From positions 448,666 through 512,665 of the forward strand of contig CBDAQZ010000004.1 of NCBI GenBank assembly GCA_965199335.1: 64,000 bases of DNA, written 5' to 3'. Positions 1 through 64,000 of this stretch are shown here, piece by piece (within the stretch, counting starts at the first letter, position 1; every line of letters begins with the position of its first letter). The notes beneath the pieces were generated by a model. That model had not been told where the DNA came from and searched no databases. It saw only the letters and a list, made by a program, of their open reading frames with translations. The DNA comes from Alphaproteobacteria bacterium. Its GTDB lineage: Bacteria > Pseudomonadota > Alphaproteobacteria > CALMVH01. A program made the translations under genes and the position numbers.

Positions 1-591
1 CTGATCGCCGATGCCGGCTTGGTCGGCCTGCCCAATGCCGGCAAGTCCACCTTCCTGGCCGCCTGCAGCCGCGCCAAGCCCAAGATCGCGGACTACCCCT
101 TCACCACGCTGTGGCCCAACCTCGGCGTCGTCAATGTCGGCGAGGGCGAGTTCGTGCTGGCCGACATCCCCGGCCTGATCGAGGGCGCGCATGAGGGCCA
201 TGGCCTGGGCGACCGCTTCCTGGGCCACGTCGAGCGCACCTCCGTCCTGCTGCACCTGATCGACGCGACCGAGGACGACGTGGTCGGCGCCTACAAGACC
301 ATCCGCGCCGAGTTGAAGGCCTACGGCAACGGGCTGGAGGAAAAGCCCGAGCTGCTGGCGCTGAACAAGATCGACGCCGTCGATCCCAACGCGCTGAAGC
401 TGAAGGTCAAGGCGCTGAAGAAAGCCGCCAAGCGCGAGCCGCTGGTGCTGTCGGCCGCGACCGGGATGGGCGTCGAGCCGGCGCTGTTCAAGCTGCTGGA
501 ATACGTCGTCGCCTCCCGCGCACCCAAGGTCGAGCCCCAAGAGGGCGAACCCGCCTGGGAGCCCGACTTGCCAAGATACGAATCGACCTGA
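1..591 (+). CDS. obg: GTPase Obg/CgtA, C-terminal part; the 5' end lies upstream of the window
   Basis: The ORF is in frame from base 1. It has a G1 P-loop GLPNAGKST, the DIPGLIEGA switch motif, NKID G4 and a C-terminal Obg tail. Confidence 0.9.
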
Positions 592-615
592 CCTTCCAAT
601 CGTTCAAGGCAAATA

Positions 616-1476
616 CTAAGCCAGCGCGCTGGTCACCGTCATCGCCAGGCCGAACAGGATGATCAGCGTCGCGCCGCCGATCTCGATGATGCGGGTCAGG
701 CGTTCGGTGGTGCCGCTCTTCCGCGCTTCCAGCCTTTGCATCACCACTGCCCGGGCAACGATGCTGGCGATGCCCAGTGCGATCATGGTCAGCGCCATAC
801 CGAAGGCGATCACCGCCACCATCAGAATGCCCAGCGGCACGACGTCGTTGGCGAAGGCATAGATCAGCAGCAGCACCGCGCCCGAGCACGGGGCGATGCC
901 GACGGTGAAGGACAGCAAGCCCTGCTTGCCGCCGTCATGCGTGTGGGCGCCATGAGTATGCCCACACGACTCGCTGTGCTCGTGGCCGTCGCGACGCAGG
1001 GCCCGCCACATCATGTACGCACCGGCAAGCGCGATACAGGCATAGCTGGCGGTGCGCAGGCCCGGCATGTCGCCGGTCGGCCCCCATAGCCGCGTCGCCA
1101 GATAATGCGCTATCAGCACGATGACGATGGCCGAAATGACATGCAGCACCGCGATCTGAGTTCCCATCATGAAGCCGCGCCACACCCGCCGCTGGTGCGC
1201 CAGGAAATAGGTGACGACGACGAACTTGCCGTGACCGGGCCCCAGCGCGTGGAAGACGCCATAGGTAAAAGCGAGGCCGACCGCCAGCCATAGCGCCTGC
1301 GGGTCGGTGCCATCCTTCGCAGCGCGCAAGTGATGCGCCAGGTCGCGGTTGAAGCTGCGCTGCAGCTCGATCCCGTAATTCAGGACGGCGGTTGCATTTG
1401 TCAGCAGGTACTCGGGCATGAGAACGACGGAGATCAATACGCAAATCGCAAAGCCGATCAACGATGCGCGCTTCAT
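616..1476 (-). CDS. Nickel/cobalt efflux or transporter, NicO/RcnA family membrane protein
   Basis: Polytopic membrane protein with a His-rich loop (HGHTHGAHTHDGG) and an HALGPGHGK motif typical of NicO/RcnA-type metal transporters. Confidence 0.7.
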   Translation of the reverse strand: MKRASLIGFAICVLISVVLMPEYLLTNATAVLNYGIELQRSFNRDLAHHLRAAKDGTDPQALWLAVGLAFTYGVFHALGPGHGKFVVVTYFLAHQRRVWRGFMMGTQIAVLHVISAIVIVLIAHYLATRLWGPTGDMPGLRTASYACIALAGAYMMWRALRRDGHEHSESCGHTHGAHTHDGGKQGLLSFTVGIAPCSGAVLLLIYAFANDVVPLGILMVAVIAFGMALTMIALGIASIVARAVVMQRLEARKSGTTERLTRIIEIGGATLIILFGLAMTVTSALA

Positions 1477-1814
1477 TGACCCCTCCCGGCGGGAGAGGAT
1501 TTAATCAGATTGGATATGAGCCGTTTCATTTCAGCCCGATCGGGCGGCCATGTTTGACCGGCATGCGCAGCCTGTTGCGATGGCCCGTATCCGTCAAGGT
1601 AAGGTTTTGCCGCGCCGGCTCCGGCGGGACCGGCCTACGCAATCGTTCGCGTAGCCTGGCGAGGGGCCGCAGAACACCCGCTATACCGCGCCAGACGGCT
1701 TCAAGGATCGTTTCACCGATCAATTCCCACAGTAAGGCCCAAACCTCTTCCATGGCGTGCTTCCTTATCAAACCCATCCACAGGAAGCCAGACTGACCCT
1801 TTTCTGTGGCCGGA

Positions 1815-2414
1815 TCATGTCGGCTTGCAGGTGAAGCGGATGACCTCGGGCGTGACCTGGTTGAAATACAGCTTGTGCGCCGGGTCGGGCGCGATCGTGT
1901 CGCTGCATTGGCCGGGCGCGATGCCGGACAGGGTGATCGGGTCCCTGGCCGACAGGCCCAGATCGTCGAAGAAGGTCGGGTCGTACAGCCCCGCCTCGAC
2001 CTTGTGCTTCACGGGGTCCAGCGGTTCGGGCAGGGTCAGGGTGAAGCGGAAGCGCACCTGGCCGTTTTCCAGCGTCGGCTTGAAGTTGCCGACCTTGGTG
2101 ATCCTCACCTCCCTGCCGTCGACGCGCACATGGGTGAACCACAGGAACGTATCGTCGCCATAGCCGGGCAGCACCTGCTTTTCCAGTTCCGCCGCATCCT
2201 TCGCGTCGAAATACCCCTTATGCGCGGTGTCGAAATCCTCGATCATCTGGGCGCTGAAGATCTCGTCGAACAGCCAGTCGAGGTCCACGGCAATCAGCTT
2301 GCCGTGGTCGAAAACGAAATTGGCCCGCGTCTCGACCCAGACATGGGGATGGGCATACGCGGGTGTCGCCGTGAGGATGGAAAGGAAAATCAGCGCGCGA
2401 AATACTGCCGACAT
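1815..2414 (-). CDS. DUF1007 family periplasmic protein, the usual partner of NicO-type transporters
   Basis: Signal peptide followed by an HPHVW motif. It is co-oriented and upstream of the NicO gene, which is the classic DUF1007–NicO operon arrangement. Confidence 0.65.
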   Translation of the reverse strand: MSAVFRALIFLSILTATPAYAHPHVWVETRANFVFDHGKLIAVDLDWLFDEIFSAQMIEDFDTAHKGYFDAKDAAELEKQVLPGYGDDTFLWFTHVRVDGREVRITKVGNFKPTLENGQVRFRFTLTLPEPLDPVKHKVEAGLYDPTFFDDLGLSARDPITLSGIAPGQCSDTIAPDPAHKLYFNQVTPEVIRFTCKPT

Positions 2415-2441
2415 CCGGTCCCCGACATCCGATTTTTAGAG

Positions 2442-2517
2442 TGGTGGGCGAGGAGGGACTTGAACCCCCAACCAGACCGTTATGAGCGGCCGGCTCTAAC
2501 CATTGAGCTACTCGCCC
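2442..2517 (-). tRNA. tRNA-Met, or Ile2, with anticodon CAU
   Basis: The reverse complement folds as a cloverleaf: GGGCGAG acceptor stem, GCTC/GAGC D-stem, anticodon loop CTCATAA, TTCAAGT T-loop and an encoded CCA. Confidence 0.8.
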
Positions 2518-2570
2518 TCCGGCGCGACTGTGCCAAGGCAGGGGCAAAGGCGCAAGTACCGTTGACGATT

Positions 2571-2591
2571 CCCCTCTTCCAGCGGGAGAGG
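2571..2591. repeat. Short GC hairpin motif CCTCTTCC-AGCG-GGAGAGG, a member of the GGGAGAGG palindrome family
   Basis: Inverted repeat read directly from the sequence. Related copies sit at 1482-1498, 3617-3634, 3716-3731 and 32849-32869. Confidence 0.5.
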
Positions 2592-2605
2592 TTATAATTA
2601 CGTTA

Positions 2606-2677
2606 TGTCATCCTGGCCTTGAGCTAGGATCTCTATCCGCGCGGTGACAGATCCCGGGTCAAGCCCGGGATGACAGC
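2606..2677. repeat. Dispersed palindromic element, GTCATCCYGG...CCCGGGATGAC family, copy a
   Basis: Terminal inverted repeats gtcatcctgg and cccgggatgac enclose an internal palindrome atcccgggtcaagcccgggat. It is near-identical in architecture to the copy at 22234-22304. Confidence 0.6.
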
Positions 2678-2694
2678 CTATGGCGGTAAAGAAT

Positions 2695-3612
2695 TCACCG
2701 TCCCCGTGGATGCGCCGCCGCATGGACTTCCAGCAGCTTCTCGGCATCGATCTCGGTATAGCGCTGCGTCGTCGACAGCGAGGCGTGGCCCAGCAGTTCC
2801 TGGATCGCGCGCAGTTCGCCGCCGCCGGCCAGCAGGTGGGTCGCGAAGCTGTGGCGCAGGGCGTGCGGGGTGGCAGTTTCAGGCAGCTGCAATTGCCGCC
2901 GCACGGTGCGCATCTGCCGTTGCGCCACGCCAGGATTCAGCGCCTCGCCCTTTTCGCCGACGAACAGCGGTCCGCCCGGCGGCAGCGCATAGGGACAGGC
3001 GGCGACATAGGCGGCGAGCGCCTCGGCGACGACCGGCAGCAACGGCACCAGCCGTTGCTTGTCGCCCTTCCCGGTGACGCGCAGCATGTCGCCCTGTGCC
3101 TCGCCACGCGTCAGGCCCAGCGCCTCGGAGATACGCAGGCCGCAGCCATACAGCAGGGTGAACAGCGCCCGGTCGCGCAGGCCGACCCAGCCCTCGCCGG
3201 CATTCTCGGCCTGGTCCAGCAGGCGGCCGGTGTCGGTTTCGGTCAGCGGGCGCGGCAGCGAGCGCGGCAGCTTGGGGCTTTTCACCAGCGCGATCGCGGC
3301 GTTGTGCAGGATGCCGCGCCGGTCGAGGAACTTGTAGAAATTGCGCACCGACGACAGGGCGCGGGCGCGGCTTTGCGGGGCAAGCTCTTCACGTGCCAGA
3401 TGCGCCAGCCAGCTGCGGAAATCGCCGAGGGTCATCGCGCTGAGGATGCCGTGCGACACCGTGCCGCCGCGATGGCCGGCCAGGAAGCCCAGGAAGGCGA
3501 AGACATCCTGGCGATAGGCCTCCACCGTGTTGACCGACAGCCGCCGCTCGCCCGTCAGCCAAGATTGCCACTGTTCCAGGGAAGCCTGAGTGTCGGCGGC
3601 GACGGGAAGCAA
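2695..3612 (-). CDS. xerC: Tyrosine recombinase XerC
   Basis: An N-terminal SAM-like domain is followed by a catalytic domain with the R...HxLRHxxAT...Y signature (HALRHSFATHLL, LGHASLSTTQRYT). The DUF484 gene immediately upstream gives the classic yigA–xerC context. Confidence 0.9.
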   Translation of the reverse strand: MLPVAADTQASLEQWQSWLTGERRLSVNTVEAYRQDVFAFLGFLAGHRGGTVSHGILSAMTLGDFRSWLAHLAREELAPQSRARALSSVRNFYKFLDRRGILHNAAIALVKSPKLPRSLPRPLTETDTGRLLDQAENAGEGWVGLRDRALFTLLYGCGLRISEALGLTRGEAQGDMLRVTGKGDKQRLVPLLPVVAEALAAYVAACPYALPPGGPLFVGEKGEALNPGVAQRQMRTVRRQLQLPETATPHALRHSFATHLLAGGGELRAIQELLGHASLSTTQRYTEIDAEKLLEVHAAAHPRGR

Positions 3613-3737
3613 TCAATCCTCTCCCTCATGGGAGAGAGCAGGGTGAGGGTGTGCCGCAGCACCGCCGTAGCCCACACCCACACCCACACCCGGCGGGCTT
3701 GCGCCCGCCGACCTGTCCCATGAGGGAGAGGTGAAAT
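3613..3737. repeat. Structured intergenic element with nested inverted repeats and a (CACACC)4 tract
   Basis: Outer inverted repeat cctctccctcatggga (3617-3632) pairs with cccatgagggagagg (3717-3731). Inner inverted repeat gggtgagggtgtg pairs with cacacccacaccc, and a central hairpin cggcgggcttgcgcccgccg is also present. Confidence 0.5.
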
Positions 3738-4463
3738 TCACTCCGGCAAATCCAGCCAAGAGCGGATGCAGCGTTCGACGACGCGGGCCAGGAAGCCGAC
3801 CAGTTCGGTGCCCTGCCCGTCCTGGAACAGCTCATGCGAACGGCTGCCGAAGGCCAGCATGCCGACCGGCGCGTGGCGGGAGGCTTCCAGCCGCAGCAGC
3901 GCCTCGGACCGCACCAGCCCCGCGCCTTCGCCGTAGATCTCGGGATCGCCCTCGATGTCGCTGCGCAGCAGCACGTCCTTCCTACCCATCCAGAAATCGA
4001 CGCTGCCGGGCGGCACGATGCGGATATCGGCGCGGCTCATCGCCAGCACTTCCGGATCGTCGGCCTCGATCATCAGCGCCGCGATGTCGACATCCAGGTA
4101 CACCGCCAGGTCGCCAGTGACGGAGGTTATCATCTCCTCGAAGCTTTCGGCCTCCAGCAGCGCCAGCACGCAGGCATGGATGCGTGTCAAGAGGTTCAGG
4201 TTGGTGCGCGCATGCGCGATCATGTCCTGCCGTTCCTCGACCCCGCGCGCCAGGTCGGTCTGCAGCCGGCGCAGCATGAAGTGCTGGAAATCGACCACGC
4301 TGTTCGAGCGGCTATGCTTCTGCGTCGCGGGCGGCACCAGCTTGGCCAGCACGTCGGGATGCGCGGCGAAGAAATCGGGATGGCTGGCCAGATAGTCGAT
4401 CACCTCGTCCGCGCGGACCGGCGGGGAGGCGTTTCCGGTTGTCTCTGTAGAATCCTGGGCCAT
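3738..4463 (-). CDS. DUF484 (YigA-like) protein
   Basis: The N-terminus after M38 reads MAQDST...VIDYLASHPDFFAAHPDVLAKL, typical of DUF484, and the gene sits directly upstream of xerC. The annotated ORF is longer (to 4574) but would overlap the priA start. Confidence 0.65.
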   Translation of the reverse strand: MAQDSTETTGNASPPVRADEVIDYLASHPDFFAAHPDVLAKLVPPATQKHSRSNSVVDFQHFMLRRLQTDLARGVEERQDMIAHARTNLNLLTRIHACVLALLEAESFEEMITSVTGDLAVYLDVDIAALMIEADDPEVLAMSRADIRIVPPGSVDFWMGRKDVLLRSDIEGDPEIYGEGAGLVRSEALLRLEASRHAPVGMLAFGSRSHELFQDGQGTELVGFLARVVERCIRSWLDLPE

Positions 4464-4515
4464 GGTCCATGGTGAATCCGCCACGGCGCGTTTGCAAGCC
4501 AAATCGTTAATCATT

Positions 4516-6723
4516 ATGCCCATTGTACCGATGGACACTTCGACACCCACACCGCTTTCGGGACGCGCCGGCATATTGCTGCCGGTCGCGGTCGACCAGG
4601 TTTTCGACTATGCCCTGCCCCAGGGCGTGGAACTGGCATCTGGCACGTTCGTCTCGGTACCGTTCCGCGGCAAGGGCACCGCCGTCGGCGTCGTGTGGGG
4701 CGCGGCGCAGGGCGACGTCGCGCCGGGCAGGCTGAAGACCATCGGCGACGTGCTGGATCTTCCGCCACTGACGCCGGAACTGCTGGAATTCGTCCGCTGG
4801 GTCGCCGCGTACACGATGACGCCGCTGGGCATGGTGCTGCGCATGGTGATGAGCGCCCCCGCCGCCTTCGGCACCATGCCGCAGCGAACGCTGTACCGGG
4901 TGCCTGACACGCTGGACGGCGAGCTGACCCCTAAACGGCAAGCGGTGGTTGCCGTGCTGCGCGACGGCCATGCGATGACGCTGACAGACCTGGCGCGGGA
5001 GGCGGCGGTCGGGCCTTCGGTGATCAAGGCCATGGCAGCGCAGGGCCTGCTGGAACCGGTCACCGCCCGACGGCGCTCCTTGCGCGCCGGGACGCTGGAC
5101 CCCGAATACCGCACGCCGCACTTGACGCTGGATCAGAACGTGGCGGCGTCGAAGCTGCGCGGCGCCGTGGCGCAGGACAGATACAGCGTCACATTGCTGG
5201 ACGGCGTCACCGGCTCGGGTAAGACGGAAGTCTATTTCGAGGCGATCGCGCAGGCGCTTGCCATGGGGAAACAGGCGCTGATCCTGGTGCCGGAGATCGC
5301 ACTGTCGGCGCAGTTCGTCGAGCGCTTCCGCCCGCGCTTCGGCGCCACCCCCGCCTTGTGGCATTCCGACCTGACGCCCGCCCAGCGCCGCGACACCTGG
5401 CGCGGCGTGGCTGAGGGCGGCGTGCGCGTGGTGATCGGCGCGCGTTCCGCCCTGTTCCTGCCCTTCGCCGAGCTGGGCGTGATCGTGGTCGACGAGGAGA
5501 ACGACCCCAGCTTCAAGCAGGAGGAACAGGTCATCTACCAGGCGCGCGACATGGCGGTGGTGCGCGCCAAGCTGGAAGATCTGCCCGCTGTGCTGGTATC
5601 GGCGACGCCCTCGCTGGAGACGCTGGCGAATGTCGACGCGGGGCGCTACGTCCACCTGACCCTGCCCGCGCGCTTCGGCGGCGCGTTGCTGCCCGCGATC
5701 AGGCTGCTGGATTTGCGACAGACGAAGCTGCCGGTGCGGCGCTTCCTGTCGCAGCCGCTGGAAGAGGAGCTGCGCGAGACGCTGGCGGCGGGCGAGCAGA
5801 GCCTGCTGTTCCTCAACCGGCGCGGCTATGCGCCGCTGACCCTGTGCCGCACCTGCGGCCACCGGATGAAATGCCCCAACTGCACCGCCTGGCTGGTGGA
5901 ACACCGGTCGCAGGATCGGCTGATCTGCCATTACTGCGCCCATACCGAGCGCATCCCCGAACGCTGCCCGGAATGCGATTCGGAACATTCGATGGTCCCG
6001 GTCGGCCCGGGGGTCGAGCGCATCGCCGAGGAGGTGCGCGCCCTGTTCCCCGAAGCACGGCTGGCGCTGATGGCCAGCGACCTGATGGAGGGACAGGGCG
6101 TGCTGGCCGACACGTTGCGCCGCATCGGCAGGAACGAGATCGACATCATCGTCGGCACCCAGATCATCGCCAAGGGCCACCATTTTCCCAAGCTGACGCT
6201 GGTCGGTGTCATCGATGCCGATCTGGGCCTGGCCGGCGGGGATTTGCGTGCCGGTGAACGCACCTGGCAATTGATGCAACAGGTCGCCGGCCGCGCCGGC
6301 CGCGCCGAGCACGAGGGCCGCGCCCTGATCCAGACCTACGATCCGCAGCATCCCGTGATGCAGGCGCTGGTATCGGGCGACCGCGAACGCTTCATGCAGG
6401 TGGAGAAATCCGAGCGCCTGTCGGCCTCGATGCCGCCTTATACGCGGCTGGCGGCGCTGATCGTCTCGGGAGAGGACAAGCTGGCTGTCGAGCAAACCGC
6501 GATCACCCTGGGCCGGGTCGCGCCGCATGGGCCGGAGATCCGCGTCCTGGGCCCCGCCCCCGCGCCGATGTTCATGCTGCGCGGCCGCTTCCGCCACCGC
6601 CTGCTGCTGCGGACCGTGCGGACGCTGTCGATCCAGGCGATCGTGCAGGACTGGCTGGACCGCGTCGAAGTCCCGAATGGCGTGCGCGTCCAGGTCGACA
6701 TCGATCCTTACAGCTTCATGTGA
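4516..6723 (+). CDS. priA: Primosomal protein N' (replication restart helicase PriA)
   Basis: A DEAD-like helicase carrying the 4-Cys zinc finger CRTCGHRMKCPNCTAWLVEHRSQDRLICHYCAHTERIPERCPEC. The start was placed at MPIVPMD to avoid overlap with the divergent DUF484 gene. Confidence 0.9.
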   Translation: MPIVPMDTSTPTPLSGRAGILLPVAVDQVFDYALPQGVELASGTFVSVPFRGKGTAVGVVWGAAQGDVAPGRLKTIGDVLDLPPLTPELLEFVRWVAAYTMTPLGMVLRMVMSAPAAFGTMPQRTLYRVPDTLDGELTPKRQAVVAVLRDGHAMTLTDLAREAAVGPSVIKAMAAQGLLEPVTARRRSLRAGTLDPEYRTPHLTLDQNVAASKLRGAVAQDRYSVTLLDGVTGSGKTEVYFEAIAQALAMGKQALILVPEIALSAQFVERFRPRFGATPALWHSDLTPAQRRDTWRGVAEGGVRVVIGARSALFLPFAELGVIVVDEENDPSFKQEEQVIYQARDMAVVRAKLEDLPAVLVSATPSLETLANVDAGRYVHLTLPARFGGALLPAIRLLDLRQTKLPVRRFLSQPLEEELRETLAAGEQSLLFLNRRGYAPLTLCRTCGHRMKCPNCTAWLVEHRSQDRLICHYCAHTERIPERCPECDSEHSMVPVGPGVERIAEEVRALFPEARLALMASDLMEGQGVLADTLRRIGRNEIDIIVGTQIIAKGHHFPKLTLVGVIDADLGLAGGDLRAGERTWQLMQQVAGRAGRAEHEGRALIQTYDPQHPVMQALVSGDRERFMQVEKSERLSASMPPYTRLAALIVSGEDKLAVEQTAITLGRVAPHGPEIRVLGPAPAPMFMLRGRFRHRLLLRTVRTLSIQAIVQDWLDRVEVPNGVRVQVDIDPYSFM

Positions 6724-6772
6724 CAATAAGAGAGTTTTGACTCACAAACAATTTGATGATATATGATGGAAT

Positions 6773-7162
6773 ATGAATATCTCAGGCAAATGGATCCTGC
6801 CCTTTTGGCTTGCTGGCTGCGCCCTGGCGGTCTGGCATCTGCTGTATTTGGCGGGCTATAAAATCGACCTGGAGGGCTGGTTGTTCACGGCTTTCCTGTT
6901 GCTGTGCTATTCGTTGCCGCTGTTCCTGCTAACCAAATTTCCCCTTCCTGCGGAACGGTCGCCCGAGCGCTTGATCCTGCTGGCCATGCGGGTTTTGATC
7001 ATCGCGATCAGCCTAGCCACGCCATTGGTTCGGTTCCTGCCCAACTACAAGTCGTCAGCGATGGAAGCGCTGGTATACATCGCTTATCCCGTCGTCGAAG
7101 TCGGTATCATCGGGGTCATGGTGTTGATCGCAGGCGGTATAAAGCAATTCGGAAAACATTAA
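6773..7162 (+). CDS. Hypothetical small integral membrane protein, about four TM segments
   Basis: Hydrophobic 129-aa ORF sitting in a clearly AT-richer segment (6727-7230) than the flanking DNA. Confidence 0.4.
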   Translation: MNISGKWILPFWLAGCALAVWHLLYLAGYKIDLEGWLFTAFLLLCYSLPLFLLTKFPLPAERSPERLILLAMRVLIIAISLATPLVRFLPNYKSSAMEALVYIAYPVVEVGIIGVMVLIAGGIKQFGKH

Positions 7163-7230
7163 TTATTGGTAAATATCTATTGACTTTTTCTCTCTCATAA
7201 AGCAGACTGTGCGACTTTCTGGAGAAATTT

Positions 7231-7878
7231 ATGACCCACATCTATTCACCCCGCCACGAGGCTTACGCAATCGCCAGCCTAGAGCGGCCGCCAGTAACTC
7301 TGGAAGACTGCATGAAGCCGGTTCATGACTCGACCTTGTACAAGGTCGTTCAGCACGGCCTGAAAATGTTCGGTGAAATGGAAACCGTCGAAGTCAGGCC
7401 CCATTCCTGGCTGCTCGAATCCAAGAACAGGGAGAACATACAGGTCGTCCTGGCCAACGACGAAGAGTCCAAGCAGGTCGGACAGGTCAATTTGTCTTTT
7501 GAACCGGATGGCAAGATCACGCTGGAAGCTCACACCAGGAACAATCCTCTCTATCCCGACCTGACACGACGTTTCGACCTCAACGAGAGGACGAAGCGCT
7601 TGATCGGAACCGGTGAGATAACCGGCCCAAGAAGCGTGGAAAACCAGATCGCCGATGGCAGGGCGATCCTGCAGCAGATTGGCGAGGTCTTTTCGCGTGA
7701 TTCGTTGCGGTTCGCGGATGAGTTTCCCAGCACGATGAAAACTATAGATGCAGGCCTCGACAAGTTCCGCACCGATAGCCCGGCAGGCAAGGCGCAGGCT
7801 GGTGCCGCGGCATTGCGACAGCAGATAATCGTGCCCCTGTCCGGACCGACTGCCGCCGGAATGGGAAAGCCGGAATAA
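7231..7878 (+). CDS. Hypothetical protein; no family recognised
   Basis: Clean 215-aa ORF in the low-GC islet. No motif was recognised by eye. Confidence 0.4.
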   Translation: MTHIYSPRHEAYAIASLERPPVTLEDCMKPVHDSTLYKVVQHGLKMFGEMETVEVRPHSWLLESKNRENIQVVLANDEESKQVGQVNLSFEPDGKITLEAHTRNNPLYPDLTRRFDLNERTKRLIGTGEITGPRSVENQIADGRAILQQIGEVFSRDSLRFADEFPSTMKTIDAGLDKFRTDSPAGKAQAGAAALRQQIIVPLSGPTAAGMGKPE

Positions 7879-7909
7879 AATTGACGTTTGCATGGACGTT
7901 TCAGTCGGA

Positions 7910-8458
7910 ATGACTGCAGACCGGCCGTTTTATACCATTGGGCATTCGAACCGCACCCTCGTGGATTTCGTCGCCTTGTTGCGCGAAGCCGGAGTCGCCA
8001 TGCTTGTCGATGTCCGCACCGTGCCGCGTTCGCGCTACAATCCGCAGTTCAACACCGACAGCTTGCCCGCGGCCCTTGCCGAGCATAGGATAGGTTATCG
8101 GCACTTGCCTAGTCTTGGGGGTCGTCGCCCCCAGACCCATGCCCCCTCGCCCAACGATTTCTGGGAGGCAGGCGGCTTCCGCAGTTTCGCGGATTACGCG
8201 CATACGGCTGAGTTTCGTACGGGACTGGCCGGGCTGCTATCGCTACAAGAGGCGCATTCCTGCGCGATCATGTGCGCAGAGGCGAAATGGTGGCAATGCC
8301 ATCGCCGCATCATCACCGACTATCTGCTGGCAGCGGGCGGCACCGTTCGGCACATAGTGGGCATGGGCGACATTCAGGACGCCGTAATGACGCCACAGGC
8401 GCGCAACGGGCCGGACGGCACTCTGGTCTATCCCACGCAAGCGCCCCTGCTGCTTTAG
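7910..8458 (+). CDS. DUF488 family protein
   Basis: FYTIGHSNRT...LVDVRTVPRSRYNPQFN...CAEAKWWQCHRR matches the DUF488 signature. The start was taken at the second Met. Confidence 0.6.
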   Translation: MTADRPFYTIGHSNRTLVDFVALLREAGVAMLVDVRTVPRSRYNPQFNTDSLPAALAEHRIGYRHLPSLGGRRPQTHAPSPNDFWEAGGFRSFADYAHTAEFRTGLAGLLSLQEAHSCAIMCAEAKWWQCHRRIITDYLLAAGGTVRHIVGMGDIQDAVMTPQARNGPDGTLVYPTQAPLLL

Positions 8459-8459
8459 A

Positions 8460-9953
8460 TCAACCCGTCCCGGCGATGGCGAAGGTTTTCACCGGGCCGC
8501 TGCTGCCATTGGCCATGACGCAGTTGCGGCCATTGTGCTTTGCCGCATAGAGCAGCGTATCGGCGGCCGCAATCAGTCCCTGCGCCTCGTTTTCCAGCGC
8601 GGGCATCTGCATCTCGACGCCCAGGCTGATGGTCACTCGTCCATCGGTAGTGCCAGCATGTACGATCTGCAGCGATTCGATGCGCCGGCGGATCTGCTCG
8701 GCCACGAAACGCGCGCCCTCCAGCTGGGTATGCGGCAGTAGGACCACGAATTCCTCACCGCCGTAGCGCGCCACCAGATCGCCCGGACGGCGCACCACCT
8801 CGGCCAGCCCGGCGGCCACGGCCTTCAGGCATTCGTCGCCCGCCGGATGGCCGTAACGGTCGTTGAATAGCTTGAAACAGTCGATATCGATCATGATCGC
8901 GCTGAGCGGCGTCCCGTCGCGGATACCGCGCTTCCATTCGCGCTGCAGGAATTCGTCGAACATGCGACGATTGGCGATGCCGGTCAGCTGGTCGGTCGCC
9001 GCCAGCTGACGCAACTGGTCCTGCGCCGTGCGCAGGCTGCGTTCCAGCCGCTTGCGTTCCGACAGGGCGATGGCGATCGGCAGGGCCATGCAGACGCAGG
9101 TCAGGATGAAGAACTGCGCCATCAGAATGCGCTGCCCCTCGGTCGCACTGAGCATCAGCATGAAGGGGCCGGTGCCGTGCAATGTGAAGAAGCTGACAAC
9201 CACGCCCACGATGAATAGGCCGACGGTCATGCCGGGAAAACCCAGCTGGAAGACGACCAGCGCCACAAAGGGGAAGACGAGGAACAGCAAGGGCAGCTGC
9301 GTCTGCGCAAAGACGAATGTCGTCGCCATGGCAAGCAGCAACAGGACGGTGGCCGTCCTGACAAGGGCCGTTCGCTTCAGCAGGGGACCGAAATCCTTGA
9401 ACAGTACGGTCAGCGTCAGTGGCGTCTCGATGGCCAGGCCCATGCCATGCGCCAGATACCAGACCTGAACCGTCTGCATTATGGGCGTGCCGGCGATATA
9501 ATAGCGGGCCGCGCCGGCCACGACGACGCTGACCGCGGGCGCGACCAGGAAGGCGATCATCATGCGCAGGGCTGAACCGCGATCGGTAAAGTGATGGGCC
9601 GGCCGGTCGGGCCGATAAACGATCATCGCCGCGCACAATATCTCGACGATGTTCGCACTGCTGAGCGCCAACGTGAGCGCGGGCACCGAGCCACGCAGGA
9701 CGCCGACCGTGGCGTTGGCCGTGAAACCCGTCAGTAAATAAGCCACCCAGTAACGCCGGGGGCAAGTCAGCAGCACGCCCAACGTGATGCCGTTGGCAAA
9801 CCATACCACGGCAATGTGGCTTTTGACGGTTACCAGGTTGGATGCGATGAAACTGGCTATCGCCACCATGACCGCCAGGCCGATGATGCTGGAAAGCGGT
9901 GGACAGTAAGTCCGCAGGGAAAACGATCCCGATAGGTCCAGGCTTCTGTTCAC
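8460..9953 (-). CDS. Membrane-anchored diguanylate cyclase with a GGDEF domain
   Basis: The N-terminal half is a polytopic membrane sensor domain (MASE1-like). The C-terminal half is a GGDEF domain with RYGGEEF, and the cyclase lies in a convergent arrangement against the DUF488 gene. Confidence 0.85.
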   Translation of the reverse strand: MNRSLDLSGSFSLRTYCPPLSSIIGLAVMVAIASFIASNLVTVKSHIAVVWFANGITLGVLLTCPRRYWVAYLLTGFTANATVGVLRGSVPALTLALSSANIVEILCAAMIVYRPDRPAHHFTDRGSALRMMIAFLVAPAVSVVVAGAARYYIAGTPIMQTVQVWYLAHGMGLAIETPLTLTVLFKDFGPLLKRTALVRTATVLLLLAMATTFVFAQTQLPLLFLVFPFVALVVFQLGFPGMTVGLFIVGVVVSFFTLHGTGPFMLMLSATEGQRILMAQFFILTCVCMALPIAIALSERKRLERSLRTAQDQLRQLAATDQLTGIANRRMFDEFLQREWKRGIRDGTPLSAIMIDIDCFKLFNDRYGHPAGDECLKAVAAGLAEVVRRPGDLVARYGGEEFVVLLPHTQLEGARFVAEQIRRRIESLQIVHAGTTDGRVTISLGVEMQMPALENEAQGLIAAADTLLYAAKHNGRNCVMANGSSGPVKTFAIAGTG

Positions 9954-10030
9954 ACCGGCATGAATAACCCGGTTTTGGCTAAATCTTGCTTAACCGCGCC
10001 TTTAAACGACCGTCTTTACCGAAATCGACC

Positions 10031-10480
10031 TTACTTAACGCCGGTCGCAGGTCCGGGCGGGCCGCTATTGTCCTTGGTCAGGCGGATTTCGATGCGGCGG
10101 TCGCCCGTGGGGCCCAGCGTATCGTTGGCAGGACCCAGCGGCAGGGTGGTGATGATAGTGGGATCGACACCCAGATCGACCAGGGTTTTCTGTACCAGAG
10201 CGGTTCGGTGGCTGGAGACCTGATGATTTGCCGCCTCGGACCCGACCCTGTCGGAATAGCCGGCGATGATGATGCTTTGCGGCCGCAGCTTGCCGACCGC
10301 GTCGGCGGCGCGCTGCACGATGGCATAGCCATCCGGCGTCAGCTCGGCGCTGTTGGTTTCGAAAAACACGTAATAATCCATAGGGATGCCTGAATAATCC
10401 TCCTGATGATGCGCGCAGCCATCCAGGGTCAGGGAAAGCGGCGCGAATACGAAAAGCGTCAAAAGAAGAAGCCGGCGCAA
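10031..10480 (-). CDS. OmpA-family lipoprotein with a peptidoglycan-binding OmpA_C-like domain
   Basis: Signal peptide with lipobox LDGC, followed by an OmpA C-terminal domain carrying the motif NxxLSxxRA-like SHRTALV. Confidence 0.65.
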   Translation of the reverse strand: MRRLLLLTLFVFAPLSLTLDGCAHHQEDYSGIPMDYYVFFETNSAELTPDGYAIVQRAADAVGKLRPQSIIIAGYSDRVGSEAANHQVSSHRTALVQKTLVDLGVDPTIITTLPLGPANDTLGPTGDRRIEIRLTKDNSGPPGPATGVK

Positions 10481-10636
10481 TGGAAACTCCCTGGCTGTAA
10501 CCTAAACTCTTGTACGCGATGCTCTAAGACGGCGTTGCGCACCTTGGAAGTGTATGTTAGACGAACGCCGTGCAAGCGCAACCGTCTTTCCCGGTGGGCT
10601 TGTTCCACAAAATGTAATTGGCTTTAGAGGCAGAAT

Positions 10637-11185
10637 TTGAGTTCTACCCATACAGCTGTCGCGCGGCGATACGCGGAAGCATTGTTCGAGCTTGCCGAGG
10701 GGCCGGCGCTCGACGGTGTTGCGCGTGACATCGAGGCTTTGCGCGGCATCCTGGCGAAAAGCGCCGACCTGCGCCGCATCGTCGCCAGCCCGCTGGTGTC
10801 GGGCAAGGGTCGTGAAGCCGCGATCAAGGCCATCGCCGAACAGGCGCAGTTCGGCGATATTACCCGCCGTTTCCTGGGCGTGGTCGCACATAACAACCGG
10901 CTGGGCGACATCGGCGACATCGTCGCCGCCTTCCTGAGCGAGGTCGCAGATCGCCGCGGCCTGAAGCAGGTCGAGGTCACTTCCGCCACCCCGCTGGACG
11001 AGGGCCGGCGCGCCGCGATCGAGGCCGGCCTGAACCAGGCGCTGGCGGCGAAGACCGTGCTGACCCTGAAAATAGATCCCGCCATCATCGGCGGCCTTGT
11101 CATCCGCGTCGGCTCACGCCTGATCGACGCATCCGTAAAAACCAAGCTGGACCGTCTGGCACGCGTCCTTAAAACAGCAGCCTAA
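10637..11185 (+). CDS. atpH: F0F1 ATP synthase subunit delta (OSCP)
   Basis: The N-terminus reads ...ARRYAEALFELAEG, and the gene sits directly upstream of atpA. The start is probably non-ATG. Confidence 0.85.
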   Translation: MSSTHTAVARRYAEALFELAEGPALDGVARDIEALRGILAKSADLRRIVASPLVSGKGREAAIKAIAEQAQFGDITRRFLGVVAHNNRLGDIGDIVAAFLSEVADRRGLKQVEVTSATPLDEGRRAAIEAGLNQALAAKTVLTLKIDPAIIGGLVIRVGSRLIDASVKTKLDRLARVLKTAA

Positions 11186-11197
11186 CTGGAAGACTGA

Positions 11198-12733
<1,536 letters not shown>

Positions 12734-12820
12734 TGTCTTTTGTTGACCCGTCATCCTGGACAGGCCCGCAGGGCGGCGCTTCGGGATTTATAGCCCGCTT
12801 TCCGCAAGGGCGGAACGATG

Positions 12821-12849
12821 GACCCCGGATCAAGTCCGGGGTGACGATG
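12821..12849. repeat. Half-copy of the dispersed CCGGGATGAC palindromic element, copy b
   Basis: The sequence is gaccccggatcaagtccggggtgacgATG. It directly abuts the predicted start codon of the inserted ORF at 12847. Confidence 0.45.
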
Positions 12850-13302
12850 TACGCGGCCATATTGGTCGCGACCGCTACACCGCAGGCAGTGCGGGCGGAC
12901 CCCTGCCTTGCCTATGGCGAACAGACGACGCTATCGGGCACGATGGCCATGGTATCGCCATGCCCGTCCGCCGAGGAACCTGGCCTGCATCAGCGCGCCT
13001 GCAAGGATTCGATGCCGGCCCGCCGAGTGCTTGTCCTGCCACAGGCGATCTGCGTCATCCAGGACGGCGGACTCCACCTCGATGCCGCGACCGAGTCCGT
13101 GACGGAAGTCGAACTCGATTATCCTGGCCACAACCCCTTGCCACCGGGCAACTACAATCTTCCGGCGGAGGTTTTTCTTGCACCGGGGAGCAAAGTGACG
13201 GCGGTAGGCAAGCTGGCTCATGGCAAGGACAATTTCTGGGTGACGGATTATGTTTTCAAGGCAATATCGGTAAAGGCGCATAGCGATCATGCCCAGCCTT
13301 AA
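12847..13302 (+). CDS. Hypothetical secreted Cys-containing protein inserted between atpA and atpG
   Basis: Signal peptide MYAAILVATATPQAVRA. The stop lies inside a degenerate duplicate of the atpG 5' end (atgcccagccttaaggac at 13289). The annotated ORF begins at 12733 but that would overlap the atpA stop. Confidence 0.45.
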   Translation: MYAAILVATATPQAVRADPCLAYGEQTTLSGTMAMVSPCPSAEEPGLHQRACKDSMPARRVLVLPQAICVIQDGGLHLDAATESVTEVELDYPGHNPLPPGNYNLPAEVFLAPGSKVTAVGKLAHGKDNFWVTDYVFKAISVKAHSDHAQP

Positions 13303-13398
13303 GGACATTCGCATCGGCTCGGCCAGGTCGCCGCTCGGGATTGCCTCGGCGATAGGGGCAGGCAGAGAAAGCGCGAAAGCAATTCGCGTAACCGTCCT

Positions 13399-14010
13399 AT
13401 GAAAAAGTTCTGGCCATTCGTACTGGGCGTTCTCGCGTTGCCGGTTTTGATCGTAGTCTGGATAATTGTGGGCACACGGCAGTACGATGTTGCCGATGTC
13501 GTATATACGGTGCATTCGGGGGACGATTTGTGCCAGACCTTTGCCTATTCCAGGCGGAACTCCTCTCCCTATGCTGTAATTGCCGGGTTAGGAATATGGC
13601 TTGATGAAACTGGCAATCTGGTTTCCGACATATCCTTTCAAGCAGAAGAACCCGATGCCATCGGGTCCGGCCATGCCGTTGAGTTAACGCCGTTGACGCT
13701 GGTCTTCAACAAAGTCGGCTGGTCGTTTCATAATGCCAAAAAAGTGGTTGATCTGAACGTGCTGAATCTGATGATCGCTGATGAAAAGCTTACCGGGAGC
13801 GTGAAGGATGAATTCCTTTCCGGGCACTTCAACATCAGGTCCGATGTAAGCTTCCTGAAGCCGAGCAAATACCACTTTCATGCGGCTGTACCCTCGGCTG
13901 TCGTGAACTCGTTCGAAAATTGTTTGAATGTCATAAGCGAAGCCAGGAATTTGACGCCTGGCAATGTTGCCGCACGTTATTCGGGAGGTAAGTTCGATGC
14001 CCAGCCTTAA
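13399..14010 (+). CDS. Hypothetical membrane-anchored protein in the lower-GC insert, overlapping the atpG start
   Basis: N-terminal TM helix, and lower GC than the surrounding operon. The gene ends FDAQP* within the genuine atpG start sequence. Confidence 0.5.
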
Positions 14011-14884
14011 AGACCTCCGCACGCGCATCGGTTCGGTCAAGTCGACACGCAAGATCACCTCGGCGATGAAGATGGTCGCGGCCGCGAAACTGCGCCGTGC
14101 GCAGGAGCATGCCGAGGCGGGACAGCCTTACGCCGACCGCATGGCCGGCATGCTGTCGCGCCTGGCCGCCAACATCACGCCGGGACCGACGACATCGAAG
14201 CTGCTGACCGGCACCGGGCGCGACTTGGTGCACCTGGTCGTGGTCATCACGTCGGACCGCGGCCTAGCCGGCGGCTTCAACTTCACCGCCGCGCGCGAGG
14301 CGAGGCGGCTGACGCAGCGCCTGCTGTCGGAAGGCAAGACGGTCAAGCTGATCACGCTGGGCCGCAAGGGACGCGAATCGCTGCGCCGCGACCACGCCGC
14401 GCGCATGCTGGACTACGCCGATACCGGCACGACCAAGGTTTCCTTCGCCGATGCCGAGGCGGTCGCCGAATTCATGCTGGGCATGTTCGAGCGCCACGAG
14501 TTCGACGTCGCCAGCATCGTCTACAACCGCTTCAAGTCGGTGATCGCGCAGATCCCGACCGTGCAGCAGGTGATACCGTTCAAGCTGGAAAAACCTGTCG
14601 CCAACGAAAACGCCACCGTCGGCCCCAAGCCGGTGTACGAGTTCGAGCCCAGCGAGGAGGAAATCCTGGCCGCGCTGCTGCCGCGCAACCTGGCCGTCCA
14701 GATCTACCGCGCCCTGCTGGACAGCGCGGCAGGCGAGCAGGCGGCGCGCATGACCGCGATGGACAACGCCACGCGCAACGCCGGCGACATGATCAACAAG
14801 CTGACGCTGAACTACAACCGCGCCCGCCAGGCGTACATCACCAAGGAGCTGATCGAGATCATCTCCGGCGCAGAGGCAGTATGA
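13997..14884 (+). CDS. atpG: F0F1 ATP synthase subunit gamma
   Basis: [36 protein letters not shown] is the canonical gamma N-terminus. Confidence 0.92.
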
Positions 14885-15126
14885 CCACCAAATTGCTCAA
14901 TGTTACATCGGGCCTTGGCTTTCTGGACGGGCTGTACCCCATTCAGAAAACCCCCGCGCAGGAAACGCCCTTTTCCAGCCTGACCGCGCACCGCACGACC
15001 CACGCCGCGCACCGGGTGATCGGTGTCGACAAGGGCATCGTCAATGGCAGCGTCAACAGCTCGAACCATAACTTACGCCAGATGGCACGTCGCGCAACGA
15101 GCGCGCGCGCGTCTCTGGATTTCTAG
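14881..15126 (+). CDS. Possible small ORF (81 aa) in the unusually long atpG–atpD spacer
   Basis: The ORF overlaps the atpG stop (ATGA). It has no recognisable family and could equally be non-coding leader. Confidence 0.2.
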
Positions 15127-16575
<1,449 letters not shown>

Positions 16576-16579
16576 CCAT

Positions 16580-17011
16580 ATGGGCAAGCCGTTCACCTTC
16601 GAACTCGTCTCTCCGGAAAAGCTGGTCTTCTCCGGCGAGGCCGAGATGGTCGTCATCCCCGCCGAGGAAGGCGATCTGGGCGTCCTGGCAGAGCATGCGC
16701 CATTGATCGCGACCGTGCGCCCGGGAGTCATCCGCGTCTACAACAACGGCGCCGTCAGCAAGCGTGTCTTCGTCGCCGGCGGCTTCGTCGAGGTGACGGC
16801 CGACCGCTGCACCATGCTGGCCGACGCCGCGACGGACGTGACGCAGATCGACCGCGGCCAGGCCGAGCAGGACCTGCTGAAGCTGAACACCGAATCCCCG
16901 ACCGCGACCGACCGCCACGCCGCCGAAGTGCAGAAGCGCAAACTGGCCGTCGCCAAGGCCAAGGTCGCGGCCGCAGGCGGCAACTACGCGCAGCCGGAGC
17001 GGACGCACTAA
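16580..17011 (+). CDS. atpC: F0F1 ATP synthase subunit epsilon
   Basis: A 143-aa protein immediately after atpD with epsilon-like sequence. Confidence 0.9.
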   Translation: MGKPFTFELVSPEKLVFSGEAEMVVIPAEEGDLGVLAEHAPLIATVRPGVIRVYNNGAVSKRVFVAGGFVEVTADRCTMLADAATDVTQIDRGQAEQDLLKLNTESPTATDRHAAEVQKRKLAVAKAKVAAAGGNYAQPERTH

Positions 17012-17015
17012 TTAT

Positions 17016-17113
17016 TGTCATTCCGGATGTGGCAGCAAGCCATGTCCGGAATCCACAGGCTTTCGACGCGGCGACCGCAGCATGGATTCCGGCTCTGAGC
17101 CCGGGAATGACAG
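17016..17113. repeat. Dispersed palindromic element with nested inverted repeats, copy c
   Basis: Ends tgtcattccgga and cccgggaatgacag enclose an inner pair ccggaatcca and tggattccgg. The final bases gacaggag supply the SD for the next gene. Confidence 0.6.
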
Positions 17114-17122
17114 GAGTGTACG

Positions 17123-18253
17123 ATGACCGATAAATTCCGTCTCGACGAAGTTCACAGCTGGATGTTCGACCATGCCCTGCCGTTATGGTGCGATGCGGGG
17201 CAGGATGCGCCGGGGCTTGGTTTCCATGAGCTGGTCGGGCTTGACGGCAGGCCGGTCGATCCCGGGTTCAAGCGCATGCGCGTGCAGGCACGCCAGATCT
17301 ATACCTACTGCCATGCGGCGACGCTGGGCTGGAAGGGCCCGGCGCTGCAGGCGGCGGCGAACGGCGTCGACTTCATCCTGGCCCATGGCCGGCTGGCCGA
17401 TGGCGGCTGGGCGACGAAGCTGGGTCCCAGGGGTGAGCAACTCGACACAGAACCCAATTCCTACGACCATGCCTTCGTGATCTTCGCGCTCGGCTGGTAC
17501 TACAAGCTGACGGGCGATTGCGACCTGCTCGAACACATCCATCGCACGCTCGATTTCATGGAAGGGCACTTACGCCATCCGACCGGGCTCGGCTTTCTGA
17601 CGACGCGGACCCATCAGAAGATGGAGCAGGACCCCAACATGCATTTCCTCGAGGCGATGCTGGTCCTGTACGAGGCGACGGGCGAATCGCGCTTCGCCGA
17701 GGAAGCCCGCACGATCCTCACCCTGTTCGCCGAGCATATCCACCAGCCGGAAACCGCCGTGCTGCTGGAGGATTTCGACCTCGACTGGGAACCGCCCGGC
17801 GATCCCGCGCATCGCATCGTCGAGCCGGGGCATCATTTCGAATGGGCCTGGCTGCTGTGGCAGGCAAAGCGCATTGTCGGGGACGACGTCATGCCGTTCG
17901 TGCCGCAGATCTTCGCCTTCGCCGACAAATACGGCAGCAGTCCGGATGGCCTGGTCTATGACGACGTGTTCGAACATGGCACGGTACTGAACCCGACGCA
18001 CCGCACCTGGGTACAGACCGAGGCGATCAAGGGCTATATCACCATGGCCGAGTTCACCGGCGCGGATCATTCGGCCCGGATCGCGCAGTTGGTGGATATC
18101 CTTTTGGACCAGTACCTGAACACCGCGATCCCGGGCCTGTGGACGGACCAGCCGACAGCCGTATCGAAGGCGACCTCCGCGCCGGCCAGCACGTTCTATC
18201 ACATATTCCTCGCCTTTGCGGAATTGCAACGCTGGGGACGCGCGAGCGCCTGA
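17123..18253 (+). CDS. AGE-family epimerase/isomerase (N-acylglucosamine 2-epimerase-like, alpha/alpha toroid)
   Basis: A 376-aa protein with AGE-family sequence features throughout. Assigned by eye. Confidence 0.55.
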   Translation: MTDKFRLDEVHSWMFDHALPLWCDAGQDAPGLGFHELVGLDGRPVDPGFKRMRVQARQIYTYCHAATLGWKGPALQAAANGVDFILAHGRLADGGWATKLGPRGEQLDTEPNSYDHAFVIFALGWYYKLTGDCDLLEHIHRTLDFMEGHLRHPTGLGFLTTRTHQKMEQDPNMHFLEAMLVLYEATGESRFAEEARTILTLFAEHIHQPETAVLLEDFDLDWEPPGDPAHRIVEPGHHFEWAWLLWQAKRIVGDDVMPFVPQIFAFADKYGSSPDGLVYDDVFEHGTVLNPTHRTWVQTEAIKGYITMAEFTGADHSARIAQLVDILLDQYLNTAIPGLWTDQPTAVSKATSAPASTFYHIFLAFAELQRWGRASA

Positions 18254-18371
18254 GAGGTAGAGGCGTTGTTGCAAATCGGTCGCAGGTGCCGTATGTCGGT
18301 AAGGGTGTGGCGGAACGTGTGCTCCAAATCGCCTCTTACAGTTTATCTATTGCGTATGGTGGCCTGCCTTT

Positions 18372-19190
18372 ATGTCTAAACACTGGACTCTGGACGATAT
18401 TCCCTGGGACAAGTTCGACCGCTCGAAGGTCAGCCCGGATATCGAGAAGATCGTGCGCGCTGCCGCGCTGGTCGAGGCCAACGCCGACCACTACACCGCC
18501 TATCTGTGCAACGTGTTCGAGGGCGACAAGGATTTCTGCCAGGAGTGCCTGGAATGGGCGCGCGAGGAAGTGCAGCACGGCGCCGCCCTGGGCAGATGGG
18601 CCAGCATCGTCGATCCCAGCTTCGACTTCGACACCGCCTTCAGCCGCTTCCGCAAAGGCTTCAATATCGAGACCGACGTCAGCGCCTCGGTGCGCGGCTC
18701 GCGCTCGGGCGAGCTGATCGCGCGTTGCATGGTTGAGACCGGTACCAGCTCATATTACGCCGCTCTGGGCGACGCCACGGACGAGCCGGTGCTGAAGGTG
18801 ATCTGTGCCCGCATAGCCGCGGACGAGTTGCGCCATTACAAGCTGTTTTACGACAATCTGAAGCGCTACATCGCATCGGAGAACATCAACAAGATACGGC
18901 GTGTCCAAATCGCGCTGGGCCGCATCGTGGAGACCGAGGACGACGAGCTAGCCTATGCCTATTACGCCGCCAACGTCTTCGACGAGCCCTACGAGCGCAA
19001 GGTGCATTCCCGCGAATACACCCGCCGCGCTTACAAGCTTTACCAGGTCCAGCACATGGACCGCGCCATGGGCATGATCTTCAAGGCCTGCGGCCTGAAG
19101 CCGCAGACCGGCATGTTCCGCATCGCTCAGCGCCTCGGCTGGTTCCTGGTGAACAACCGTTCCCGCCAGCTGAACAAGATCGCGGCGTGA
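18372..19190 (+). CDS. Ferritin-like (diiron/rubrerythrin-like) domain protein
   Basis: Paired E...ExxH-like motifs (EEVQHGAALG and AADELRHYKLF). Confidence 0.45.
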   Translation: MSKHWTLDDIPWDKFDRSKVSPDIEKIVRAAALVEANADHYTAYLCNVFEGDKDFCQECLEWAREEVQHGAALGRWASIVDPSFDFDTAFSRFRKGFNIETDVSASVRGSRSGELIARCMVETGTSSYYAALGDATDEPVLKVICARIAADELRHYKLFYDNLKRYIASENINKIRRVQIALGRIVETEDDELAYAYYAANVFDEPYERKVHSREYTRRAYKLYQVQHMDRAMGMIFKACGLKPQTGMFRIAQRLGWFLVNNRSRQLNKIAA

Positions 19191-19225
19191 GTTTCCGGTG
19201 GTCTGGCGGATGGCTAGAATAGAAA

Positions 19226-19319
19226 TCGTCATTCAGGATCGCGCAGCGTATCCGGAATCCATACGGTCCATACACGTCAACAGGGTTATGGATTCCGGTC
19301 CTGCTGACCGGAATGACAG
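19226..19319. repeat. Dispersed palindromic element, copy d, closely related to copy c
   Basis: Ends cgtcattcagga and ccggaatgacag, with inner inverted repeats tccggaatccata and tatggattccgg. Confidence 0.6.
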
Positions 19320-19328
19320 TAACTCCAC

Positions 19329-19625
19329 ATGAATAACACCGCTGTACTGCTGATTCCCGAACACAGCCCCTGGCGCTACGCGCTGGTGTTCCCGATCATG
19401 TTCGTTCTGGGGCTGGAGCTGGTGCTGTTCGTGAGGCTGATCCGCAAGTACCGCAAGCCGTATATACCCCTGCTGGCGATGCTGGGCATGTTCGTGCTGA
19501 ACTTCGTGCTGTACGACCAGCTGCTGTTCCTGCCGCCGATCGAATTTCCTGCCGATGCTACGCCGCCACAACCGTCAGCGACACCCCCAGCACCCGTCCC
19601 CTCGTCTCCGGCCAAGCCTCACTAG
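19329..19625 (+). CDS. Hypothetical small membrane protein with a Pro/Ala-rich tail
   Basis: Two TM helices followed by a proline-rich C-terminus. Its start sits right after repeat copy d. Confidence 0.3.
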   Translation: MNNTAVLLIPEHSPWRYALVFPIMFVLGLELVLFVRLIRKYRKPYIPLLAMLGMFVLNFVLYDQLLFLPPIEFPADATPPQPSATPPAPVPSSPAKPH

Positions 19626-19638
19626 ACAGGCAGGTGCC

Positions 19639-20850
19639 TTATTCCGCGGCTATCTCCAGCCCGGGCCCCATGACCTGCACCAGCGCTTCCGCCAGGACCG
19701 CGATCAACTCGGGTCCGTGCAGCGGCGTCGGGGTCAGGCGGATGCGTTCGGTGCCGCGCGGCACCGTGGGATAGTTGATCGGCTGCACGTAGATATCGTG
19801 TTCGGCCATCAGCCGGTCGCAGATCGCGCGGCATTTCACCGCGTCGCCCACCATCACGGGCACGATATGGCTGGTGCCCGCAATCACCGGCAGGCCGCGC
19901 GACAGCAATGCCGATTTCAGCATCGTGGCATGCGCCTGCTGCGCCGTACGCTCGGCCTCGCTGCCGCGCAGATGGCGGATGCTGGCCAGAGCGCCCGCCG
20001 CGACCACCGGCGGGATCGAGGTGGTGAAGATGAAGCCCGAGGCGAAGCTGCGGATGAAATCGACCAGGACGCCGGACCCCGCGATGTAGCCGCCGACCAC
20101 GCCGTAGGCCTTGCCCAGCGTACCCTCGATGATGTCGATGCGGTGCGCGACGCCGTCCCGCGCGGCGACGCCTGCGCCATGCGGCCCGTACATGCCGACG
20201 GCGTGGACTTCGTCCAGATAGGTCATCGCACCGTAGCATTCGGCCAGTTCCACGATCGCGGCGATCGGGGCGATGTCGCCCTCCATCGAATAGACTGATT
20301 CGAACACCACGATCTTTGGCCGCTTCGGATCGCTGGCCTGCAGCAATTCCTCCAAATGGCCAACATCGTTGTGGCGGAAGATCTTCTTCTCCACCCGCGC
20401 CAGCGACAGGCCCTGGATGATCGAGGCGTGGTTGCCGGCATCGGAGAACACCAGGCAGTCGGGCAGCCGCCGCGCCAGCGTCGCCAGCGCCGCCTCGTTG
20501 GCGACATAGCCCGAGGAAAACAGAAGCGCCCCCTGCTTGCCGTGCAGCGAGGCCAGTTCGGCCTCCAGCTCGACATGGTATTTCGTGGTGCCGGAGATAT
20601 TGCGCGTGCCGCCCGCGCCCGCGCCGGTCGCATCCAGCGCCGCATGCATCGCTTCGATCACCACCGGGCTCTGGCCCATTCCCAGATAATCGTTGCTGCA
20701 CCAGATCGCGACCTCGCGCGGGCCGTCCGGGCCATGATAGAGGGCGAAGGGGAATTTGCCGCGCTGGCGTTCCATCGTGGCGAAGTGGCGATAATGCCCC
20801 TCGGCCTTCAACTGGGCGATCTGCCCGGCAAAAAAATCGTCGTAGTCCAT
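19639..20850 (-). CDS. hemA: 5-aminolevulinate synthase
   Basis: A 403-aa PLP-dependent enzyme with a typical alphaproteobacterial ALAS sequence, including [21 protein letters not shown]. Confidence 0.95.
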
Positions 20851-20899
20851 GCGCGTCCCGACTCTGGAAGATCATCCATATACATCCAGCGGCACAATA

Positions 20900-20935
20900 A
20901 GCAAAAGGCCCGGAGTCGCCCCCGGGCCTTTTCCC
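20900..20935 (-). terminator. Rho-independent terminator after the Gly/Thr-rich gene
   Basis: Hairpin ggcccggagtcgcccccgggcc, flanked by T and A tracts. Confidence 0.55.
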
Positions 20936-20953
20936 TGTAATAAGGCCCGAGCC

Positions 20954-21418
20954 TTACTGGACCGAAGAATCGGGCGTGCTGGGCGTCGTGCCGGCTGCGC
21001 CGGTGGACGACGACGTGCCCGTCGTACCCGTGCTGCCACCGGTTGCGGTCGTGCCATTGGAGCCCATGCCGGTGGTTCCCATGGTCGTGCCCATCCCCGA
21101 GCTTGCTCCCATCGTGCCCGTGCCCGTCGTACCCGTACCCGTACCCGTGCCCGTACCCACGGTTCCGGTGCCGCCGTTATACTGGCTGGTGCCCGTGCCG
21201 CTGTTGTACTGGCTGGAACCCGTGCCGCTGCCGTTGTACTGGCTGCCCATGCCGCCGGTCACACCCGCGCCGACACCCGATCCGGCGGCGCCCACACCTG
21301 CGGCGGCTCCGGCGTTCGTTCCGGTCCCCGTGCCACCACCGCCCGAGCCGGCGGCATGGGCCGCAACCGACAGGCCAAGGGTAAGTGCGGTCGCCGTGGC
21401 GAGAATAATCCTGTTCAT
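20954..21418 (-). CDS. Secreted Gly/Thr-rich low-complexity repeat protein
   Basis: Signal peptide MNRIILATATALTLGLSVAAHA with a good RBS. It carries repeats of SQYNxGTGT and a (GT)n tract. The annotated ORF extends to 21781 but the upstream part has no RBS or signal. Confidence 0.55.
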   Translation of the reverse strand: MNRIILATATALTLGLSVAAHAAGSGGGGTGTGTNAGAAAGVGAAGSGVGAGVTGGMGSQYNGSGTGSSQYNSGTGTSQYNGGTGTVGTGTGTGTGTTGTGTMGASSGMGTTMGTTGMGSNGTTATGGSTGTTGTSSSTGAAGTTPSTPDSSVQ

Positions 21419-21563
21419 CGTAGCGTCTCCTGTTTGATCAGCCCCACCAGAACCCCCCATGCCGTCCTTGCGTTCCCCGGCGAAATTCACCAAAGCTGTT
21501 AAGACTTGCAAATGCGGGACGGAGCGTGAGACAAACGGCCCGTTCATGTCAGAAAGGTTTTTT

Positions 21564-22160
21564 ATGAGTGCAAAGCGTTTGTTCGACAGGATCGCTGATC
21601 TGCGCCGGCCCTGTCTTGGCCTGACGGCCCTTGCCTTCGCGTTTTCCCCGCTGGCTGCCACCGCCGCCGAAACGTGCAAGCCGACCAGCGACGAGAAATC
21701 GGTCTTCATGCGCTCGCTGCAGACCGACCTGATGGTCGCCGCGCTGACCTGCAGCACCAGCGACCAGTACAATACCTTCATCCATCAGTTCCAATCGGTG
21801 TTGAAAACCGATGCCGACCATTTGCGCGGCTACTACAAGAAGCGTCGCGGCAAGGCCGGGGCGGAGGAACTGAACACCTTCGTTACGCACCTGGCGAACG
21901 ACGAGTCGGAGCGCAGCATCCAGCAGGGCCAGAGCGCCTATTGCGACAATGCCGCCAAGCTGTTCCAGACCGTGCTGGCAACGCCCGCCGCAAAGGTGGA
22001 GGATTATTCCACCACCCTGCCGCTATCGGGTGAGGCACCGGTACGCAAATGCGCCCTGCCCGCGGTTGCCGCCGCAACCCCGGTCAGCACCGCGTCCGCA
22101 CCCGTGCCTGCCGCGACGGACGGCAGCACTCCCGCCGAGGCGCCTGCTTCGTCGAACTGA
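21564..22160 (+). CDS. Hypothetical secreted protein with an Ala/Pro-rich C-terminus
   Basis: Signal peptide plus an RBS (aaagg) ahead of MSAKRL, and a terminator immediately downstream. Confidence 0.5.
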   Translation: MSAKRLFDRIADLRRPCLGLTALAFAFSPLAATAAETCKPTSDEKSVFMRSLQTDLMVAALTCSTSDQYNTFIHQFQSVLKTDADHLRGYYKKRRGKAGAEELNTFVTHLANDESERSIQQGQSAYCDNAAKLFQTVLATPAAKVEDYSTTLPLSGEAPVRKCALPAVAAATPVSTASAPVPAATDGSTPAEAPASSN

Positions 22161-22183
22161 CTGGTGGTTCGCTGACCGCAACG

Positions 22184-22214
22184 AAAAGCCGGCGCTGAGA
22201 CGCCGGCTTTTTTG
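22184..22214 (+). terminator. Rho-independent terminator
   Basis: The sequence is aaaagccggcgctgagacgccggcttttttg. Confidence 0.75.
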
Positions 22215-22233
22215 CGCGTGCAACTCTACTAAA

Positions 22234-22304
22234 CTGTCATCCCGGCCTGAGCCGGGATCTCTAACCGATCTGCAACAGATCCCGGGTCAGGCCCGGGATG
22301 ACGA
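22234..22304. repeat. Dispersed palindromic element, copy e, same architecture as copy a
   Basis: Reads gtcatcccggcctgagccgggatct...agatcccgggtcaggcccgggatgac. Confidence 0.6.
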
Positions 22305-22385
22305 AGATGTGCAGGCGGTTACAGGCAAACAAAAAGGCCGGTACTTTCGTACCGGCCTTTCCGTGCTTATCGCAGATCGACGTTC

Positions 22386-23486
22386 TTAGTGGAACACGAT
22401 CTCTACGCGACGGTTCTGAGGCTCCTTCACGCCGTCGCCGGTCGGGACGAGCGGATCGCGCTTGCCCTTGGCGTATACGACGATCTCGTTTGCCTTGACA
22501 CCCTGCTTCACCAGTTCGGCCTTGACCGATTCGGCGCGGCGCTTCGACAGCTTCATGTTGTAAGCGTCGGAGCCGACGGTATCCGTGTGACCGGTTACGT
22601 CGATGCGGGTGACGCCTGCGTTACCCTTGGCAGCGCCGGCAGCGTTGTCGACGATCTTCGTCGCGTCAGTCGTCAGGTTGTAACGATTGAAGTCGAAGAA
22701 CACGAGGTAGCTGCTCTGGGCAGGAACTGGCTTGGATGCGACCGGAGGCTGAGTCTTGCCCATCGGAGCAGGAGCCGGCTTCGGCTCGTTGAAGGTGTAA
22801 CGGACACCGGCAAGAGCTTCGTAGCTATGCAGGTGGTTGGTTACGTACAACGGCTTGTTGTCGCCGAAATCGGCTGCCGGTGTATCCATGTAACGGCCTT
22901 CGACCGTTGCCGCCCAGTTGTCGTCGAAGTTGTAAGCCAGACCAGCGATTGCCTGGTAGGCGAAAGCAACGTCGTTACCCGAAACTGCCGGACCCGTCGT
23001 ACCCTGGGGGTGCGTCGAGGTCTGGTTCCAGTAAGCAGCACCGACACCGACACCCACGTATGGGACGATCGGAACGTTGAGGTTTACCTGGGTCAGGTCG
23101 AAGTCATAGAACGCGTTGACGAAGCCCGTCCACACGCCGGTGCGGCCCGAAGACCCGACGCCGAGAGCGCGGTTGGTTACAGTCTCGCTGTAGCCGCCTT
23201 CGATTTCCGTGCGGATGTTGTCACCCCAGTTGTAACCAACAGCAGCATGAGCAGCCCAACCTGGGTTGTCATAGTTGATGGTCGAGCTGTTGGTGGCAGC
23301 GCCGCTGAAGCGGTTGCCGGTTGTGGTGGGGGCCAGATCGGTCTTCAGGCGATCGTTCCAGTTCAGACCACCATTGGCACCTACGTACCAACCGGCGGGC
23401 TCGTCTGCGTGGGCGCTGACGGTGAGTGCGCCAAACGAGACGCCTCCCAACAGCAGTGCGCCCATGAGGCGAAGCGATTTCTTCAT
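22386..23486 (-). CDS. OmpA-family outer membrane protein (beta-barrel plus OmpA_C)
   Basis: Signal peptide, an N-terminal barrel-like region and a C-terminal segment TGHTDTVGSDAYNMKLSKRRAESV...RRVEIVF. Confidence 0.85.
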   Translation of the reverse strand: MKKSLRLMGALLLGGVSFGALTVSAHADEPAGWYVGANGGLNWNDRLKTDLAPTTTGNRFSGAATNSSTINYDNPGWAAHAAVGYNWGDNIRTEIEGGYSETVTNRALGVGSSGRTGVWTGFVNAFYDFDLTQVNLNVPIVPYVGVGVGAAYWNQTSTHPQGTTGPAVSGNDVAFAYQAIAGLAYNFDDNWAATVEGRYMDTPAADFGDNKPLYVTNHLHSYEALAGVRYTFNEPKPAPAPMGKTQPPVASKPVPAQSSYLVFFDFNRYNLTTDATKIVDNAAGAAKGNAGVTRIDVTGHTDTVGSDAYNMKLSKRRAESVKAELVKQGVKANEIVVYAKGKRDPLVPTGDGVKEPQNRRVEIVFH

Positions 23487-23754
23487 TTACAAGCTCCTCT
23501 TGAGTTATCTAGCGAACAGACCGCTAAATTCAGTGATTCGGCAGTGTGCTTACGCCCTAAAAAGCGATTTGCACATACCCAGTTCCTCTTTCGTGGCATG
23601 TTTGGTCACTACCGATGCAGATTTGCCACAGATAATGTTTTGGGACGCGACCTTAAAATTCGGGTAGACTTGTCCGAGATGTTTCATGCACTTAATTAAA
23701 TGCAATCACGTTTTCCCGTGAGCGGGAACCAATAAAGAGCAAGGGTTTTTGCAA

Positions 23755-24408
23755 ATGACTTTCTATCCCGAAGAGAAACTGGCGATCTTCATCGACGGCT
23801 CGAACCTGTACGGCGCGGCCAAGGCGCTTGGTTTCGACATCGATTACCGCAAGTTGCTGAAATGGGGCGCCTCGCGCGGCCGCCTGCTGCGCGCCTTCTA
23901 TTATACCGCCCTGTTCGAGGACCAGGAATATTCGCCGATTCGCCCGCTGATCGACTGGCTGGACTACAACGGCTACACGATGGTCACCAAGCCGACCAAG
24001 GAATTCACCGACGCCATGGGCCGCCGCAAGGTCAAGGGCAACATGGATATCGAGCTGGCGATCGACGTGATGGAGATCGCGGAGAAGGTGGACCACATCA
24101 TGCTGTTCTCGGGCGACGGCGATTTCCGCCGCCTGGTCGAGGCCGTGCAGCGCCGCGGCGTGCGCGTCACAGTCGTGTCTACGATCCGTTCGGCACCGCC
24201 GATGGTCGCCGACGAGCTGCGCCGCCAGGCCGATCACTTCCTGGAGCTGATGGACCTGGCGCCGGAGATCGCACGCGCCCCGCAGCCGCAGGGCCAGGGT
24301 CACGCGCCGCACGGTCAGGCCCCGCATGGTCAGGGCGCACAGGGCCAGAGTCCGCGCGGCTACGCCTCCGAATTCTCCGATTCGCAGGAAGAAAACGTCA
24401 TCGGCTGA
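23755..24408 (+). CDS. NYN-domain (LabA-like) protein with a PQGQG/HG repeat tail
   Basis: IFIDGSNLY...MLFSGDGDF is a NYN/LabA signature. The C-terminal tail is low-complexity. Confidence 0.65.
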   Translation: MTFYPEEKLAIFIDGSNLYGAAKALGFDIDYRKLLKWGASRGRLLRAFYYTALFEDQEYSPIRPLIDWLDYNGYTMVTKPTKEFTDAMGRRKVKGNMDIELAIDVMEIAEKVDHIMLFSGDGDFRRLVEAVQRRGVRVTVVSTIRSAPPMVADELRRQADHFLELMDLAPEIARAPQPQGQGHAPHGQAPHGQGAQGQSPRGYASEFSDSQEENVIG

Positions 24409-24418
24409 TGACGCACGC

Positions 24419-25069
24419 GTCTTGAGTCATGTAATTTTCAGGGAGCCGGAGCGGGACTGCGGGCTATGCCCGCGCCTCGCCGACTTCCGCAACGCAAACA
24501 GGCGGCAATATCCCGATTTCCACAATGCGCCAGTGCCGTCCTTCGGGTCGCTGGACGCCGCGTTGCTGATCGTGGGACTCGCGCCCGGGTTGAAGGGGGC
24601 CAACACCACCGGCCGTCCCTTCACCGCCGATTATGCCGGCGACCTGCTGTATCCGACCCTGCTGAAGCTGGGCCTCGCCACCGGCACCTACAAGCGGCGC
24701 GCCGATGACGGACTGAGGCTGGTCGATACCCGCATCACCAACGCCGTGCGCTGCGTGCCGCCGCAGAACAAGCCCGAGCCCCTGGAGATCAAGACCTGCC
24801 GCAGCGCCTTCCTGGTCAAGGAAGTCGCGGCGATGAAGAACCTGAAGGCCGTACTGGCGCTGGGCACCGTCTCGCACGGGTCGGTGCTGGCGGTGTTCGG
24901 CCAGAAGCTGTCGAAATTCAAATTCATCCACGGCGCGCGGCACGACATGGGCAGCGGCGTCGCCCTGTTCGACAGCTATCACTGCTCACGCTACAACACG
25001 AACACGGGCGTGCTGACGACGCAGATGTTCGAGGATGTCGTGGGCAAGGTCAGGGACGCGCTGGGCTAG
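24419..25069 (+). CDS. Uracil-DNA glycosylase family 4/5-like protein
   Basis: CGLCPRL...GLAPGLKGANTTGRPF...matches the UDG-superfamily motifs. The annotated ORF starts at 24326 overlapping the NYN gene, so the true start (probably TTG near 24419) is uncertain. Confidence 0.65.
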   Translation, partial: VLSHVIFREPERDCGLCPRLADFRNANRRQYPDFHNAPVPSFGSLDAALLIVGLAPGLKGANTTGRPFTADYAGDLLYPTLLKLGLATGTYKRRADDGLRLVDTRITNAVRCVPPQNKPEPLEIKTCRSAFLVKEVAAMKNLKAVLALGTVSHGSVLAVFGQKLSKFKFIHGARHDMGSGVALFDSYHCSRYNTNTGVLTTQMFEDVVGKVRDALG

Positions 25070-25926
25070 AACAGCGTGGCGGCGAGCTGTTCGATTGCCG
25101 CCAGTTCCTGCCGCTTCTGGTCCAGCAGCATATCAAGCTCAGCTCTTGCTTGTTGTCCAAAGGCGACCGGCATTACGGCGCCAAGTCCGGCGGCAGTTAC
25201 CTTGCGCGGCCATGTCAGGCACAGATCGTAGTCCGGCACGTGGCCGCACACGACATGCGCCTCGCCCGCGTCGCCGCACAGCGCGAGGACGAGCCGTGAC
25301 AGCCAGACCCCTGTCGCCAGGTTGCGCGGCGCGCCGGCCTTGGCGGTTATGCTCTTCAGCAACGTCCTGACCCTGACGGCCGTGTCGGCGTACTCTGCCT
25401 CGCCGGCATAGACCGGTATCGTACGTGAGCCGTGCTCGCCCAGCGCAACCGCTTCATCGAGCATGAAATCCTTGCCCATCACATAATGCAGCCGCGCTGT
25501 ATCCAGGTCGCCGCCGAAACCGATCACCCGTTCCTTATCGAATTTTCCCGATGCGACGAAAAGCGCAGTCAAATCGTCTACCGGCGTTCCGATCACCACC
25601 AACCGCGCCCGGCGCGCGATGCCGCCATCGAGGAAGTTCCGGGCGATCTCGGCATTTCTGGCGAACAGGGATTTCGGCGTATCCCCCAGCGCCATCTGCG
25701 CGCCCACGCACACGGCGATGACATCGGCATCGCGCAAAGCCTGCTTACCCGCGACTTTCATCCGGCGCGCCGACCGGGGGTAGGCGCTGGCCGCATCCAA
25801 CAACGCCGCCATCAACCTGTCCTCGTTGCGGCCGACCAGCGTTATGTCGATGTCCCGATCGGCTGCGGCAAGCTGCATGAGGGTCGCCGCCGCCGTGTTG
25901 CCGGACCCGATCAAAGCTATGTGCAT
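25066..25926 (-). CDS. Lactate/malate dehydrogenase-family NAD(P) oxidoreductase
   Basis: N-terminal Rossmann fold IALIGSGNTAAA, then VIGTPVDDLT and a GEHG motif. Confidence 0.55.
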   Translation of the reverse strand: MHIALIGSGNTAAATLMQLAAADRDIDITLVGRNEDRLMAALLDAASAYPRSARRMKVAGKQALRDADVIAVCVGAQMALGDTPKSLFARNAEIARNFLDGGIARRARLVVIGTPVDDLTALFVASGKFDKERVIGFGGDLDTARLHYVMGKDFMLDEAVALGEHGSRTIPVYAGEAEYADTAVRVRTLLKSITAKAGAPRNLATGVWLSRLVLALCGDAGEAHVVCGHVPDYDLCLTWPRKVTAAGLGAVMPVAFGQQARAELDMLLDQKRQELAAIEQLAATLF

Positions 25927-26485
25927 AATTGTCCCGTCTGACCTGTGAACGAATGGGCCGGTATACTACACGAGCGTCGATCCACAACCGCGGAGCAGCC
26001 GTCCGGTTTAGACCCAGGATAGCAGCGCCGTCTCGCGTCCCGGAAACGCCACCTGCGCGAATGGCCAATCGTCGCGCAGCCAGTCCCAAGACGGTGAAAA
26101 GCGTCTGATCGAGTTGCCTTGCATGGCTGGCCCGGATCCAGCAGTACGCCTCGGCATCATAGCCGTCGTGGCCGGGATAGATGTAGGCACAGCCCAGGCA
26201 GAGGGACTCATCCCGCGCCATCACGGTGTAGGCGAAGGACGTGCGTTGCTGGAATTCCTTGTGATGCCAGCCGAGGTCGACCAGGTCCTGCTCGAACGTC
26301 AGGCCGGGCGACGGCCATTGAGAGTGTGGGCCGAAGACGCCCTGCAGATGATCGATGCTGCTCATCACGGCGTCGTAATCCTTGACCACGTCGGAAATGA
26401 CCAGGGGGCGCAGGATGAAATCCGGATGTTCCAGGCGCGGCGGCACCACGAAATCTGCGGGAACGAAAGGTGCGGATTTATCCAT
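25745..26485 (-). CDS. GNAT-family acetyltransferase-like protein; 3' end uncertain and overlaps the downstream gene
   Basis: MDKSAPF...WHHKEFQQRTSFAYTVMARDESLCLGCAYIYP reads like a GNAT core. The frame stays open for about 180 nt into the next gene, so this may be a frameshift or a genuine overlap. Confidence 0.35.
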   Translation of the reverse strand: MDKSAPFVPADFVVPPRLEHPDFILRPLVISDVVKDYDAVMSSIDHLQGVFGPHSQWPSPGLTFEQDLVDLGWHHKEFQQRTSFAYTVMARDESLCLGCAYIYPGHDGYDAEAYCWIRASHARQLDQTLFTVLGLAARRLAIRAGGVSGTRDGAAILGLNRTAAPRLWIDARVVYRPIRSQVRRDNYAHSFDRVRQHGGGDPHAACRSRSGHRHNAGRPQRGQVDGGVVGCGQRLPPVGAPDESRG

Positions 26486-26490
26486 GGGTT

Positions 26491-27318
26491 TCAATCGGCC
26501 TCGACATAATGGGATAAGGCCACGAAGCCATCGGCGGCGGCATAGACGACCTCGCGGTTGGCGTTGTGCACGCGCGTACCGGGCGCCAGTCCGTGCGCTT
26601 CCTCCCAGAAATCTATCTTGCGAACGAAATAGCGAACGCCGTCCAGATATACCGAGGGCTCGAATTTGGAAAACGCCCTGACCAGGCGGTCGATCTGCCG
26701 GACTGGCATCGTCCACTCGATCAGCTTGTCGGCGCGGGTCAGCATCGGCCAGTAGCTGCCCTGTCCCTGCGGCTGTTTGTTTGCCCAAGCGGTCCCTATG
26801 TCAGCGACAGTATTCAGCAGCATGGTCCTGGCAAGCATCTGACTGCGCAGCGACAACGATTCTAGCGTTTCGCGCTCCGACACGTCGAGCGTCGCTTGCG
26901 CCAGGATATGCCCTGCATCCCATGCGGGGGAAATCTCGTGGATGGTTACGCCGGTTTGCGGTAGTTGCTTCAGGATTACATGCGGTATCGGCCATGGCCC
27001 GCGCCCCTCGGGCAGCAACGAAGGATGCATGTTGATCGCGTAGCGTACGAAACCACGCCAGTCCGGCACCTTGAACGGATATGCGGCGCAAACGATCGCA
27101 TCGAACTCCAGCGTGCGGAAGCGGTCCAGGTCCGCCTGTTGCATCGGCGAAAACGTGACCGGCGCGTTCAGCGCCTGCGCCATGGCGATCACATTGACGT
27201 TGAAATCGTATTCGTTGTCCGTCTGCCAGGTGAAGAGCTCGACGATTTCATGTCCGGCCTCGATCAATCCGGCCATGCAGGAATGAAAGAAATCGTAGCC
27301 GCAATAGACTATTTTCAT
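26491..27318 (-). CDS. Formyltransferase-family protein (Fmt/ArnA N-terminal-like)
   Basis: INMHPSLLPEGRGPWP is a formyl_trans_N signature, followed by a C-terminal Fmt-like domain. Confidence 0.6.
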   Translation of the reverse strand: MKIVYCGYDFFHSCMAGLIEAGHEIVELFTWQTDNEYDFNVNVIAMAQALNAPVTFSPMQQADLDRFRTLEFDAIVCAAYPFKVPDWRGFVRYAINMHPSLLPEGRGPWPIPHVILKQLPQTGVTIHEISPAWDAGHILAQATLDVSERETLESLSLRSQMLARTMLLNTVADIGTAWANKQPQGQGSYWPMLTRADKLIEWTMPVRQIDRLVRAFSKFEPSVYLDGVRYFVRKIDFWEEAHGLAPGTRVHNANREVVYAAADGFVALSHYVEAD

Positions 27319-27344
27319 TCGGAACGTCTTCCATCGTCATCCCG

Positions 27345-27373
27345 GGTCGAGCCCGGGATGACGAAGAGGGATT
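27345..27373. repeat. Single-hairpin copy of the dispersed element, copy f
   Basis: The sequence is gtcatcccgggtcgagcccgggatgac. Confidence 0.55.
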
Positions 27374-27379
27374 TAAGCC

Positions 27380-27766
27380 TTACTTCAAACTGGCGGCCAT
27401 GCGCGCTTCGTCGTTGCGGCGGGCGGGCTGGTAGGCGATCTTAGCGTGGTCGGAGCAATAGGGCAGGCCGGGCTCCGCCTCGCCGCCGCAGAAATGGAAG
27501 TCCAGCTGGCGCGGGTCGCCGATCGGCCATTTGCAGGCCTTGTCGCTGAACATGGAGACGTTGCGCGATACCGGCGGGGCCTTCTTGACCCGCGGCCTGA
27601 CCGGGCCCTTGATCGGCGACGGGCGGCCGTCGAGCTTCAGGCGGTGGACCTTGCCGATGACGGCGTTGCGCGTGACATCGCCCAGCCGGGCGGCAATTTC
27701 GCTGGCACTCTTCCCCTCGTTCCACATCGCGGTCAGGTTCAGAATTCGCTCGTCGGTCCAGCTCAT
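27380..27766 (-). CDS. gcrA: Cell-cycle regulator GcrA
   Basis: MSWTDERI...SASEIAARLGDVTRNAVIGKVHRLKL is the GcrA N-terminal DNA-binding domain. The start was placed at M71 of the longer ORF, which has an RBS (ggaga). Confidence 0.85.
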   Translation of the reverse strand: MSWTDERILNLTAMWNEGKSASEIAARLGDVTRNAVIGKVHRLKLDGRPSPIKGPVRPRVKKAPPVSRNVSMFSDKACKWPIGDPRQLDFHFCGGEAEPGLPYCSDHAKIAYQPARRNDEARMAASLK

Positions 27767-27960
27767 GCTTTGTCTCCGGTTTTTAGGGGTTTCAAGACGC
27801 AGTGTCTGTGGATAACTCAACATCTTGTATGCTGATGCCGTGCATACCATGCTACTGGTTGTTTGACCAGCCATTTTGTAGAAAAAACTTGTATCGGCGG
27901 GCAGAGGCTGTTTGTTGATGACAGACCCTTTCCGCCGCGCAGGATTTCCGGTTTCTCCAC

Positions 27961-28596
27961 GTGTCACTAGCAACAAACATGGCCAATCAAAGGCAGACCG
28001 GCAGCGTATCGCCGGACCGGCTGGAGGATTGCAGCGACGAAACGCTGATGATCCGCATCGGCCAGGGCGACAACCGGGCGTTCACGCTCCTGGTGGGTCG
28101 CCATCTGCCACGCGTGGTCGGCACGGCGTGGCGGATGACCGGCAACAGGGCCGACGGCGAGGAAGTGGCACAGGAGGCGTTCGCACGCGTCTGGGTCAAC
28201 GCCGCGAAGTGGCTGTCGGCGGAGGAAGGCGGCACCGGCAAGTTCAGCACCTGGCTGTACCGCGTGGTAATGAACCTGTGCATAGACCGCCGTCGCCGCC
28301 CGAGGACGGAGGCACTGGATACGGTGCTGGAGTCGGGACCGGAAATGGCCGACGAGGCCGAAGGCGCGGCGGAAGGCATGGCCCGCCGGCAACTGGCGGC
28401 GGAAGTGGCGAAAGCGGTCGTCGCCCTGCCCGAGCGGCAACGCATGGCGATCGTGCTGTGCGTGTACGAGGAGGTGAGCAATGTCGAGGCGGCGCGCATC
28501 ATGTCGCTGAGCGTCGGTGCGGTGGAATCGCTGCTGGTGCGGGCACGCAAGGGTTTGAAGGAAAAACTGGCCCATCTGCAGGGCGACGGATTTTAA
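27961..28596 (+). CDS. ECF-type RNA polymerase sigma-70 factor
   Basis: Sigma70 region 2 (FTLLVGRHLPRV...AQEAFARVW) and region 4 (VYEEVSNVEAARIMSLSVGAVESLLVRARKGL). Confidence 0.85.
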   Translation: MSLATNMANQRQTGSVSPDRLEDCSDETLMIRIGQGDNRAFTLLVGRHLPRVVGTAWRMTGNRADGEEVAQEAFARVWVNAAKWLSAEEGGTGKFSTWLYRVVMNLCIDRRRRPRTEALDTVLESGPEMADEAEGAAEGMARRQLAAEVAKAVVALPERQRMAIVLCVYEEVSNVEAARIMSLSVGAVESLLVRARKGLKEKLAHLQGDGF

Positions 28597-28620
28597 GCCG
28601 AAAGGCTGGAGGACAGGATC

Positions 28621-28989
28621 ATGGCTAGGAACGACAACGACGATAACAAGCTGGATGCGCTGTTGCGCAGCTGGCAGGTGTCCATCGACACCAGCGAGCT
28701 TGCGGTCGATGCGATGACCCGGGCGGCGCGGATGCAGGCGGTCCAGCTGAAGGAGGGCCTGGCGGAGCATGGCTTCTTCGGTCTGGTGGCACAGATCTTC
28801 GGCTTCCGCCGTGCCTCGGGCGCGATCTGGTCGGCGGCGGCGGGCATGTCGCTGGCGCTGGTGGTGGGCATCTCGCTGGGCGCCAGCAACACGCTGCCCA
28901 GCCTGGACGAAACCGCGTTCAGCATCGATTTCGACAGCGTCATCGGCGCCGGCACGCTGGCCGCGACCACGGTAGACCAGGATCTATGA
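28621..28989 (+). CDS. Putative anti-sigma factor, membrane-spanning
   Basis: It follows the ECF sigma gene at a 25-bp gap and overlaps the next gene by 4 nt. A central TM segment is present. Confidence 0.4.
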   Translation: MARNDNDDNKLDALLRSWQVSIDTSELAVDAMTRAARMQAVQLKEGLAEHGFFGLVAQIFGFRRASGAIWSAAAGMSLALVVGISLGASNTLPSLDETAFSIDFDSVIGAGTLAATTVDQDL

Positions 28990-29435
28990 AGGTCAATCGC
29001 TTCCTGCTGGGCTTCCTGGTCGCCGGGCTTTTCCTGTCGCTGATGGCCAACGTGCTGTATGGCGGCGTGATGATGGGCCATGCCGCCAAGCCGCTGCCCA
29101 ACACGGCGGAAGTAGTCTCGCTGGGACCGATCCTGAAATCCCTGCCGGAAACCGACCGTCGCATGATGCGGCATACCTTCTCGCAGCATAAGGAAGAGAT
29201 CCAGAAGGACGCCGCCGCCGCCAAGCACTCGGCGATTGTCCTGCGCGAGGCGCTGGCCGCCGATCCCTACGACCAGCAGAAGCTGGATGCCGCCCTGGCC
29301 GACTACCAGCGCGACTTCCACAGTCTGCACGAGCTGGAGCAATCGGTATTCTGGGAGGGCGTCCAGCACATGTCGCCGCAAGGCCGCAAGCAGCTGGCGG
29401 ATTCGCCCGCCTTCGAACGCATGGCGGTGAAATAA
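28986..29435 (+). CDS. Periplasmic Spy/CpxP/ZraP-like protein
   Basis: Signal anchor, followed by LTxxQ-like repeats (DQQKLDAALADYQRD) characteristic of the CpxP/Spy family. Confidence 0.4.
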   Translation: MKVNRFLLGFLVAGLFLSLMANVLYGGVMMGHAAKPLPNTAEVVSLGPILKSLPETDRRMMRHTFSQHKEEIQKDAAAAKHSAIVLREALAADPYDQQKLDAALADYQRDFHSLHELEQSVFWEGVQHMSPQGRKQLADSPAFERMAVK

Positions 29436-29543
29436 GGTACGAGACCGGGCATGAGCCCTAGGCAATAAGACTTGTGCGAACGGGCAAATCGCCGTAGACA
29501 GTCAGGCGCTGCATGACCCTCGATGCAGAGTAGTCGTCAAGTG

Positions 29544-29629
<86 letters not shown>

Positions 29630-29657
29630 AATTCCTTAGCTCCATCTTGGAACTTAT

Positions 29658-30380
29658 ATGATCGACATGATCGGGACCGCTGGGTGGAGCATCCCCCGGC
29701 AGCATGCCGAGCTGTTCCCTGGCGCGGACAGCCATCTCCAGCGTTATGCGCGATGTTTTCGGGCTGTGGAGATCAATTCCTCGTTTTACCGTCCCCATAA
29801 GCCGTCCACATATGCGCGCTGCGCCGCGAGCGTGCCGCCCGATTTCCGTTTCGCCGTCAAGATGCCGCGCGAAATCACGCACACGCGCAAGCTTGTCGGG
29901 ACGACCGAACCGCTGGAGCGCTTCCTGGCCGAGATACGATCCCTTGGGAATAGGCTGGGCCCGTTGCTTGTGCAGCTACCGCCCAGCCTCGGCTACGAGA
30001 AAACCGCTGCAAGCGCCTTTTTCGAGGAAGTGCGGACACGGTTCGATGGCAATCTGGTTTGCGAGCCTCGCCACCCTTCCTGGTTCGCCGATGGCGCCGA
30101 GGCAACTTTTGTCCAGTTCCGCATCGCGCGCGTTGCCGCCGATCCCGCGCCTGTGCCGCAGGCAGCGCAGCCGGGCGGCTGGCCGGGGCTCACCTATCGG
30201 CGGCTGCACGGCTCGCCCAAAATCTATTATTCAGCCTATTCCGCCGCATACCTGGATTCTACGGCCGCCGCAATCCGCGAGGCATCGAACAGCGTTCGGG
30301 AAAGCTGGTGCATCTTCGACAATACGGCGCTGGGCGAGGCGACCGGCAATGCGCTAGATCTGATGGCGCGCTCGGCGTGA
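29658..30380 (+). CDS. DUF72 (YecE-like) protein
   Basis: IGTAGWSIP...RYARCFRAVEINSSFYR is a DUF72 signature. Confidence 0.7.
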   Translation: MIDMIGTAGWSIPRQHAELFPGADSHLQRYARCFRAVEINSSFYRPHKPSTYARCAASVPPDFRFAVKMPREITHTRKLVGTTEPLERFLAEIRSLGNRLGPLLVQLPPSLGYEKTAASAFFEEVRTRFDGNLVCEPRHPSWFADGAEATFVQFRIARVAADPAPVPQAAQPGGWPGLTYRRLHGSPKIYYSAYSAAYLDSTAAAIREASNSVRESWCIFDNTALGEATGNALDLMARSA

Positions 30381-30468
30381 GCTGCCTGTCGTCACAAGCT
30401 CCTAATGACAAGAACGGAATCCAATACCCCGTTTGACCGTCCCAGTCTAACGTTCTACCCTGCCGGCC

Positions 30469-32781
30469 ATGGCCGAGAACCCGACGCAGCTGCGCGAAGC
30501 AGCGCTGAGTTATCACGAAAAACCCGTCCCCGGTAAGCTGACCGTCAGGCCGACCAAGCCGCTTCTGACCCAGCGCGACCTGGCGCTGGCCTATTCGCCC
30601 GGCGTCGCCTTCGCGTGCGAGGAGATCGTCAAGGATCCCGCGGCCGCCAGCCGCCTGACCGCGCGCGCCAACCTGGTCGCCGTCATCACCAACGGCACCG
30701 CCGTGCTGGGTCTGGGCGCGATCGGGCCGCTGGCCGCCAAGCCGGTGATGGAGGGCAAGGCCGTCCTGTTCAAGAAATTCGCCAATGTGGACGCCATCGA
30801 CATTGAGATCGCGGAGACAGACCCAGCGAAGCTGGTCGACATCATCGCATCGCTGGAGCCGACCTTCGGCGGCATCAACTTGGAGGACATCAAGGCCCCG
30901 GAATGTTTCGAGGTCGAAAGCCGCCTGCGCGAGCGGATGAAGATCCCGGTCTTCCACGACGACCAGCACGGCACCGCGATCATCGTCGCCGCCGCCGTAC
31001 GCAACTGGCTGAAGATCACGGGCCGCGATATCGCGCAGACCCGGCTGGTGGCGTCGGGCGCGGGCGCGGCGGCGCTGGCCTGCCTGGACCTGCTGGTGCA
31101 TTTCGGATTGCGGCACGAGAACATCATGGTCACCGACCTGGCAGGCGTCGTCTACCAGGGCCGCGAGGAGCTGATGGACGAGCACAAGCGGCGCTATGCC
31201 CGCCACACCGATGCGCGCGAACTGGCGCATGTTATGGAAGGGGCCGACGTGTTCCTGGGCCTGTCGGCGGCAGGCGTATTGAAGCCCGAGCACGTGCAGC
31301 TCATGGCGCGCGCGCCCCTGGTGCTGGCGCTGGCCAACCCGACGCCGGAGATCATGCCGGACGAGGTGCGCGCCGTGCGACCGGACGCGATCATCGCCAC
31401 CGGGCGCTCGGACTTCGCCAACCAGGTGAACAACGTGCTGTGCTTCCCGTTCATCTTCCGCGGCGCGCTGGACGTCGGCGCCACCACGATCAACGAAGCG
31501 ATGAAGGTCGCCGCCGCCGAGGCCATCGCCGCGCTGGCGGAGGCCGAGCCCAGCGACGTGGTCAGCGGCGCCTATGACGGCGAGCATCCGCCCTTCGGAC
31601 CCGAATACCTAATCCCCAAGCCGTTCGACCCGCGCCTGATCGTGGAGATCGCGCCCGCCGTGGCGCGCGCCGCGATGGACAGCGGCGTCGCCACCCGCCC
31701 GGTCGCCGATTTCGACGCCTACCGCGAGGAGCTGTCGCAGTTCGTCTACCGCTCCGGCCTGGTGATGCGCCCGATCTTCTCAAAGGCCAAGCGGGTGGAG
31801 AAGCGCGTCGCCTTCGCCGAGGGCGAGGAGGAACGCGTGCTACGCGCGGTGCAGGCGCTGGTCGACGAGGGGCTGGCGCGGCCGGTGCTGATCGGCCGCA
31901 CCGAGGTGGTGCAGCGCCGCATCGACAAGCTGTCTCTGCGCATCCGCCCCGGCGAGCATTTCGACCTGACCGATCCCGAGCACGACCGCCGTTATCACGA
32001 CTACTGGACGCTGTATCACCGGCTGATGCAGCGCAAGGGCGTCACCCCCGCCGACGCCCGCACCGTCGTGCGCACCAACGCCACGGTGATCGGCGCGCTG
32101 ATGGTTCAGAAGCGCGAGGCGGACGCGCTGATCTGCGGCACGATCGGCAGCTATCATGACCACTTACGCCACGTTATCGACGTGCTGGGCGTGCGCGAGG
32201 GCGTGGCCAAGGTCTCGGCGTGCGAGGTGGTACTGCTGAACGCGGGCACGTTCTTCATCGTCGATCCCTACGTCTCGCCCGAGCCGAGCGCGGCGGAGAT
32301 CGCGGAGATGGCGATGCTGGCCGCCGAGCAGGTGCGCCGCTTCGGCATCAAGCCCAAGGTGGCGCTGCTGTCGCATTCCAGTTTCGGCACGCACGACGAC
32401 CGTCACGCCCGCCGCATGCGCGAGGCGCTGGAGTTGATCCGCCAGGCTTCGCCGGGGCTGGAGGTCGAGGGCGAGATGCAGGCCGATGCCGCCCTGTCCG
32501 AGGACGTGCGCCGCGCCATCTTCCCCAACTCGCGCCTCCGCGGCCAGGCCAATCTGCTGGTGATGCCGACGCTGGACGCGGCAAACATCTCGCTGAAAAT
32601 GCTGAAGGCGATCAGCGACGGCCTGTCGATCGGCCCGATGCTGCTGGGTGCGGGCCGCACCGCGCATATCCTGACGCCGTCGGCCACGGTGCGCGGCATC
32701 CTGAACATGGCGGCGGTCGCGGCCGTCGACGCGCAGGAAAGCGAAGCCCAGATCGCGGCTAGTCTATCACCGCATATTTGA
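30469..32781 (+). CDS. maeB: NADP-dependent malic enzyme (malic enzyme plus phosphotransacetylase-like domain)
   Basis: A 770-aa protein with an N-terminal malic enzyme domain and a C-terminal PTA-like domain. Confidence 0.95.
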
Positions 32782-32848
32782 TAATTTTACGGCGTAAGCC
32801 GATCGGGTGAGGGGCTACGCCGCTCTGCAAATCAGCCTCTCACCCCGA

Positions 32849-32869
32849 CCCTCTCCCGCTGGGAGAGGG
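32849..32869. repeat. Perfect hairpin CCCTCTCCC-GCT-GGGAGAGGG, GGGAGAGG family
   Basis: It lies between the convergent maeB and VOC genes, next to a second inverted repeat gggtgagggg...cctctcaccc. Confidence 0.5.
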
Positions 32870-32874
32870 GGAAA

Positions 32875-33645
32875 TTACGCAGCCTCGCTCACCAGCGCAA
32901 AGAACGTACCCTCGGGATCGCTACCGTGCAGGATCCATTCCCCGCCCGGCACTTGTTGCGGTTCGCGCGTAACCGTGCCGCCGGCTCCCCGGACGCGATC
33001 AGCCGCAGCAGCGATGCCGTCGACGCGGAAATAATAGCGCCAAAGTGCCGCCGGCATCTCCGGCATCCTGGTCATGATTCCGCCCACAGGCTCTGCCCCA
33101 CCGGGGGCGAACAGGTGGTATTTCCCCATCGGCCCCATATCCAGGGTATCGGTTAGCGTCCAGCCGAACAGCCCGGCGTAGAAATCGAAAGCGGTTTCGC
33201 CATCGCCCGCCATCAGCTCGCACCAGCCGATGGTGCCCGGCGTGTCGTGGCGCAAATCGGGCGGCGTGGCGGTTGGCAGCGGGTGGAACAGCACGAACAC
33301 CGCACCCTGCGGATCGGCGACGACGGCGAAGCGGCCGATCTGCGGGATATCGGTCGGCGGACGATGAACCTTGCCGCCGCTGGCCGCGACCCTGGCCGCG
33401 AAGGGGTCGACATCGTCGACCGCGATATAGCCGATCCAGCCCGGCCGGATGCCGCTGCCGCGCATCGCCTCGGACAGCGCCAGCATCCCCGCGACGCGGC
33501 CAGCATCGGTCAGGAAGGCGGTATAGGTGATATCGGACTGGCCGGCATCCTGCGTCTTCCAGCCTACGACAGTGGCGTAGAACGCGGCCGTGCCCGTGTC
33601 GGCGGCCATCAATTCGTACCAGACAAAGCGACCCTGGTTACCCAT
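32875..33645 (-). CDS. VOC (glyoxalase/bleomycin-resistance) family protein with two domains
   Basis: Two repeats of the VOC fold. The start was placed at MGNQGRFVWYEL. Confidence 0.7.
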   Translation of the reverse strand: MGNQGRFVWYELMAADTGTAAFYATVVGWKTQDAGQSDITYTAFLTDAGRVAGMLALSEAMRGSGIRPGWIGYIAVDDVDPFAARVAASGGKVHRPPTDIPQIGRFAVVADPQGAVFVLFHPLPTATPPDLRHDTPGTIGWCELMAGDGETAFDFYAGLFGWTLTDTLDMGPMGKYHLFAPGGAEPVGGIMTRMPEMPAALWRYYFRVDGIAAAADRVRGAGGTVTREPQQVPGGEWILHGSDPEGTFFALVSEAA

Positions 33646-33659
33646 GCGACAAACCCCCA

Positions 33660-34970
33660 TTGGAGAATGATCGCGCAAGCTGTACTGAATTCGCCATGGA
33701 CTCACAACAGGCTACCGCGCACCAATTGCAGACACAGCGTATCCTGCGCACCGTCTTCATGACGATGCTGCTGGCGCGTCTGCTGTTCCCGTTCTTCAGT
33801 TCGCCGCTCGACCATCTGTTTTCCGACCCGCTGCGCCATTGGGACAATGGCCGGCACTTCCTGTCGCCCGATGTCATGGGCGCGGACGATCCGTATCTGT
33901 ACCAGCTATGGCTGTTCCTGCTGCAACAGGCGGCGAAATCGAACCAGGCGGTCGTATTGCTGGGGACAGGCCTGCTGTGTGCCGCACTGCCCTATGGCTG
34001 GTACCGCGCCCTGCGCGAGCTGCTGCCGGAGGGCTGGTCCTATGGCGGCGCGATCGCGATCGGGCTGATGCCCGGCTTCGTCGGCATCTACGGCTATTTC
34101 ATGAACGAGACGCTGTTGCTGACACTGATCGGCTTCGCAGTCTGGCTGAGCCTGCGCGCGATGCGTCTGGGCACCATTCCCGCCTTCGGCTTTGCCTGCG
34201 CCCTGTGGCTATTGGCCGGCTTCACCCGCACCGTGGCTCTGCCGATGGGCGGCTGCGTGATGGCCTATCTGTGGCTGGCGCAGCCGAACAAGGTCACCAC
34301 GGCCGCCGTCGGCGCGGTGTTGCTGGCGGTCATCATGGTACCGGCAGGCCAGCATGCGCGCAGCCAGCTGCATTACTTTGCCCCGTTCGGCAATATTTAC
34401 CTGAACGAGATCTACCGTGACAGCGGCAAGGAATCGATCGTGATCGATACAGGCCCCCATGGCATCTATCAGTTTACCTGCCCCACTTACACCAATCCCG
34501 AATTCTATCCGTGGTCGTTCCATACCACGGACCGCACCGGCAATTTTTCGATCCGTATCGACACCAGCAAGGGCATGGCGGACTGGATCGCCGAAAAGCA
34601 GCGCGCCGAACGCGCGAACAATTTCCCCTTCTGGCAGGACATGAAGGAGAATTTCCTGGCGCTGTGCTTCAGCCAGTCCTGGCCCGACAACGATATCCAC
34701 GCCGCCAGCAACTGGCTGACGGTCTGGTCGCGCTGGCTATGGCCGCCGCTGATCCTGGTTGTCGCCTGCGGTGCCCTCGCCCGCCGCTTCACCGGCCGTG
34801 AATGGCTTCTACCCGTGCTGGGGCTCGGCATGTTCGTCTTCCTGGCCCTGCAGCACAGCGCTCCTATGGAGTCGCGTTTCCGCAAACCGATCGACCCGCT
34901 TTATATCGCTGCAATCGTGGTGATGCTGCACGGATGGCATCGGCGCAGGACCGGCGACAGGAACGCCTGA
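33660..34970 (+). CDS. Polytopic integral membrane protein, possibly a GT-C/ArnT-like glycosyltransferase; start uncertain
   Basis: Ten or more TM helices with large loops. The start is probably at M13 or M34, to leave room for a divergent promoter. Confidence 0.45.
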   Translation: MENDRASCTEFAMDSQQATAHQLQTQRILRTVFMTMLLARLLFPFFSSPLDHLFSDPLRHWDNGRHFLSPDVMGADDPYLYQLWLFLLQQAAKSNQAVVLLGTGLLCAALPYGWYRALRELLPEGWSYGGAIAIGLMPGFVGIYGYFMNETLLLTLIGFAVWLSLRAMRLGTIPAFGFACALWLLAGFTRTVALPMGGCVMAYLWLAQPNKVTTAAVGAVLLAVIMVPAGQHARSQLHYFAPFGNIYLNEIYRDSGKESIVIDTGPHGIYQFTCPTYTNPEFYPWSFHTTDRTGNFSIRIDTSKGMADWIAEKQRAERANNFPFWQDMKENFLALCFSQSWPDNDIHAASNWLTVWSRWLWPPLILVVACGALARRFTGREWLLPVLGLGMFVFLALQHSAPMESRFRKPIDPLYIAAIVVMLHGWHRRRTGDRNA

Positions 34971-34983
34971 AAAGCGGCTTGCG

Positions 34984-36504
34984 TCAGGGAAATATCTCGC
35001 CGAACCCCAGATGGAATTTTTCGAATATCGACCCTGGCTCGTCCGCATGCGCCAGCGATGCCGAATCGGGATTGACCGGTTCAGGTTCCGGTAGCGGTCC
35101 CCAGCCGCCGCCCATCGCCTGGATCAGCGAAACGCGTGCGACGATACGCTGTGCCAGCGCATCGGCCTCTCCCTGCTTGGCGGTCAGCAATGTCGTCTGC
35201 GCGGTCACGACCTCAAGATAGGTGTTGAGGCCGTTGGCATAGCGATCGTTGGCGTATCTCAGCTGCAGGTCGGCAGCCTTGACCGCGTTGGATTGCGCGA
35301 TCGCCTCCTGGTCAAGCAACCTGATCGACGCCAGCGCATCCTCGACATCGCGATAGGCGGTGAGGACGGTTTGGCGATAATTGCCGACCGTCTGATTGTA
35401 GGCCTCGCCCGCCTCGGCCAGTACGGCGTCGCGCTCACCCGCATCGAACAGCGAAAGCGCGCCGGTCGGCCCGATCGACCAGAACCGGCTGGGACCCTCG
35501 ATCCAGTTCGACAGGTGCTGGCTTTCGAATCCGCCGCTGACATCGAGCTGAAAATCGGGATAGAAGGCGGCCCGCGCCACGCCGATATCGGCATTGGCCG
35601 CCGCGACGTGACGCTCTGCCGACGCGATGTCGGGACGGCGTTGCAGCAGCTCGGACGGTATGCCGGCGGGTATGATCGGGGGATCGATGTTGAACGATGC
35701 AGGCGCCAGGGAAAAGGTCGAGCTCGCCTCGCCGACCAGCAGGGCGATGGCGTGTTCCAGCTTGGACCGCGCCAGCGCCACGGCATCCGACTGCGCGATC
35801 GCCAGCTGCAGTTGCGATTGCGCCTGTGCCACGTCGACACCGGCGGCGACGCCCTGGTCGAAACGCTGCTGCGTCAGGTCGAGCGCCTGCTTGTAGGCGA
35901 CGATCGTCTGCGCGAAGATGTTCATCAGCGCGTCCTGCTGGCGCAGCTGGAAATAGTCGGTTGCAAGATCGGCGTGCAACGAAAGGTTCAATGTCTCGAG
36001 GTCGTCCTCGGAGGCCTCAGTCCCGGCTTCAGCCACGGCCAGCGAATTGCGCAGGCGGCCGAACACGTCGACATCGTAGGTCGCATCCGCGGAAAGGATG
36101 TGATCGTTGAAAGTGATCTCGCCCGTCTTGCTGAGCAGCGGCCGGTTGATCGACTGGCGCTCGCGCGTGGACGAGGCGTCCGTTTGTATGATCGGAAACA
36201 GTGCCGCCCCTGCCGCATCCACCGCCGCGCGCGACTGCTGGAAGGCGGAGAACGCGGCGTAAAGGTTCTGGTTGGCGTCGGTCACTTCCGCCTCCAGAGA
36301 ATCCAGGATCGGATCGTTGAACGCATGCCACCATTCACCGCGCGGGAATTCCGCCAGTGGCTGCGCGACCACCCAGCCGTCCACCGGAGCCTGTTCCTTG
36401 TACGCTTGTGGCACAGGAGTCCTGGGTACGTGGTAGTCGGGCGCCAGCGAGCACGACGCGAGCGCGATCACGACCGGAAAGGCGGCAAGGGTGCGCCGTT
36501 TCAT
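34984..36504 (-). CDS. RND efflux outer membrane factor lipoprotein, NodT family
   Basis: Lipobox LASCS, tandem OEP repeats, and a 4-nt overlap with the upstream adaptor gene. Confidence 0.9.
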   Translation of the reverse strand: MKRRTLAAFPVVIALASCSLAPDYHVPRTPVPQAYKEQAPVDGWVVAQPLAEFPRGEWWHAFNDPILDSLEAEVTDANQNLYAAFSAFQQSRAAVDAAGAALFPIIQTDASSTRERQSINRPLLSKTGEITFNDHILSADATYDVDVFGRLRNSLAVAEAGTEASEDDLETLNLSLHADLATDYFQLRQQDALMNIFAQTIVAYKQALDLTQQRFDQGVAAGVDVAQAQSQLQLAIAQSDAVALARSKLEHAIALLVGEASSTFSLAPASFNIDPPIIPAGIPSELLQRRPDIASAERHVAAANADIGVARAAFYPDFQLDVSGGFESQHLSNWIEGPSRFWSIGPTGALSLFDAGERDAVLAEAGEAYNQTVGNYRQTVLTAYRDVEDALASIRLLDQEAIAQSNAVKAADLQLRYANDRYANGLNTYLEVVTAQTTLLTAKQGEADALAQRIVARVSLIQAMGGGWGPLPEPEPVNPDSASLAHADEPGSIFEKFHLGFGEIFP

Positions 36505-37976
36505 TTCGCGCCGTTTCCGTCCGTTCCGGGCATGGTCTGGCCGCTGTCGGGCTGGTCGCCGGTTTTGTCGGTATTGCCGTCATCGCCCTTCTGGTCCGGC
36601 TTGCTGGGAGCCTTGGAAACCTTCGTGACGGGCTCGGTGCTGCCGCGCGAGGGCTGGACATCCTTTTGCTGCGTGTTTTCCTTGCCCTTGGCACCGGATG
36701 ATGATCCACTATCCTTGCCATCGTCCTTCTTGTCGGAATGGCCATCCTGGCTGGCGGTGGTGCCCTGGTTGGACGGCGCGGCGATCTTGACCTGCTGGCC
36801 CTCGGCCAGGGAGTCGGGTGGGTTCAGGACGATCTGCTCGTCCTTGCCGACGCCCGAAACCAGCTCGACGGTGTTGCCGAAGTCGCGTCCGACCTGGACC
36901 TCCTTCAGGTGCACCTTGTTGTCGGCACCGACGACCGCCAGCTGCATGCCATGAGCGCGGAAGATCAGCGTGTTCGCCGGTACGCGCACCGCACCTGAAA
37001 TATTGTCGCTCGGTACTTCCAGATGCACGTCGACATAGGCGCCGGGAAGCAGCATGCCGTCGTGATTGTCGATATCGACCTCGGTAAGCAATGTACGCGA
37101 GGCATTGTCGATCGAGTGCGAGGTACGCGCGACGACCCCCTTGAAAGTCTGCCCGGGTCGTTCGACCAGACGCAGGTCGGCCTTCATTCCGGAGGTAACA
37201 TAGGGTGACTGGTTCTGCGGAACCGGTACGAACGTGCGCAGCCGGTCGATCGCGGCGACACGGAACAATTCCCTGCCCGTGACCGCGGTGCCGGAGCCTC
37301 CGCCAGTGCCGATGCCCGACGTTACCAGCTGTCCGATATCGGTATTGCGCTCGGTAACGACGCCGTCGAACGGCGCATAGATTTTTTCGAACGATTGCAG
37401 CGCCTCGTAATGCTTCACATTGGCCTGCGCAGCGTCGACCCCGGCTTTTTGCGCCGCTTCGTTGCTGGCGCTCTGGTCGGCCTCCTCGCGCGAAACCGCG
37501 GCGGTCTTGACCAGAGCCTGATAGCGCTTGTTGGTGACGACGGCCAGGTCGTAATTGGCTTTTGCCGTGCCGACGGCGGCCTTGGCCTGTTCCAGCTGCT
37601 GGTCCAGTTCGGGGGTTTCGATCACCGCGATCAACTGGCCTTTCTTGACCTTCTCGCCAATGTCGAAATACCAGGCCTTCAGGTAACCGTCGGTACGTGC
37701 GTAGAGCGGCGCGTCCACGAAGGCCTCCAGATTGCCGGGCAGATTCAAGTCGTCCGTATCGGGTCCGACCGATGGCTTCAGTACACTGACCGTCGGAGTC
37801 GATTCGGCCAGGGTGCTGCGCTTCAGGTCGGCATGGGACAGCATGCGGACCACGATGCCGATCACTGCAAGCGCCAGAAGCACGATGATCAGAAGGATCA
37901 CCCAGATCCGGCTGCGGCTCTTATGTGGCTTGTCGTCGCCCAGTCGTTTGCCGACCAGAGTGTTGCTTGTGGACAT
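36501..37976 (-). CDS. Efflux periplasmic adaptor (HlyD/MFP family) with a roughly 100-aa Gly/Asp/Lys-rich disordered C-terminal tail
   Basis: N-terminal TM, then coiled-coil and barrel-sandwich motifs. The unusual low-complexity tail reads DGHSDKKDDGKDSG... Confidence 0.8.
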   Translation of the reverse strand: MSTSNTLVGKRLGDDKPHKSRSRIWVILLIIVLLALAVIGIVVRMLSHADLKRSTLAESTPTVSVLKPSVGPDTDDLNLPGNLEAFVDAPLYARTDGYLKAWYFDIGEKVKKGQLIAVIETPELDQQLEQAKAAVGTAKANYDLAVVTNKRYQALVKTAAVSREEADQSASNEAAQKAGVDAAQANVKHYEALQSFEKIYAPFDGVVTERNTDIGQLVTSGIGTGGGSGTAVTGRELFRVAAIDRLRTFVPVPQNQSPYVTSGMKADLRLVERPGQTFKGVVARTSHSIDNASRTLLTEVDIDNHDGMLLPGAYVDVHLEVPSDNISGAVRVPANTLIFRAHGMQLAVVGADNKVHLKEVQVGRDFGNTVELVSGVGKDEQIVLNPPDSLAEGQQVKIAAPSNQGTTASQDGHSDKKDDGKDSGSSSGAKGKENTQQKDVQPSRGSTEPVTKVSKAPSKPDQKGDDGNTDKTGDQPDSGQTMPGTDGNGAK

Positions 37977-37979
37977 CGA

Positions 37980-40900
37980 TCAGATCCTCGCCTCGCGCGC
38001 CGCGACTTTCTTTTGTCGGCGGCCGTGCATGATGGCAAAAACGGTGGGAACGAAAAATAACGTGGAGCCGGTGGCGACGGTCAGGCCGCCGATGACGGCG
38101 CGGCCCAGGGGCGCGTTCTGCTCGCCGCCCTCGCCGAGGCCCAGCGCCATGGGAATCATGCCGATGATCATCGCCAGCGCCGTCATCAGAACCGGGCGAA
38201 AGCGGGTAAAACCGGCTTCGATCGCGGCGGAAACGGGATCGAGGCCATCGTGCAGACGCTCGCGGGCGAAGCTGACCACCAGGATACTATTGGCGGTGGC
38301 GACGCCCATGCACATGATCGCACCGGTCAGCGCCGGGACCGAAAGCGGGGTGAAGGTCAGGAACAGCATCCAGACGATACCGGCCAGCGCGCCGGGCAAG
38401 GCCATGATAATGATGAAGGGATCGAGCCAGGACTGGAAGTTCACGACGATCAGCAGATAGACCAGTATGATCGCGAAGGCGAGGCCGCCCAGCAATTCGC
38501 TGTAGGCGCTTTTCATCGTCTGCGCCTGCCCACGCACCGAGACCGTCGATCCCTTCGGCAGGTCCTTCAGTGCGTCGTTCACGATAGCGTCGACGCGGTT
38601 CGCGACCGAGCCGAGATCGGTATCCTGCACCCCGGCATAGACGTCCAGCGTCGGAGCGGCGTTGTAGTGCGAGACGGTGGTGGGTCCACTTGTGCGTCCG
38701 AACGTGGCCAGATTCGACAACAGCGAAACTGGCCCATTCGCGCCGCTGATAGAGGTATTGCGTAAATCGTCTAGGGTGGTCAGCCGGTATTGTGGCGCCT
38801 GGGTGGCGATATTGTACTGCACGCCGGTTTTCTTATCGACCCAGAAAGTGGGCGCGGTCTGGAAGCTGCCCGACAACGCAACCAGCAGATTGCTGCCGAT
38901 GTCCTTCTGCGTAAGGCCGACCTCCATCGCCTTTATCCTATCGACATTGACATCGATCTGCGGCTGGTCGAAGCCTTGTTGCATGTGGACGTCGACGGCG
39001 CCCGGAACCAGCCTGATCTGCTCCATGACCTTGTTAAGCCATACGCGATTTTCTTCCAGCTTGTAGCCGCGCACCTGTACGTCGATCGGCGAGGGAAGGC
39101 CAAAGTTGAGAATCTGGCTAGTGATGTCGGCAGGCAAGAACGAAAATGTGATCGAAGGAAATGCATTGGGCAACTGCTTGCGGATTTCACGTACGTAGTC
39201 GGCTGTGGGTTTATGATCTTCTTTCAACTGTACCTGGATGTCGGCGTCCTGGGGGCCGACCACGCCCGAGCTGGTGTAGGTCAGATTCAGGCCGCTGTTC
39301 GGTATGCCGATATTGTCGGTGATGCTGTCCAGCTGGTCCGCAGGAATGATCTGGCGCAGCCTTTCCTCGATCTGATCGCACAGCTTGGCCGTATCTTCCA
39401 CGCGCAGACCGCTTTGCGCGCGGACGTGCATCTTGAACTGCCCGGCGTCGACCGAGGGGAAGAAGTCGAAGCCGACGAAAAAGATCAATCCAAGCGACAG
39501 GGCGCAAATAATCAGAAAAACGGGTGCGAAGATGCGGCGGCTGGCGACAGCGCCCTTGATGACGCCGTGATAGCGTTCGCGCAAGGCTTCGAAGCGATGT
39601 TCGAAGCCAAGCTGGAAACGGCCGAAGACGGTGGCGCCGCGCTGTGCGTCATGCGCCTCGTCATGCGTCTTCAGCCAGTAATTGGCCAGCGTCGGCACCA
39701 GCGTCCGCGACAGGATGTAGGAGGCCAGCATGGCGAAGACGACCGATTCGGCCAGAGGCACGAACAGGAACCCCGATACGCCGGAAAGGGCGAACATCGG
39801 GATGAACACGATACAGATGGCCAGCGTCGAAACCAGTGCCGGGATCGCGATCTGGTGGGCGCCGTCCAGGATCGCCTGCGTGATCTCCTTGCCCTGTTCC
39901 AGATGGTAGTTGATGTTCTCGATCGTCACCGTCGCATCGTCGACCAGGATGCCGACGGCCAGCGCCAGCCCGCCTAGCGTCATGATGTTCATGGTGTTGC
40001 CGAGCGCCGACAGACAGATGATCGAGGACAGAATGGCCAGCGGGATCGAGATCGTGATGATCGCCGTGCTGCGCAGGCTGCCCAGGAACAACAGTATCAT
40101 GGTGCCGGTCAGCAATGCGGCGATAACGGCTTCACGCACGACGCCGGATACGGCTGCCTTGACGAAAATCGACTGGTCGGCGATCGGCTTGACTGTCAAT
40201 GACGGCGGCAGGCCGGCCTGGATCTGAACCAGATTGTCCTTGACCCGGTTTACCACGTCCAGTGTGGAAGCGCGGCCGATCTTGAGAACGTTCATCAAAA
40301 CGCCGCGGCTGCCGTCTAGGCGGACGATGTTGGTTTCCGGCGGATGGCCGTCGCGGACATTCGCCACGTCGCTGATGCGGATCACGGTGCCGTTCGACAT
40401 CTTGATCGGCGCGTCATTCAGCTCCTCCGGTTTCAGCGGACTGGCGTTCAATTCGATGTTGTATTCCGTCTCGCCGATTTTTTCCGTGCCGGCTGGGATG
40501 ACCAGGTTCTGGTTGCCGATCGCGTTACTGACGTCCTGGCCTGACAGGCCATAGAAACGCAGCTTGCGTGGATCGATATCCACCTGGATCTGGCGCATCG
40601 CACCACCGTAAGGATAAGGCAGCGCTGCACCCTGCACCGTCGCCAGCTGGGTGCGGATGAAGTTCTGGCCCAGATCGTTGATCTCTGTTTCCGACAGGGT
40701 CGGGCTGGTCAGCGCCAGCTGGATGATCGGCACGCTCGATGCGTTGTAGGATACGACCAGCGGCGGCGTCGTGCCCGGCGGATCGGTCTTGAGCACAGTC
40801 TGCGATATAGCGGTGATCTGCGCTACCGCCATGTCGGGATTGACCGTCGGCTGGAAGAAGAACTTCACCACCGCCACGCCGTTCAGCGACTGCGATTCGA

Positions 40901-41141
40901 TATGCTCGATATCGTTGACGGTCGTGGTGCCCGCCCGCTCGTAGTTGGAGATGATGCGATCCGCCATCTCCTCGGGTAGCAGGCCGGTGTAGTTCCACAC
41001 GACTGCGACGATCGGGATGTCTATAGAGGGAAAGATATCAGTGGGCGTGCGCAGGATCGTAAGCGGGCCCATGATCAGGATCAGCAGGGCCAGGACGATA
41101 AAAGTATATGGCCGCTCCAGAGCGACCTTGACGATCCACAT
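37980..41141 (-). CDS. RND multidrug efflux permease (AcrB/CzcA superfamily)
   Basis: A 1053-aa protein with twelve TM helices and two large periplasmic loops. It is the first gene of the permease–adaptor–OMF operon. Confidence 0.95.
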   Translation of the reverse strand: MWIVKVALERPYTFIVLALLILIMGPLTILRTPTDIFPSIDIPIVAVVWNYTGLLPEEMADRIISNYERAGTTTVNDIEHIESQSLNGVAVVKFFFQPTVNPDMAVAQITAISQTVLKTDPPGTTPPLVVSYNASSVPIIQLALTSPTLSETEINDLGQNFIRTQLATVQGAALPYPYGGAMRQIQVDIDPRKLRFYGLSGQDVSNAIGNQNLVIPAGTEKIGETEYNIELNASPLKPEELNDAPIKMSNGTVIRISDVANVRDGHPPETNIVRLDGSRGVLMNVLKIGRASTLDVVNRVKDNLVQIQAGLPPSLTVKPIADQSIFVKAAVSGVVREAVIAALLTGTMILLFLGSLRSTAIITISIPLAILSSIICLSALGNTMNIMTLGGLALAVGILVDDATVTIENINYHLEQGKEITQAILDGAHQIAIPALVSTLAICIVFIPMFALSGVSGFLFVPLAESVVFAMLASYILSRTLVPTLANYWLKTHDEAHDAQRGATVFGRFQLGFEHRFEALRERYHGVIKGAVASRRIFAPVFLIICALSLGLIFFVGFDFFPSVDAGQFKMHVRAQSGLRVEDTAKLCDQIEERLRQIIPADQLDSITDNIGIPNSGLNLTYTSSGVVGPQDADIQVQLKEDHKPTADYVREIRKQLPNAFPSITFSFLPADITSQILNFGLPSPIDVQVRGYKLEENRVWLNKVMEQIRLVPGAVDVHMQQGFDQPQIDVNVDRIKAMEVGLTQKDIGSNLLVALSGSFQTAPTFWVDKKTGVQYNIATQAPQYRLTTLDDLRNTSISGANGPVSLLSNLATFGRTSGPTTVSHYNAAPTLDVYAGVQDTDLGSVANRVDAIVNDALKDLPKGSTVSVRGQAQTMKSAYSELLGGLAFAIILVYLLIVVNFQSWLDPFIIIMALPGALAGIVWMLFLTFTPLSVPALTGAIMCMGVATANSILVVSFARERLHDGLDPVSAAIEAGFTRFRPVLMTALAMIIGMIPMALGLGEGGEQNAPLGRAVIGGLTVATGSTLFFVPTVFAIMHGRRQKKVAAREARI

Positions 41142-41294
41142 CCCTTGCCCCTCAGCTTTTGATCATCGGCGTGACGATACCGCGCGAAACTGAACTGAAC
41201 GGTATAGTATGTTCCGAATAGGGCAAGTTCAAGGCGCCATGCTACGGGTTTGGGATTGCGCGGACGGTGGGAAACGTGTCTTTATACAGGGGAT

Positions 41295-41368
41295 GCGGGT
41301 GTAGCTTAGTGGTAAAGCTCCAGCCTTCCAAGCTGGCTATGAGGGTTCGATTCCCTTCACCCGCTCCA
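41295..41368 (+). tRNA. tRNA-Gly with anticodon UCC
   Basis: Cloverleaf with GCGGGTG acceptor stem, anticodon loop CTTCCAA, T-loop TTCGATT and an encoded CCA. Confidence 0.8.
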
Positions 41369-41443
41369 AGTATCTACAATTGATTAATTCCTGGGTTCAT
41401 GCGATAGGGCTATACCCTCGCCCGAACCGAAAGATCATGATCG

Positions 41444-41917
41444 ATGCCGCATTCATCGGATGAACTGAATCCCGTAATGAAGGTGGCGCTTCCTGTGGTC
41501 TTGTTCCTGGGCATTCTGGGCAATTCGACCCCGCGACCAAGGGCCGATGTCCCGGCGCCCAAGGATTTTAGCGGCGCTATCGCTGCCGACGTGGACAAGG
41601 CCGTGGAGGCAGTCCGCAACCAGCCTGCGGAGCGGCAGGTCATGATGCGCAATGAGCTTGTGCGAATCAACAATACGTTCTGCACGGTGGTTTCGCCCGA
41701 TCCGTGCTACAGGGGCGACCGAAGGATGCCGCTTGAAGAAGCCGCAAGCCTGATCAAGGCCAACGGCGAACTGCTGGGCGGGAATCACGTCCCGGACGCC
41801 ACGATGGCGCGACAGGCATGCGCGGCGGAGAAACTTCAATCCAGTCTGAGCAGCCTGCGCGTTTTCTTACGGGCTGTAGATACAGTGCCTTGCACGGGTC
41901 ACCCGGTAAATCCCTGA
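41444..41917 (+). CDS. Hypothetical secreted protein
   Basis: Signal-like N-terminus with no recognisable family, located next to tRNA-Gly. Confidence 0.4.
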   Translation: MPHSSDELNPVMKVALPVVLFLGILGNSTPRPRADVPAPKDFSGAIAADVDKAVEAVRNQPAERQVMMRNELVRINNTFCTVVSPDPCYRGDRRMPLEEAASLIKANGELLGGNHVPDATMARQACAAEKLQSSLSSLRVFLRAVDTVPCTGHPVNP

Positions 41918-41947
41918 CCAAGCTTACTGGGCCGCAGCCTACGAATA

Positions 41948-42781
41948 CTAAAGCTTCGGCACCCTCAGCGGTTTTGCGAACTTGTGAAGATGAGCCCCTT
42001 CGCTGTCGGCATTGGCAAGGCGACGGGGGAACGTGGAATGCGGATTGTCCCCTGTTGTAGACCAGTGATCGAACGTTTCGCCGGGATCATGATCTTTTTC
42101 ATAAGCCTTGCGGGAAAACGGCTCCAGTTTTGTCAGGGCTCTTTTGTAGCCCTTCGGGTTGGCGCTGAGTTCGACTGCCCCTACATCCGCATCGTCTTCA
42201 TAGACAGCCGAACCGATGGATTGCGGTCCCGGATTTTTCAAGAAGAGGGTCCGCTTTTCCTGAATCTGCGCCTCATGCACCAGTTCATGCGCAGTCGCGT
42301 AACCCAACTCGTCGCTTGTCATGTCCGGGCCCTTCTTGGATGTCAGGTCCTCGCGGTAAGTGATCAGGCCGCCGATATCCTCGTGTCCCCCCTGGACCGT
42401 GATTGGATCCTCGTTTGCATCCTTCGAGCTTGCCAGCGTGCCGTCCGCGCCCGGCTTCAGGGTGACGCGCACGATGTTGGGAACATGGTCCAGCCCCAGC
42501 TCGGCGGAATAGAGGGCGACCTTGTTCAGATAGGCCTTTTCCGCCCTGGAATGCTTGCGGTTGGGATCGTTGATCCATGTAAAATGATCGACCCCTTCCT
42601 CGGCGGGATGGGCCATGTCCTTCATGAATTCCGGCGTCAGCGGAAGGTTGGCCAGGGTTACGTGCGAGGCGCCTTTATTGTAAATCGACGCTTCGCCTTG
42701 ATCCGGCGCGGGCGCAGTGCTTTGCGACAGGGCCGATCCCGTCAGCAGAAGCGTAGCCAGAAGTCGTTTTCCCGCACTCAT
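41948..42781 (-). CDS. Hypothetical secreted protein with an HExxH motif, a possible metallopeptidase-like fold
   Basis: Signal peptide MSAGKRLLATLLLTGSALSQS and the motif ATAHELVHEAQ. The start was set at M25 of the longer ORF. Confidence 0.45.
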   Translation of the reverse strand: MSAGKRLLATLLLTGSALSQSTAPAPDQGEASIYNKGASHVTLANLPLTPEFMKDMAHPAEEGVDHFTWINDPNRKHSRAEKAYLNKVALYSAELGLDHVPNIVRVTLKPGADGTLASSKDANEDPITVQGGHEDIGGLITYREDLTSKKGPDMTSDELGYATAHELVHEAQIQEKRTLFLKNPGPQSIGSAVYEDDADVGAVELSANPKGYKRALTKLEPFSRKAYEKDHDPGETFDHWSTTGDNPHSTFPRRLANADSEGAHLHKFAKPLRVPKL

Positions 42782-42904
42782 GAGGCGAGCATAATACAAA
42801 TGCCCGTTGTGGTCCAGAAATGAGGCATTCAAAAGATTGACATTCGGCGGCAAGCCGGATACTTCGCCCGCACCCTAGTTAACCATCAACCTCGCGGGAT
42901 CATA

Positions 42905-44095
<1,191 letters not shown>

Positions 44096-44132
44096 CAGCC
44101 GTCGCGGATTAACCCTCGCACGGCGTAAATGG

Positions 44133-44168
44133 AAAGCCCCGGCTACGATGCCGGGGCTTTTTGTTTGC
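44133..44168 (+). terminator. Rho-independent terminator after tuf
   Basis: The sequence is agccccggctacgatgccggggct followed by ttttgtttg. Confidence 0.7.
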
Positions 44169-44218
44169 GTGTACCGTTTAAAAATGCTAACAAATAGTAA
44201 ATATTTATAGGACTTTAA

Positions 44219-45484
44219 ATGCAACGGTCGGCTGAAATTTTCTTAGGCGCCATTCTTGGCCTTGCAACTGCTTCGGGCGGAGTAATGGCGCAAGCGCCTT
44301 CCGACAAGGCGAAGCACGCGAAAGGACCCACAACCGATTACCAGCCGGCTGCCGATTATCCGCAGCTGGAAAGGCTACAGCAGGACTCGATCAAAGGCGT
44401 GGCCACAGCCTCGATAGCGCTGCAGGGCGCCATGAGCACGCCCCTGGACGAGAATCTGAAGATCGGTCTGATGCGCCAAGTCGGCCTGCAAAGCCGTGAA
44501 CTGTGCAAAACGCACCGTGTCGAAGCGTGCCCGGCGAAAAACAAGCCGAAAAGCACCGTGGATATCGAAGACATGGATGATGACGAGTTGCACAGGTATT
44601 GGACCGGCAAGGCATTTGACATCTTCACCCGTGCCGAAACGATCATCACCCAGATCACCGAGGAAGACAGGCGGAAAACCGATGTGCTTTCGACGCGAAC
44701 GGACCGGACGCCCGCGCGCGTGTCCGCCAGCCAGATAGAACGAAACATCAGGGACACCGCGGCTTTGGAGCTGGAAACCAAGGTTTTCAAGGCGGCCGTG
44801 GAAGACGAGAAGGAGGAAGAGCGTCTCGAAGCTATCGAACAAGAGGCCGAAGTAATGGGAATCCCGTCGCCTCCGGCTAAGGATACAGTGGCAGCGCCCG
44901 ATGACAAGCCGGCGTACGTTCCGGGGGCCGATCAGGCGGAATTGTGGTATTTGCAGCAGCAGGCCTGCAGCGCACTGCATGCCGCCGCAGACAGCTTGAC
45001 CGATACGCTCAGGGTGTATCCCTCGGACGGCGTGCTGAGCGAAAAGCAGCTTTTGGCGATCAACGCGACTGTCGCGAAAATGGACATCGATCATCCCGAC
45101 GCGGAATCCCTGGCCGGCAAGCCAACGCTCCAGGCACCGATCCTTCCGATTACGACATCGCTGGATGACGATCTGGATGCGGTGGCTCTTGCCGGCGATA
45201 TCGGACCCGTCGTTCCGCAACCGGGGCCCGATCCGGTCGCCGCACAAAAACCCCTGTCGCCTGCCGACCTGAAGCAGTCGACTGCCGATTTCATGGAAGA
45301 GGCACAGAATTTCATCCAGCAGACATTGCAGGAGCGCGACGAAAACCGCGAAGGCGAGGTACCGGAGAAAAGCATTGTCGTACACGACGTGACGACGATC
45401 TATGCCATCGAGCAGCTTACGCTGACCCTCAGGAAAGTCTTTGCTGAAAAGCCCGCGCTCCCTGCACCGAGGGCTTCGCAATGA
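44219..45484 (+). CDS. Hypothetical secreted acidic protein, 421 aa
   Basis: Signal peptide followed by an acidic, coiled-coil-like sequence with no recognised family. It is inserted between tuf and tRNA-Trp. Confidence 0.45.
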   Translation: MQRSAEIFLGAILGLATASGGVMAQAPSDKAKHAKGPTTDYQPAADYPQLERLQQDSIKGVATASIALQGAMSTPLDENLKIGLMRQVGLQSRELCKTHRVEACPAKNKPKSTVDIEDMDDDELHRYWTGKAFDIFTRAETIITQITEEDRRKTDVLSTRTDRTPARVSASQIERNIRDTAALELETKVFKAAVEDEKEEERLEAIEQEAEVMGIPSPPAKDTVAAPDDKPAYVPGADQAELWYLQQQACSALHAAADSLTDTLRVYPSDGVLSEKQLLAINATVAKMDIDHPDAESLAGKPTLQAPILPITTSLDDDLDAVALAGDIGPVVPQPGPDPVAAQKPLSPADLKQSTADFMEEAQNFIQQTLQERDENREGEVPEKSIVVHDVTTIYAIEQLTLTLRKVFAEKPALPAPRASQ

Positions 45485-45574
45485 CCGATTGCTCGAATTT
45501 TATTGTCGTTGCGGGTGGAGCGTAATACTATCTGCCGTGTTCAATATCGCGATCAGCCCATCGGGAGCCGGACT

Positions 45575-45964
45575 ATGAGTGAACTGGAAAAGCAGCTGGT
45601 GCAAGCAGAAGACAGGATTCTGGCGCTGGAAACAAGCGTTAACGACCAGGAAACGCGCAAGGAACTCAGCCCGGCACAGGCTGCCGCCGTCATGCAGCTG
45701 GTTCTTGCGGCGGAAACGGGATTGGGCGCCAATGCCGGCTCTGTACCTGCGGCCAACAACCTGAACGCCGGCGCTCTTGCCAGGGGTGCGATGGAACAGA
45801 TGTTCGAGGCCGACTTTCATCAGGGTGCGCCCGGCGCATCTCCCGGTCTGAGCGAACAGACGATGCGCGGCGAAATCGCCGCCGCGGCCAACACCGAACG
45901 AAGCCTCGTCCTTTTGGAAGAACGTGTGCGTGAAACGCTGGCATCGGCCTCTCCTTCCAACTGA
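45575..45964 (+). CDS. Hypothetical protein
   Basis: The start was set at MSELEKQLV, and a strong terminator follows at 45986. Confidence 0.35.
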   Translation: MSELEKQLVQAEDRILALETSVNDQETRKELSPAQAAAVMQLVLAAETGLGANAGSVPAANNLNAGALARGAMEQMFEADFHQGAPGASPGLSEQTMRGEIAAAANTERSLVLLEERVRETLASASPSN

Positions 45965-45985
45965 ATCGGCGCAGCAATTATAGGA

Positions 45986-46014
45986 AACCCGGCCTGAGTG
46001 CCGGGTTTTTTTTA
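45986..46014 (+). terminator. Rho-independent terminator
   Basis: The sequence is aacccggcctgagtgccgggtttttttta. Confidence 0.75.
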
Positions 46015-46110
46015 TGAAAGATTGATTTGCCAGTACGGTCTGAAAAGCAGAAAATGCTTCATGTACCAAGATAGTCTTGGTTGCCGGACAACGAAAGTAC
46101 AGAGAGTACC

Positions 46111-46473
46111 ATGTCGACTAGAAACGAGCTGATCGAAGCCCAGGTTATGGCCCTTGTCCTAAGGGCCGGCAGTATCGATGCGGCGGTAAAACGTGCCCCT
46201 TTGACCAAAAACCAGACGACGAGGGTCGAAAGGAGCATCAGCAGGGTTGCCGAAGCCCTGCATGTCGGCGCCGGCACCGCCAGTTGCGGGATCGGCGTTT
46301 CGCGCATGGCCAACAGGGTTGTCGGCGATATCGTGGCCGATACGGAAGCCAAGGCGGGCGACGGCGTGGACACCCAGGCGGAGATCGATGCAAACGCCCG
46401 GGCGATAGATCTGCTGGGGCTGCTGGATACACATGTGCGGCAGGATCTGGCCCAGAAAGAAATTCCTTCCTGA
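46111..46473 (+). CDS. Hypothetical protein
   Basis: An ORF of about 120 aa with no recognised family. Confidence 0.3.
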   Translation: MSTRNELIEAQVMALVLRAGSIDAAVKRAPLTKNQTTRVERSISRVAEALHVGAGTASCGIGVSRMANRVVGDIVADTEAKAGDGVDTQAEIDANARAIDLLGLLDTHVRQDLAQKEIPS

Positions 46474-46689
46474 CAGCGCAGGATGGTCGTTAATGCGGCG
46501 TGTAATGTCGTGAAGGAAGCGGTGATTCCGTGTTGCAAAGATGCCAAGTCGGTAAAAAAACTTGGTTAAATATGCAATCAAGGCTTGAGCCGCGCGCCTC
46601 TCGCACGTATGAGACGTTCGGTATTCGGGCGCGACCCTGGCCACTCCGGGCAGGGCGTGCCGACCGATGACATTATAAGGAAGATGGAA

Positions 46690-46956
46690 ATGAAGACTCT
46701 CGCTGCTGCCGCTCTGTCGCTGGTTCTGGTTGGATCCGCTGTGCCTGCTTTCGCTCAGATGGGCAACGAAACCACCACGACCACCACCACTGACAACACC
46801 ACCACGATGGGCAACAACACCACCCATCACCACAAGAAGACGACGCATCACAAGAAGACCCACAAGCACACCATGGGCAACAACGCGTCCAACACCACCA
46901 GCTCGACCACCACGGAAGAGCTGAACAACACCGAAGCAACCAACACCACCAAGTAA
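46690..46956 (+). CDS. Small secreted Thr/Asn/His/Lys-rich low-complexity peptide, 88 aa
   Basis: RBS ggaag, signal peptide MKTLAAAALSLVLVGSAVPAFA, then a TTTTTTT...HHHKKTTHHKKTHKH tract with a terminator after it. Confidence 0.45.
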   Translation: MKTLAAAALSLVLVGSAVPAFAQMGNETTTTTTTDNTTTMGNNTTHHHKKTTHHKKTHKHTMGNNASNTTSSTTTEELNNTEATNTTK

Positions 46957-47019
46957 GGTCGGTGCAGGCCGCCGGGTCGGAATTCATGTTCTGACCGGCG
47001 GGCTTCATGTTTGAATGAA

Positions 47020-47058
47020 CCGGCGGACCTTCCGATGGAGGGTCCGCCGGTTTTGTTT
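47020..47058 (+). terminator. Rho-independent terminator
   Basis: The sequence is ccggcggaccttccgatggagggtccgccgg followed by ttttgtttt. Confidence 0.7.
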
Positions 47059-47070
47059 TGCGGGTGACCC

Positions 47071-47691
47071 ATGACAATCGTTTCCACGGCCCTGACCGGC
47101 TTCCTGGTCGGCGGCAGCCTGATCGTCGCGATCGGCCCGCAGAACGCCTTCGTGCTGCGCATGGGGCTGCTGCGCCGCCATGTACTGCCGCTGGTGCTGT
47201 TCTGCGCCACCTCCGATGCGCTTCTGATCCTTGCCGGCGTTCTGGGCTTGGGCGCAGTGCTGTCGGCCCACAGGCAGGCGGCGGATGCGATTGCCATCGG
47301 CGGCGCACTGTTCCTGCTATGGTACGGCTGGAAGTCGCTCAGGCGCGCCCTGCATCCCGCCGGCCTCGACCAGGCTGCCAGCCAATCCGTGTCGCTGCGC
47401 CGGTCGTTGCTGACCTGCGCTGCCTTCACCTGGGGCAATCCGCATGTCTACCTCGACACCGTATTGCTGATCGGCAGCCTGTCGCTGCCCTATCACGGGC
47501 TGGAGCGCGCCGCCTATTCGGGGGGCGCGATGGCCGCCTCCTATGCCTGGTTCGGCGCCCTGGGTTACGGTGCTGGGTTTCTGGTGCCGCTGTTCCGGCG
47601 CCCCGCGACGTGGCGCTTCCTCGACCTTTCCATCGCCCTGGTCATGTGGGCGATCGCCCTGCGGCTGATTTATTCGACGCTTTTCCGATAA
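47071..47691 (+). CDS. LysE/ArgO-family amino acid exporter
   Basis: A 206-aa protein with six TM helices and LysE-type motifs (GPQNAFVL, NPHVYLDT). Confidence 0.8.
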   Translation: MTIVSTALTGFLVGGSLIVAIGPQNAFVLRMGLLRRHVLPLVLFCATSDALLILAGVLGLGAVLSAHRQAADAIAIGGALFLLWYGWKSLRRALHPAGLDQAASQSVSLRRSLLTCAAFTWGNPHVYLDTVLLIGSLSLPYHGLERAAYSGGAMAASYAWFGALGYGAGFLVPLFRRPATWRFLDLSIALVMWAIALRLIYSTLFR

Positions 47692-47816
47692 AGCCATTGC
47701 GTGTCGGCGCGGCCTTGTCTAAACCCTTGTGCTTCCGCGCGTGTAGCAATACAGGCGCGGGAAACTGTGTGTTCGTCATGCCGCTGTACGCGTAGGCGCG
47801 AAAGCGCCTTCACCGA

Positions 47817-47892
47817 AGGGGTGTAGCTCAATTGGTAGAGCGCCGGTCTCCAAAACCGGAGGCTGTGGGTTCGAGCCCCCCCGCCCCTGCCA
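47817..47892 (+). tRNA. tRNA-Trp with anticodon CCA
   Basis: Cloverleaf AGGGGTG...CTCCAAA...TTCGAGC...CGCCCCT-G-CCA, in the conserved position upstream of secE. Confidence 0.85.
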
Positions 47893-47939
47893 GCTGCAAT
47901 GACCGACACAAAACGATTTAACGAGGCGAAACGATCACG

Positions 47940-48137
47940 ATGGCTAGAACGACGCCGGCGCAGTTTGCGCGGCAGGTACGACAGGAAACGGCCAAGATCA
48001 TCTGGCCCACAAGGCGCGAAACGGTCACCACCACGATCGTCGTTTTCGTCATGGTGGCGTTTGCCTCGACGTTTTTATTCATTGCCGACCAGCTGATCGC
48101 CTTCGCGGTGCGCTGGACACTGGGATTGGGAGCTTAG
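47940..48137 (+). CDS. secE: Preprotein translocase subunit SecE
   Basis: A 65-aa single-TM protein immediately upstream of nusG. Confidence 0.85.
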   Translation: MARTTPAQFARQVRQETAKIIWPTRRETVTTTIVVFVMVAFASTFLFIADQLIAFAVRWTLGLGA

Positions 48138-48139
48138 CC

Positions 48140-48676
48140 ATGTCGGCGAAATGGTATGTCGTGCACGTGCACTCGGGTTTCGAAAAGAAGGTCATGCAGG
48201 CCATCCAGGAAAAGGCCGAGAAGATGAATATCGCGCACCAGTTCGAGGAGATCATGGTCCCGACCGAGGGCGTGACCGAGATCCGCCGCGGCCAGAAGAT
48301 CAACACCGAACGCAAGTTCTTCCCCGGCTACGTGCTGGTCAAGATGGACCTGACCGACGAAAGCTGGCACCTAGTGCGCAACGTCGCCAAGGTCACCAAT
48401 TTCCTGGGCGGCGGTTCGCGCCCGCAGCCGATATCGGAATCCGAGGCCGAGCGCCTGATCAGCCAGATGAAAGAGGGCGCGGAGAAGCCGCGCCGTCCGT
48501 CGATCACCTACGAGATCGGCGAGAGCGTGCGCGTGGCCGACGGCCCGTTCACCTCGTTCAACGGCATCGTCGAGGAGGTCGACGAGGAGCGTTCGCGCCT
48601 CAAGGTCGCCGTCTCGATCTTCGGCCGCTCCACCCCTGTCGAGCTGGAATACACCCAGGTCGAAAAGGCGAGCTGA
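48140..48676 (+). CDS. nusG: Transcription termination/antitermination factor NusG
   Basis: WYVVHVHSGFEKKV is the NGN domain, and the C-terminal KOW domain ends ...GDRVRV-like. Confidence 0.95.
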   Translation: MSAKWYVVHVHSGFEKKVMQAIQEKAEKMNIAHQFEEIMVPTEGVTEIRRGQKINTERKFFPGYVLVKMDLTDESWHLVRNVAKVTNFLGGGSRPQPISESEAERLISQMKEGAEKPRRPSITYEIGESVRVADGPFTSFNGIVEEVDEERSRLKVAVSIFGRSTPVELEYTQVEKAS

Positions 48677-48777
48677 CCCTTAGTTTCTTTCACTGTCGTG
48701 GGAGGTCAGCCATGACCGCACCACGGCGCTTCCGGGGCCCTGCACAAAGCCGGGCCCCAACATTTGGAGGTTTATAA

Positions 48778-49212
48778 ATGGCACCGAAGAAGATCGTGGG
48801 CTTCATCAAGCTCCAGGTCCCGGCCGGAAAGGCGAATCCCTCGCCCCCGATCGGTCCTGCGCTTGGACAGAGAGGCCTCAACATCATGGAATTCTGCAAG
48901 GCGTTCAACGCCCGCACGCAGGAGATGGAGCCCGGGATGCCGATCCCGGTCGTCATCACCGCGTTCGCGGACCGGACGTTCAGCTTCGAGATGAAAAGCC
49001 CGCCGAACTCCTACTTCCTGATGAAGGCGGCAGGGATCGACAAGGGCAGCCAGACGACCGGCACGAAGTCGTCGGGCACGATCAAGCGCTCCCAGATCAA
49101 GGAGATCGCAGGCAAGAAAATGCAGGACATGAACGCAACGACGGTCGAGGGCGCAATGGCGATCCTCGAGGGTTCGGCGCGTTCGATGGGCCTGGAAGTG
49201 GTGGAGGGCTAA
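48778..49212 (+). CDS. rplK: 50S ribosomal protein L11
   Basis: A 144-aa canonical L11. Confidence 0.97.
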
Positions 49213-49215
49213 ACC

Positions 49216-49914
49216 ATGAACGGAAAACGTTTGAAGACCGCAAGGGCCACAGTGACGATCGACAAGGTCTACACCGCCGCCGAAGCCGTGAAGCTGGTCA
49301 AGAGCAACGCCAAGGCGAAGTTCGACGAGACGGTCGAGATCTCCATGAACCTGGGCGTCGATCCCAAGCAGAACGACCAGAACGTGCGCGGCATGGTTCA
49401 GCTGCCCAACGGCACCGGCAAGGACATCAAGGTTGCCGTGTTCGCCAAGGGGGACAAGGCTGAAGCGGCAACGGCCGCAGGGGCCGAGTTCGTGGGCGCG
49501 GAAGACCTGGCCGACCGTATCCTGGCGGGCGAGATGGGCTTCGACCGCGTGATCGCCACGCCGGACATGATGATGGTCGTCGGCAAGCTGGGCAAGGTCC
49601 TGGGCCCGCGCGGCCTGATGCCGAACCCGAAGCTGGGCACCGTTACGCCGAACGTCGTGGAAGCGATCAAGGCGGCCAAGGGCGGCGCGGTCGAATTCCG
49701 CGCCGAGAAGGCGGGCATCGTCCACGCCGGCATCGGCAAGGCCAGCTTCAGCGAGGAACAGCTGCTGGGCAACCTGATCGCCTTCGTCACGGCCGTGAAC
49801 CGCGCCAAGCCGTCGGGATCGAAGGGCAACTACATCAAGAAGGTAGGCCTGTCCTCGACCATGGGCCCGGGCGTCAAGCTGGACCTGCAGGCCCTGCTGG
49901 CAGAGGCCGTGTAA
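49216..49914 (+). CDS. rplA: 50S ribosomal protein L1
   Basis: A 232-aa canonical L1. Confidence 0.97.
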
Positions 49915-49945
49915 CTAACCCCTCCTCTAGTGGGAGACGGAGCAG

Positions 49946-49978
49946 AAGCCGGGCCGAAAGGTCCGGCTTTTTGCTTTT
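49946..49978 (+). terminator. Rho-independent terminator after rplA
   Basis: The sequence is gccgggccgaaaggtccggc followed by tttttgctttt. Confidence 0.7.
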
Positions 49979-50146
49979 GGCGTCTGCAAAAAGGAGCGTT
50001 TTTGCCGGAACGACCCCATGTACAGTAGCCATGTATCTGATTCTGCAGGACTAAAAAGTGCGATTCGACAGCAAGGCCCGGAGTGCCGGCGACGGGTGCT
50101 TGTCTATGATCCCGATAACGGAGATATTGAGACAAGGACGCATGCC

Positions 50147-51220
50147 ATGCCCGACTTACGAACCACCCAGCCGCCCATAACCCGCGATCCGCGCTGGGAC
50201 AGCATTGTGGCGCGCGATGCCGATGCCGATGGCCGGTTCTGGTATTCGGTGCTGACGACCGGCGTCTATTGCCGGCCCTCCTGCCCGTCGCGCATGGCCA
50301 GGCCTGAAAATGTGACCATCCACGCCACGCTAGCCGAGGCACAGGCGACGGGATACCGCCCGTGCCGCCGCTGCAACCCGCAGGGGCTGTCGGTTGCGGC
50401 GGAGAATGCCGCGCTGGTCGTCAAGGCCTGCCGCCTGATCGAAGCGGCGGAAGACGTGCCCAGTTTGAACGAACTGGCCGAGGCCGCGCAGCTCAGCCCG
50501 CACTACTTCCACCGGCTGTTCAAAAGCGTCACCGGCGTCACGCCCCGCGCCTATGCCATGGCGCACCGCGCGGCGCGCGTGCGGCAGGGGCTGACGACGG
50601 ACCGGACGGTGACCCAGGCGCTGCACCAGGCGGGCTTCGCCTCCAGCGGCCGGTTCTACGAGGCAGCGCCGGGCATGCTGGGCATGAGCCCCGGCCGCTA
50701 CCGCGCCGGCGCCCCGGGCGAAACCCTGCATTTCGCCATAGGACAGTGCTCGCTGGGCGCGATCCTGGTCGCCTCCAGCGCCAAGGGGGTGGTGGCGATC
50801 CTGATCGGCGACGACCCGGACGCCCTGGCCCGCGACCTGCAGGACCGGTTCAGGCACGCGCAGCTGGTCGGCGCGGATGCCGGCTACGAAATGCTGGTGG
50901 CAAAGGCGATCGGCCTGGTCGAAACGCCCGGCACCGGGCTGGACCTGCCGCTGGACATTCGCGGCACCAGCTTCCAGCAGAAGGTATGGCAGGCGTTGCG
51001 GCAGGTACCGGTGGGCCGGACCGCAACCTACAGCCAGATCGCGGCCAGTATCGGCGCGCCGGGGTCGGTCCGCGCCGTGGCGGGCGCCTGCGCCGCGAAC
51101 CCGCTGGCAATCGCCATACCCTGCCACCGCGTCGTGCGCACCGATGGGAGCCTGTCGGGCTATCGCTGGGGCGTGGAACGCAAGCGGGCGCTGATAGAGC
51201 GGGAGGCGGCTACGGGGTGA
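50147..51220 (+). CDS. ada: Bifunctional Ada: AraC-type regulator plus O6-methylguanine-DNA methyltransferase
   Basis: N-terminal Cys4 methylphosphotriester domain (CRPSCPSR...CRRC), an AraC HTH, and the C-terminal MGMT active site PCHRVV. Confidence 0.85.
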   Translation: MPDLRTTQPPITRDPRWDSIVARDADADGRFWYSVLTTGVYCRPSCPSRMARPENVTIHATLAEAQATGYRPCRRCNPQGLSVAAENAALVVKACRLIEAAEDVPSLNELAEAAQLSPHYFHRLFKSVTGVTPRAYAMAHRAARVRQGLTTDRTVTQALHQAGFASSGRFYEAAPGMLGMSPGRYRAGAPGETLHFAIGQCSLGAILVASSAKGVVAILIGDDPDALARDLQDRFRHAQLVGADAGYEMLVAKAIGLVETPGTGLDLPLDIRGTSFQQKVWQALRQVPVGRTATYSQIAASIGAPGSVRAVAGACAANPLAIAIPCHRVVRTDGSLSGYRWGVERKRALIEREAATG

Positions 51221-51665
51221 CGTGGAGTGCGTATTGCCCCGATCCCATCGGATCCTCGGGCGCGTGCACGCCATAGACGACATCCAGGAAGATTGTCCCG
51301 TTCGGCGCCTTCAGCGCCGACGGCAATGCCGTCAAAACCCCGTTCCGGAAAGTCACGGTCCTGCCCCGGTCGGTCACTGCAAGCTCGGGGGAGGTGGTAA
51401 CGTCGGTGGTTTTTCCCGAAACGTCGGTCGCCGAGACGACAATCGTATTCGGTGTACCGACGGCGACCTCGGGAATCCCGGGATTTGCTACCATGCCGTC
51501 GTTTTCTGTCAGAATGGCGCCGTTCAATGTGACGGTGAGCCTGTACTCGGGATAGGCTCTTTCACCGCTGGCCGCTTTGTATGAGACCAGCACCAGAAGA
51601 AAAGCCAATGCGCTTGGCCGCAAGCTATCCATCAGACCGGAAACAGTCTTCTGATCGATTTTCAT
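51210..51665 (-). CDS. Hypothetical secreted protein
   Basis: Signal peptide after MKIDQKT. It lies downstream of leuS, with a repeat half-copy just upstream. Confidence 0.45.
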   Translation of the reverse strand: MKIDQKTVSGLMDSLRPSALAFLLVLVSYKAASGERAYPEYRLTVTLNGAILTENDGMVANPGIPEVAVGTPNTIVVSATDVSGKTTDVTTSPELAVTDRGRTVTFRNGVLTALPSALKAPNGTIFLDVVYGVHAPEDPMGSGQYALHVTP

Positions 51666-51683
51666 CCTATGCCTCCGTCGAAA

Positions 51684-51712
51684 GGGATCCCGGATCAAGT
51701 CCGGGATGACAG
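51684..51712. repeat. Half-copy of the dispersed element, copy g
   Basis: The sequence is gggatcccggatcaagtccgggatgacagc. Confidence 0.5.
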
Positions 51713-51725
51713 CTATGCGATCGGC

Positions 51726-54323
51726 CTAAACCACGATATTCACGATTCGGTTCGGTACCACGATCACCTTCTTCGGCGTCTTTCCGTCCAGGAATTTCTG
51801 CACGTTCTCGTCGGCCAGGGCCTCGGCCTCGACCACGTCGCTGGCGGTGTCGCGCGTCATGTTGATCGTGCCGCGCAGCTTGCCGTTGACCTGTACCGCT
51901 ATCGTCACAGTGTTCGACACCAGCAGGGTCTCGTCGAATTCCGGCCACAGCTCCTCCACCAGCAGCGTGGCGTGGCCGAGGCGCTGCCATAGCTCTTCGG
52001 CCAGATGCGGCATGATCGGGCCGATCATCTTGACCAGCGCCTTGATCGCCTCGTCCAGCGCCGAGGCGCTGGCTTTGGCCAGGTGGTCCTCCAGCACGTT
52101 CGACAATGTGCGGATGCGGGCGACGGCAGCGTTGAAGCGGAACTTGTCGATGTCGTCGGCGACGCCGGCGATGGCGCGGTGTACCGCCTCGCGCAGGATC
52201 TGGTCGGCATCCGAGCTTGCAGGCGCGGTTTCGATCCGCGCGGCGAGGTTGTTGACCAGCCGCCACAGCCGGCCGACATAGCGCCACGAGCCCTCGACCC
52301 CGGCCTCCGTCCATTCGCCGTCGCGCTCGGGCGGGCTGTCGGACAGGATGAACAGGCGGATCGCGTCGGCGCCGTACTTCTCGACGATGATGTTGGGATC
52401 GACCACGTTGCGCTTGGACTTCGACATCTTCTCGATGCGGCCGATCGTCGCCGGCGTGTTGTCGCTGGCGCGGACCAGCGCGCCGTCGTCGGTCTTCACG
52501 ACCTCGTCCGGCTGCAGCCACTTGCCGTCCTGGTCCTTGTAGGTGGCGTGGGTCAGCATGCCGAGCGTGAACAGGGCGGAGAAAGGCTCGTCCGGCCCGT
52601 CGATGAAGCCGGTGTCGCGCAACGCGCGCATGAAGAAACGCGAATACAGCAAATGCAGCACCGCATGCTCGATGCCGCCGACATACTGGTCGACGCCCAT
52701 CCAGTACCCGGCCTTGGCGCGGTCGAACGGCTGATGCTCCTCGTGCGGCGAACAGAAGCGCAGGAAATACCACGAGCTGTCCATGAAGGTGTCGAACGTG
52801 TCGGTCTCGCGCGTGGCCGGCTGGTGGCAGCTGGGGCAGGCGACATGCTTCCAGGTCGGATGGCGGTCCAGCGGATTGCCGGGCATGTCGAAGGTCACGT
52901 CCATCGGCAACGTCACCGGCAGCTGGCCCTCGGGTACCGGCACCACGCCGCAGCTCTTGCAATGGATGATCGGGATGGGGCAGCCCCAGTAGCGCTGGCG
53001 CGATATGCCCCAGTCGCGCAGGCGCCACACGACCGTGCCCTGTCCCTGCCCCATCGCCTCGATCCGGCTTATGGCTTCGGCCTTGGCGTCCTCGATGCTC
53101 ATGCCGTCCAGGAAGTCGGAATGCGCCAGCCTGCCCGGGCCGGTATAGGCTTCCAGATCGATTGTATAGAGGGCCGGGTCGGCGCTTTCCGGTACGACCA
53201 CGGGCTTGACCGGCAGATCGTATTTACGCGCGAAATCCAGGTCGCGCTGGTCGTGCGCGGGGCAGCCGAAGATCGCGCCGGTGCCGTATTCCATCAGCAC
53301 GAAATTGGCGACGTAGACCGGCAGTTCCCAGGTGGGGTCGAAGGGATGCTTCGCCTTCAGCCCGGTGTCAAACCCCAGCTTCTCGGCGGTCTCGAGCGTC
53401 GCGGTCGCGGTGCCCATGCGCCGGCAATCGGCAATGAAGACGGTCAGTCCCTCACTGGTCGCGGCGATCTCCTTGGCCAGCGGATGATCGGGGGAGATCG
53501 CCAGGAACGAGGCGCCGAACAGCGTGTCCGGCCTTGTGGTATAGACCTCGATGCCGTCGGCGCGTTCGGACAGCGCCCATGTCATGCGCAGGCCGGTCGA
53601 GCGTCCGATCCAGTTCTCCTGCATCGTGCGGACGCGCTCGGGCCAGCGGTCCAGCGTCTTGATCGCCTCCAGCAGGTCGTCGGCATAGTCGGTGATACGC
53701 AGCATCCACTGCTCCAGCTCGCGCCGCTCGATCAGCGCGCCCGAGCGCCAGCCGCGGCCCTCGATCACCTGCTCGTTCGCCAGGACGGTGTTGTCGATCG
53801 GGTCCCAGTTGACGAAGGTCTTCTTACGGTAGGCGAGGCCGGCCTTCTGGAAGGCCAGGAACATGCGCTGCTGGTGCTTGTAGTAGCTCGGTTCGCAACT
53901 GGCGAATTCGCGCGTCCAATCGATGGCGAAGCCGATGCTCTTGAACTGCTGGCGCATCGCCGGGATGTTCGAGCGGGTCCATTCCGCCGGGTGGATGCCG
54001 CGCTCCAGCGCCGCATTCTCGGCCGGCAGACCGAAGGCGTCCCAGCCCATCGGGTGCAGCACGTTGTAGCCCTGCGCGCGGCGGAAGCGGGCGAAGATGT
54101 CGCACAGCGTCCAGTTCTTGACGTGGCCCATATGCATGAGGCCCGACGGGTAGGGAAACATGCCGAGCACATAGGATTTCTTGACGCCCGACTTTTCCGT
54201 GGCGACGAAGCTGCCGCGTTCTTCCCACAATTTCTGCCATTTGGCTTCCACGGCGCGGAAATTGTAGCGCTCGATCTCGGGGGTGGTGTCGGTTTTGTTG
54301 TCGCTGGCGTCCATCCGGTTCAC
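51726..54323 (-). CDS. leuS: Leucyl-tRNA synthetase
   Basis: An 865-aa protein with an HMGH-type motif (MHMGHVKNW) and KMSKS. Confidence 0.97.
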
Positions 54324-54742
54324 TTACCGTCAATTTGGCCGCTGTGCAATTGCTGGGCATAGGCGCCGATCACACGTTCGAGACGCGCGGCGATGGCGGG
54401 ATCGGATGCGACCTCCTGCCAGTCGTCGCCCGCTTGCACCTCGCGCCGCACGCCGACATGGACGGCGGTGGAATAGGGCCGGGCATAGTCCAGCGCGATG
54501 GCGATCCTGAAACGCTGCGTGGCATCGCCATGCGGGGCGCCCCAGGTGGTTTCCACCGTGCCCTCGACGGGGTCGGTTGCCTGCAGGGGCAGGAAGTCCA
54601 CCGTCTCGCGCGCTGCCTGCCACAGATCGGCGTCGAACGGGATCGGCGCGGCGAGGCCCGATTGCGGCAGCGGGGGCCGGGAGCCGCCACAGGCCGCAAG
54701 CACGAAGATCGCAGCCAGCGCTGGTAAATTCCGCAACATCAC
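54320..54742 (-). CDS. Small lipoprotein co-transcribed upstream of leuS
   Basis: Lipobox LAACGG, and a 4-nt overlap with the leuS start. Confidence 0.5.
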
Positions 54743-54755
54743 ATACTTTCAGATC

Positions 54756-55421
54756 ATGTCCCCTGTCGCCGAAAACCTTATAGCGGTCCGCCGCCGCTTG
54801 GAAGCGGCAGCTGCCGCCAGCGGGCGCAGCGCCAACAGCATAACCCTGCTGGCGGTCAGCAAGCTGCAACCGGCGGCGCAGATCCAGGCGGCGCTGGCGG
54901 CGGGACAGCGCGTCTTCGGCGAGAACCGGGTGCAGGAGGCGCAGAAGAAATTTCCGGCGTTACGCGACCGCTATCCCGACCTGAAATTGCACCTGATCGG
55001 GCCGTTGCAGACCAACAAGGTCAAGCAGGCGGTCGCTCTGTTCGATGCCATCCACAGCGTCGACCGGCCGAAGCTGGCCGAAGCGCTGGGGCAGGAGATG
55101 CGGGCGCAGAAGAAACAGGCGGCCTGTTTCATAGAGGTCAATATCGGGCACGAGGCGCAGAAGGCGGGCATAGCGCCCGCGGATGTCGACGCCTTTCTGG
55201 TGCTGTGCAAGGAAAGCTATTGCCTGCCCGTCGCCGGGCTGATGTGCATCCCGCCCGTCGGCAGCGATCCAAGGCCGTATTTCGACGAGCTGGCCGAGCT
55301 GGCGCGGCGGTGCCGCGTGTCGTGCCTCAGCATGGGGATGAGCGGGGATTTCGAGATCGCCGTCGCGGCGGGAGCGACGCATGTGCGCGTCGGTACGGCG
55401 ATTTTCGGCGACCGGGTCTAG
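54756..55421 (+). CDS. yggS: YggS-family PLP-binding (PLP homeostasis) protein
   Basis: TLLAVSKLQP...GENRVQE...HLIGPLQTNK are alanine-racemase-N-fold YggS motifs. Confidence 0.85.
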   Translation: MSPVAENLIAVRRRLEAAAAASGRSANSITLLAVSKLQPAAQIQAALAAGQRVFGENRVQEAQKKFPALRDRYPDLKLHLIGPLQTNKVKQAVALFDAIHSVDRPKLAEALGQEMRAQKKQAACFIEVNIGHEAQKAGIAPADVDAFLVLCKESYCLPVAGLMCIPPVGSDPRPYFDELAELARRCRVSCLSMGMSGDFEIAVAAGATHVRVGTAIFGDRV

Positions 55422-55710
55422 ACCAGGATATCGCGGATCTGACCGCGCGTCGTCTGGCTCGGCACCGTGGCCGATGGATCGCGGCGCGCCTGACCCTGGG
55501 CGGGACGGCCCCTGTTGTCCCGGCGTTGCGGCGAGCCGTTGCGCGGGGCAACGCCGGTGACGGTCGCAACGGTGTAGGCATCCGTCTCAACGGAGGCGGG
55601 TGCGCTCAAGGCCGGGTTAAGAGTCACGGTTAAGAATGACATAAAATGAATGTAGCATTTACTATAAACGAAAGCAAAGCTTTTCGCCGGTTTCGGCCCG
55701 TTCAGGTCAT

Positions 55711-55747
55711 AAAAAAAACCAGGCCCCCGAAGGAGCCTGGTTCTTTT
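55711..55747 (-). terminator. Rho-independent (bidirectional) terminator after flagellin copy 1
   Basis: The sequence is aaaaaaaaccaggcccccgaaggagcctggttctttt. Confidence 0.75.
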
Positions 55748-56963
55748 GTTTCGACGTTTGCCGGTTCGGACCCGGCCGTTGTCGTTTCCGGATCAACCGC
55801 CCTTGAAGAGGCTGAGGATGTTGGAAGGCTGCGAGTTCGCGATCGACAGCGACTGCGTGGCCAGCTGCTGCTGGGTCTGCAATGCGGTCAGCTGCGCGCT
55901 GGCGGTTGCCAGATCGGCGTCCACCAGGTTACCGAGGCCGGTGTTGGCCGCGTCGCTGAGGTTCTGTACGAAGGTGATCTGCAGCTGGATGTTGCTGTTG
56001 TCCGCACCCAGACCGCCCAGGGCAGCGTTGACCTGGTTGGTGAAGTTGGACAAGGCGGCACCGAACACGGAGGTGCCCAGCGCACCGGTCTGAGCGGTCT
56101 GGTAGGCACTTGCCGAGTTGCTGACGGCAGCCAGGGCCGCGACGGCTTCGAACTGGTTGATCTCCGAACGAGAAATCAGGCCGCTTGCATTGGTTGCCAG
56201 GAATGCACTGGCAACCTGATCGTAGGTTGCGCCGGTTGCACCACCCGTGATGGTCGCCACCTGGTATACCAGACGGGCCAGACCCAGGAAGCCGTCGGTG
56301 CCGGCAGTGCCGCCCGTCAGATCCTGCGAATGGATGGTCAGCGATGCGCCATTCAGGCCGGACAGCACGTTCACGCTGGCCGGTGTTGAGAACGACGTGA
56401 AGCCGCCGTTGGTTACCGAGAACGTACCCTGGCTTGCGGCCAACAGGTTGATGCCGTTGTAGCTTGCGCCAGTGATAAAGGTCTGCACCTCATCGACCTG
56501 CGACTTCAGGTTTGCCGTGTAAGTCTGGCGCTGCTGGTCGCTGATGCTGCCGTCCGAAAGCTGCGTCAGGCTCTGCGTGATGTTGGTCAGCAGGTTCGAT
56601 ACCGCCGTAGCGCCGGTGATGGCGACGTTGGTCAGGCTCTGACCGTCGTTCAGCGCGGTGTTGACGGAGTCGTAGGCGGCCAGGTTGGACCTGACACCCT
56701 GAGCGACGGCGAAAACGGCTGCGTTGTCCTGTGCGCCGGCAACCTTGTCACCGGTCGAAACTTCGTTCTCGACCTTGTTCAGGTTGGTCTGGATGGAGGA
56801 GAGGCTTTTCAGCGCGATTTGCGCGCCGACATTTGTATTGATCGAAAAATTGGACATGACTGGCTCCCTTTCTGGTAGAGCTATGTAAACCGCCTCCGAA
56901 CAGGCGGAATCGCTTCTGCGATAGGAAGGATGATAGGTTACGCGTGTTAAATAACAGTAAAGT
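55713..56963. repeat. Tandem duplication unit 1: terminator, flagellin and promoter/5' UTR, about 1.25 kb
   Basis: Near-identical to 57547-58801, except for the central variable region of the flagellin. Confidence 0.85.
55793..56857 (-). CDS. fliC: Flagellin
   Basis: Conserved N-terminal D0/D1 (MSNFSINTNVGAQIAL...LSSGDKVAGAQDNAA) and C-terminal ...NILSLFKGG. Confidence 0.95.
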   Translation of the reverse strand: MSNFSINTNVGAQIALKSLSSIQTNLNKVENEVSTGDKVAGAQDNAAVFAVAQGVRSNLAAYDSVNTALNDGQSLTNVAITGATAVSNLLTNITQSLTQLSDGSISDQQRQTYTANLKSQVDEVQTFITGASYNGINLLAASQGTFSVTNGGFTSFSTPASVNVLSGLNGASLTIHSQDLTGGTAGTDGFLGLARLVYQVATITGGATGATYDQVASAFLATNASGLISRSEINQFEAVAALAAVSNSASAYQTAQTGALGTSVFGAALSNFTNQVNAALGGLGADNSNIQLQITFVQNLSDAANTGLGNLVDADLATASAQLTALQTQQQLATQSLSIANSQPSNILSLFKGG

Positions 56964-57005
56964 TGTATTCGCTAAGCCAATCAGGTGAATTTAAAGGACG
57001 ATGAC

Positions 57006-57527
57006 ATGACAAATGAGATCAAGCTTCACATCGGTGGCCAGCAGCCCAAGGAAGGCTGGAAAATCCTGAATATAATGGCAGGTCCCGATGTCGACATCAC
57101 AGGTTCGTGTACCGATCTTTCTCTGTTTCCGGACGGTAGCGTTGACGAGGTTTATGCCAGCCACGTTTTGGAACATCTCAATGCACAAGAAATCACAATC
57201 GCCATGGCGGAAATATCCCGTGTCATGAAACCGGGCGGTGTGCTCAAAGGCAGCGTTCCCGACATGAATGTACTGTGTCGTCTCTATATGGAGGCAATCG
57301 AGCGCCCCGCTGAGCAGGTCAAAATCATGCACATGATTTACGGCGGCCATGTCAATGAGTTCGATATCCACCACTTCGGTTTCAATTTTACCGTGATGGC
57401 GGCGATGCTAGGGCGGGCAGGTTTTTCCCGTATCGACCAAGTCGATTTTTTGAACGAGTTCACTGACACTAGCTCACTCACATTCAACGGTGTGCTGATC
57501 AGCCTGAACTTCATAGCGACAAAATAA
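57006..57527 (+). CDS. Small class I SAM-dependent methyltransferase (Methyltransf_11-like) embedded between the two flagellin genes
   Basis: LHIGGQQPKEGWKILNI...DLSLFPDGSVDEVYASHVLEHL is a SAM-MTase motif I / post-I pattern. The segment is lower in GC. Start set at the ATG after an RBS; the ORF is annotated from a GTG at 56985. Confidence 0.6.
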   Translation: MTNEIKLHIGGQQPKEGWKILNIMAGPDVDITGSCTDLSLFPDGSVDEVYASHVLEHLNAQEITIAMAEISRVMKPGGVLKGSVPDMNVLCRLYMEAIERPAEQVKIMHMIYGGHVNEFDIHHFGFNFTVMAAMLGRAGFSRIDQVDFLNEFTDTSSLTFNGVLISLNFIATK

Positions 57528-57544
57528 GAGCCTGACCGAGCCAA

Positions 57545-57581
57545 TAAAAAAACCAGGCCCCCGAAGGAGCCTGGTTCTTTT
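57545..57581 (-). terminator. Rho-independent terminator after flagellin copy 2
   Basis: Identical hairpin to the one at 55711. Confidence 0.75.
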
Positions 57582-58801
57582 GTTTCGACGTTTGCCGGTT
57601 CGGACCCGGCCGTTGTCGTTTCCGGATCAACCGCCCTTGAAGAGGCTGAGGATGTTGGAAGGCTGCGAGTTCGCGATCGACAGCGACTGCGTGGCCAGCT
57701 GCTGCTGGGTCTGCAATGCGGTCAGCTGCGCGCTGGCGGTTGCCAGATCGGCGTCCACCAGGTTACCGAGGCCGGTGTTGGCCGCGTCGCTGAGGTTCTG
57801 TACGAAGGTGATCTGCAGCTGGATGTTGCTGTTGTCCGCACCCAGACCGCCCAGGGCAGCGTTGACCTGGTTGGTGAAGTTTGCGAGAGCGGCACCGAAC
57901 ACGGAGTTGCCCAGCGTACCGGTCTGAGCGGTCTGGTAGGCACTTGCCGAGTTGCTGACGGCAGCCAGGGCCGCGACGGCTTCGAACTGGTTGATCTCCG
58001 AACGAGAGATCAAGCCACTTGTGTTGTTGGCGAGGAACGCGGAGGTAACCGTGTCGTTGCCGGTAACAGTAGCTGCGACCGAACCGGTTGCAGTCGCCAC
58101 CTGGTATACCAGACGGGCCAGACCCAGGAAGCCGTCGGTGCCGGCAGTGCCGCCCGTCAGATCCTGCGAGTGGATGGTCAGCGATGCGCCGCTCAGGCCG
58201 GACAGCACGTTCACGCTGGCCGGTGTTGAGAACGACGTGAAGCCGCCGTTGGTTACCGAGAACGTACCCTGGCTTGCGGCCAACAGGTTGATGCCGTTGT
58301 AGCTTGCGCCAGTGATAAAGGTCTGCACCTCATCGACCTGCGACTTCAGGTTTGCCGTGTAAGTCTGGCGCTGCTGGTCGCTGATGCTGCCGTCCGAAAG
58401 CTGCGTCAGGCTCTGCGTGATGTTGGTCAGCAGGTTCGATACCGCCGTAGCGCCGGTGATGGCGACGTTGGTCAGGCTCTGACCGTCGTTCAGCGCGGTG
58501 TTGACGGAGTCGTAGGCGGCCAGGTTGGACCTGACACCCTGAGCGACGGCGAAAACGGCTGCGTTGTCCTGTGCGCCGGCAACCTTGTCACCGGTCGAAA
58601 CTTCGTTCTCGACCTTGTTCAGGTTGGTCTGGATGGAGGAGAGGCTTCTTAGCGCGATTTGCGCGCCGACATTTGTATTGATCGAAAAATTGGACATGAC
58701 TGGCTCCCTTTCTGGTAGAGCTATGTAAACCGCCTCCGAACAGGCGGAATCGCTTCTGCGATAGGAAGGATGATAGGTTACGCGTGTTAAATAACAGTAA
58801 A
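57547..58801. repeat. Tandem duplication unit 2: terminator, flagellin and promoter/5' UTR
   Basis: See unit 1. Confidence 0.85.
57627..58697 (-). CDS. fliC: Flagellin, a second copy with a divergent central domain
   Basis: A 356-aa protein identical to copy 1 except around QVATATGSVAATVTGNDTVTSAFLANNTSG. Confidence 0.95.
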   Translation of the reverse strand: MSNFSINTNVGAQIALRSLSSIQTNLNKVENEVSTGDKVAGAQDNAAVFAVAQGVRSNLAAYDSVNTALNDGQSLTNVAITGATAVSNLLTNITQSLTQLSDGSISDQQRQTYTANLKSQVDEVQTFITGASYNGINLLAASQGTFSVTNGGFTSFSTPASVNVLSGLSGASLTIHSQDLTGGTAGTDGFLGLARLVYQVATATGSVAATVTGNDTVTSAFLANNTSGLISRSEINQFEAVAALAAVSNSASAYQTAQTGTLGNSVFGAALANFTNQVNAALGGLGADNSNIQLQITFVQNLSDAANTGLGNLVDADLATASAQLTALQTQQQLATQSLSIANSQPSNILSLFKGG

Positions 58802-58839
58802 GCTATGGAAGCCATTTCCTCTGGTCGCGGAGACATGCC

Positions 58840-60357
58840 TTGGTGAACCAGGCCCCCCTTTCCACACTCGCACTGGAATTGTCCGATCCTTTCAGGATAG
58901 TGGTCGAAAACCGGCTGGACTCGATGAGTCCTTATATCCTGCTCGAACAGGAGACCTGGTTCGAGGCCGATGCGGGGTTCGTACGTGCATTCCTGAAGCC
59001 CGGAATGCACGTTGTCGATATCGGCACGAATTGCGGGTTCTATACGCTTCTGGCGGCGGAAAAAGTTGGATCGGACGGGCATGTCTGGGGATTCGAGCCC
59101 GGCCTGGTTCCGGCGCGGCTGCTAAAGGAGTCGATAGCTGTGAACGGCTTTTCCAATATAACGCTCTATGAAGCCGCCGCAGGTCCGGAGGCCGGATCGG
59201 CATGGTTCACGGACAACAATTTTTCCGAACTGAGCGCGATCGCTCCCTCCGGCACGCCAGGCACGCGCGAAGTCAAGGTGGATAGCCTCGATCGTCTGCA
59301 TGCCGCAAAGGAAATCGATGCCGTCGACTTCATCAAGATCGATGCGGAGGGATTCGAGGAACAGGTCATTCTCGGCGGTAAGAATTTCTTCGCGCTGGAA
59401 AATCCGGTCGTGATGATGGAGGTCATGTCCGAGACCACGGACATGCGAGCCGCCGACATGCTGAAAGCCCAGGGCTACCAGCAATATCGTTACGTGCCGG
59501 AGGTTGGCTGCCTGGTTCCGCTGCTGATAGGAAAGCTTGGGGACTTTCTGCTCAATGTATTCCTGTGCAAGCCTGAAAAAGCAGAGGAATTGCGGACGGC
59601 GGGATTGTTGCTGACTGATGACGACCTGGACAAACCCTATCCAGCGGCGGACGCGTCCCTGTTCATCGATTATTTCAAGAACCTGCCCGTATTCGCCTCC
59701 TGCCCATCGCTGGCGGCCATGATTCCGGCGATGGATCAGGACGGAATCGGCTATGGTGTCATGTGCGCGGAATACCTTATGTCGCGGGATAGCACATTCC
59801 CGGTTGCGGAACGTTACGTGCGCCTGGCGCGGGCTGAAAAATGGGGCGACTTGAATTTCAGGAACGACCTGCCGCACAGCGTTATCCTGAGCTTCGTCCG
59901 CGTGCTGGCGGCTTGCGGGCGTTTCCAACTGGTGGTCGGCCTGCTGGGCATGGTCAGCAACGCCGCAACCAATATTTCCCCGGTCATTCAATACCCATTC
60001 CTGCCCCTGTCGATACGATGGGAAAGCCTGCCGGCACATGATGGAAATTTTCTGCGATGGCTTTTGCTTATGATCATCGACGAGGCAGAGATGCTGCGCA
60101 GCGCGTCCTCCTTCTATGAACCAAGCGGCACGCGCTCTGCTTACGATCAGCTTCTGGGAACGGAGTATCTGAGCGAAGCGCTGGAACGGCGCGCGGCCCT
60201 GCTGGAACTGATCAGAGGATCTTCTGAATTTCAGCGGCCCGCTTTTATTGCGGGCCCGGTTGCGCGCAATCGGGATATCTGGAATGAAATCGCAGCCAGG
60301 CTGGCCCGGAGCGAACGCAGGATCTCATCGCTCGACGCCGGACGAAGCCTGGCCTGA
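58840..60357 (+). CDS. FkbM-family methyltransferase with a roughly 250-aa C-terminal domain of unknown function
   Basis: HVVDIGTNCGFYTLLAA...VDFIKIDAEGFEEQVILG matches the FkbM domain. Start uncertain: TTG at 58840 or Met at 58924. Confidence 0.65.
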   Translation: MVNQAPLSTLALELSDPFRIVVENRLDSMSPYILLEQETWFEADAGFVRAFLKPGMHVVDIGTNCGFYTLLAAEKVGSDGHVWGFEPGLVPARLLKESIAVNGFSNITLYEAAAGPEAGSAWFTDNNFSELSAIAPSGTPGTREVKVDSLDRLHAAKEIDAVDFIKIDAEGFEEQVILGGKNFFALENPVVMMEVMSETTDMRAADMLKAQGYQQYRYVPEVGCLVPLLIGKLGDFLLNVFLCKPEKAEELRTAGLLLTDDDLDKPYPAADASLFIDYFKNLPVFASCPSLAAMIPAMDQDGIGYGVMCAEYLMSRDSTFPVAERYVRLARAEKWGDLNFRNDLPHSVILSFVRVLAACGRFQLVVGLLGMVSNAATNISPVIQYPFLPLSIRWESLPAHDGNFLRWLLLMIIDEAEMLRSASSFYEPSGTRSAYDQLLGTEYLSEALERRAALLELIRGSSEFQRPAFIAGPVARNRDIWNEIAARLARSERRISSLDAGRSLA

Positions 60358-60367
60358 ACCGTAAGGA

Positions 60368-60757
60368 TCAGACGGTTTCGGAAATGATCGGTTTGGCCGG
60401 GGCGGTCGCAGGGGGAGCCACAGCGGCGGCCGGCGCTGCCGCAGGCGTTTTCTGATCCGCAGTCGAAGCGATCGTTTCCACGATGGCGTTTTGCGCCGGT
60501 GCGGTGGTGTCGTCCTGCTTCTCGCTGTGCTGCGAATATGCCTTGATATCCTTTTCCGATGGATACTGGTTTATGACCGCACCTGTCGATGAGTTGCGAT
60601 ATTCAAGCACATCGGTTCCGGACTTTGGATCGATGATCAAAGCAGGGCTGAAATAGAAGGCCTGCTCCGCGACGGGCGCTTGCGCCTTTTGCGTATCCAG
60701 TGCCGCCTTCGCGATCGGTTGGGCCACTTCCGTGCCCTGAATTGATGATATGATCAT
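60368..60757 (-). CDS. flaG: FlaG-like flagellar protein
   Basis: A protein of about 129 aa with a FlaG-like core (FYFSPALIIDPKSGTDVLEYRNSSTGAVINQYPSEKDI) and an Ala/Pro-rich tail. Confidence 0.4.
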   Translation of the reverse strand: MIISSIQGTEVAQPIAKAALDTQKAQAPVAEQAFYFSPALIIDPKSGTDVLEYRNSSTGAVINQYPSEKDIKAYSQHSEKQDDTTAPAQNAIVETIASTADQKTPAAAPAAAVAPPATAPAKPIISETV

Positions 60758-61143
60758 CTTATTTCTCCACGAACATTCTGGTCGTTACGATATATCTATA
60801 ACAACACTCAAATAATGTCAATAACTTTCTGCAACTTCTTTCATGAACCCTGCAACCGGAGGCTTATACCACAGAAATTTCCTGTCATATATATAGTTTA
60901 GAGAGTGACGGCATGTTCATCGCAGGCGCGCACGCGATGCATGTATGGTCCAGGGCAGTGGAAGAAGCGCTTGGAGGAACAACTTAAAATGCTTTCTTTT
61001 TTTGATCTTTATTTATTCCGACACAAGAAGAAACTTGCATAAAATTGAATGTTTTCCTCGTAACTACTTGGCAACAGTTATTTAGCACCTTTTTAAAGGG
61101 AAATGCGTAAGCTGTCCTCATTACAGAAGCGAGGGCAAAGAAA

Positions 61144-61524
61144 ATGACCACCATGACCACAGGACCAGAACAGACGCCTCTGAGAATCGTATTCGGCCCG
61201 GAAGGCAAGCCGCTGACGATCGACGATCTGCCACCTGCAGACACCAAGCGCTGGGTTACCAAGCGCAAGGCAAGCCTTGTCGCCTGCATTCGCGCAGGAT
61301 TGCTGACCTTGGACGAGGCCTGCGAACGTTACTCGCTTTCGGTCGAGGAATTCCAGTCCTGGCAGATGCTGATCGAAAATCACGGCTTGCGCGGTTTGCG
61401 CGCCACCCGGATCCAGCATTACCGCCCGGCATGGACTGCGCCGCAAAAGCCAGTCGAACGCGGTATGAAAAACTATCTGCAACTGGTTCAGCAAAACGAA
61501 CAGACTCAAGAAGAACATTTATAA
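61144..61524 (+). CDS. DUF1153-like small protein upstream of fliF
   Basis: RWVTKRKASLVACIRAGLLTLDEACERYSLSVEEFQSWQ resembles DUF1153. Confidence 0.4.
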   Translation: MTTMTTGPEQTPLRIVFGPEGKPLTIDDLPPADTKRWVTKRKASLVACIRAGLLTLDEACERYSLSVEEFQSWQMLIENHGLRGLRATRIQHYRPAWTAPQKPVERGMKNYLQLVQQNEQTQEEHL

Positions 61525-61670
61525 ATCGAAAGACTTTATAAAGGAAAAAGGGTCAATCGACCGGTAAATAAAAGAGTAGGCAAAAATTTCCTATGCTTAA
61601 CCGGCTTTTTACCTAACTGGCTAGACACTCACCGGACAGATCGAGGAAACAGAATACTCGCGAGGGTCCG

Positions 61671-63350
61671 GTGAGCAGCTACATAAACACAATGCGCAGT
61701 ATTGGAACCGCCCGCCTGGCGGTCATGGGTCTCGTAGCCGTGGTCCTGGCGGGATTTTTCATCTTCCTGATGACCCGGATGTCGGCCCAGCCGATGGCCT
61801 TGTTATACAGCGACCTGTCGGGCAGCGACGCCGGTGCCGTGGGCCAGAAGCTGGACGCGCTGAAGATCCCGTTCGAAGTCAATCCAGAAGGCACCAGCAT
61901 CAAGGTTGCCGCCGACCAGGTTGGCCGCGCCCGCATGGCGCTGGCGCAGGAAGGCCTGCCCAGCGGCGGCTCGTTCGGGTATCACGAGATCTTCGACCAG
62001 AACCAGTCCTTCGGCACCACCAGCTTCATGGAAAACCTCAACCAGGTTCGCGCCCTGGAGGGTGAACTGTCGCGTACCGTCTCCAGCCTGGCCCCGGTCA
62101 AGTCGGCGCGTATCCACCTGGTCATGCCCAAGCGCGAATTGTTCAGCCACGACCAGCAGCCCGCGACGGCAAGCGTGGTGCTGGCCCTTCGTCCCGGCGC
62201 CAGCCTGAACCGCGAACAGATCTCGGCCGTGCAGCACCTGATCGCATCGGCGGTGCCGCAGCTGAAGCCGGGCCAGGTGTCGATCGTCGACGACCACGGC
62301 AATCTGCTGGCCCGCCCCGAGGACGGCGACTCCGACAACATGCAGGCGGCGAACAACGACGAGATGCGCCACGCCTATGAAACCAGGCTTTCGCATGAGA
62401 TCGAAACGCTGGTCGGCCGTACGGTCGGCGACGGCAAGGTCCGCGCGACGGTGACCGCCGATATGGATTTCGACAAGATCAGCACCAGCCAGGAAACTTT
62501 CGATCCCGACCAGCAGGTCGTCCGCTCGACCCAGACGGTCGACGAGAAGAACGACAGTCAGGACCAGCAGAAGGATGGATCGGTATCGGTGGCCAACAAC
62601 CTACCCGCCGCCGGCGCCGCAGGGGGCGCCTCCGGCACCAGCAGCACGACCAAGGGAACGCGCTCGGAAGAGACGACCAACTACGAGATCGGCAAGACCA
62701 CGCGCGCCCAGGTTCGTGAAGGCGGACAGGTCAAGAAATTGTCGATCGCCGTGCTGGTGGACGGCAACTACACCACCGATGCCGATGGCAAGCAGACCTA
62801 CGCCCCGCGCGACAAGACCGAGATGGACCAGATCAATTCGATCGTGAAATCCGCGACCGGCTACGATGCCAAGCGCGGCGACGTGATCGATGTCGCCAAC
62901 ATGCGGTTCGTCACCGACACCGGCGATGGCGCGACCGCACCCGATACCAGCATCATGGGCTTCGAGCGCAGCGACATCATCCACCTTGCCGAAACCTCGG
63001 TGCTGGGCCTCGTCGCCCTGCTGGTCGTGCTGCTGGTGGTGCGCCCGATCGTAAGCCGCCTCGGCGGCAATGCCGGCGGCGAGGGCGCTTCGTCCAGCCT
63101 GTCCCTGCCGAACGCTCAGCTTCAGGCGGCGCTGGCCGGCCCCTCGTCTTCGGCAGGGGGCATGGAAGCACTGGAGCAGGGCGGATCGACGCCTCTGCTG
63201 GAAAGCGACGACGACGATACGATGATCAACCTCAGCCGCGTGGAGGGACGGGTGAAAGCCTCGTCCTTGCGCAAGATCGGCGAGATCGTGGAAAAACACC
63301 CCAGCGAAGCGGTCTCGATCATCCGCGGCTGGATGTACCAGGAAACCTAA
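61671..63350 (+). CDS. fliF: Flagellar M-ring protein FliF
   Basis: A 559-aa protein with an N-terminal TM, YscJ/FliF domains and a C-terminal TM. Confidence 0.93.
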   Translation: MSSYINTMRSIGTARLAVMGLVAVVLAGFFIFLMTRMSAQPMALLYSDLSGSDAGAVGQKLDALKIPFEVNPEGTSIKVAADQVGRARMALAQEGLPSGGSFGYHEIFDQNQSFGTTSFMENLNQVRALEGELSRTVSSLAPVKSARIHLVMPKRELFSHDQQPATASVVLALRPGASLNREQISAVQHLIASAVPQLKPGQVSIVDDHGNLLARPEDGDSDNMQAANNDEMRHAYETRLSHEIETLVGRTVGDGKVRATVTADMDFDKISTSQETFDPDQQVVRSTQTVDEKNDSQDQQKDGSVSVANNLPAAGAAGGASGTSSTTKGTRSEETTNYEIGKTTRAQVREGGQVKKLSIAVLVDGNYTTDADGKQTYAPRDKTEMDQINSIVKSATGYDAKRGDVIDVANMRFVTDTGDGATAPDTSIMGFERSDIIHLAETSVLGLVALLVVLLVVRPIVSRLGGNAGGEGASSSLSLPNAQLQAALAGPSSSAGGMEALEQGGSTPLLESDDDDTMINLSRVEGRVKASSLRKIGEIVEKHPSEAVSIIRGWMYQET

Positions 63351-63353
63351 GCC

Positions 63354-64000
63354 ATGGCGATGCGTATCCGGGAAGATTTTCGTGGCCTCAGCGGGGCGGA
63401 GAAGGCAGCCGTCTTCATCCTGTCGCTCGACGAGGCGCAGGCGGCCAAGCTGTTCTCCTTCATGGACGAGGAGGAAATCCGCGAGATTTCCATCACCATG
63501 GCCAGCCTGGGCAAGGTCACCTCGGCGGTGGTCGAACGCCTGCTGATAGAATTTTCCGAGCAGGTATCCCATACCGGCTCGCTGATCGGTTCGCTTGAAA
63601 GCACCGAGCGCCTGCTGGCCACGTTCATGGACAAGAACAAGGTCGGCTCGATCATGGACGACATCCGCGGCCCGGCCGGCCGCACGATGTGGGACAAGCT
63701 GGGCAACGTCAACGAGGCGGTGCTGGCCAACTACCTGAAGAACGAATATCCGCAGACGGTCGCGGTGGTGATGACCAAGATCCGTCCCGAGCATGCCGCC
63801 AACGTACTGGCGCAGCTGCCCGAAAGCTTCGCGATGGAAGTCATCATGCGCATGCTGCGCCTGGAAGCGGTGCAAAAGGAAGTGCTGGACGATGTCGAGC
63901 GCACCCTGCGCACCGAGTTCATGAGCAGCCTGGCGCGCACCAGCCGCCGCGACGCGCACGAGATGATGGCCGAGATCTTCAACAACTTCGACCGCCAGGT
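63354..64000 (+). CDS. fliG: Flagellar motor switch protein FliG, 5' part; continues beyond the window
   Basis: It starts [34 protein letters not shown], typical of FliG. The frame is open to the end of the window. Confidence 0.9.

Follow-up and report, generated by a model that had tools for sequence, protein, structure and literature searches.

Probable copies of the CGTC-tagged REP superfamily at seven intergenic loci in an alphaproteobacterial genome

Hairpin units at seven intergenic loci

Seven loci in the window (the whole 64-kb stretch of DNA analysed) had been described in an earlier note as copies of one family of palindromic elements, and a common motif was found at 7/7 of these sites, far above chance. 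The building block is ~28 nt long and consists of an unpaired (C/T)GTC tag, an 8-bp stem, a loop that is usually CTTGA, and a C-initial tail (CCA, CTC or CTG). Five of the loci are head-to-head dimers (A to E), all five with the tags facing outward and with spacers of 14-28 nt; one is a singleton and one a symmetric hairpin with two tags. The units are listed below, where bit scores are those of a covariance model, R1, built from non-window sequences only, and SRM is the published search pattern for Ssn-related motifs.

2606-2633, plus strand: dimer A left unit, TGTC-ATCCTGGC-CTTGA-GCTAGGAT-CTC (R1 31.6 bits, E 1.2e-5)
2634-2647: dimer A spacer, 14 nt
2648-2675, minus strand: dimer A right unit, TGTC-ATCCCGGG-CTTGA-CCCGGGAT-CTG (R1 43.8 bits; fits SRM)
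12749-12790, plus strand: dimer B left unit, CGTC-ATCCTGGA-(19-nt loop)-TTCGGGAT-TTA (orthologous unit in the relative L121)
12819-12846, minus strand: dimer B right unit, CGTC-ACCCCGGA-CTTGA-TCCGGGGT-CCA (R1 46.5 bits, E 2.4e-9; fits SRM)
17016-17055, plus strand: dimer C left unit, TGTC-ATTCCGGA-(17-nt loop)-TCCGGAAT-CCA (R1 20.3 bits)
17083-17112, minus strand: dimer C right unit, TGTC-ATTCC(C)GG-loop-CCGGAAT-CCA (R1 19.9 bits)
19227-19261, plus strand: dimer D left unit, CGTC-ATTCAGGA-(12-nt loop)-TCCGGAAT-CCA (R1 17.7 bits)
19289-19318, minus strand: dimer D right unit, TGTC-ATTCCGGT-CAGCAGG-ACCGGAAT-CCA (R1 26.4 bits)
22235-22261, plus strand: dimer E left unit, TGTC-ATCCCGGC-CTGA-GCCGGGAT-CTC, with a 4-nt loop (R1 38 bits)
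22276-22303, minus strand: dimer E right unit, CGTC-ATCCCGGG-CCTGA-CCCGGGAT-CTG (R1 42.4 bits; fits SRM)
27335-27363, unstranded: symmetric doubly tagged hairpin, CGTC-ATCCCGGG-TCGAG-CCCGGGAT-GACG (R1 34.9 and 22.1 bits on the two strands)
51684-51711, minus strand: singleton, TGTC-ATCCCGGA-CTTGA-TCCGGGAT-CCC (R1 45.1 bits; fits SRM)

All 13 units have a CGTC or TGTC tag and an 8-bp stem, with a 1-nt bulge in the dimer C right unit. Stems begin with AT in 12 units and with AC in the remaining one, the base following the palindrome is C in 11/13, and the loop is 4-5 nt long in eight units and 7-19 nt in five. Dimers E and A share 84% identity over 55 nt, spacer included, and the doubly tagged form seen at 27335-27363 was also found in 9 unrelated loci. 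Across 60 units of the family, 8/8 stem pairs vary on both sides, in a set picked for being paired, so that the percentage paired is inflated.

The terminal inverted repeats and three sizes noted earlier are accounted for by this tagged unit and its head-to-head pairing. The size classes resolve into one singleton, one doubly tagged hairpin, and dimers whose loops are either short (4-5 nt) or expanded (7-19 nt), and what had been taken for inner ccggaatcca/tggattccgg repeats corresponds to the 3' stem arm and CCA tail of each unit. Two copies needed adjustment. That reported at 12821-12849 belongs to a 98-bp dimer (12749-12846) and represents just its right half, the left unit with its 19-nt loop having been missed, and that reported at 27345-27373 lies at 27335-27363.

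A 22-nt degenerate unit pattern gave 6 matches in the window against 0.27 expected, and 0/100 dinucleotide shuffles reached 6. The SRM pattern gave 4 window matches versus 0.57 in shuffles. A search of the window with R1 recovered 12 oriented units at exactly seven loci (E 2e-9 to 0.03), the dimer B left unit being undetected because its loop is too long; no other locus was found at E<1, and the sole extra matches were antisense reads of known hairpins. Beyond the window, at least 120 genome-contig stretches from many phyla carried the exact 24-mer of the repeat.

Genetic context

All seven copies are intergenic, as had been observed before. The neighbouring genes are co-directional at six loci and convergent at one, with none divergent, and at six of the seven the element starts 4-36 nt past the upstream stop codon. 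Dimer A is located upstream of a tRNA and 19 nt beyond the stop codon of a minus-strand gene for a XerC/D-like recombinase; dimer B, in the atpA-atpG spacer, begins 15 nt past the stop of atpA, and dimer C 4 nt past that of atpC. Two minus-strand genes flank the hairpin at 27335-27363, which separates the gcrA stop codon from the beginning of a formyltransferase-like gene. The singleton occupies the gap downstream of leuS, beginning 14 nt beyond that gene's stop and leaving 17 nt to the ATG (51666) of the following minus-strand ORF.

The elements had been said often to sit right after terminators, but this is clear for one copy only, 22235-22303, which lies between two convergent terminators. 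The hairpin at 2573-2591 near dimer A is on a strand with no gene to terminate, and no T-tract follows the element hairpins at the window loci. The suggestion that the elements supply a ribosome-binding site or leader is not supported as a property of the element, as the bases 3' of ...ATGAC are not alike across the copies (AGCCT, GATGT, AGGAG, AGTAA, GAAGA, GAAGA and AGCTA). The sole good Shine-Dalgarno sequence, AGGAG (17112-17116; epimerase gene, ATG 17123), has one base in common with dimer C, the ATG at 19329 has no Shine-Dalgarno sequence, and no homology supports the ORF at 12847.

A role in rearrangement had also been suggested by the insertion in the atp operon, where 1.15 kb of extra DNA begins 1 nt past the dimer B tag, a position at which a cut by Neisseria SsnA would be expected. 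However, the atpA-atpG dimer is also present in L121, which lacks extra DNA there, and it was therefore not brought in with that DNA; a role in rearrangement is not established from this one case. One stem pair in the atpA-atpG unit is compensated (ACCCCGGA/TCCGGGGT in the window versus ACCCTGGA/TCCAGGGT in L121). Over the syntenic stretch 4/5 loci are not conserved in L121: the site orthologous to dimer D is too short to hold a unit, and the intergenic region corresponding to dimer E contains none.

Relationship to CGTC-tagged REPs and Ssn nucleases

The closest known system is the CGTC-tagged REPs (Di Nocera, De Gregorio & Rocco 2013, BMC Genomics 14:522, PMC3733652), in the formats CGTC-2 and CGTC-1, to which the window units were assigned by stem and loop lengths only and not by published consensus sequences. 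The two share an unpaired CGTC/TGTC tag, an AT-initial 8-bp stem, a 5-nt loop (4-nt in one unit) and a short tail with CCA as its commonest form. Head-to-head dimers with outward tags and 14-28 nt spacers, placement between co-directional or convergent ORFs near the upstream 3' end or stop, and predominance in Alphaproteobacteria, sphingomonads included, are likewise common to both. In contrast to the published loops of 4-5 nt, five window units have loops of 7-19 nt; CTC and CTG tails are as common in the window as CCA, and one unit is AC-initial rather than AT-initial. The superfamily takes in Neisseria dRS3/NIME and Rickettsia RPE-4 and RPE-6 (Di Nocera 2013, PMC3733652). However, dRS3/NIME form large mosaic arrays and phage integration sites, and RPE-4 and RPE-6 are often inside genes, whereas the window units are dispersed, intergenic, and single or paired.

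Repeats of the CGTC type are sites at which small GIY-YIG Ssn nucleases cut single-stranded DNA (Chenal et al. 2025, Nat Commun 16:2388, PMC11893778). A single-domain enzyme, SsnA (cd10448), binds units of this kind in Neisseria and Wolbachia and cuts a few nt 5' of the tag; it acts on ssDNA only and on the tag-bearing strand only, and does not bind RNA (Chenal 2025, PMC11893778). The NTS is CGTCATTCCCGCGMAVGCGGGAATCYRG; cleavage is governed by the GTC upstream of the palindrome and binding by the C after it, and ssn genes typically have flanking SRM-type motifs (Chenal 2025, PMC11893778). The window units follow the same order of HGTC, palindrome and C, and nearly all retain the GTC and 3' C on which SsnA depends. 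Four fit the published SRM pattern. The expanded loops of 5/13 units, and the fit of only 4/13 to the strict pattern, count against this relationship.

Sphingopyxis witflariensis, a sphingomonad, carries two ssn paralogs flanked by CGTC-ACCCCGGA-CTTGA-TCCGGGGT-CCA and CGTC-ATCCCGGA-CTTGA-TCCGGGAT-CCA. The first of these units is identical to the dimer B right unit (12819-12846), and the second, next to ssn-2, is identical in stem and loop to the singleton at 51684-51711. GIY-YIG genes with flanking CGTC units were also found in records of Novosphingobium, Sphingobium, Azospirillum, Sinorhizobium and N. gonorrhoeae, with the tags outward in 4/4 alphaproteobacterial records. In N. gonorrhoeae the units are clustered and in both orientations, with the same tag-stem-loop-stem-tail design as in the window. 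Unlike the Neisseria NTS/SsnA system, the window units have no ssn gene within the 64 kb, in which tblastn returned no ssn/GIY-YIG gene at E<=1 and the best match of a six-frame profile search had E = 5. The stems also differ (ATCCCGGR, ACCCCGGA and ATTCCGGA versus ATTCCCGC in Neisseria), and SsnA recognition depends on sequence as well as structure, so a differently tuned homologue would be needed for the window units.

The best explanation, with a probability of about 0.75, is thus that the seven loci belong to the CGTC-tagged REP superfamily (NTS, or SRM), a previously described group of small, very widespread DNA hairpin repeats of which the window loci are local copies.

Alternative explanations

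The earlier description as REP/BIME-like or MITE-like stands in its first part, made precise as CGTC-tagged REPs or SRM found mostly as head-to-head dimers. Classical GTAG-type REPs or REPINs mobilised by RAYT, an IS200/IS605-like Y1 transposase, as for the BIMEs of E. coli and the REPINs of Pseudomonas, resemble the window elements in overall design: a tagged ssDNA hairpin unit, inverted dimers with a spacer that are likely the copied unit, an intergenic location, and recognition of the hairpin by a small dedicated nuclease, encoded by a gene that the repeats flank. This origin is nevertheless very improbable, as every unit has a (C/T)GTC tag and never GTAG, and the enzymes belong to different superfamilies, GIY-YIG rather than HUH/Y1. 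ORF clustering over 120 motif loci revealed no recurrent transposase, the sole recurrent neighbour found being a GIY-YIG gene, and in no species is a tyrosine transposase gene flanked by CGTC units (Di Nocera 2013, PMC3733652). The likeness to MITEs, which are IS deletion derivatives with terminal inverted repeats for a DDE transposase and target-site duplications, is superficial. The 70-98 bp dimers do open with TGTCAT and close with ATGACA, but each such inverted repeat is in itself a whole self-folding hairpin, also found singly at 51684-51711 and 27335-27363, there is covariation in the stems, and the terminal sequence is conserved only as GTC plus A(T/C). With no direct repeat or target-site duplication around any of the 7 copies, and no parent IS with such ends or IS-type transposase in the window or in the literature on the family, the chance of a MITE origin is slighter still.

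The elements might instead act mainly as RNA, as 3'-UTR or intercistronic hairpins for upstream mRNA stability or read-through attenuation (e.g. tuning atpA against atpG), the nuclease link being irrelevant here. Their position shortly after stop codons and never between divergent genes, strong predicted RNA folds (-15 to -50 kcal/mol, z-scores -3.2 to -8.0), G-T pairs in some stems (units at 2606 and 12749) and retention of the atpA-atpG dimer in L121 with a compensated stem change would all be consistent with this, and many such units have been argued to act as RNA (Di Nocera 2013, PMC3733652). However, an Rfam search gave no family match even at E<=1, the hairpins lack a T-tract, strand bias is absent because dimers put the unit on both strands, and most syntenic loci are not conserved in L121. 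The unpaired GTC tag and 3' C have no RNA-level rationale, yet are the cleavage and binding determinants of SsnA, which does not bind RNA, and a primarily RNA role is thus considered unlikely. It is similarly doubtful that the units are inert relics, decaying in a lineage that has lost ssn. The ssn gene is absent from the window, and several units are degenerate, with stem mismatches or G-T pairs (2606 and 19227), long loops (dimers B, C and D) or a non-C tail (12788); CGTC families have been proposed as possibly heading to extinction (Di Nocera 2013, PMC3733652). Against this, six units have perfect 8-bp stems and the consensus loop (R1 35-46 bits), and the similarity of dimers A and E, spacer included, suggests fairly recent copying. 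A stretch of 64 kb is also a small sample for a single-copy gene, an ssn gene being present in 1/213 randomly sampled motif-carrying loci.

Proposed mechanism

If the units are CGTC-tagged REPs, each ~28-nt unit would form an 8-bp hairpin as ssDNA, leaving (C/T)GTC unpaired 5' and C 3' of the stem. The spacer that dimers A and E have in common suggests that it is the head-to-head dimer that is copied. Y1 enzymes, in contrast to Ssn, have a demonstrated strand-transfer activity, and no GIY-YIG nuclease is known to possess one. Transcription will also turn the elements into strong RNA hairpins, given their position just past stop codons in spacers that are co-transcribed or convergent; an influence on mRNA stability would be a secondary, putative consequence. 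The role in limiting transformation in Neisseria may not carry over to the organism examined here, in which the units would be cognate sites of an Ssn-like nuclease encoded, now or formerly, elsewhere in the genome, with Ssn or host repair spreading the copies.

Structure and number of the repeat units

Direct reading of the sequence found a shared motif at all seven sites of the earlier note, and these loci were resolved into 13 hairpin units of ~28 nt, every one of which carries a CGTC or TGTC tag in a structure scan. Every unit has an 8-bp stem, bulged by 1 nt in the right unit of dimer C, which starts with AT in 12 units and with AC in one (12819–12846), a variant common in Sphingopyxis. 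Loops are 4–5 nt in eight units (mostly CTTGA, also CCTGA and CTGA) and 7–19 nt in five units, which belong to dimers B, C and D. The tails are CCA (five units), CTC (two), CTG (two), CCC (one) and TTA (one), with the doubly tagged hairpin reading GAC twice. GTC lies directly 5' of the palindrome in 13/13 units, and C directly 3' of it in 11/13. Two inverted units with their tags outward make up five of the seven loci (dimers A to E).

Repeat loci in the window, with gene context from ORF lists and Pfam
2606–2675, dimer A, after an XerC/D-like recombinase gene and before a tRNA
12749–12846, dimer B (98 bp, left unit with a 19-nt loop), after atpA
17016–17112, dimer C, after atpC and before an AGE-family epimerase gene
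19227–19318, dimer D, after a 272-aa gene and before a small membrane-protein ORF
22235–22303, dimer E, between convergent genes, each with its own terminator
27335–27363, single hairpin with a tag on each side, between gcrA and a formyltransferase-like gene
51684–51711, minus strand, singleton unit, between leuS and the following minus-strand ORF

The flanking genes are co-directional at six loci, convergent at one and divergent at none, and in 6/7 loci the upstream stop codon is 4–36 nt before the element start. The 70-bp copies at 2606 and 22235 shared 84% identity over 55 nt in a repeat search, spacer included. The whole elements have strong predicted folds, with energies of -15 to -50 kcal/mol and z-scores of -3.2 to -8.0.

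This anatomy changes several details of the earlier note. The copy recorded there at 12821–12849 represents just one half, the right, of a 98-bp dimer, and the one placed at 27345–27373 was off by 10 nt. What had been described as a separate nested form of 95 bp is an ordinary dimer of units with expanded loops, and its inner repeats, ccggaatcca and tggattccgg, are 3' stem arms together with CCA tails. A doubly tagged symmetric hairpin (CGTC-stem-loop-stem-GACG) was also seen in nine of the motif-bearing loci fetched for comparison, which are given L-numbers (L008, L013, L025, L026, L076, L079, L109, L156 and L191), and may be either a collapsed head-to-head dimer or a distinct product.

The motif is clearly more frequent than chance predicts. 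A 22-nt degenerate core matched the window 6 times against 0.27 expected, and 0/100 shuffles reached 6, while the 11-mer CCCGGGATGAC with one mismatch allowed was weakly enriched (8 matches against 2.5 expected). A repeat search of the window recovered a 29-nt family. A covariance model (R1) made only from units outside the window found 12 oriented units at the seven loci (E-values 2e-9 to 0.03), and its remaining matches at E<1 were only antisense reads of the same hairpins. Because the model finds units at these seven loci alone, the list of loci is complete for the window, giving a density of 7 loci in 64 kb, or about 1 per 9 kb. Rfam searches of the whole window at gathering thresholds, and of 12.6–22.4 kb at E<=1, returned only tRNAs and chance matches and left the elements unmatched.

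Assignment to the CGTC-tagged REP superfamily

The assignment of the window repeats to the CGTC-tagged REP superfamily (Di Nocera et al. 2013, PMC3733652) is well supported. Members of this superfamily have an unpaired CGTC or TGTC tag, with CCTC also accepted in its definition, stems of 8–9 bp whose first two pairs are A-T, loops of 4–5 nt and an unpaired 3-nt tail with the consensus CCA, and are found mostly as head-to-head dimers with the tags outward (PMC3733652). They are present genome-wide as many dispersed copies, lie between co-directional or convergent ORFs, near the 3' end of the upstream one, and predominate in Alphaproteobacteria, sphingomonads included; Neisseria dRS3 and Rickettsia RPE-4 and RPE-6 are also members (PMC3733652). 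The window units share the tag, 8-bp stem, tail, head-to-head dimers and gene context, but differ in five loops of 7–19 nt where 4–5 nt is published.

Two other classes were considered. A GTAG REP/REPIN family mobilised by a RAYT was rejected as no unit in the window carries GTAG and no recurrent transposase occurs near 120 motif-bearing loci, where all-against-all ORF clustering found no recurrent neighbour gene other than housekeeping genes and spurious high-GC frames. In the published survey, no transposase was found associated with CGTC units and no RAYT flanked by them was reported (PMC3733652). A MITE, which the earlier note had also entertained, was rejected as there are no flanking direct repeats at any of the seven copies, and the supposed inverted repeats are autonomous hairpin units that are found singly too.

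The 24-mer ATCCCGGNTCNNGNCCGGGATGAC was found in at least 120 stretches in a scan of 185,579 species genomes. The matches listed were from Sphingomonadales, Comamonadaceae (Polaromonas, Ramlibacter), Hyphomicrobiales, Actinomycetota (including a 2.7-Mb Propionicimonas contig), Binatia chromosomes, Desulfobacterota, Bacteroidota, Patescibacteria and others. Most of these listed matches have a partner unit 20–40 nt away, with the same tag and tail and a different self-complementary stem, for example gtcattgcgggcttgacccgcaatcca, gtcaccccggacttgatccggggtcca or gtcattcccgcgaaagcgggaatcca. Before such hairpins in the fetched loci, CGTC (148 times) and TGTC (101 times) outnumber every other 4-mer by a wide margin, against a median of 9 for all 256 4-mers, though the search pattern forced GTC on one unit per locus. 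The CCA tail is present in 133/249 units across all loci, and changes on both sides were seen at all eight stem pairs among 60 distinct units, which were chosen for being paired.

The exact 24-mer was also present in 93 stretches from IMG/VR viral or prophage contigs (L127–L219), one of which (L185) has seven copies in 14.6 kb. In loci from Salegentibacter (L022), Stappia (L074) and Alteromonas lipolytica (L052), a unit was located at the end of longer repeats ~265–455 bp apart, start to start, in which ~60 nt upstream of the unit is also conserved between both copies. This suggests larger composite repeats ending in a unit of this type, including in genomes of ~41% GC.

The proposed Ssn partner nuclease

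In Neisseria this repeat takes the form of the NTS (CGTCATTCCCGCGMAVGCGGGAATCYRG), the target of SsnA, a single-domain GIY-YIG nuclease of 94 aa (cd10448) that binds the motif and cuts a few nucleotides to its 5' side, on ssDNA only and on the tag-bearing strand only (Chenal et al. 2025, PMC11893778). Cleavage depends on the three bases that precede the palindrome, and binding on the C that follows it (PMC11893778); of these determinants, GTC is kept in all window units and the 3' C in 11/13. Ssn homologs and the Ssn-related motif (SRM) are widespread, for example in Rhizorhabdus wittichii, Sphingomonas, Devosia, Wolbachia and Rickettsia, and ssn genes often have a copy of the motif on either side, in the manner of an insertion sequence (PMC11893778). 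The published SRM pattern, HGTCWYN(0-2)YYVSBRHN(0-5)WNVSBRGN(0-2)RNCYNB (PMC11893778), has four matches in the window (2675-, 12846-, 22303- and 51711-), whereas 100 dinucleotide shuffles averaged 0.57 matches and reached 3 at most.

A GIY-YIG consensus query was used to retrieve real annotated genes from a plasmid collection, and the GIY-YIG domain was then checked in Pfam. Genes flanked by CGTC units with tags outward were found in Novosphingobium aromaticivorans pNL2, a Sphingobium megaplasmid, Azospirillum lipoferum and Sinorhizobium meliloti, and the gene of N. gonorrhoeae lies amid clustered units of both orientations. The domain was confirmed in 3/3 proteins scanned, from Sphingopyxis witflariensis (L035), Sphingobium and N. 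gonorrhoeae.

L035, one of the randomly sampled genome loci, carries two ssn paralogs. The units flanking them include CGTC-ACCCCGGA-CTTGA-TCCGGGGT-CCA, which is identical to the window unit at 12819–12846, and CGTC-ATCCCGGA-CTTGA-TCCGGGAT-CCA, with the same stem and loop as the window unit at 51684–51711. The paralogs are in tandem (NZ_NISJ01000008.1; coordinates 1240–3170, genes at about 1335–1637 and 2750–3073) and flanked by CGTC hetero-dimers, and the unit upstream of the second ssn has its 3' stem arm split by an insert of ~1 kb. Two regex screens for GIY-YIG motifs found no real gene and missed those of L035, which were later found by tblastn and a profile. No ssn homolog was detected in the 64-kb window (tblastn and a profile from real Ssn sequences) or in the 93 motif-carrying viral contigs (tblastn/profile). 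We infer that a cognate Ssn is present and active in this organism.

Comparison with a relative and the atpA–atpG element

The closest accessible relative is a metagenome contig (L121) with a syntenic atp region and an epimerase protein 74% identical to that of the window; at this level of identity intergenic DNA is unalignable. L121 has a head-to-head dimer at the matching position between atpA and atpG, and its right unit, ACCCTGGA/TCCAGGGT, is one compensated pair apart from ACCCCGGA/TCCGGGGT in the window. No unit was found in the L121 intergenic region corresponding to 22235–22303, the L121 spacer orthologous to that holding 19227–19318 is too short for any element, and different palindromes occupy the position of 17016–17112. 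This site-by-site comparison indicates that most copies are lineage-specific and that one is old or maintained.

Between dimer B and atpG lies ~1.15 kb of DNA (12847–13997) that is extra in comparison with L121.

Features of the atpA–atpG region in the window
11204–12733, atpA
12847–13302, unsupported ORF in the extra DNA
13287–13355, degenerate duplicate of the atpG 5' end (real atpG start at 13998)
13399–14010, ORF of 50% GC with an N-terminal membrane segment, in the extra DNA
13998–14884, atpG

A role for the repeat in rearrangement at this insertion was suggested previously. L121 has the dimer without the extra DNA, hence dimer B does not come with it. The first base of the extra DNA is 1 nt past the tag of the unit at 12819–12846. 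By analogy with SsnA, the start of the extra DNA would coincide with the expected cut position, a single case that is suggestive. It is conceivable, though rather unlikely, that the atpA–atpG dimer has been exapted and is not junk, serving either as an intercistronic mRNA barrier that helps to set the alpha:gamma ratio or as an Ssn-cut recombination hotspot. Exaptation is proposed because the dimer is kept at the orthologous site in L121, despite an epimerase identity of just 74%, with one stem pair changed on both sides, and the hotspot option because 1.15 kb of foreign DNA with a duplicated atpG 5' end was captured in an essential operon 1 nt from the tag.

Relation to terminators and start codons

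The elements had been said to follow terminators often. This was seen by direct reading for the copy between convergent genes (22235–22303), but in scans the other copies adjoin no clear terminator. The terminator at about 22195–22221 was read by eye and missed by the scan, apparently because A-T pairs lengthen its stem into the T-run.

Supply of a ribosome-binding site by the elements was not upheld, as the bases after ...ATGAC are different in all seven copies. The sole good Shine-Dalgarno sequence is AGGAG at 17112–17116, six bases upstream of the ATG at 17123, and just one of its bases belongs to the element; the ATG at 19329 is without a Shine-Dalgarno. The ORF at 19329 nevertheless looks genuine, since reading of the L121 sequence by eye shows a similar small membrane protein; tblastn at E<1e-3 did not detect it. 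For the ORF at 12847, neither a Pfam match nor an L121 homolog was found. It is the shortness of the spacers that brings the elements up against start codons, and not a supply of initiation signals. At 17107–17136, ATGACA at the element end is similar to a -35 hexamer and makes a promoter-like match with TAAATT, which is probably fortuitous because the putative -10 is inside the epimerase coding sequence.

Other repeats in the window

A second, unrelated palindromic family, CCTCTCCC-GCNGG-GAGAGG, has five copies in the window (1481–1497, 2574–2590, 3619–3638, 3713–3730 and 32851–32867) and two in L121 (7624–7640 and 7700–7716), and may be another REP-type family. Tandem minus-strand ORFs at 55793–56857 (354 aa) and 57627–58697 (356 aa), which are putative flagellin genes, share 300-nt blocks of 99–100% identity (55712–56552 and 57546–58392); this points to a recent duplication or gene conversion. 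A repeat finder also reported short imperfect ACC/CAC-rich tandem repeats at 46773–46912.

Significance

The repeat class has been known since 2013, and earlier as dRS3 and RPE, and its partner nuclease since 2025. What is new is only its occurrence in this apparently poorly sampled genome, together with some local variants, namely the expanded loops and the doubly tagged hairpin, the latter recurring in nine unrelated loci. The tuf region of this genome shares 82% nucleotide identity with a Sphingomonadales MAG, and the EF-Tu protein is the sole member of its 90% cluster. By itself the window adds little on the general biology or spread of the family.

With the assignment, a repeat family of this alphaproteobacterium acquires a precise name and a partner protein that can be tested, and in annotation these hairpins should not be called terminators, sRNAs, MITEs or leaders bearing ribosome-binding sites. 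Single-stranded DNA arises in replication, conjugation and transformation. If the genome encodes an Ssn, the units mark where its ssDNA can be cut, and cutting at these units could shape recombination and gene flow.

Follow-up and report, generated by a model that had tools for sequence, protein, structure and literature searches.

Chromosomal hotspots of horizontal gene transfer (HGT) and small genomic islets combine conserved core flanks with variable content, deviant GC and codon usage and cargo of unknown function, and an integrase is dispensable for them. Dedicated work has reportedly been done on how HGT is organised along bacterial chromosomes. These features recur in the DNA described here, a stretch of 64,000 nucleotides (the window) from a sparsely sampled Rhodospirillales-like alphaproteobacterium. 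Within it lies an islet of three genes, all on the forward strand: a gene for an orphan membrane protein (orf129), a gene for an orphan soluble protein (orf215) and a gene of the DUF488 family. The accessory DNA extends from 6724 to 8459, and we consider it likely to be lineage-specific material that occupies a gene-turnover slot where the 3' ends of two convergent core genes, priA and MASE1-GGDEF, face each other.

The left core flank is priA (primosomal protein N'; 4462-6723, forward strand), identified by its Pfam PriA domains. The deposited product (P0004) is 730 aa long and 100% identical over that length, so that translation would begin at an internal start near 4531; homologues are 65-79% identical within the clade and about 50% identical in other Alphaproteobacteria. 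The right core flank is a MASE1-GGDEF diguanylate cyclase gene (8460-9953, reverse strand; Pfam), with orthologues 66-71% identical at the same position in three relatives (L025, L027 and L031); by this conservation it is assigned to the vertical backbone, outside the islet. An OmpA-domain lipoprotein gene (10031-10480, reverse strand; Pfam) follows between the slot and atpH; it also belongs to the backbone and was found in 6/6 clade relatives with a contig extending past priA. The next gene is atpH (OSCP/delta subunit; 10637-11185, forward strand), the first of the ATP synthase operon and a conserved partner of priA in Alphaproteobacteria, located 200-320 bp past priA in most of the Alphaproteobacteria sampled (L002-L022). 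The clade backbone can thus be written as xerC-DUF484-priA-slot-(GGDEF)-OmpA-atpH.

Analysis of base composition in 300-nt windows revealed a GC content of 0.66-0.71 over priA, successive values of 0.54, 0.53, 0.50, 0.48, 0.53, 0.54, 0.57 and 0.57 over 6601-7950, and a return to 0.63-0.68 from about 7950. An earlier note on this DNA had described an AT-rich segment from 6727 to about 7900, and the sliding-window values bear this out (0.48-0.57 over 6600-7950 compared with 0.65-0.70 in the flanks). The GC content of the slot as a whole was 0.559, compared with a mean of 0.622 for the whole window. The same note had called the codon usage atypical, and it is atypical, though not extreme. The three islet genes had GC3 values of 0.72, 0.70 and 0.71 (window mean 0.78 ± 0.09; priA 0.87) and a CAI-like index of 0.45-0.47 (window mean 0.58 ± 0.14; priA 0.69), which places both measures approximately 0.7-0.9 SD below the window mean. 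Dips of this kind are not unique to the islet; in several other ORFs of the window the GC content is no higher, as at 13399-14010 (0.50) and 56985-57527 (0.49). The spacer at 6724-6772, which makes up the left boundary of the accessory DNA, had a GC content of 0.29, and neither an intrinsic terminator nor a sigma-70-like promoter was predicted on its forward strand; scans of 6400-10700 for promoters and terminators gave nothing above chance expectation. The spacer between orf129 and orf215 (7163-7230) had a GC content of 0.32.

We compared the slot with its counterpart in six related contigs (L025 and L027-L031), all metagenomic, with priA products 65-79% identical to that of the window. The content differed in all six. 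L025 (priA 79%) carries a gene for a 219-aa orphan (GC 0.42, GC3 0.35) and a palindromic element, followed by GGDEF-OmpA-atpH, and the slot of L027 (priA 74%) is empty, with a spacer of 161 bp. The others contain a UDG gene (L028, priA 68%), a DUF1275 gene (L029, 67%), a 78-aa coiled-coil ORF together with a PEMT/ICMT-like membrane protein gene (L030, 66%) and a gene for a 136-aa orphan (L031, 65%). Slot GC was lower than locus GC in 7/7 genomes (the window and the six relatives). The nearest relatives keep priA and GGDEF-OmpA-atpH and lack the three islet genes; protein identity across the flanks was 58-96% in L025 and L027, and 66-96% for the flanking proteins of L025 compared with those of the window. 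The low GC content and a cargo that changes in every relative support the horizontal acquisition of the islet, which had been proposed from the window alone and is probable. Because close relatives lack them, orf129, orf215 and the DUF488 gene may be dispensable for core physiology, a tentative reading. A second insert was observed elsewhere in the window, between atpA and atpG: it is 1.2 kb long, holds two orphan ORFs and is absent from L025, L027, L030 and L031. Its presence in the same window points to orphan insertion as a habit of this genome.

Traces of earlier cargo were also identified. Over 51 bp, the spacer of L027 and the 78-aa gene of L030 share 80% identity, and in L025 an FTIGHS motif at 7186-7215, which abuts the GGDEF stop, was matched in 3 of 20,000 shuffles, the motif having been chosen post hoc. 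The family HMM (E 0.4-0.8) and DNA local alignment (p 0.1-0.2) were not significant for this putative DUF488 relic, so its assignment comes from the motif test and its position; L025 probably retains a 5' stub of DUF488 beside the GGDEF stop. By these comparisons the slot is seen to carry relics of the genes that once occupied it. The sequence in which genes came and went is drawn from few points, since the slot is seen in six related contigs that are all metagenomic.

Comparison of orf215 with the 219-aa orphan of L025 gave a marginal likeness (pairwise BLASTP E = 0.002; shuffle p = 0.012 for local and 0.017 for global alignment) with two co-linear patches, DSxxYKxVxxGLxxF near residue 33 and AxKxxxGxAALxxQ near the C-terminus, and the two may be very distant relatives. 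The likeness raises an alternative in which they are orthologous, a single very fast-evolving clade gene ancestrally paired with DUF488, so that the islet would be old and vertical. The E value, the shuffle tests and the two patches fit such descent, as does the fact that the two genes, similar in size (215 and 219 aa), lie on the same strand at the same place, past priA and before DUF488 or its relic, and the GC3 of orf215 (0.69) would then be partly ameliorated towards the host. However, a marginal likeness is hard to reconcile with flanking proteins that are 66-96% identical, and the slot of L027 is empty. The sharp gap in GC3 between L025 (0.35) and orf215 (0.69) also argues against simple vertical descent, being hard to reach vertically in genomes with a GC3 of about 0.85. 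We regard this alternative as unlikely, while granting it some weight.

The two orphan genes were analyzed individually. orf129 (6773-7162, forward strand) would encode a 129-aa protein with a pI of 9.2, and hydropathy analysis revealed hydrophobic segments at residues of approximately 8-27, 35-58, 63-90 and 97-126 (GRAVY 1.0), in keeping with the four-TM protein described earlier. A word-indexed HMMER search of 5.8e9 proteins returned only the self-match, and no family in Pfam, NCBIfam, PADLOC or PHROGs was matched at permissive thresholds. No similarity was detected to the membrane proteins in the slots of relatives (PEMT/ICMT, DUF1275). DUF2784, a small four-TM protein that often adjoins DUF488 homologues, was also considered and rejected as an identity for orf129; Pfam gave no match at E up to 1, and the hhalign probability was 0.3% when a DUF2784 profile built from seven sequences was used.

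orf215 (7231-7878, forward strand) would encode a 215-aa protein with a pI of 5.9, no TM segment and no apparent signal peptide. Its description as a soluble protein of no recognisable family holds, and orf129 is likewise without a family. The search of 5.8e9 proteins again returned only the self-match, and no relative was found in Pfam, NCBIfam, PADLOC, PHROGs, PDB, plasmids, phages or viral contigs. An exhaustive HMMER search of 1.84e9 representatives gave one other match (P0003, E = 3.8e-4), a 599-aa tandem-repeat protein in which the same 58 residues were matched six times; we put this match down to repeats or composition and discarded it as spurious. A tblastn match on a Methylobacterium aquaticum plasmid (E = 0.6), in frame within an aldo/keto-reductase (AKR) gene, was judged to be chance because orf215 matched neither any other AKR nor the AKR model of Pfam. 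A single-sequence AF2 model of orf215 had a pLDDT of 41 and no confident fold, and its likeness to the DnaK substrate-binding domain (Foldseek E at or above 0.01, TM about 0.15) was dismissed as merely an order of strands then helices. Each of the two proteins formed a one-member cluster, and both are, as far as sequence comparison can tell, true orphans among the sequences searched.

The isolation of these ORFs suggests an alternative in which orf129, orf215 or both arose by chance or are in decay within foreign or junk DNA, leaving DUF488 as the sole real gene. Both are singletons without a homologue in billions of proteins, the slot demonstrably gathers decaying relics, and orf129 has no convincing Shine-Dalgarno sequence upstream. 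Dinucleotide shuffles of 6724-7891 produced an ORF of at least 129 aa in 33% of cases, so the length of orf129 alone is not significant. In contrast, an ORF of at least 215 aa arose in 1.35% of the shuffles, and orf215 is preceded by a well-placed Shine-Dalgarno GGAG at 7221-7224, 6 nt before its ATG. Both ORFs also display strong three-base periodicity in the forward frame, with the coding order GC3 > GC1 > GC2 and a GC3 of about 0.70 (GC1/GC2/GC3 of 0.53/0.38/0.72 for orf129 and 0.59/0.42/0.69 for orf215), and orf129 has four evenly spaced segments of TM length. An antisense ORF at 7279-7893 (204 aa) had the mirrored GC-by-position pattern, and neither the alternative-frame nor the antisense ORFs of the islet, checked as decayed known genes, matched a Pfam family. 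The pLDDT of 41 for orf215 could be taken as a sign of a non-gene, but a low single-sequence value is expected for any orphan. We consider the non-coding alternative distinctly unlikely, and treat orf129 and orf215 as predicted protein-coding genes.

The third gene of the islet (7892-8458, forward strand; GC 0.62, GC3 0.71) would encode a 188-aa DUF488 protein (Pfam PF04343), or a shorter product from an alternative start at 7910 (MTADRPFYTIGHS). The match to PF04343 reached 112.4 bits, where the gathering threshold is 22.2 (E = 2.6e-32), and covered model positions 3-121 of 121. We aligned the protein with 77 metagenomic homologues and found that it retains TIGHS, DVR..P.S, LGG.R, MCAE and W.CHR, including C128, E130, C136, H137 and R138, at positions conserved in at least 95% of the alignment; the gene looks intact. 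Its nearest homologues are at most 60% identical. The tail-to-tail arrangement with the GGDEF cyclase gene was as first described, with a single nucleotide between the DUF488 stop (TAG, 8456-8458) and the convergent GGDEF stop (TCA, 8460-8462). Because the gap between orf215 and DUF488 is 13 nt (31 nt from the alternative start), the two are probably co-transcribed, a prediction of low confidence. A structure model of the DUF488 protein had a pLDDT of 57, and its top Foldseek matches in the PDB were Cys-phosphatases (PRL-3, PRL-1 and DUF442) at weak E values of 0.025-0.12. DUF488 has reportedly been placed in the rhodanese-phosphatase superfamily. On the strength of this placement and the non-significant fold matches, we tentatively suggest that the protein could be a Cys-dependent enzyme of the phosphoryl-transfer or phosphoesterase type, with a substrate that is either nucleotide-derived or a nucleic-acid end.

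The earlier note had also read the membrane-plus-soluble pair as an architecture typical of toxin/immunity, abortive-infection or other defence modules. Such a module might use orf129 as membrane effector or immunity protein, orf215 as sensor or antitoxin and DUF488 as enzymatic effector. The segment is indeed low in GC, variable and strain-specific, and hypervariable orphans seemingly lie upstream of DUF488 in two genomes. We ran PADLOC models on the three islet proteins with an E limit of 1 and on ten neighbours with a limit of 0.001, and the DUF488 protein matched PDC-M45B (E = 1.3e-30), PDC-M45C (E = 9.5e-10) and PDC-M19A (E = 5.4e-16). PDC-M45 and PDC-M19 are unvalidated PADLOC candidates for which no literature was found. 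However, PDC-M45 needs its A, B and C components together, whereas here the B and C models match one protein and no PDC-M45A is present among the 13 proteins scanned. The match to PDC-M19A covers positions 148-283 of 294, the DUF488-like C-terminal domain of a longer model, and no partner accompanies it; no further PDC-M45 or PDC-M19 component was identified in the 13 proteins.

Other evidence on the defence reading pointed the same way. orf129 and orf215 matched nothing in PADLOC, Pfam, NCBIfam or PHROGs, including any toxin-antitoxin or immunity domain at permissive thresholds. There was no enrichment of defence genes around the islet; none was detected within approximately 7 kb on either side, and the ten neighbours (priA, xerC, DUF484, GGDEF and the ATP synthase flanks) are housekeeping genes whose one PADLOC match, between the OmpA domain and the peptidoglycan-binding region of ZorB, is trivial. 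The cargo of relatives (UDG, DUF1275, PEMT/ICMT-like, other orphans) is not defence-like. The trio orf129-orf215-DUF488 was found nowhere else, and since the orf129-orf215 pair does not recur either, no argument can be built on a conserved architecture; close DUF488 homologues instead adjoin DUF2784, AddA-type helicase-nucleases, ClC channels and metabolic genes. Given the lack of defence neighbours, conserved pairing and mobile-element hallmarks, the defence claim is unsupported rather than refuted, and we judge it quite improbable.

The low GC content and variability of the segment could also be those of a prophage, integrative-element or transposon remnant. There is a gene for a tyrosine recombinase 3 kb upstream, and a family of MITE/REP-like palindromic elements is active in the clade. 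The recombinase gene, however, is a conserved xerC/xerD-type gene at the same place in all relatives, and the palindromic element of the window is at 3618-3731, outside the islet. No integrase or transposase, att-like or terminal repeat or adjacent tRNA was identified at the islet; direct or inverted repeats flanking it are no more than short chance matches, and the nearest tRNA is 4 kb away, past xerC. The orphans matched no PHROG, and DUF488 had a weak match (E = 6.5e-4) to a PHROG family of unknown function. No DNA or protein likeness was found in 50,697 phage records, 72,556 plasmid records or IMG/VR, and distant blastn searches of plasmids and phages with the islet DNA gave no match. An origin as such a remnant is extremely unlikely.

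The gene-turnover slot that we favour would work as follows. Foreign DNA landing between the convergent gene ends would be tolerated, because an insertion there interrupts neither a promoter nor an operon. With no integrase, tRNA target or flanking repeats, arrival was probably by illegitimate or flank-homology recombination, and the landed DNA would afterwards have been trimmed by deletion. DUF488 would be the older resident of the slot, given the probable 5' stub in L025, and the two orphans later or faster-changing cargo. With low confidence, orf215 might be a lineage-specific partner of DUF488, and orf129 an unrelated small membrane protein; adjacency is the sole basis for the orf215-DUF488 pairing, and DUF488 homologues have quite different neighbours. 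A bolder version holds that orf215 and the L025 219-aa orphan form a rapidly diversifying, clade-restricted family on which DUF488 depends as its obligate partner, be it inhibitor, antitoxin or specificity subunit of a Cys-dependent enzyme that modifies nucleotides or nucleic-acid ends. With or without orf129 the two would make up an undescribed conflict or defence module, and an arms race would have left its mark in L025 through allelic replacement of the partner and loss of DUF488. We regard this version as highly improbable.

If the turnover reading is correct, the gap between convergent core genes is a tolerated landing and decay site, even beside replication-restart and ATP-synthase genes. 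The locus would then be a clean, small instance of a common process, an ordinary feature whose cargo has no assigned role. orf129 and orf215 add two sequences to the stock of relative-less proteins, and orf215-DUF488 offers a specific, testable pairing for a widespread family without a demonstrated function, which would be of interest only if the pairing is functional.

Compared with the DUF488 family (PF04343; E. coli YeaO), for which no biochemical characterisation was found in the literature, the window protein aligns with the model over its full length and has all of its motifs, including the Cys/His/Arg cluster. Its neighbours set it apart from its homologues, as the copy here adjoins two orphans. 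Like ORFans and other taxonomically restricted genes, orf129 and orf215 are without detectable relatives in 5.8e9 sequences (and, for orf215, in 1.84e9 representatives). Unlike fresh imports such as the L025 orphan (GC3 0.35), they have a host-like GC3 of about 0.70 and are not obviously non-coding. The slot itself shares the properties of HGT hotspots set out at the beginning but, in contrast to the usual hotspots, it is tiny, with 0-3 genes in 0.16-1.7 kb, it has a replication-restart gene on one side and the ATP synthase operon on the other, and it was seen in seven genomes of an uncultured clade.

Composition profiling revealed that GC content falls from 0.66-0.71 in priA (4462-6723, + strand) to 0.48-0.57 at ~6600-7950 and returns to 0.63-0.68 beyond; the mean for the whole window is 0.622. 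The ORF list and Pfam placed three + strand genes after priA, namely orf129 (6773-7162; 129-aa four-TM protein), orf215 (7231-7878; 215-aa soluble protein) and a gene for a 188-aa DUF488 protein (7892-8458; Pfam DUF488, E=2.6e-32). Beyond these lie genes for a 497-aa MASE1-GGDEF protein (8460-9953, - strand; Pfam) and a 149-aa OmpA-domain protein (10031-10480, - strand; Pfam), and then atpH and atpA (10637 onward). Only 1 nt separates the DUF488 stop codon (TAG, 8456-8458) from the convergent GGDEF stop (TCA, 8460-8462), which leaves no room for terminators, so the transcripts must overlap or end within the opposite coding region. Taken together, the GC profile, ORF list, Pfam matches and stop positions confirm the earlier note's description of a low-GC islet of three genes after priA, with the DUF488 gene tail to tail against a GGDEF cyclase.

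Both orf129 and orf215 are probably real genes, orf215 more securely so. Codon-position GC followed the pattern GC3>GC1>GC2 in the + frame of orf129 (GC1/GC2/GC3 = 0.53/0.38/0.72) and orf215 (0.59/0.42/0.69), and was mirrored in a 204-aa antisense ORF; ORFs in other frames of the islet had no family matches. The orf215 ATG has a GGAG 6 nt upstream, and when the region was shuffled with dinucleotides preserved, ORFs of 215 aa or longer arose in 1.35% of the shuffles. ORFs of at least 129 aa were common in such shuffles (33%), so support for orf129 comes from its periodicity and from four TM-length segments at even spacing. The codon usage of the segment had been called atypical, and it was so without being extreme: in orf129 and orf215, GC3 (~0.70) and a CAI-like index (~0.46) were below the window means (0.78 ± 0.09 and 0.58 ± 0.14) and the priA values (0.87 and 0.69). 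Other window ORFs were equally or more deviant.

Database searches agreed with the view that the 215-aa protein has no recognisable family. Among 5.8 billion clustered proteins, orf129 and orf215 each matched only themselves and formed one-member clusters. An exhaustive HMMER search of orf215 against 1.84 billion representatives returned itself and one tandem-repeat protein (E=3.8e-4), which was judged spurious because the same 58 residues match it six times. For both proteins, Pfam, NCBIfam, PADLOC, PHROGs and PDB sequences yielded nothing credible even at permissive thresholds. No credible match was found for either protein in plasmid records (tblastn), for the islet DNA in plasmids and phages (blastn), or for orf215 in phage records (tblastn) and IMG/VR contigs; the sole plasmid match, in frame within an aldo/keto-reductase gene, was rejected as chance. 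A single-sequence AF2 model of orf215 was unusable (pLDDT 41) and gave no significant fold matches. On these searches, orf129 and orf215 appear unique to the window genome.

Across Alphaproteobacteria, atpH normally lies 200-320 bp after priA. A priA search revealed a small metagenomic clade whose priA is 65-79% identical to that of the window, with named taxa (Azospirillum, Roseomonas) from ~57% down. We compared the slot after priA in the window and in the six relatives' contigs that reach beyond priA (L025, L027-L031). All six relatives shared the order NicO-DUF1007 (not in L029), xerC, DUF484, priA, slot, OmpA (- strand), atpH, atpA, and the MASE1-GGDEF gene lies between slot and OmpA in the window, L025, L027 and L031. 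The window slot holds orf129, orf215 and DUF488; that of L025 (79% priA identity) holds one 219-aa orphan ORF (L025-219) and a palindromic element, L027 (74%) is empty (161 bp), L028 (68%) carries a UDG, L029 (67%) a DUF1275 protein, L030 (66%) a 78-aa coiled-coil ORF and a PEMT/ICMT-like protein, and L031 (65%) a 136-aa orphan. Slot GC was below locus GC in every genome compared. Analysis of L025 and L027 by tblastn revealed GGDEF, OmpA, atpH and atpA orthologues (58-96% identical) and no counterparts of the three islet proteins. From these observations, the GGDEF and OmpA genes are vertical backbone, and the accessory segment is exactly 6724-8459. The differing cargo between conserved flanks supports the proposal that the islet was acquired.

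Several results bear on the suggestion of a toxin/immunity, abortive-infection or defence module. In PADLOC, the DUF488 protein hits the candidate models PDC-M45B/C and PDC-M19A, but no other PDC-M45 or PDC-M19 component was matched among the orphans and ten neighbouring proteins, the islet is flanked by housekeeping genes, and the slot cargo of the relatives is not defence-like. No second occurrence of the orf129-orf215-DUF488 trio was found, and hence no conserved architecture. The islet showed none of the marks of a mobile element that were looked for, namely an integrase, att-like repeats, a neighbouring tRNA and phage families (PHROGs). Thus, a defence or toxin module is unsupported rather than refuted, as the genes concerned lack relatives.

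Two stretches in relatives speak to the history of the slot. In L025, the 30 bp directly before the GGDEF stop encode YFTIGHSHRR, preceded by an ATG, which aligns with the N-terminus of the window DUF488 (MTADRPFYTIGHSNR). The family-defining motif [FYILV]T[IV]GHS occurred in 3 of 20,000 shuffles of the L025 spacer; for a piece this short, neither the family HMM (E 0.4-0.8) nor DNA local alignment (p 0.1-0.2) reached significance. This piece is probably a DUF488 stub; DUF488 would then have been in the slot before the lineages of the window and L025 diverged. The priA-GGDEF spacer of L027 (161 bp; L027:12215-12375) contains a 51-bp stretch 80% identical to L030:9414-9464, part of the 78-aa coiled-coil ORF, and this is a second decay relic, the remnant of a lost gene. 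orf215 and L025-219 share position, strand and size and align weakly in two co-linear patches (pairwise BLASTP E=0.002; shuffle p=0.012 local, 0.017 global), with GC3 of 0.69 versus 0.35. Their homology is possible. If homologous, one of the two has probably been replaced with a version of external origin.

None of the strongly conserved family positions (C128, E130, C136, H137 and R138 among them) is lost from the window DUF488, and its closest metagenomic homologues are at most 60% identical. The neighbours of these homologues (loci L032-L111) were heterogeneous. In 22 loci, probably from a single clade, the next gene downstream encodes a four-TM DUF2784 protein; identification of orf129 as DUF2784 was rejected by profile comparison. 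In 12 loci an AddA/UvrD-PD-(D/E)XK helicase-nuclease (~1100 aa) lies upstream, its stop typically overlapping the DUF488 start, an arrangement suggestive of a tie to DNA-end processing in some members of the family. Further neighbours were ClC channels, an SDR and a cystathionine synthase. No biochemical function of DUF488 was found in the literature consulted. The family was reportedly placed in the rhodanese-phosphatase superfamily by Burroughs and Aravind in 2023. The top fold matches of a low-confidence DUF488 model were Cys-phosphatases, which were non-significant and are consistent with this assignment while proving nothing. A related paper from the Burroughs and Aravind group assigned DUF4326 to the rhodanese-phosphatase superfamily (PMC9503650). 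According to a preprint, no publication deals with E. coli YeaO, and DUF488 is found near prophages and defence islands; a second report describes a DUF488-HTH fused to a ParB-CTPase fold, which binds CTP.

A second low-GC insert (down to 0.50) of ~1.2 kb was observed between atpA and atpG within the ATP synthase operon (12733-14010). It encodes two family-less ORFs, of 189 aa (12733-13302) and of 203 aa (13399-14010), the latter with a TM/signal-like segment at its N-terminus, and is absent from L025, L027, L030 and L031; the atpA-to-atpG distance is 5 bp in L025 and ~150 bp in L027. At the atpG-atpD junction, small extra genes encode a 71-aa unknown (L027:17846-18061), a YCII protein (L030:14175-14525) and a GIY-YIG protein (L031:15043-15327); the clade's atp operon thus tolerates insertion at more than one junction. 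Compositionally deviant genes whose function is not assigned by family are dotted across the window: ORFs without a Pfam family and with below-average GC or GC3 lie at 1464-1796, 19233-19571, 21949-22389, 26114-26509, 41948-42853 and 45500-46547, and a partial methyltransferase-like ORF at 56985-57527 (GC 0.49). Together with the atp insert, these ORFs argue that the islet reflects a genome-wide habit and not a special module. We also observed palindromic elements of a MITE/REP-like family whose copies occupy different intergenic sites in three clade genomes: in the window between xerC and DUF484 (3618-3731), within the priA slot of L025 (L025:6914-7121) and after atpG in L030 (L030:13991-14112). 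Their termini are 20-nt hairpin-forming arms (CCTCTCCCTCATGGGAGAGG and its inverse), the interior forms a hairpin (GGTGAGGGTGT...ACACCCTCACC), and Rfam gave no match.

Most likely, the islet is accessory cargo occupying a slot that tolerates insertions, where the 3' ends of two genes converge. The slot would gain DNA through recombination, with no dedicated integrase involved, and deletion would trim what was acquired; DUF488 would be the older resident. Given the 13-nt gap between them, orf215 and DUF488 are probably co-transcribed; that they act together we can only infer, and a novel DUF488-partner system is a low-probability alternative. Among known features, the islet adds one more example to a familiar kind, the small horizontal-transfer or gene-turnover hotspot with orphan cargo.

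Follow-up and report, generated by a model that had tools for sequence, protein, structure and literature searches.

Few bacterial operons are as conserved and as compact as that of the F1 ATP synthase. How, then, did two further open reading frames come to lie between atpA and atpG in the alphaproteobacterial contig studied here, and how might atpG be expressed behind them? We analysed a stretch of 64,000 nucleotides (the window, to which all coordinates refer). Its features relevant to this question are as follows.

atpH, 10637-11185: assigned from the ORF map and Pfam
atpA, 11204-12733, + strand: F1 alpha subunit (Pfam ATP-synt_ab_N, ATP-synt_ab and ATP-synt_ab_C, E 1e-81); the variable site begins at its downstream end
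Palindromic element, 12749-12846: complete REP/MITE-like element of 98 nt with arms CGTCATCCTGGAC (12749-12761) and GTCCGGGGTGACG (12834-12846)
ORF1, 12847-13302, + strand: 151 aa, signal-peptide-like N terminus (MYAAILVATATPQAVRA followed by DPC), four conserved cysteines
atpG', 13289-13353, + strand: decayed second copy of atpG nucleotides 1-71 (local alignment, repeat search and alignment A4)
Relay mini-ORF, 13289-13402, + strand: 37 codons from the ATG of atpG', putatively translated
ORF2, 13399-14010, + strand: 203 aa, ORFan with an N-terminal membrane helix
atpG, 13997-14884, + strand: F1 gamma subunit, intact (full-length Pfam ATP-synt, E 4e-99)
atpD, 15148-16575
atpC, 16580-17011

The atpA–atpG interval and its occupants

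The gene order delta–alpha–gamma–beta–epsilon (atpHAGDC), with matching Pfam domains, is that of a typical alphaproteobacterial F1 operon and recurs in the 80 alphaproteobacterial loci listed and in the 13 loci of the clade to which the window belongs. The unusually wide gap of about 1.26 kb noted in the original prediction is real: the atpA–atpG spacer measures 1263 nt, against a median of 29 nt (IQR 11-45, maximum 646) in the 77 other alphaproteobacterial loci listed. The relatives that we compared (designated L081 to L093 here) are metagenome contigs, some of which contain indel errors, such as a frameshift in the atpG of L083. Window AtpA is 92-95% identical in amino acid sequence to that of L081 and L083, and the neighbourhood beyond the insert, which includes PriA, DUF488, GGDEF, OmpA, an epimerase and a desaturase-like gene, is syntenic with the relatives. 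The start of atpG at ATG 13997 is conserved across the clade (alignment A4), which led us to reject the upstream in-frame ATG at 13964. The proposed Sphingomonadaceae host is not backed by the atpG relatives, the named ones ranking best among the matches listed being Azospirillum and Inquilinus (65-68%); only one of the best 80 loci listed carries a Sphingomonas label, with 57% in the atpG comparison.

Immediately downstream of atpA lies the palindromic element, which had been taken for a half-copy of a dispersed repeat at the start of ORF1 and is a full copy with both arms present. The window contains 14 matches to the arm motif (4.8 expected), with paired copies at 2607-2674, 12749-12846, 17017-17117, 22236-22302 and 27336-27362. 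The copy at 12749-12846 folds at -51 kcal/mol (z = -2.35) with both arms paired. Rfam gave only chance-level matches in the region. Dispersed copies, inverted termini, a long hairpin and an intergenic position liken it to REP and MITE elements, but here it is a bystander: the empty atpA–atpG site of L081 carries the orthologous element, and homology with L081 stops at GGTGACGAT, at about window position 12848 (alignment A3). Because of this orthology, we assign the element to the native spacer and not to the insert.

ORF1 follows directly. Its start is ambiguous (ATG 12733, GTG 12841 or 12847). Of the reading frames, frame 0 has the best coding character (GC1/2/3 = 0.66/0.47/0.69). BLASTP links ORF1 to a 163-aa ORF in L083 (1e-18), to L087_148 (2e-9) and to members in L092 (4e-6 to 6e-5), and a profile built from alignment A2 gave hmmsearch values of 1e-28 and 4e-13 for the independent members in L092. 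Similarity extends over the whole mature domain and includes a conserved cysteine pattern and the motifs I-E-L and G-x-L-x-H. ORF1 is thus not strain-specific; the family occupies the same site in 4 of the 13 clade loci (the window, L083, L087 and L092) and was found only between atpA and atpG. Candidate signal cleavage sites, assigned by eye, fall between VRA and DP in the window, TSA and ES in L083, ARA and DD in L092, and TKA and C in L087, in each case directly before the first conserved cysteine. These features suggest a family of small, fast-evolving four-cysteine proteins with signal peptides, predicted to be secreted by the Sec route and to carry disulfide bonds. L087_148 and L092_142 are orthologous (63% amino acid identity), and their dN/dS of 0.43 shows purifying selection in this one pair; together with a dS of 0.75, near the 0.61 of atpG, this indicates a real, vertically co-inherited and fast-evolving gene.

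Beyond the clade, ORF1 had no match in Pfam, NCBIfam, PHROGs, PADLOC or the PDB. A word-indexed search of 5.8 billion proteins returned ORF1 itself only, although that search missed even the L083 homologue, and an AF2 single-sequence model was uninformative (pLDDT 34). One domain of L087_301 scored 12.8 bits against DUF4431 (E 0.08-0.11), below the gathering threshold of 24 bits; no other member matched, and we rejected this identity. A metagenome scan with the alignment of ORF1 and the L083 protein gave two loci, L084 and L085, both of them false positives that lie antisense to an integrase gene.

ORF2 differs from its surroundings in composition, as originally noted, with 50% GC against 65-66% for the atp genes. 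Frame 0 is again the best (GC1/2/3 = 0.53/0.38/0.59), and the N terminus consists of MKK followed by a hydrophobic stretch. Only the ORF itself was returned by the word-indexed search of 5.8 billion proteins and by an exhaustive HMMER search of 1.84 billion cluster representatives, and Pfam, NCBIfam, PHROGs and PADLOC were all empty. In the AF2 single-sequence model (pLDDT 41), the confident part is helix 5-28 alone. Of the two genes, relatives share ORF1 as a family (L083, L087 and L092), and ORF2 matched only itself. Searches of plasmids and phages by tblastn with both ORFs matched nothing, and a source pool for low-GC cassettes was not found there.

Copies of the atpG start in the window and its relatives

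A repeat of the atpG start had been described at 13289 and was thought to flank both ORFs. The duplication is genuine and longer than first described: 13289-13353 aligns to atpG 13997-14067 (65 versus 71 nt, one 6-nt gap), begins precisely at the ATG and is about 20% diverged. Its local alignment score of 50 far exceeds those of 500 shuffles (16.1 +/- 2.3, maximum 26) and the copy matches every atpG start of the clade in alignment A4. However, the two copies bracket ORF2 alone, and ORF1 lies upstream of the left one. A single insertion of two genes does not describe the locus; there are at least two separate events.

The copies also tie the ends of the ORFs together. The last five codons and the stop of ORF1 fall within atpG'; as had been observed, ORF1 ends in DHAQP and ORF2 in FDAQP, each on the TAA within ATGCCCAGCCTTAA. 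The mini-ORF that begins at the ATG of atpG' ends in a TGA that overlaps the ATG of ORF2 (ATGA), and the 3' end of ORF2 holds the Shine–Dalgarno sequence of atpG (GGGAGG, 13983-13988), with its stop inside the atpG start. No remnant of the atpA 3' end was found in the 3' end of ORF2, and the other spacers of the window and its relatives contain no duplicated atpD or atpC starts above chance.

Relatives show both filled and empty versions of the site. Nine have clean atpA–atpG spacers of 5-148 nt, including L081, L082, L086, L088-L091 and L093. In L083, whose atpG is 89% identical to that of the window, a REP element and a Shine–Dalgarno sequence are followed by the first 29 nt of atpG fused in frame to the 163-aa ORF1 homologue (42% GC). 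This ORF ends in NAQP on a second copy of the atpG start, and a perfect direct repeat (29/29 nt) brackets the cassette; given this identity, the L083 event is recent. Together, the nine empty sites and the L083 bracket uphold the earlier reading of an insertion or recombination scar at the atpG start.

L087 and L092 each carry an upstream family member of low GC content (45% and 43%) that ends in NAQP or NAEP on a decayed copy of the atpG start, and a second member of 62% GC that starts from this decayed copy (MLSPKSLH and MLNPKSVR) and abuts atpG. The same architecture recurs in contigs from different samples: family genes in these relatives begin on the start codon and first ~10 codons of atpG itself and stop at the next copy of the atpG start. 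The window ORF1 conforms in its 3' end, with its stop (HAQP) on atpG'. The atpG-derived leader, present in L083, L087_148 and L092_142, is not recognizable at its start; a match of the ORF1 5' end to atpG positions +77-105 is marginal, being equalled by 1.5% of random window pieces. Read from 12847, the putative signal peptide of window ORF1 has no positive N-region.

Origin of the cassettes

We consider it probable, though well short of certain, that repeated recombination anchored on the conserved 5' end of atpG built a short array of hitchhiker genes. The atpG start would be a hotspot of recombination in this uncultured clade of Alphaproteobacteria, and each arrival would leave or bring a copy of the atpG 5' end, such that atpG stays intact. 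The window would then be a two-cassette array in which ORF1 is the older and ORF2 the younger. ORF2 may have entered after about nucleotide 71 of what was then atpG, leaving 13289-13353 behind as atpG', and its arrival may have supplied or regenerated a fresh Shine–Dalgarno sequence and atpG start. In the relatives, ORF1-family genes appear to borrow the ribosome-binding site, start codon and first ~10 codons of atpG, these codons supplying the charged N-region of their putative signal peptides. Homologous recombination on the highly conserved atpG 5' sequence is the most likely mechanism. Two routes would fit the sequence equally: donor DNA may have entered by homology-facilitated illegitimate recombination, or a circle excised between the direct repeats may have reintegrated in Campbell fashion. 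Precise loss would also be possible through these repeats and may have produced the scar-free empty sites of relatives.

An unlikely but still credible alternative is that the operon had these accessory genes ancestrally and passed them on by vertical descent in this clade, repeated loss making them patchy and the atpG-start copies being relics of one old event. Vertical inheritance does describe the proximal member shared by L087 and L092, direct repeats make precise deletion easy, and the divergence of atpG' means that its event is not recent. Yet close relatives hold, at this one site, members of hugely different GC content (42-45% versus 61-62%), with identities of only 25-34% against 78-90% for atpG, and L087 and L092 do not share an orthologous upstream cassette (~30% identity; two domains versus one). 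One old event also sits poorly with the recent one marked by the L083 repeat and with the absence of ORF2 elsewhere in protein searches, and vertical descent would imply no fewer than five independent losses across the 13 loci.

A bolder extension of the recombination model, which we regard as distinctly unlikely, would have a pool of mini-cassettes attach, with no integrase, at the conserved first ~30-70 nt of atpG and travel between genomes by homologous recombination, possibly via excised circles; secreted-protein genes fused to the atpG leader would parasitize the transcription and translation initiation of an essential, highly expressed operon. In its stronger version, the secreted family may act at the respiratory membrane or at the ATP synthase from its periplasmic side, making the linkage to atpG functional and not accidental.

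Two other origins are very improbable. One is that a site-specific integrative element, with an integrase directed at the atpG 5' end and a replacement 5' end of its own, left the insert as a remnant. The model is the dusA-specific integrase islands, which integrate into the 5' end of a gene and restore it (PMC4482086). As there, the insertion falls in the first codons of a conserved gene, which is kept functional by a duplicated 5' end. However, the cassettes are only 0.45-0.7 kb, single genes of ~0.5-0.7 kb and not islands, and the repeat measures 29 nt in L083 but 65-71 nt in the window, whereas an att core would be of fixed length. Neither the insert nor the syntenic neighbourhood contains an integrase, excisionase or transposase; a tyrosine integrase is absent beside the site, where the insert consists of ORF1, the mini-ORF and ORF2 between atpA and atpG. 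Equally improbable is local tandem duplication of a unit of ORF plus atpG 5' end, followed by divergence, which would make ORF1 and ORF2 paralogues. Unequal crossing-over would be expected to give the order ORF–atpG'–ORF–atpG, and tandem runs of two or three related domains are indeed present in L087 and L092. We rejected the paralogy, as BLASTP of ORF1 against ORF2 gives E = 6 and the ORF1-family profile misses ORF2; the two also differ in GC content and architecture (cleavable signal and four cysteines versus a membrane anchor and two).

Spurious frames in decayed intergenic DNA, or an assembly artefact, might be suspected from the self-only matches of both ORFs in the large protein searches, the poor AF2 models and the weakly positive host-codon log-odds (0.15 and 0.08), but this is the least probable explanation of all given ORF1 homologues with conserved cysteines and motifs in three independent assemblies, the selection on one pair, a 203-codon open frame with a chance of ~6e-5 in DNA of 50% GC, the textbook N terminus of ORF2 and the recurrence of the architecture in contigs from different samples.

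Expression and comparison with known systems

The cassettes are probably transcribed by read-through of the atp operon; no promoter of their own was recognized, and the + strand of the insert contains no convincing terminator. With no such terminator and with the reading frames chained, co-expression of ORF1 and ORF2 with the F1 genes is plausible. The chain would run from the ORF1 stop in the ATGCCCAGCCTTAA of atpG' to the mini-ORF, whose TGA lies on the ORF2 ATG, and on to the ORF2 stop in the atpG start. As these stops and starts overlap, translation could pass to atpG by termination–reinitiation, which would couple the cassettes to atpG translationally.

The closest parallel is with the orphan and displacement arrays of T6SS effector–immunity, Rhs and CDI loci, which arise by homology-facilitated illegitimate recombination anchored on a conserved gene segment (PMC5361080). 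As in those arrays, a conserved anchor lies beside a variable slot, newcomers would push older cassettes along, fragments of the anchor lie between cassettes (the window, L087 and L092) or around one (L083), and the cassette proteins are small, fast-evolving and often secreted, with no integrase. Here, however, an essential housekeeping gene and not a toxin gene provides the anchor, in the form of its 5' end, and the cassette genes are fused to the start codon and first codons of this anchor. No T6SS, Rhs, CDI or effector-like gene occurs in the operon or its flanks, and PADLOC, Pfam and NCBIfam were empty for all cassette proteins, giving no indication of a toxin or immunity function. Integron gene cassettes were rejected as an analogue, the repeat being atpG coding sequence and not a palindromic attC, with no integrase nearby.

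The atpA–atpG junction behaves as a variable locus in one clade, where unrelated or rapidly diverging genes that slot in borrow the ribosome-binding site, start codon and first codons of atpG, and where atpG translation may be left reliant on a relay of overlapping stops and starts. It offers a case for how new genes could win expression by hitchhiking on essential operons, for short conserved coding sequences as recombination anchors without an integrase, and for signal peptides arising by exaptation. It also defines a new family of small, predicted-secreted four-cysteine proteins and one true ORFan. Its significance would be greater if the cassettes proved to be mobile or tied to ATP synthase function.

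A further comparison is with extra reading frames inside F1 operons of Alphaproteobacteria. In Rhodopseudomonas blastica, for example, an unidentified reading frame reportedly separates the gamma gene from the beta gene (Tybulewicz, Falk and Walker, 1984). That frame sits between atpG and atpD, and we know of neither a duplicated start of a flanking gene nor variable cassettes there. It does resemble the present locus as a non-ATP-synthase ORF between F1 genes that is presumably co-transcribed with them.

The atpA–atpG spacer and the duplicated start of atpG

All five genes of the F1 operon have full-length Pfam matches:

10637-11185, atpH
11204-12733, atpA
13997-14884, atpG
15148-16575, atpD
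16580-17011, atpC

The spacer between atpA and atpG measures 1263 nt, against a median of 29 nt (interquartile range, 11-45; maximum, 646) in 77 alphaproteobacterial loci retrieved by a gamma-subunit search. As originally predicted, it holds two extra genes, ORF1 (12847-13302) and ORF2 (13399-14010), both of which stop at the TAA within ATGCCCAGCCTTAA (endings DHAQP* and FDAQP*), and the second is lower in GC (49-52% for ORF2 and its surroundings versus 65-66% for the atp genes).

The degenerate copy of the atpG start predicted at 13289 is present and is longer than claimed. This copy, atpG' (13289-13353, 65 nt), aligns to the live start (13997-14067, 71 nt) with one 6-nt gap and a local score of 50; 500 shuffles gave 16.1 ± 2.3 with a maximum of 26, so the similarity is not due to chance. 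The matching stretch begins exactly at the ATG and runs out at ...CCTCGGCGAT. The two copies had been thought to flank both genes. Instead, they bracket ORF2 alone; ORF1 is located 5' of the left copy and terminates within it. Because about 20% of positions differ between atpG' and the live copy (plus an indel), compared with 27-34% of four-fold sites between the window and its nearest relatives, the duplication is not recent, and these divergences suggest that it is probably younger than the splits from those relatives, which fits the restriction of ORF2 to the lineage of the window.

The 5' end of ORF1 (12863-12893) also resembles atpG nucleotides +77-105 (14073-14101), in frame and with a score of 26, a value reached by 0.4% of shuffles and 1.5% of random window pieces. 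The match could be chance, or it could mark where the ORF1 cassette joins on the left, as the remains of a third and heavily decayed atpG copy.

Empty and occupied sites in related genomes

The window comes from an isolated lineage. Its atpA is the sole member of its 90% cluster and the genome has no close relative. The expected placement in Sphingomonadaceae is not supported: the best named gamma subunits among the matches listed are from Azospirillum and Inquilinus (65-68%), and the sole Sphingomonas-labelled locus among 80 loci listed reaches 57%. The gamma-subunit search also recovered a clade of metagenome contigs at 74-90% identity. We fetched twelve of these, which are syntenic with the window (PriA, MASE1-GGDEF, OmpA, atpHAGDC and GlcNAc 2-epimerase). 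Empty atpA–atpG sites of 5-148 nt were counted in nine, eight of them by name (L081, L082, L086, L088, L089, L090, L091 and L093), and three relatives carry inserts:

L083 (atpG 89% identical): palindromic REP element, Shine–Dalgarno (GGGAGG), then ATGCCCAGCCTTAAAGACCTTCGCACGCG fused in frame to a 163-aa ORF, 42% GC
L087 (atpG 79% identical): two-domain ORF, 45% GC, ending NAQP* on a decayed atpG-start copy
L092 (atpG 78% identical, different sample): layout as in L087; single-domain upstream ORF, 43% GC, ending NAEP*

The L083 ORF ends in NAQP* where ATGCCCAGCCTTAAAGACCTTCGCACGCG recurs as a perfect 29-nt copy, and this second copy is the real atpG start. In L087, a second ORF (MLSPKSLH..., 62% GC) begins on the decayed copy and abuts atpG; the proximal ORF of L092 (MLNPKSVR...) is also 62% GC. 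All of these ORFs in L083, L087 and L092 are homologues of ORF1, which belongs to a family resident at the site.

The atpG of L083 has a one-base insertion at about 4990-5000 (ATGTGGTCG versus ATGGTCG in relatives) that shortens the gene call to 271 aa. An indel from long-read assembly is the likeliest cause, and details at the indel level in the ERZ250xxxxx contigs call for caution.

The dispersed element at the start of ORF1, first described as a half-copy, is a complete palindrome (12749-12846) with a predicted fold of -51 kcal/mol in which 13-nt arms are paired. It is REP/MITE-like, with GTCATCCCGG-type inverted termini, a variable length (27-100 nt) and a location in intergenic spacers; the window has 14 matches to its arm motif, against 4.8 expected. 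Other copies are:

2607-2674, paired REP copy
17017-17117, paired REP copy just after atpC
22236-22302, paired REP copy
27336-27362, paired REP copy
51689-51710, REP-like copy

The empty site of L081 holds an orthologous element; in alignment A3, homology with the window can be followed as far as ...GGTGACGAT (window ~12848), where it is lost. The element thus belongs to the native spacer, which puts the inserted block at about 12849-13996.

A new protein family and an ORFan

The insert comprises one member of a new, uncharacterised protein family (ORF1) and one ORFan (ORF2). Neither matches Pfam, NCBIfam, PHROGs, PADLOC or the PDB, and single-sequence structure models of both proteins were unusable. 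A DUF4431 lead for the ORF1 family did not hold up.

ORF1 matches only itself in a word-indexed search of 5.8 billion proteins, but it is not an orphan: BLASTP finds homologues in L083 (1e-18), L087 (L087_148, 2e-9) and L092 (4e-6 to 6e-5), and a profile built from five domains matches independent L092 members at 1e-28 and 4e-13. The 93 retrieved loci and the rest of the window yielded no further member. In alignments A1 and A2 the family shares four cysteines and two motifs, I-E-L (in a region that reads ELDYPGHNP both in L083 and in the window) and G-x-L-x-H. Judged by eye, every member has a candidate A-x-A-type site ahead of the first cysteine, which would fit a cleavable Sec signal peptide. 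For the orthologous pair L087_148 and L092_142, dN/dS is 0.43 (dS 0.75), compared with 0.11 (dS 0.61) for atpG in the same pair; nonsynonymous sites of the gene change roughly four times as fast as those of gamma. These rates indicate a real gene, vertically co-inherited in that pair, and show that a cassette, once installed, can be retained. Members of the family resemble small disulfide-bonded proteins of the periplasm that are under relaxed purifying selection.

ORF2 matches only itself in the same word-indexed search and in an exhaustive HMMER search of 1.84 billion cluster representatives, and has no tblastn match in plasmids or phages. Its coding status is argued from a 203-codon open frame in 50% GC DNA (chance, about 6e-5), coding-type GC periodicity (0.53/0.38/0.59) with its own frame the best of six, and an N-terminal helix (residues 5-28), the sole confident part of an AF2 model. 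We take ORF2 to be a real, horizontally acquired, membrane-anchored ORFan; its features resemble those of a bitopic membrane protein or one facing the periplasm.

Proposed cassette turnover and possible coupling to the F1 operon

Every cassette terminates on an atpG-start copy and, in relatives, all cassettes after the first also begin on one. The repeating unit is therefore the first n nucleotides of atpG plus a gene body, stacked before intact atpG. The value of n is 29 nt for L083 and, in decayed form, about 30 nt for L087 and L092; the ORF2 cassette of the window has 65-71 nt. The window would be a two-cassette array, with ORF1 (61% GC) the older and ORF2 (50% GC) the younger, the latter having presumably entered after nucleotide ~71 of the then-atpG and left atpG' behind. 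The predicted recombination scar stands in essence, as two events rather than one. At L083 the repeat is identical at 29/29 positions, which indicates a recent insertion. Family members at this one site in close relatives lie 20 points of GC apart and are 25-34% identical, which argues for turnover from a diverse pool over simple vertical descent.

Orphan arrays of T6SS effector–immunity, Rhs and CDI genes have been proposed to form in the same pattern: a conserved stretch provides the homologous anchor, pieces of which homology-facilitated illegitimate recombination leaves between successive arrivals (PMC5361080). We infer that the atpG start could be such an anchor, and its near-invariant sequence in the clade (alignment A4) would make it a good one. 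A Campbell-type single crossover also fits; a circle excised between direct repeats would reintegrate at the atpG start and regenerate the flanking repeats automatically. Site-specific integration, as in dusA-type islands (PMC4482086), is unlikely because repeat lengths vary and the insert and its neighbourhood contain neither an integrase nor a transposase. Recombination between repeats would delete cassettes precisely, explaining the scar-free empty sites. On this reading the locus is an anchor-based cassette array, a known kind of process, at an unexpected place.

The claim that the hitchhiking genes are positioned for co-expression stands as a reading of the gene layout. The insert has no convincing + strand terminator, and reading frames are chained from ORF1 through atpG' and ORF2 to atpG and an 81-codon ORF. 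The atpG' frame, within whose start ORF1 terminates, is open for 37 codons and its TGA overlaps the ORF2 ATG (ATGA); ORF2 contains GGGAGG eight nt ahead of the atpG ATG and terminates within the atpG start. This layout would be expected for translational coupling by termination–reinitiation. Coupling would be needed at L083, where the cassette occupies the Shine–Dalgarno of atpG and the real start is preceded by CCTCC. In relatives, the positive N-region of the predicted signal peptide appears to come from the atpG-derived 10-residue leader, an exaptation; the window ORF1 lost this leader or never had it. Candidate ORF1 starts are 12847 (SD-like GGGGTGA within the REP arm), 12841 and the annotated 12733, a start that shares bases with the atpA stop (TGATG) and whose frame runs on across the element.

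In three loci the frame of the first cassette is open backwards across the whole element, as far as an ATG that coincides with the atpA stop or lies close to it (window, 12733-12846; L087, 2681-2806; L092, 1336-1450). The overlap reads TGATG in L092 and the window. Chance would account for about 0.3 such cases per locus and may be the explanation; alternatively, translation could enter the cassette by coupling from atpA and proceed across the REP element.

The atpG–atpD spacer of the window (14885-15147) is also enlarged (263 nt versus a median of 29 nt). Its 81-codon ORF (14881-15126) has an ATG overlapping the atpG stop (ATGA) and starts with MTTK, as atpD does; it has no family match and no homologue among the spacer ORFs of relatives, and could be a further hitchhiker or spurious. 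Relatives carry various other, mutually unrelated genes in F1 spacers:

L083 6053-6385 and L086 4081-4413, atpG–atpD, 110-aa tRNA_bind protein (85% identical)
L089 5133-5483, atpG–atpD, YCII
L090 5025-5309, atpG–atpD, 94-aa GIY-YIG protein
L093 3575-3979, atpG–atpD, OsmC
L092 3201-4211, atpG–atpD, DUF2167 membrane protein, 39% GC
L090 7881-8075, atpD–atpC, CopG-antitoxin-like gene

The whole F1 operon seems permissive to insertions in this lineage.

Follow-up and report, generated by a model that had tools for sequence, protein, structure and literature searches.

The 64-kb stretch of DNA analysed here (the window), from an uncultured alphaproteobacterium whose taxonomic placement was deduced from LeuS, carries beside its flagellin genes a locus that is probably a small filament-modification island, given that both of its methyltransferase families elsewhere accompany protein-glycosylating enzymes beside flagellin or pilin genes. 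The island proper consists of two methyltransferases only, which directly adjoin the flagellin structural genes. We put a probability of roughly 0.4 on the reading that it is a flagellin-associated methylation island, in which an FkbM-type enzyme with a TPR-like domain and a partner small SAM-dependent methyltransferase (small MT) most probably O-methylate an O-linked flagellin glycan. The features of the locus are as follows.

55712-56962: repeat unit 1, 1251 nt, comprising the terminator, flagellin 1 and 105 nt of 5' region (repeat search, pairwise alignment and difference map)
55712-55747, minus strand: terminator-like hairpin and U-run 3' of flagellin 1 (RNA folding), with a copy in unit 2 at 57546-57581
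55793-56857, minus strand: flagellin 1, 354 aa (Flagellin_N 68.7 bits, Flagellin_C 52.6 bits, both above threshold)
56174-56252 (79 nt): hypervariable patch in the flagellin central domain, with a counterpart in unit 2
57006-57527, plus strand: small MT, 173 aa (180 aa from the GTG at 56985), Methyltransf_11
57546-58802: repeat unit 2, 1257 nt, flanked by the stop codon of the small MT gene and the start codon of the FkbM gene (repeat search, alignment and difference map)
57627-58697, minus strand: flagellin 2, 356 aa (Flagellin_N and Flagellin_C matches above threshold)
58840-59574, plus strand: FkbM-type SAM methyltransferase domain, residues 1-245 of a 505-aa protein
59575-60357, plus strand: TPR-like all-helical C-terminal domain (C-domain) of the same protein, residues 246-505, without a Pfam model
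60368-60757, minus strand: 129-aa conserved flagellar-locus protein, right edge of the variable island
61144-61524, plus strand: sciP (DUF1153; NF051866, 128 bits)
61671-63350, plus strand: fliF (YscJ_FliF, 215 bits)

The two flagellin genes are recent duplicates. As a preliminary description of the locus had recognized, they lie in near-identical units of about 1.25 kb; pairwise alignment gave 96% identity with 50 differing columns, a 6-nt indel included, and a 1.25-kb repeat with this identity cannot have arisen by chance. The hypervariable patch accounts for 38 of the 50 differences. The flagellin proteins are 95% identical and differ mostly at residues 168-270, but one substitution, K17R, falls in the N-terminal helix, so that the earlier statement that they differ only in the central domain is nearly, not strictly, true. 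The patch alters the content of N-x-S/T sequons, of which flagellin 1 has 5 and flagellin 2 has 7. Serine and threonine make up 25-27% of the central domain (25% for residues 141-272 of flagellin 1), and lysine is absent from residues 141-272 of both copies, the entire protein containing only 4-5.

Each unit was also said to carry a terminator and the full 5' region of its flagellin. The terminator-like hairpin folds on the minus strand with a dG of -27.3 kcal/mol (z -5.7) and is followed by a U-run; this mismatched hairpin was overlooked by the sigma-70 promoter/terminator scan. In unit 2 it also folds on the plus strand, directly past the small MT stop codon (dG -19.9, z -4.5), with a T-rich tail. 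Each unit includes 105 nt 5' of the flagellin ATG, but that this is the full 5' region is presumed, because the scan, with signal at background, identified no promoter for the flagellins or for either methyltransferase. An Rfam search of the window returned tRNAs only, none of them within the locus.

The small MT gene lies between the flagellins on the opposite strand and is of lower GC, in agreement with the preliminary description. Its GC is 0.50 and its GC3 0.60, compared with a GC3 of 0.84-0.89 for leuS and fliF. The protein matches Methyltransf_11 with 39.5 bits (cut-off 21.2), the alignment being confined to positions 47-93 of the 95 in that model, its C-terminal half. Its motifs read LHIGG...GW...VD...YASHVLEH, with LHIGG as motif I in place of the usual GxGxG. 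A total of 344 homologues was found; LHIGG, D30, Y50, S52, H53, E56 and H57 are invariant among 24 of them, and the window protein keeps all the family-invariant residues.

The 505-aa ORF (58840-60357, plus strand) is divergent from flagellin 2, and its assignment as an FkbM methyltransferase was borne out by PF05050 (51.2 bits, cut-off 22.7, residues 60-214) and TIGR01444 (84 bits, cut-off 37.7), which together cover residues 58-214. The domain shows the SAM-binding and signature motifs D-x-G-x-N-x-G and K-I-D-A-E-G-x-E, an acidic residue following strand 2, and the fold of a class I methyltransferase. The C-terminal part had been called unrecognised, and indeed no Pfam or NCBIfam family covers residues ~245-505, nor does any TPR family at E <= 0.01. 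Its fold, however, is recognisable: AlphaFold2 models both domains with confidence (pLDDT 88.5, pTM 0.89), and the C-domain is a helical repeat (alpha-solenoid) resembling TPR proteins, so it is TPR-like by fold and not an unknown fold. Searching the PDB by sequence turned up no informative relative of this protein or of the small MT. The C-domain is present in 80 of the 81 FkbM proteins among the fetched loci, and the window protein is a full-length FkbM+C-domain member with all family-invariant residues kept. The subfamily comprises ~1,000 clusters at 50% identity, and the literature searched contained no experimental characterisation of it.

The gene neighbourhoods of both families were compared. 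A TPR-GT41 (OGT/NGT-like) protein glycosyltransferase occurs in 40 of the 79 FkbM+C-domain loci, within 3 kb in 35 of the 79, and in at least 7 it is part of the FkbM polypeptide itself; the long members have the domain order TPR, GT41/NGT-like, FkbM, C-domain. In two unrelated lineages GT41-FkbM modules adjoin flagellin or fliF/fliG; type IV pilin genes lie next to them in five lineages (L005/L006, L010, L021, L026 and L085). Locus L009 has a TylF-type methyltransferase, a GT2-TPR-GT1 protein, an FkbM-C-TPR-GT41 protein and a flagellin, and L031 has fliG, fliF, TPR-GT41, FkbM, a small MT (43% identity) and a second TPR-GT41. The small MT family recurs with FkbM and GT41 too: in L091 a small MT gene (47% identity), overlapping one for a TPR-GT41, is transcribed divergently from a fliT-fliS-fliD-flagellin-flagellin cluster, and L093 combines a small MT and two FkbM genes with GT41 genes and with YadA-like adhesin fragments. 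About half of the FkbM+C-domain loci have no GT41 nearby, their remaining neighbours being unrelated housekeeping genes, which indicates that this family also occurs outside filament loci. Among 205 other family neighbours surveyed with Pfam, mostly housekeeping, nothing was enriched beyond GT41, TPR and methyltransferase genes.

The comparison of flagellin loci among relatives, which the preliminary description had proposed, showed that four related metagenomic loci (L002, L004, L089 and L090) hold counterparts of the island, of differing gene content, at this same site in the flagellar region. Each counterpart lies between flagellin and one shared downstream gene, the orthologue of the gene for the 129-aa protein, which keeps its position in all four. 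In L002 a GT32-like glycosyltransferase is followed by flagellin, FkbM and the 129-aa-type gene, and these by sciP and fliF; L004 has flagellin, MT-FkbM and the 129-aa-type gene; L089 has MT-MT-FkbM and the 129-aa-type gene; and L090 has flagellin, MT and the 129-aa-type gene. No glycosyltransferase was found in L004, L089 or L090. The island is thus spread across the lineage with variable content, and the earlier suggestion that it is strain-specific does not hold. This conservation at one site partly reflects shared ancestry, since the genomes are related: LeuS is 81% identical to that of L004, the nearest relative of the window. Flagellin is 83% identical to its L004 counterpart, and the methyltransferases are 46% and 54% identical to theirs. 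The close homologues in L001 and, on the upstream side, L003 have no adjacent flagellin in the available sequence, and the small MT of another relative, L088, lies in a non-flagellar, phage-like context.

The 129-aa protein is possibly FlaG-like: its L090 orthologue reaches PF03646 FlaG with E 0.005 and 17.4 bits, below the cut-off of 23.8, and the window protein itself gave no match. No GT41 was detected in the 64-kb window by tblastn, and the ORFs scanned at 30-64 kb contain no glycosyltransferase and no nucleotide-sugar or sugar-pathway family, those at 30-55 kb having housekeeping matches or no Pfam match. The annotation of 0-30 kb is partial and dominated by ATP synthase families, too partial to exclude a glycosyltransferase there. 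The preliminary proposal of a flagellin modification system stands as regards intact genes and family contexts, while no glycosyltransferase or nucleotide-sugar gene accompanies them in the examined parts of the window and the target is inferred. A variant of a flagellin modification island that lacks a glycosyltransferase is plausible.

In the mechanism that we favour, the TPR-like domain would recruit the FkbM domain to flagellin that is still in the cytoplasm, awaiting export, and both enzymes would add methyl groups, most probably as O-methyl on the sugars of an O-linked glycan of flagellin. That glycan would depend on a glycosyltransferase and a sugar pathway encoded outside the window, and the small MT would act as the second SAM methyltransferase, a recurrent partner of the FkbM-TPR-like protein. 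Since the two methyltransferase genes of L004 and L089 are immediate neighbours, unseparated by a flagellin, the second flagellin cassette appears to have been inserted between the two genes in the window, and the bidirectional terminator-like hairpin past the small MT probably uncouples them. Flagellin modification influences how the filament is assembled, its surface properties and its recognition by the immune system or by phages. If true, this reading would describe a compact island of methyltransferases only, and an uncharacterised two-domain methyltransferase subfamily as a recurrent partner of bacterial OGT/NGT-like GT41 enzymes, for whose modules with methyltransferases the flagellin- and pilin-adjacent cases provide concrete candidate substrates.

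The methyltransferases may instead serve a target other than flagellin (some other glycoprotein, an adhesin, a polysaccharide, a small molecule), the flagellin-side site being a recombination-prone landing zone for acquired DNA. We consider this rather unlikely, although the atypical GC3 of both genes (0.60 for the small MT and 0.68 for FkbM), their far greater divergence from L004 than that of LeuS or flagellin, the phage-like context in L088, the roughly half of FkbM+C-domain loci with neither filament gene nor GT41, and the adhesin fragments that L093 ties to both families are all consistent with it. The persistence of the island at one flagellar position in four related loci while its content varies, and the independent flagellin or flagellar linkage in L009, L031 and L091, count against this reading; rapid evolution, low GC and variable content are themselves typical traits of islands that modify surface structures. 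The two genes could also be inactive remnants of a larger glycosylation island whose glycosyltransferase was lost, given that none lies nearby, that the ancestral MT-FkbM pair is split by a flagellin cassette and a terminator-like hairpin, that codon usage is atypical and that FkbM was apparently lost in L090. This is the least probable of the readings weighed here, because both ORFs are full length with every family-invariant residue present, the structural model is confident for both FkbM-protein domains, and versions lacking a glycosyltransferase persist among homologues only 44-53% identical, indicating continued purifying selection.

It is likewise doubtful that flagellin side chains are methylated directly, without any glycan, by the FkbM-TPR-like enzyme acting alone or together with the small MT. 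Such a reaction would suit the fusion of a TPR-like domain to the catalytic domain and the lack of a glycosyltransferase in the examined window parts and in L004, L089 and L090, but the characterised FkbM-family enzymes are O-methyltransferases acting on hydroxyls of sugars or polyketides, and the family is strongly coupled, often by fusion, to GT41. Methylation of flagellin side chains has a precedent in the methylated lysines of Shewanella flagellin (PMC3765264), which speaks for the reading; the lysine-free central domain, the few lysines of the whole protein and the absence of a FliB-type match in either protein speak against it. A more far-reaching reading, which we regard as slightly less probable again, would make the FkbM+TPR-like proteins a new class of filament-subunit methyltransferases, whose helical domain docks on flagellin (in other lineages, on type IV pilin) for cytoplasmic methylation of the protein or a protein-bound glycan; islands lacking a glycosyltransferase would then perform direct, glycosyltransferase-independent methylation of the lysine-free surface domain, e.g. 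O-/N-methylation of Ser/Thr/Asn/Gln.

The glycan-methylating island that we prefer can be compared with several known systems. Lysine methylation of flagellin by FliB-type enzymes is known from Salmonella. These systems likewise methylate flagellin post-translationally by an enzyme that is encoded near flagellar genes, but neither window protein matches a FliB-type model and the exposed flagellin domain has no lysine, which excludes FliB-type methylation of surface lysines; we therefore rejected this candidate. The flagellin glycosylation islands of Enterobacteriaceae, in which FkbM, AdoMet methyltransferases and methyltransferase-fused GT41 enzymes are documented (PMC4875605), and the viosamine island of P. 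syringae likewise place variable genes of atypical composition, among them FkbM-family and AdoMet methyltransferases and GT41-linked families, beside flagellins; with L009, L031, L091 and the four related loci, they bear out the earlier suggestion that FkbM and small MT proteins recur where filaments are modified. The window differs from them in that no glycosyltransferase or nucleotide-sugar gene was found in its examined parts and in that its FkbM enzyme has a TPR-like domain; the TPR glycosyltransferases of the bacterial GT41 family (OGT / HMW1C-NGT-like), a recurrent neighbour or fusion partner of both methyltransferase families, are absent. Deletion of vioM in P. syringae removes 14 Da per flagellin glycan (PMC3927599), so that methylation of a flagellin glycan is experimentally demonstrated for VioM, whereas the window island is known from its genes; for VioM (241 aa) the description goes no further than methyltransferase. 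The O-glycosyltransferase FlmG of Caulobacter differs in that the window protein has a methyltransferase, not a glycosyltransferase, as its catalytic domain and carries its helical domain, TPR-like in fold only and a putative flagellin binder, at the C-terminus. Both proteins are nevertheless alphaproteobacterial and combine a helical-repeat domain with a catalytic domain, and FlmG binds flagellin, and gains its specificity, through the TPR domain (PMC7591256).

The locus consists of two flagellin-bearing direct repeat units and two methyltransferase genes, arranged as follows.

Features of the flagellin locus
55712-56962: direct repeat unit 1, 1251 nt, contains flagellin 1
55793-56857, minus strand: flagellin 1, ORF of 354 aa, Flagellin_N and Flagellin_C
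57006-57527, plus strand: small methyltransferase, 173 aa, above the Methyltransf_11 threshold
57546-58802: direct repeat unit 2, 1257 nt, contains flagellin 2
57627-58697, minus strand: flagellin 2, ORF of 356 aa, Flagellin_N and Flagellin_C
58840-60357, plus strand: FkbM protein, 505 aa, assigned to the FkbM family by Pfam and NCBIfam

The repeat units differ in 50 alignment columns, 38 of which fall within a 79-nt patch (56174-56252) flanked on both sides by long identical stretches. The encoded flagellins are 95% identical and their differences are concentrated at residues 168-270. The preliminary description of two repeat units carrying flagellins was right save for one detail, its claim that the proteins differ only centrally, because a K17R substitution lies in the N-terminal helix. 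Ser and Thr make up 25-27% of the central domain, and the exposed domain contains no lysine. Each unit holds 105 nt upstream of the flagellin ATG and, 3' of the stop codon, a hairpin followed by a U-run (dG -27.3 kcal/mol, z -5.7). Read on the plus strand, where it comes directly after the small methyltransferase stop codon, this hairpin also folds (dG -19.9, z -4.5), with a T-rich tail behind it.

Two further observations concern the flagellin units. The hypervariable patch (approximate counterpart, 58014-58098) alters the number of N-x-S/T sequons, with NAS in flagellin 1 and NDT, NNT, and NTS in flagellin 2. This is possibly of interest because GT41, the OGT/NGT-like glycosyltransferase family, includes the HMW1C-type cytoplasmic N-glycosyltransferases; the change may equally be due to chance. 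The flagellin 5' leaders (56862-56925 and 58702-58765, minus strand) form small hairpins, including CCGCCUGUUCGGAGGCGG, with a folding energy weakly better than that of shuffled sequence (z -2.0). The leader motif CTTCTGCGAT, found also upstream of the flagellin gene of a related contig (L004), could be a candidate site of post-transcriptional control of the FlbT/FlaF kind.

The match of the small methyltransferase to Methyltransf_11 is confined to the C-terminal half of the model. Its relatives, "predicted SAM-dependent methyltransferases" of ~170 aa, form a large family (344 matches in the homologue search), and it keeps all of the family's invariant motifs, LHIGG, GW, VD, and YASHVLEH. The FkbM protein likewise keeps every motif residue invariant among 14 full-length homologues, and the alignment of these yielded a confident two-domain AlphaFold2 model (pLDDT 88.5, pTM 0.89). 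Its C-terminal domain (residues 246-505), formerly called unrecognised, indeed has no Pfam model but is predicted to be all-helical and TPR-like; modelled alone, it was again all-helical (pLDDT 85.7). A profile search with this domain against 1.84 billion clusters at 50% identity found 1,220 representatives, 1,004 of them at E ≤ 1e-10. Its position is nearly always one of two: residues ~240-480 of proteins ~480 aa long, or the C-terminal end of proteins of 1,000-2,400 aa. The long proteins sampled had the order TPR, GT41/NGT-like, FkbM, C-terminal domain. The domain is present in 80 of the 81 FkbM proteins of the loci fetched for comparison; proteins with both domains are hereafter termed FkbM+C. 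Codon usage of the two methyltransferase genes is atypical, with GC3 values of 0.60 (small methyltransferase) and 0.68 (FkbM) compared with 0.89 for leuS, 0.84 for fliF, and 0.80 for the flagellins.

LeuS is 62-65% identical to that of Azospirillum, Magnetospirillum, and Skermanella and 81% identical to that of the nearest relative, the L004 contig, which places the source among uncultured alphaproteobacteria. Versions of the island occupy the same site in four related metagenomic loci, between a flagellin gene and a gene for a 129-aa protein upstream of sciP-fliF.

Island versions in related loci
L004: flagellin / methyltransferase-FkbM
L089: methyltransferase-methyltransferase-FkbM
L090: flagellin / methyltransferase, without FkbM
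L002: GT32-like glycosyltransferase, then flagellin / FkbM

The L002 glycosyltransferase-like protein (7670-8590, 306 aa, Gb3_synth / GT32-like, E 1.6e-7) adjoins the flagellin, a position that is empty in the window. No flagellin was found near two close homologues (L001 and L003) in the sequence available. Relative to the LeuS value and to 83% for flagellin, identity with L004 is as low as 54% for the small methyltransferase and 46% for the FkbM protein, and the latter is closer to homologues from another sample (53%) than to its L004 counterpart. We read these sequence comparisons as pointing to fast, diversifying evolution of the variable island or to gene exchange. The two methyltransferase genes are adjacent in L004 and L089; in the window, repeat unit 2 occupies the space between them, which is most simply read as insertion of a second flagellin cassette into a methyltransferase-FkbM operon. 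The terminator-like hairpin probably separates transcription of the two genes.

At least 439 FkbM+C relatives turned up when one genome of each GTDB species was scanned; they occur in Proteobacteria, Cyanobacteria, Planctomycetes, Verrucomicrobia, and other phyla. To survey their neighbourhoods, ORFs were called in 79 FkbM+C loci and clustered, and representatives were checked against Pfam. A TPR-fused (OGT-like) GT41 glycosyltransferase was present in 40 of the 79 loci, within 3 kb in 35 and fused to the FkbM protein in at least 7. Since GT41 genes are few per genome, we infer that this co-occurrence is far above chance expectation. Among the other 205 close neighbours, which were heterogeneous housekeeping genes, nothing further was enriched.

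The small methyltransferase gene is adjacent to and co-directional with an FkbM+C gene in L004, L089 (two methyltransferase copies), L031, and, distantly, L069. One homologue (P0056) is fused to GT41. In L091, fliT-fliS-fliD-flagellin-flagellin is divergent from a 180-aa small methyltransferase gene (47% identical to that of the window); a 645-aa TPR-GT41 gene starts in overlap with the stop codon of the latter. In L093, two short FkbM genes come after the small methyltransferase gene, and TPR-GT41 genes lie close by. Therefore, the families of both window enzymes recurrently partner each other and GT41. The L091 genes form a compact island (5653-10477) that adjoins surE-pcm-nlpD-rpoS-type genes; L088 has one small methyltransferase in a phage-like context.

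Association of the FkbM+C module with filament genes is seen repeatedly, in lineages that are unrelated. L009 carries a TylF methyltransferase, a GT2-TPR-GT1 protein, an FkbM-C-TPR-GT41 fusion, and a flagellin; L031 carries fliG, fliF, a TPR-methyltransferase, TPR-GT41, FkbM+C, a small methyltransferase (43% identical to that of the window), and a second TPR-GT41. Type IV pilin genes directly adjoin FkbM+C and TPR-GT41 genes in L005/L006, L010, L021, L026, and L085, with the order pilS-pilR-pilin-FkbM-104 aa-TPR-GT41 in L005/L006 (L005:9487-12813; L006:2684-7150). The arrangement suggests pilins as possible substrates of the module in other lineages, cyanobacteria among them.

No GT41 was found in the 64-kb window by tblastn. 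The ORFs scanned in 30-55 kb encode EF-Tu, NusG, L1, an Ada-like regulator, RND efflux proteins, and malic enzyme or had no Pfam match; the partly annotated 0-30 kb includes ATP synthase and Obg. Downstream of EF-Tu, the ORFs scanned in 44219-46869 gave no Pfam match at E ≤ 1e-6.

ORFs of the 44219-46869 stretch
44219-45484: 421 aa, of which 45014-45484 alone was scanned
45500-46069: ORF
46159-46869: ORF

They are among several ORFs downstream of EF-Tu with a slightly lower GC (0.55-0.60). The missing glycosyltransferase is the main weakness of the flagellin-methylation reading. Unrelated to the flagellin finding are an RND efflux operon (OEP, membrane-fusion protein, AcrB-like; 34984-41141) and the Ada-like methylphosphotriester/O6-methylguanine DNA methyltransferase regulator (50018-51220). 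The gene for SciP (CtrA inhibitor, DUF1153; 61144-61524) lies directly upstream of fliF, which implies that the flagellar genes of this uncultured lineage are under cell-cycle control of the CtrA/SciP type.

The best-supported, though unproven, reading is that the two methyltransferases form a flagellin-directed methylation module. O-methylation is the usual chemistry of the FkbM family and, together with the tight GT41 coupling and the VioM precedent, favors O-methylation of sugars on a flagellin glycan, for which the Ser/Thr-rich central domain would supply the attachment sites. Deletion of VioM costs 14 Da per flagellin glycan (PMC3927599). FlmG binds flagellin through its TPR domain, which is both necessary and sufficient for this (PMC7591256); by analogy, the TPR-like domain may bring the FkbM domain to flagellin ahead of export.

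The methyl groups may instead be placed directly on side chains of flagellin; a FliB-like form of this, on lysines of the exposed domain, is ruled out by the lack of lysine there. The enzymes could also act on a target other than flagellin. That the island is instead a decaying remnant is argued against by the intact ORFs and the retention of all family-invariant residues.

Flagellin glycosylation islands with FkbM and AdoMet methyltransferases and with methyltransferase-fused GT41 have been described bioinformatically (PMC4875605). They bear out the earlier remark that FkbM and SAM methyltransferases belong to such islands, and the general idea is therefore not new. Mechanistically the island holds nothing surprising; it offers testable candidate substrates for bacterial GT41-methyltransferase modules. 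In contrast to the described islands, that of the window consists of two methyltransferases only, and its FkbM enzyme bears a dedicated TPR-like domain without a Pfam model, in an architecture that defines a broad and uncharacterised subfamily, which is linked with GT41 and also, in several lineages, with genes for flagellin or pilin.
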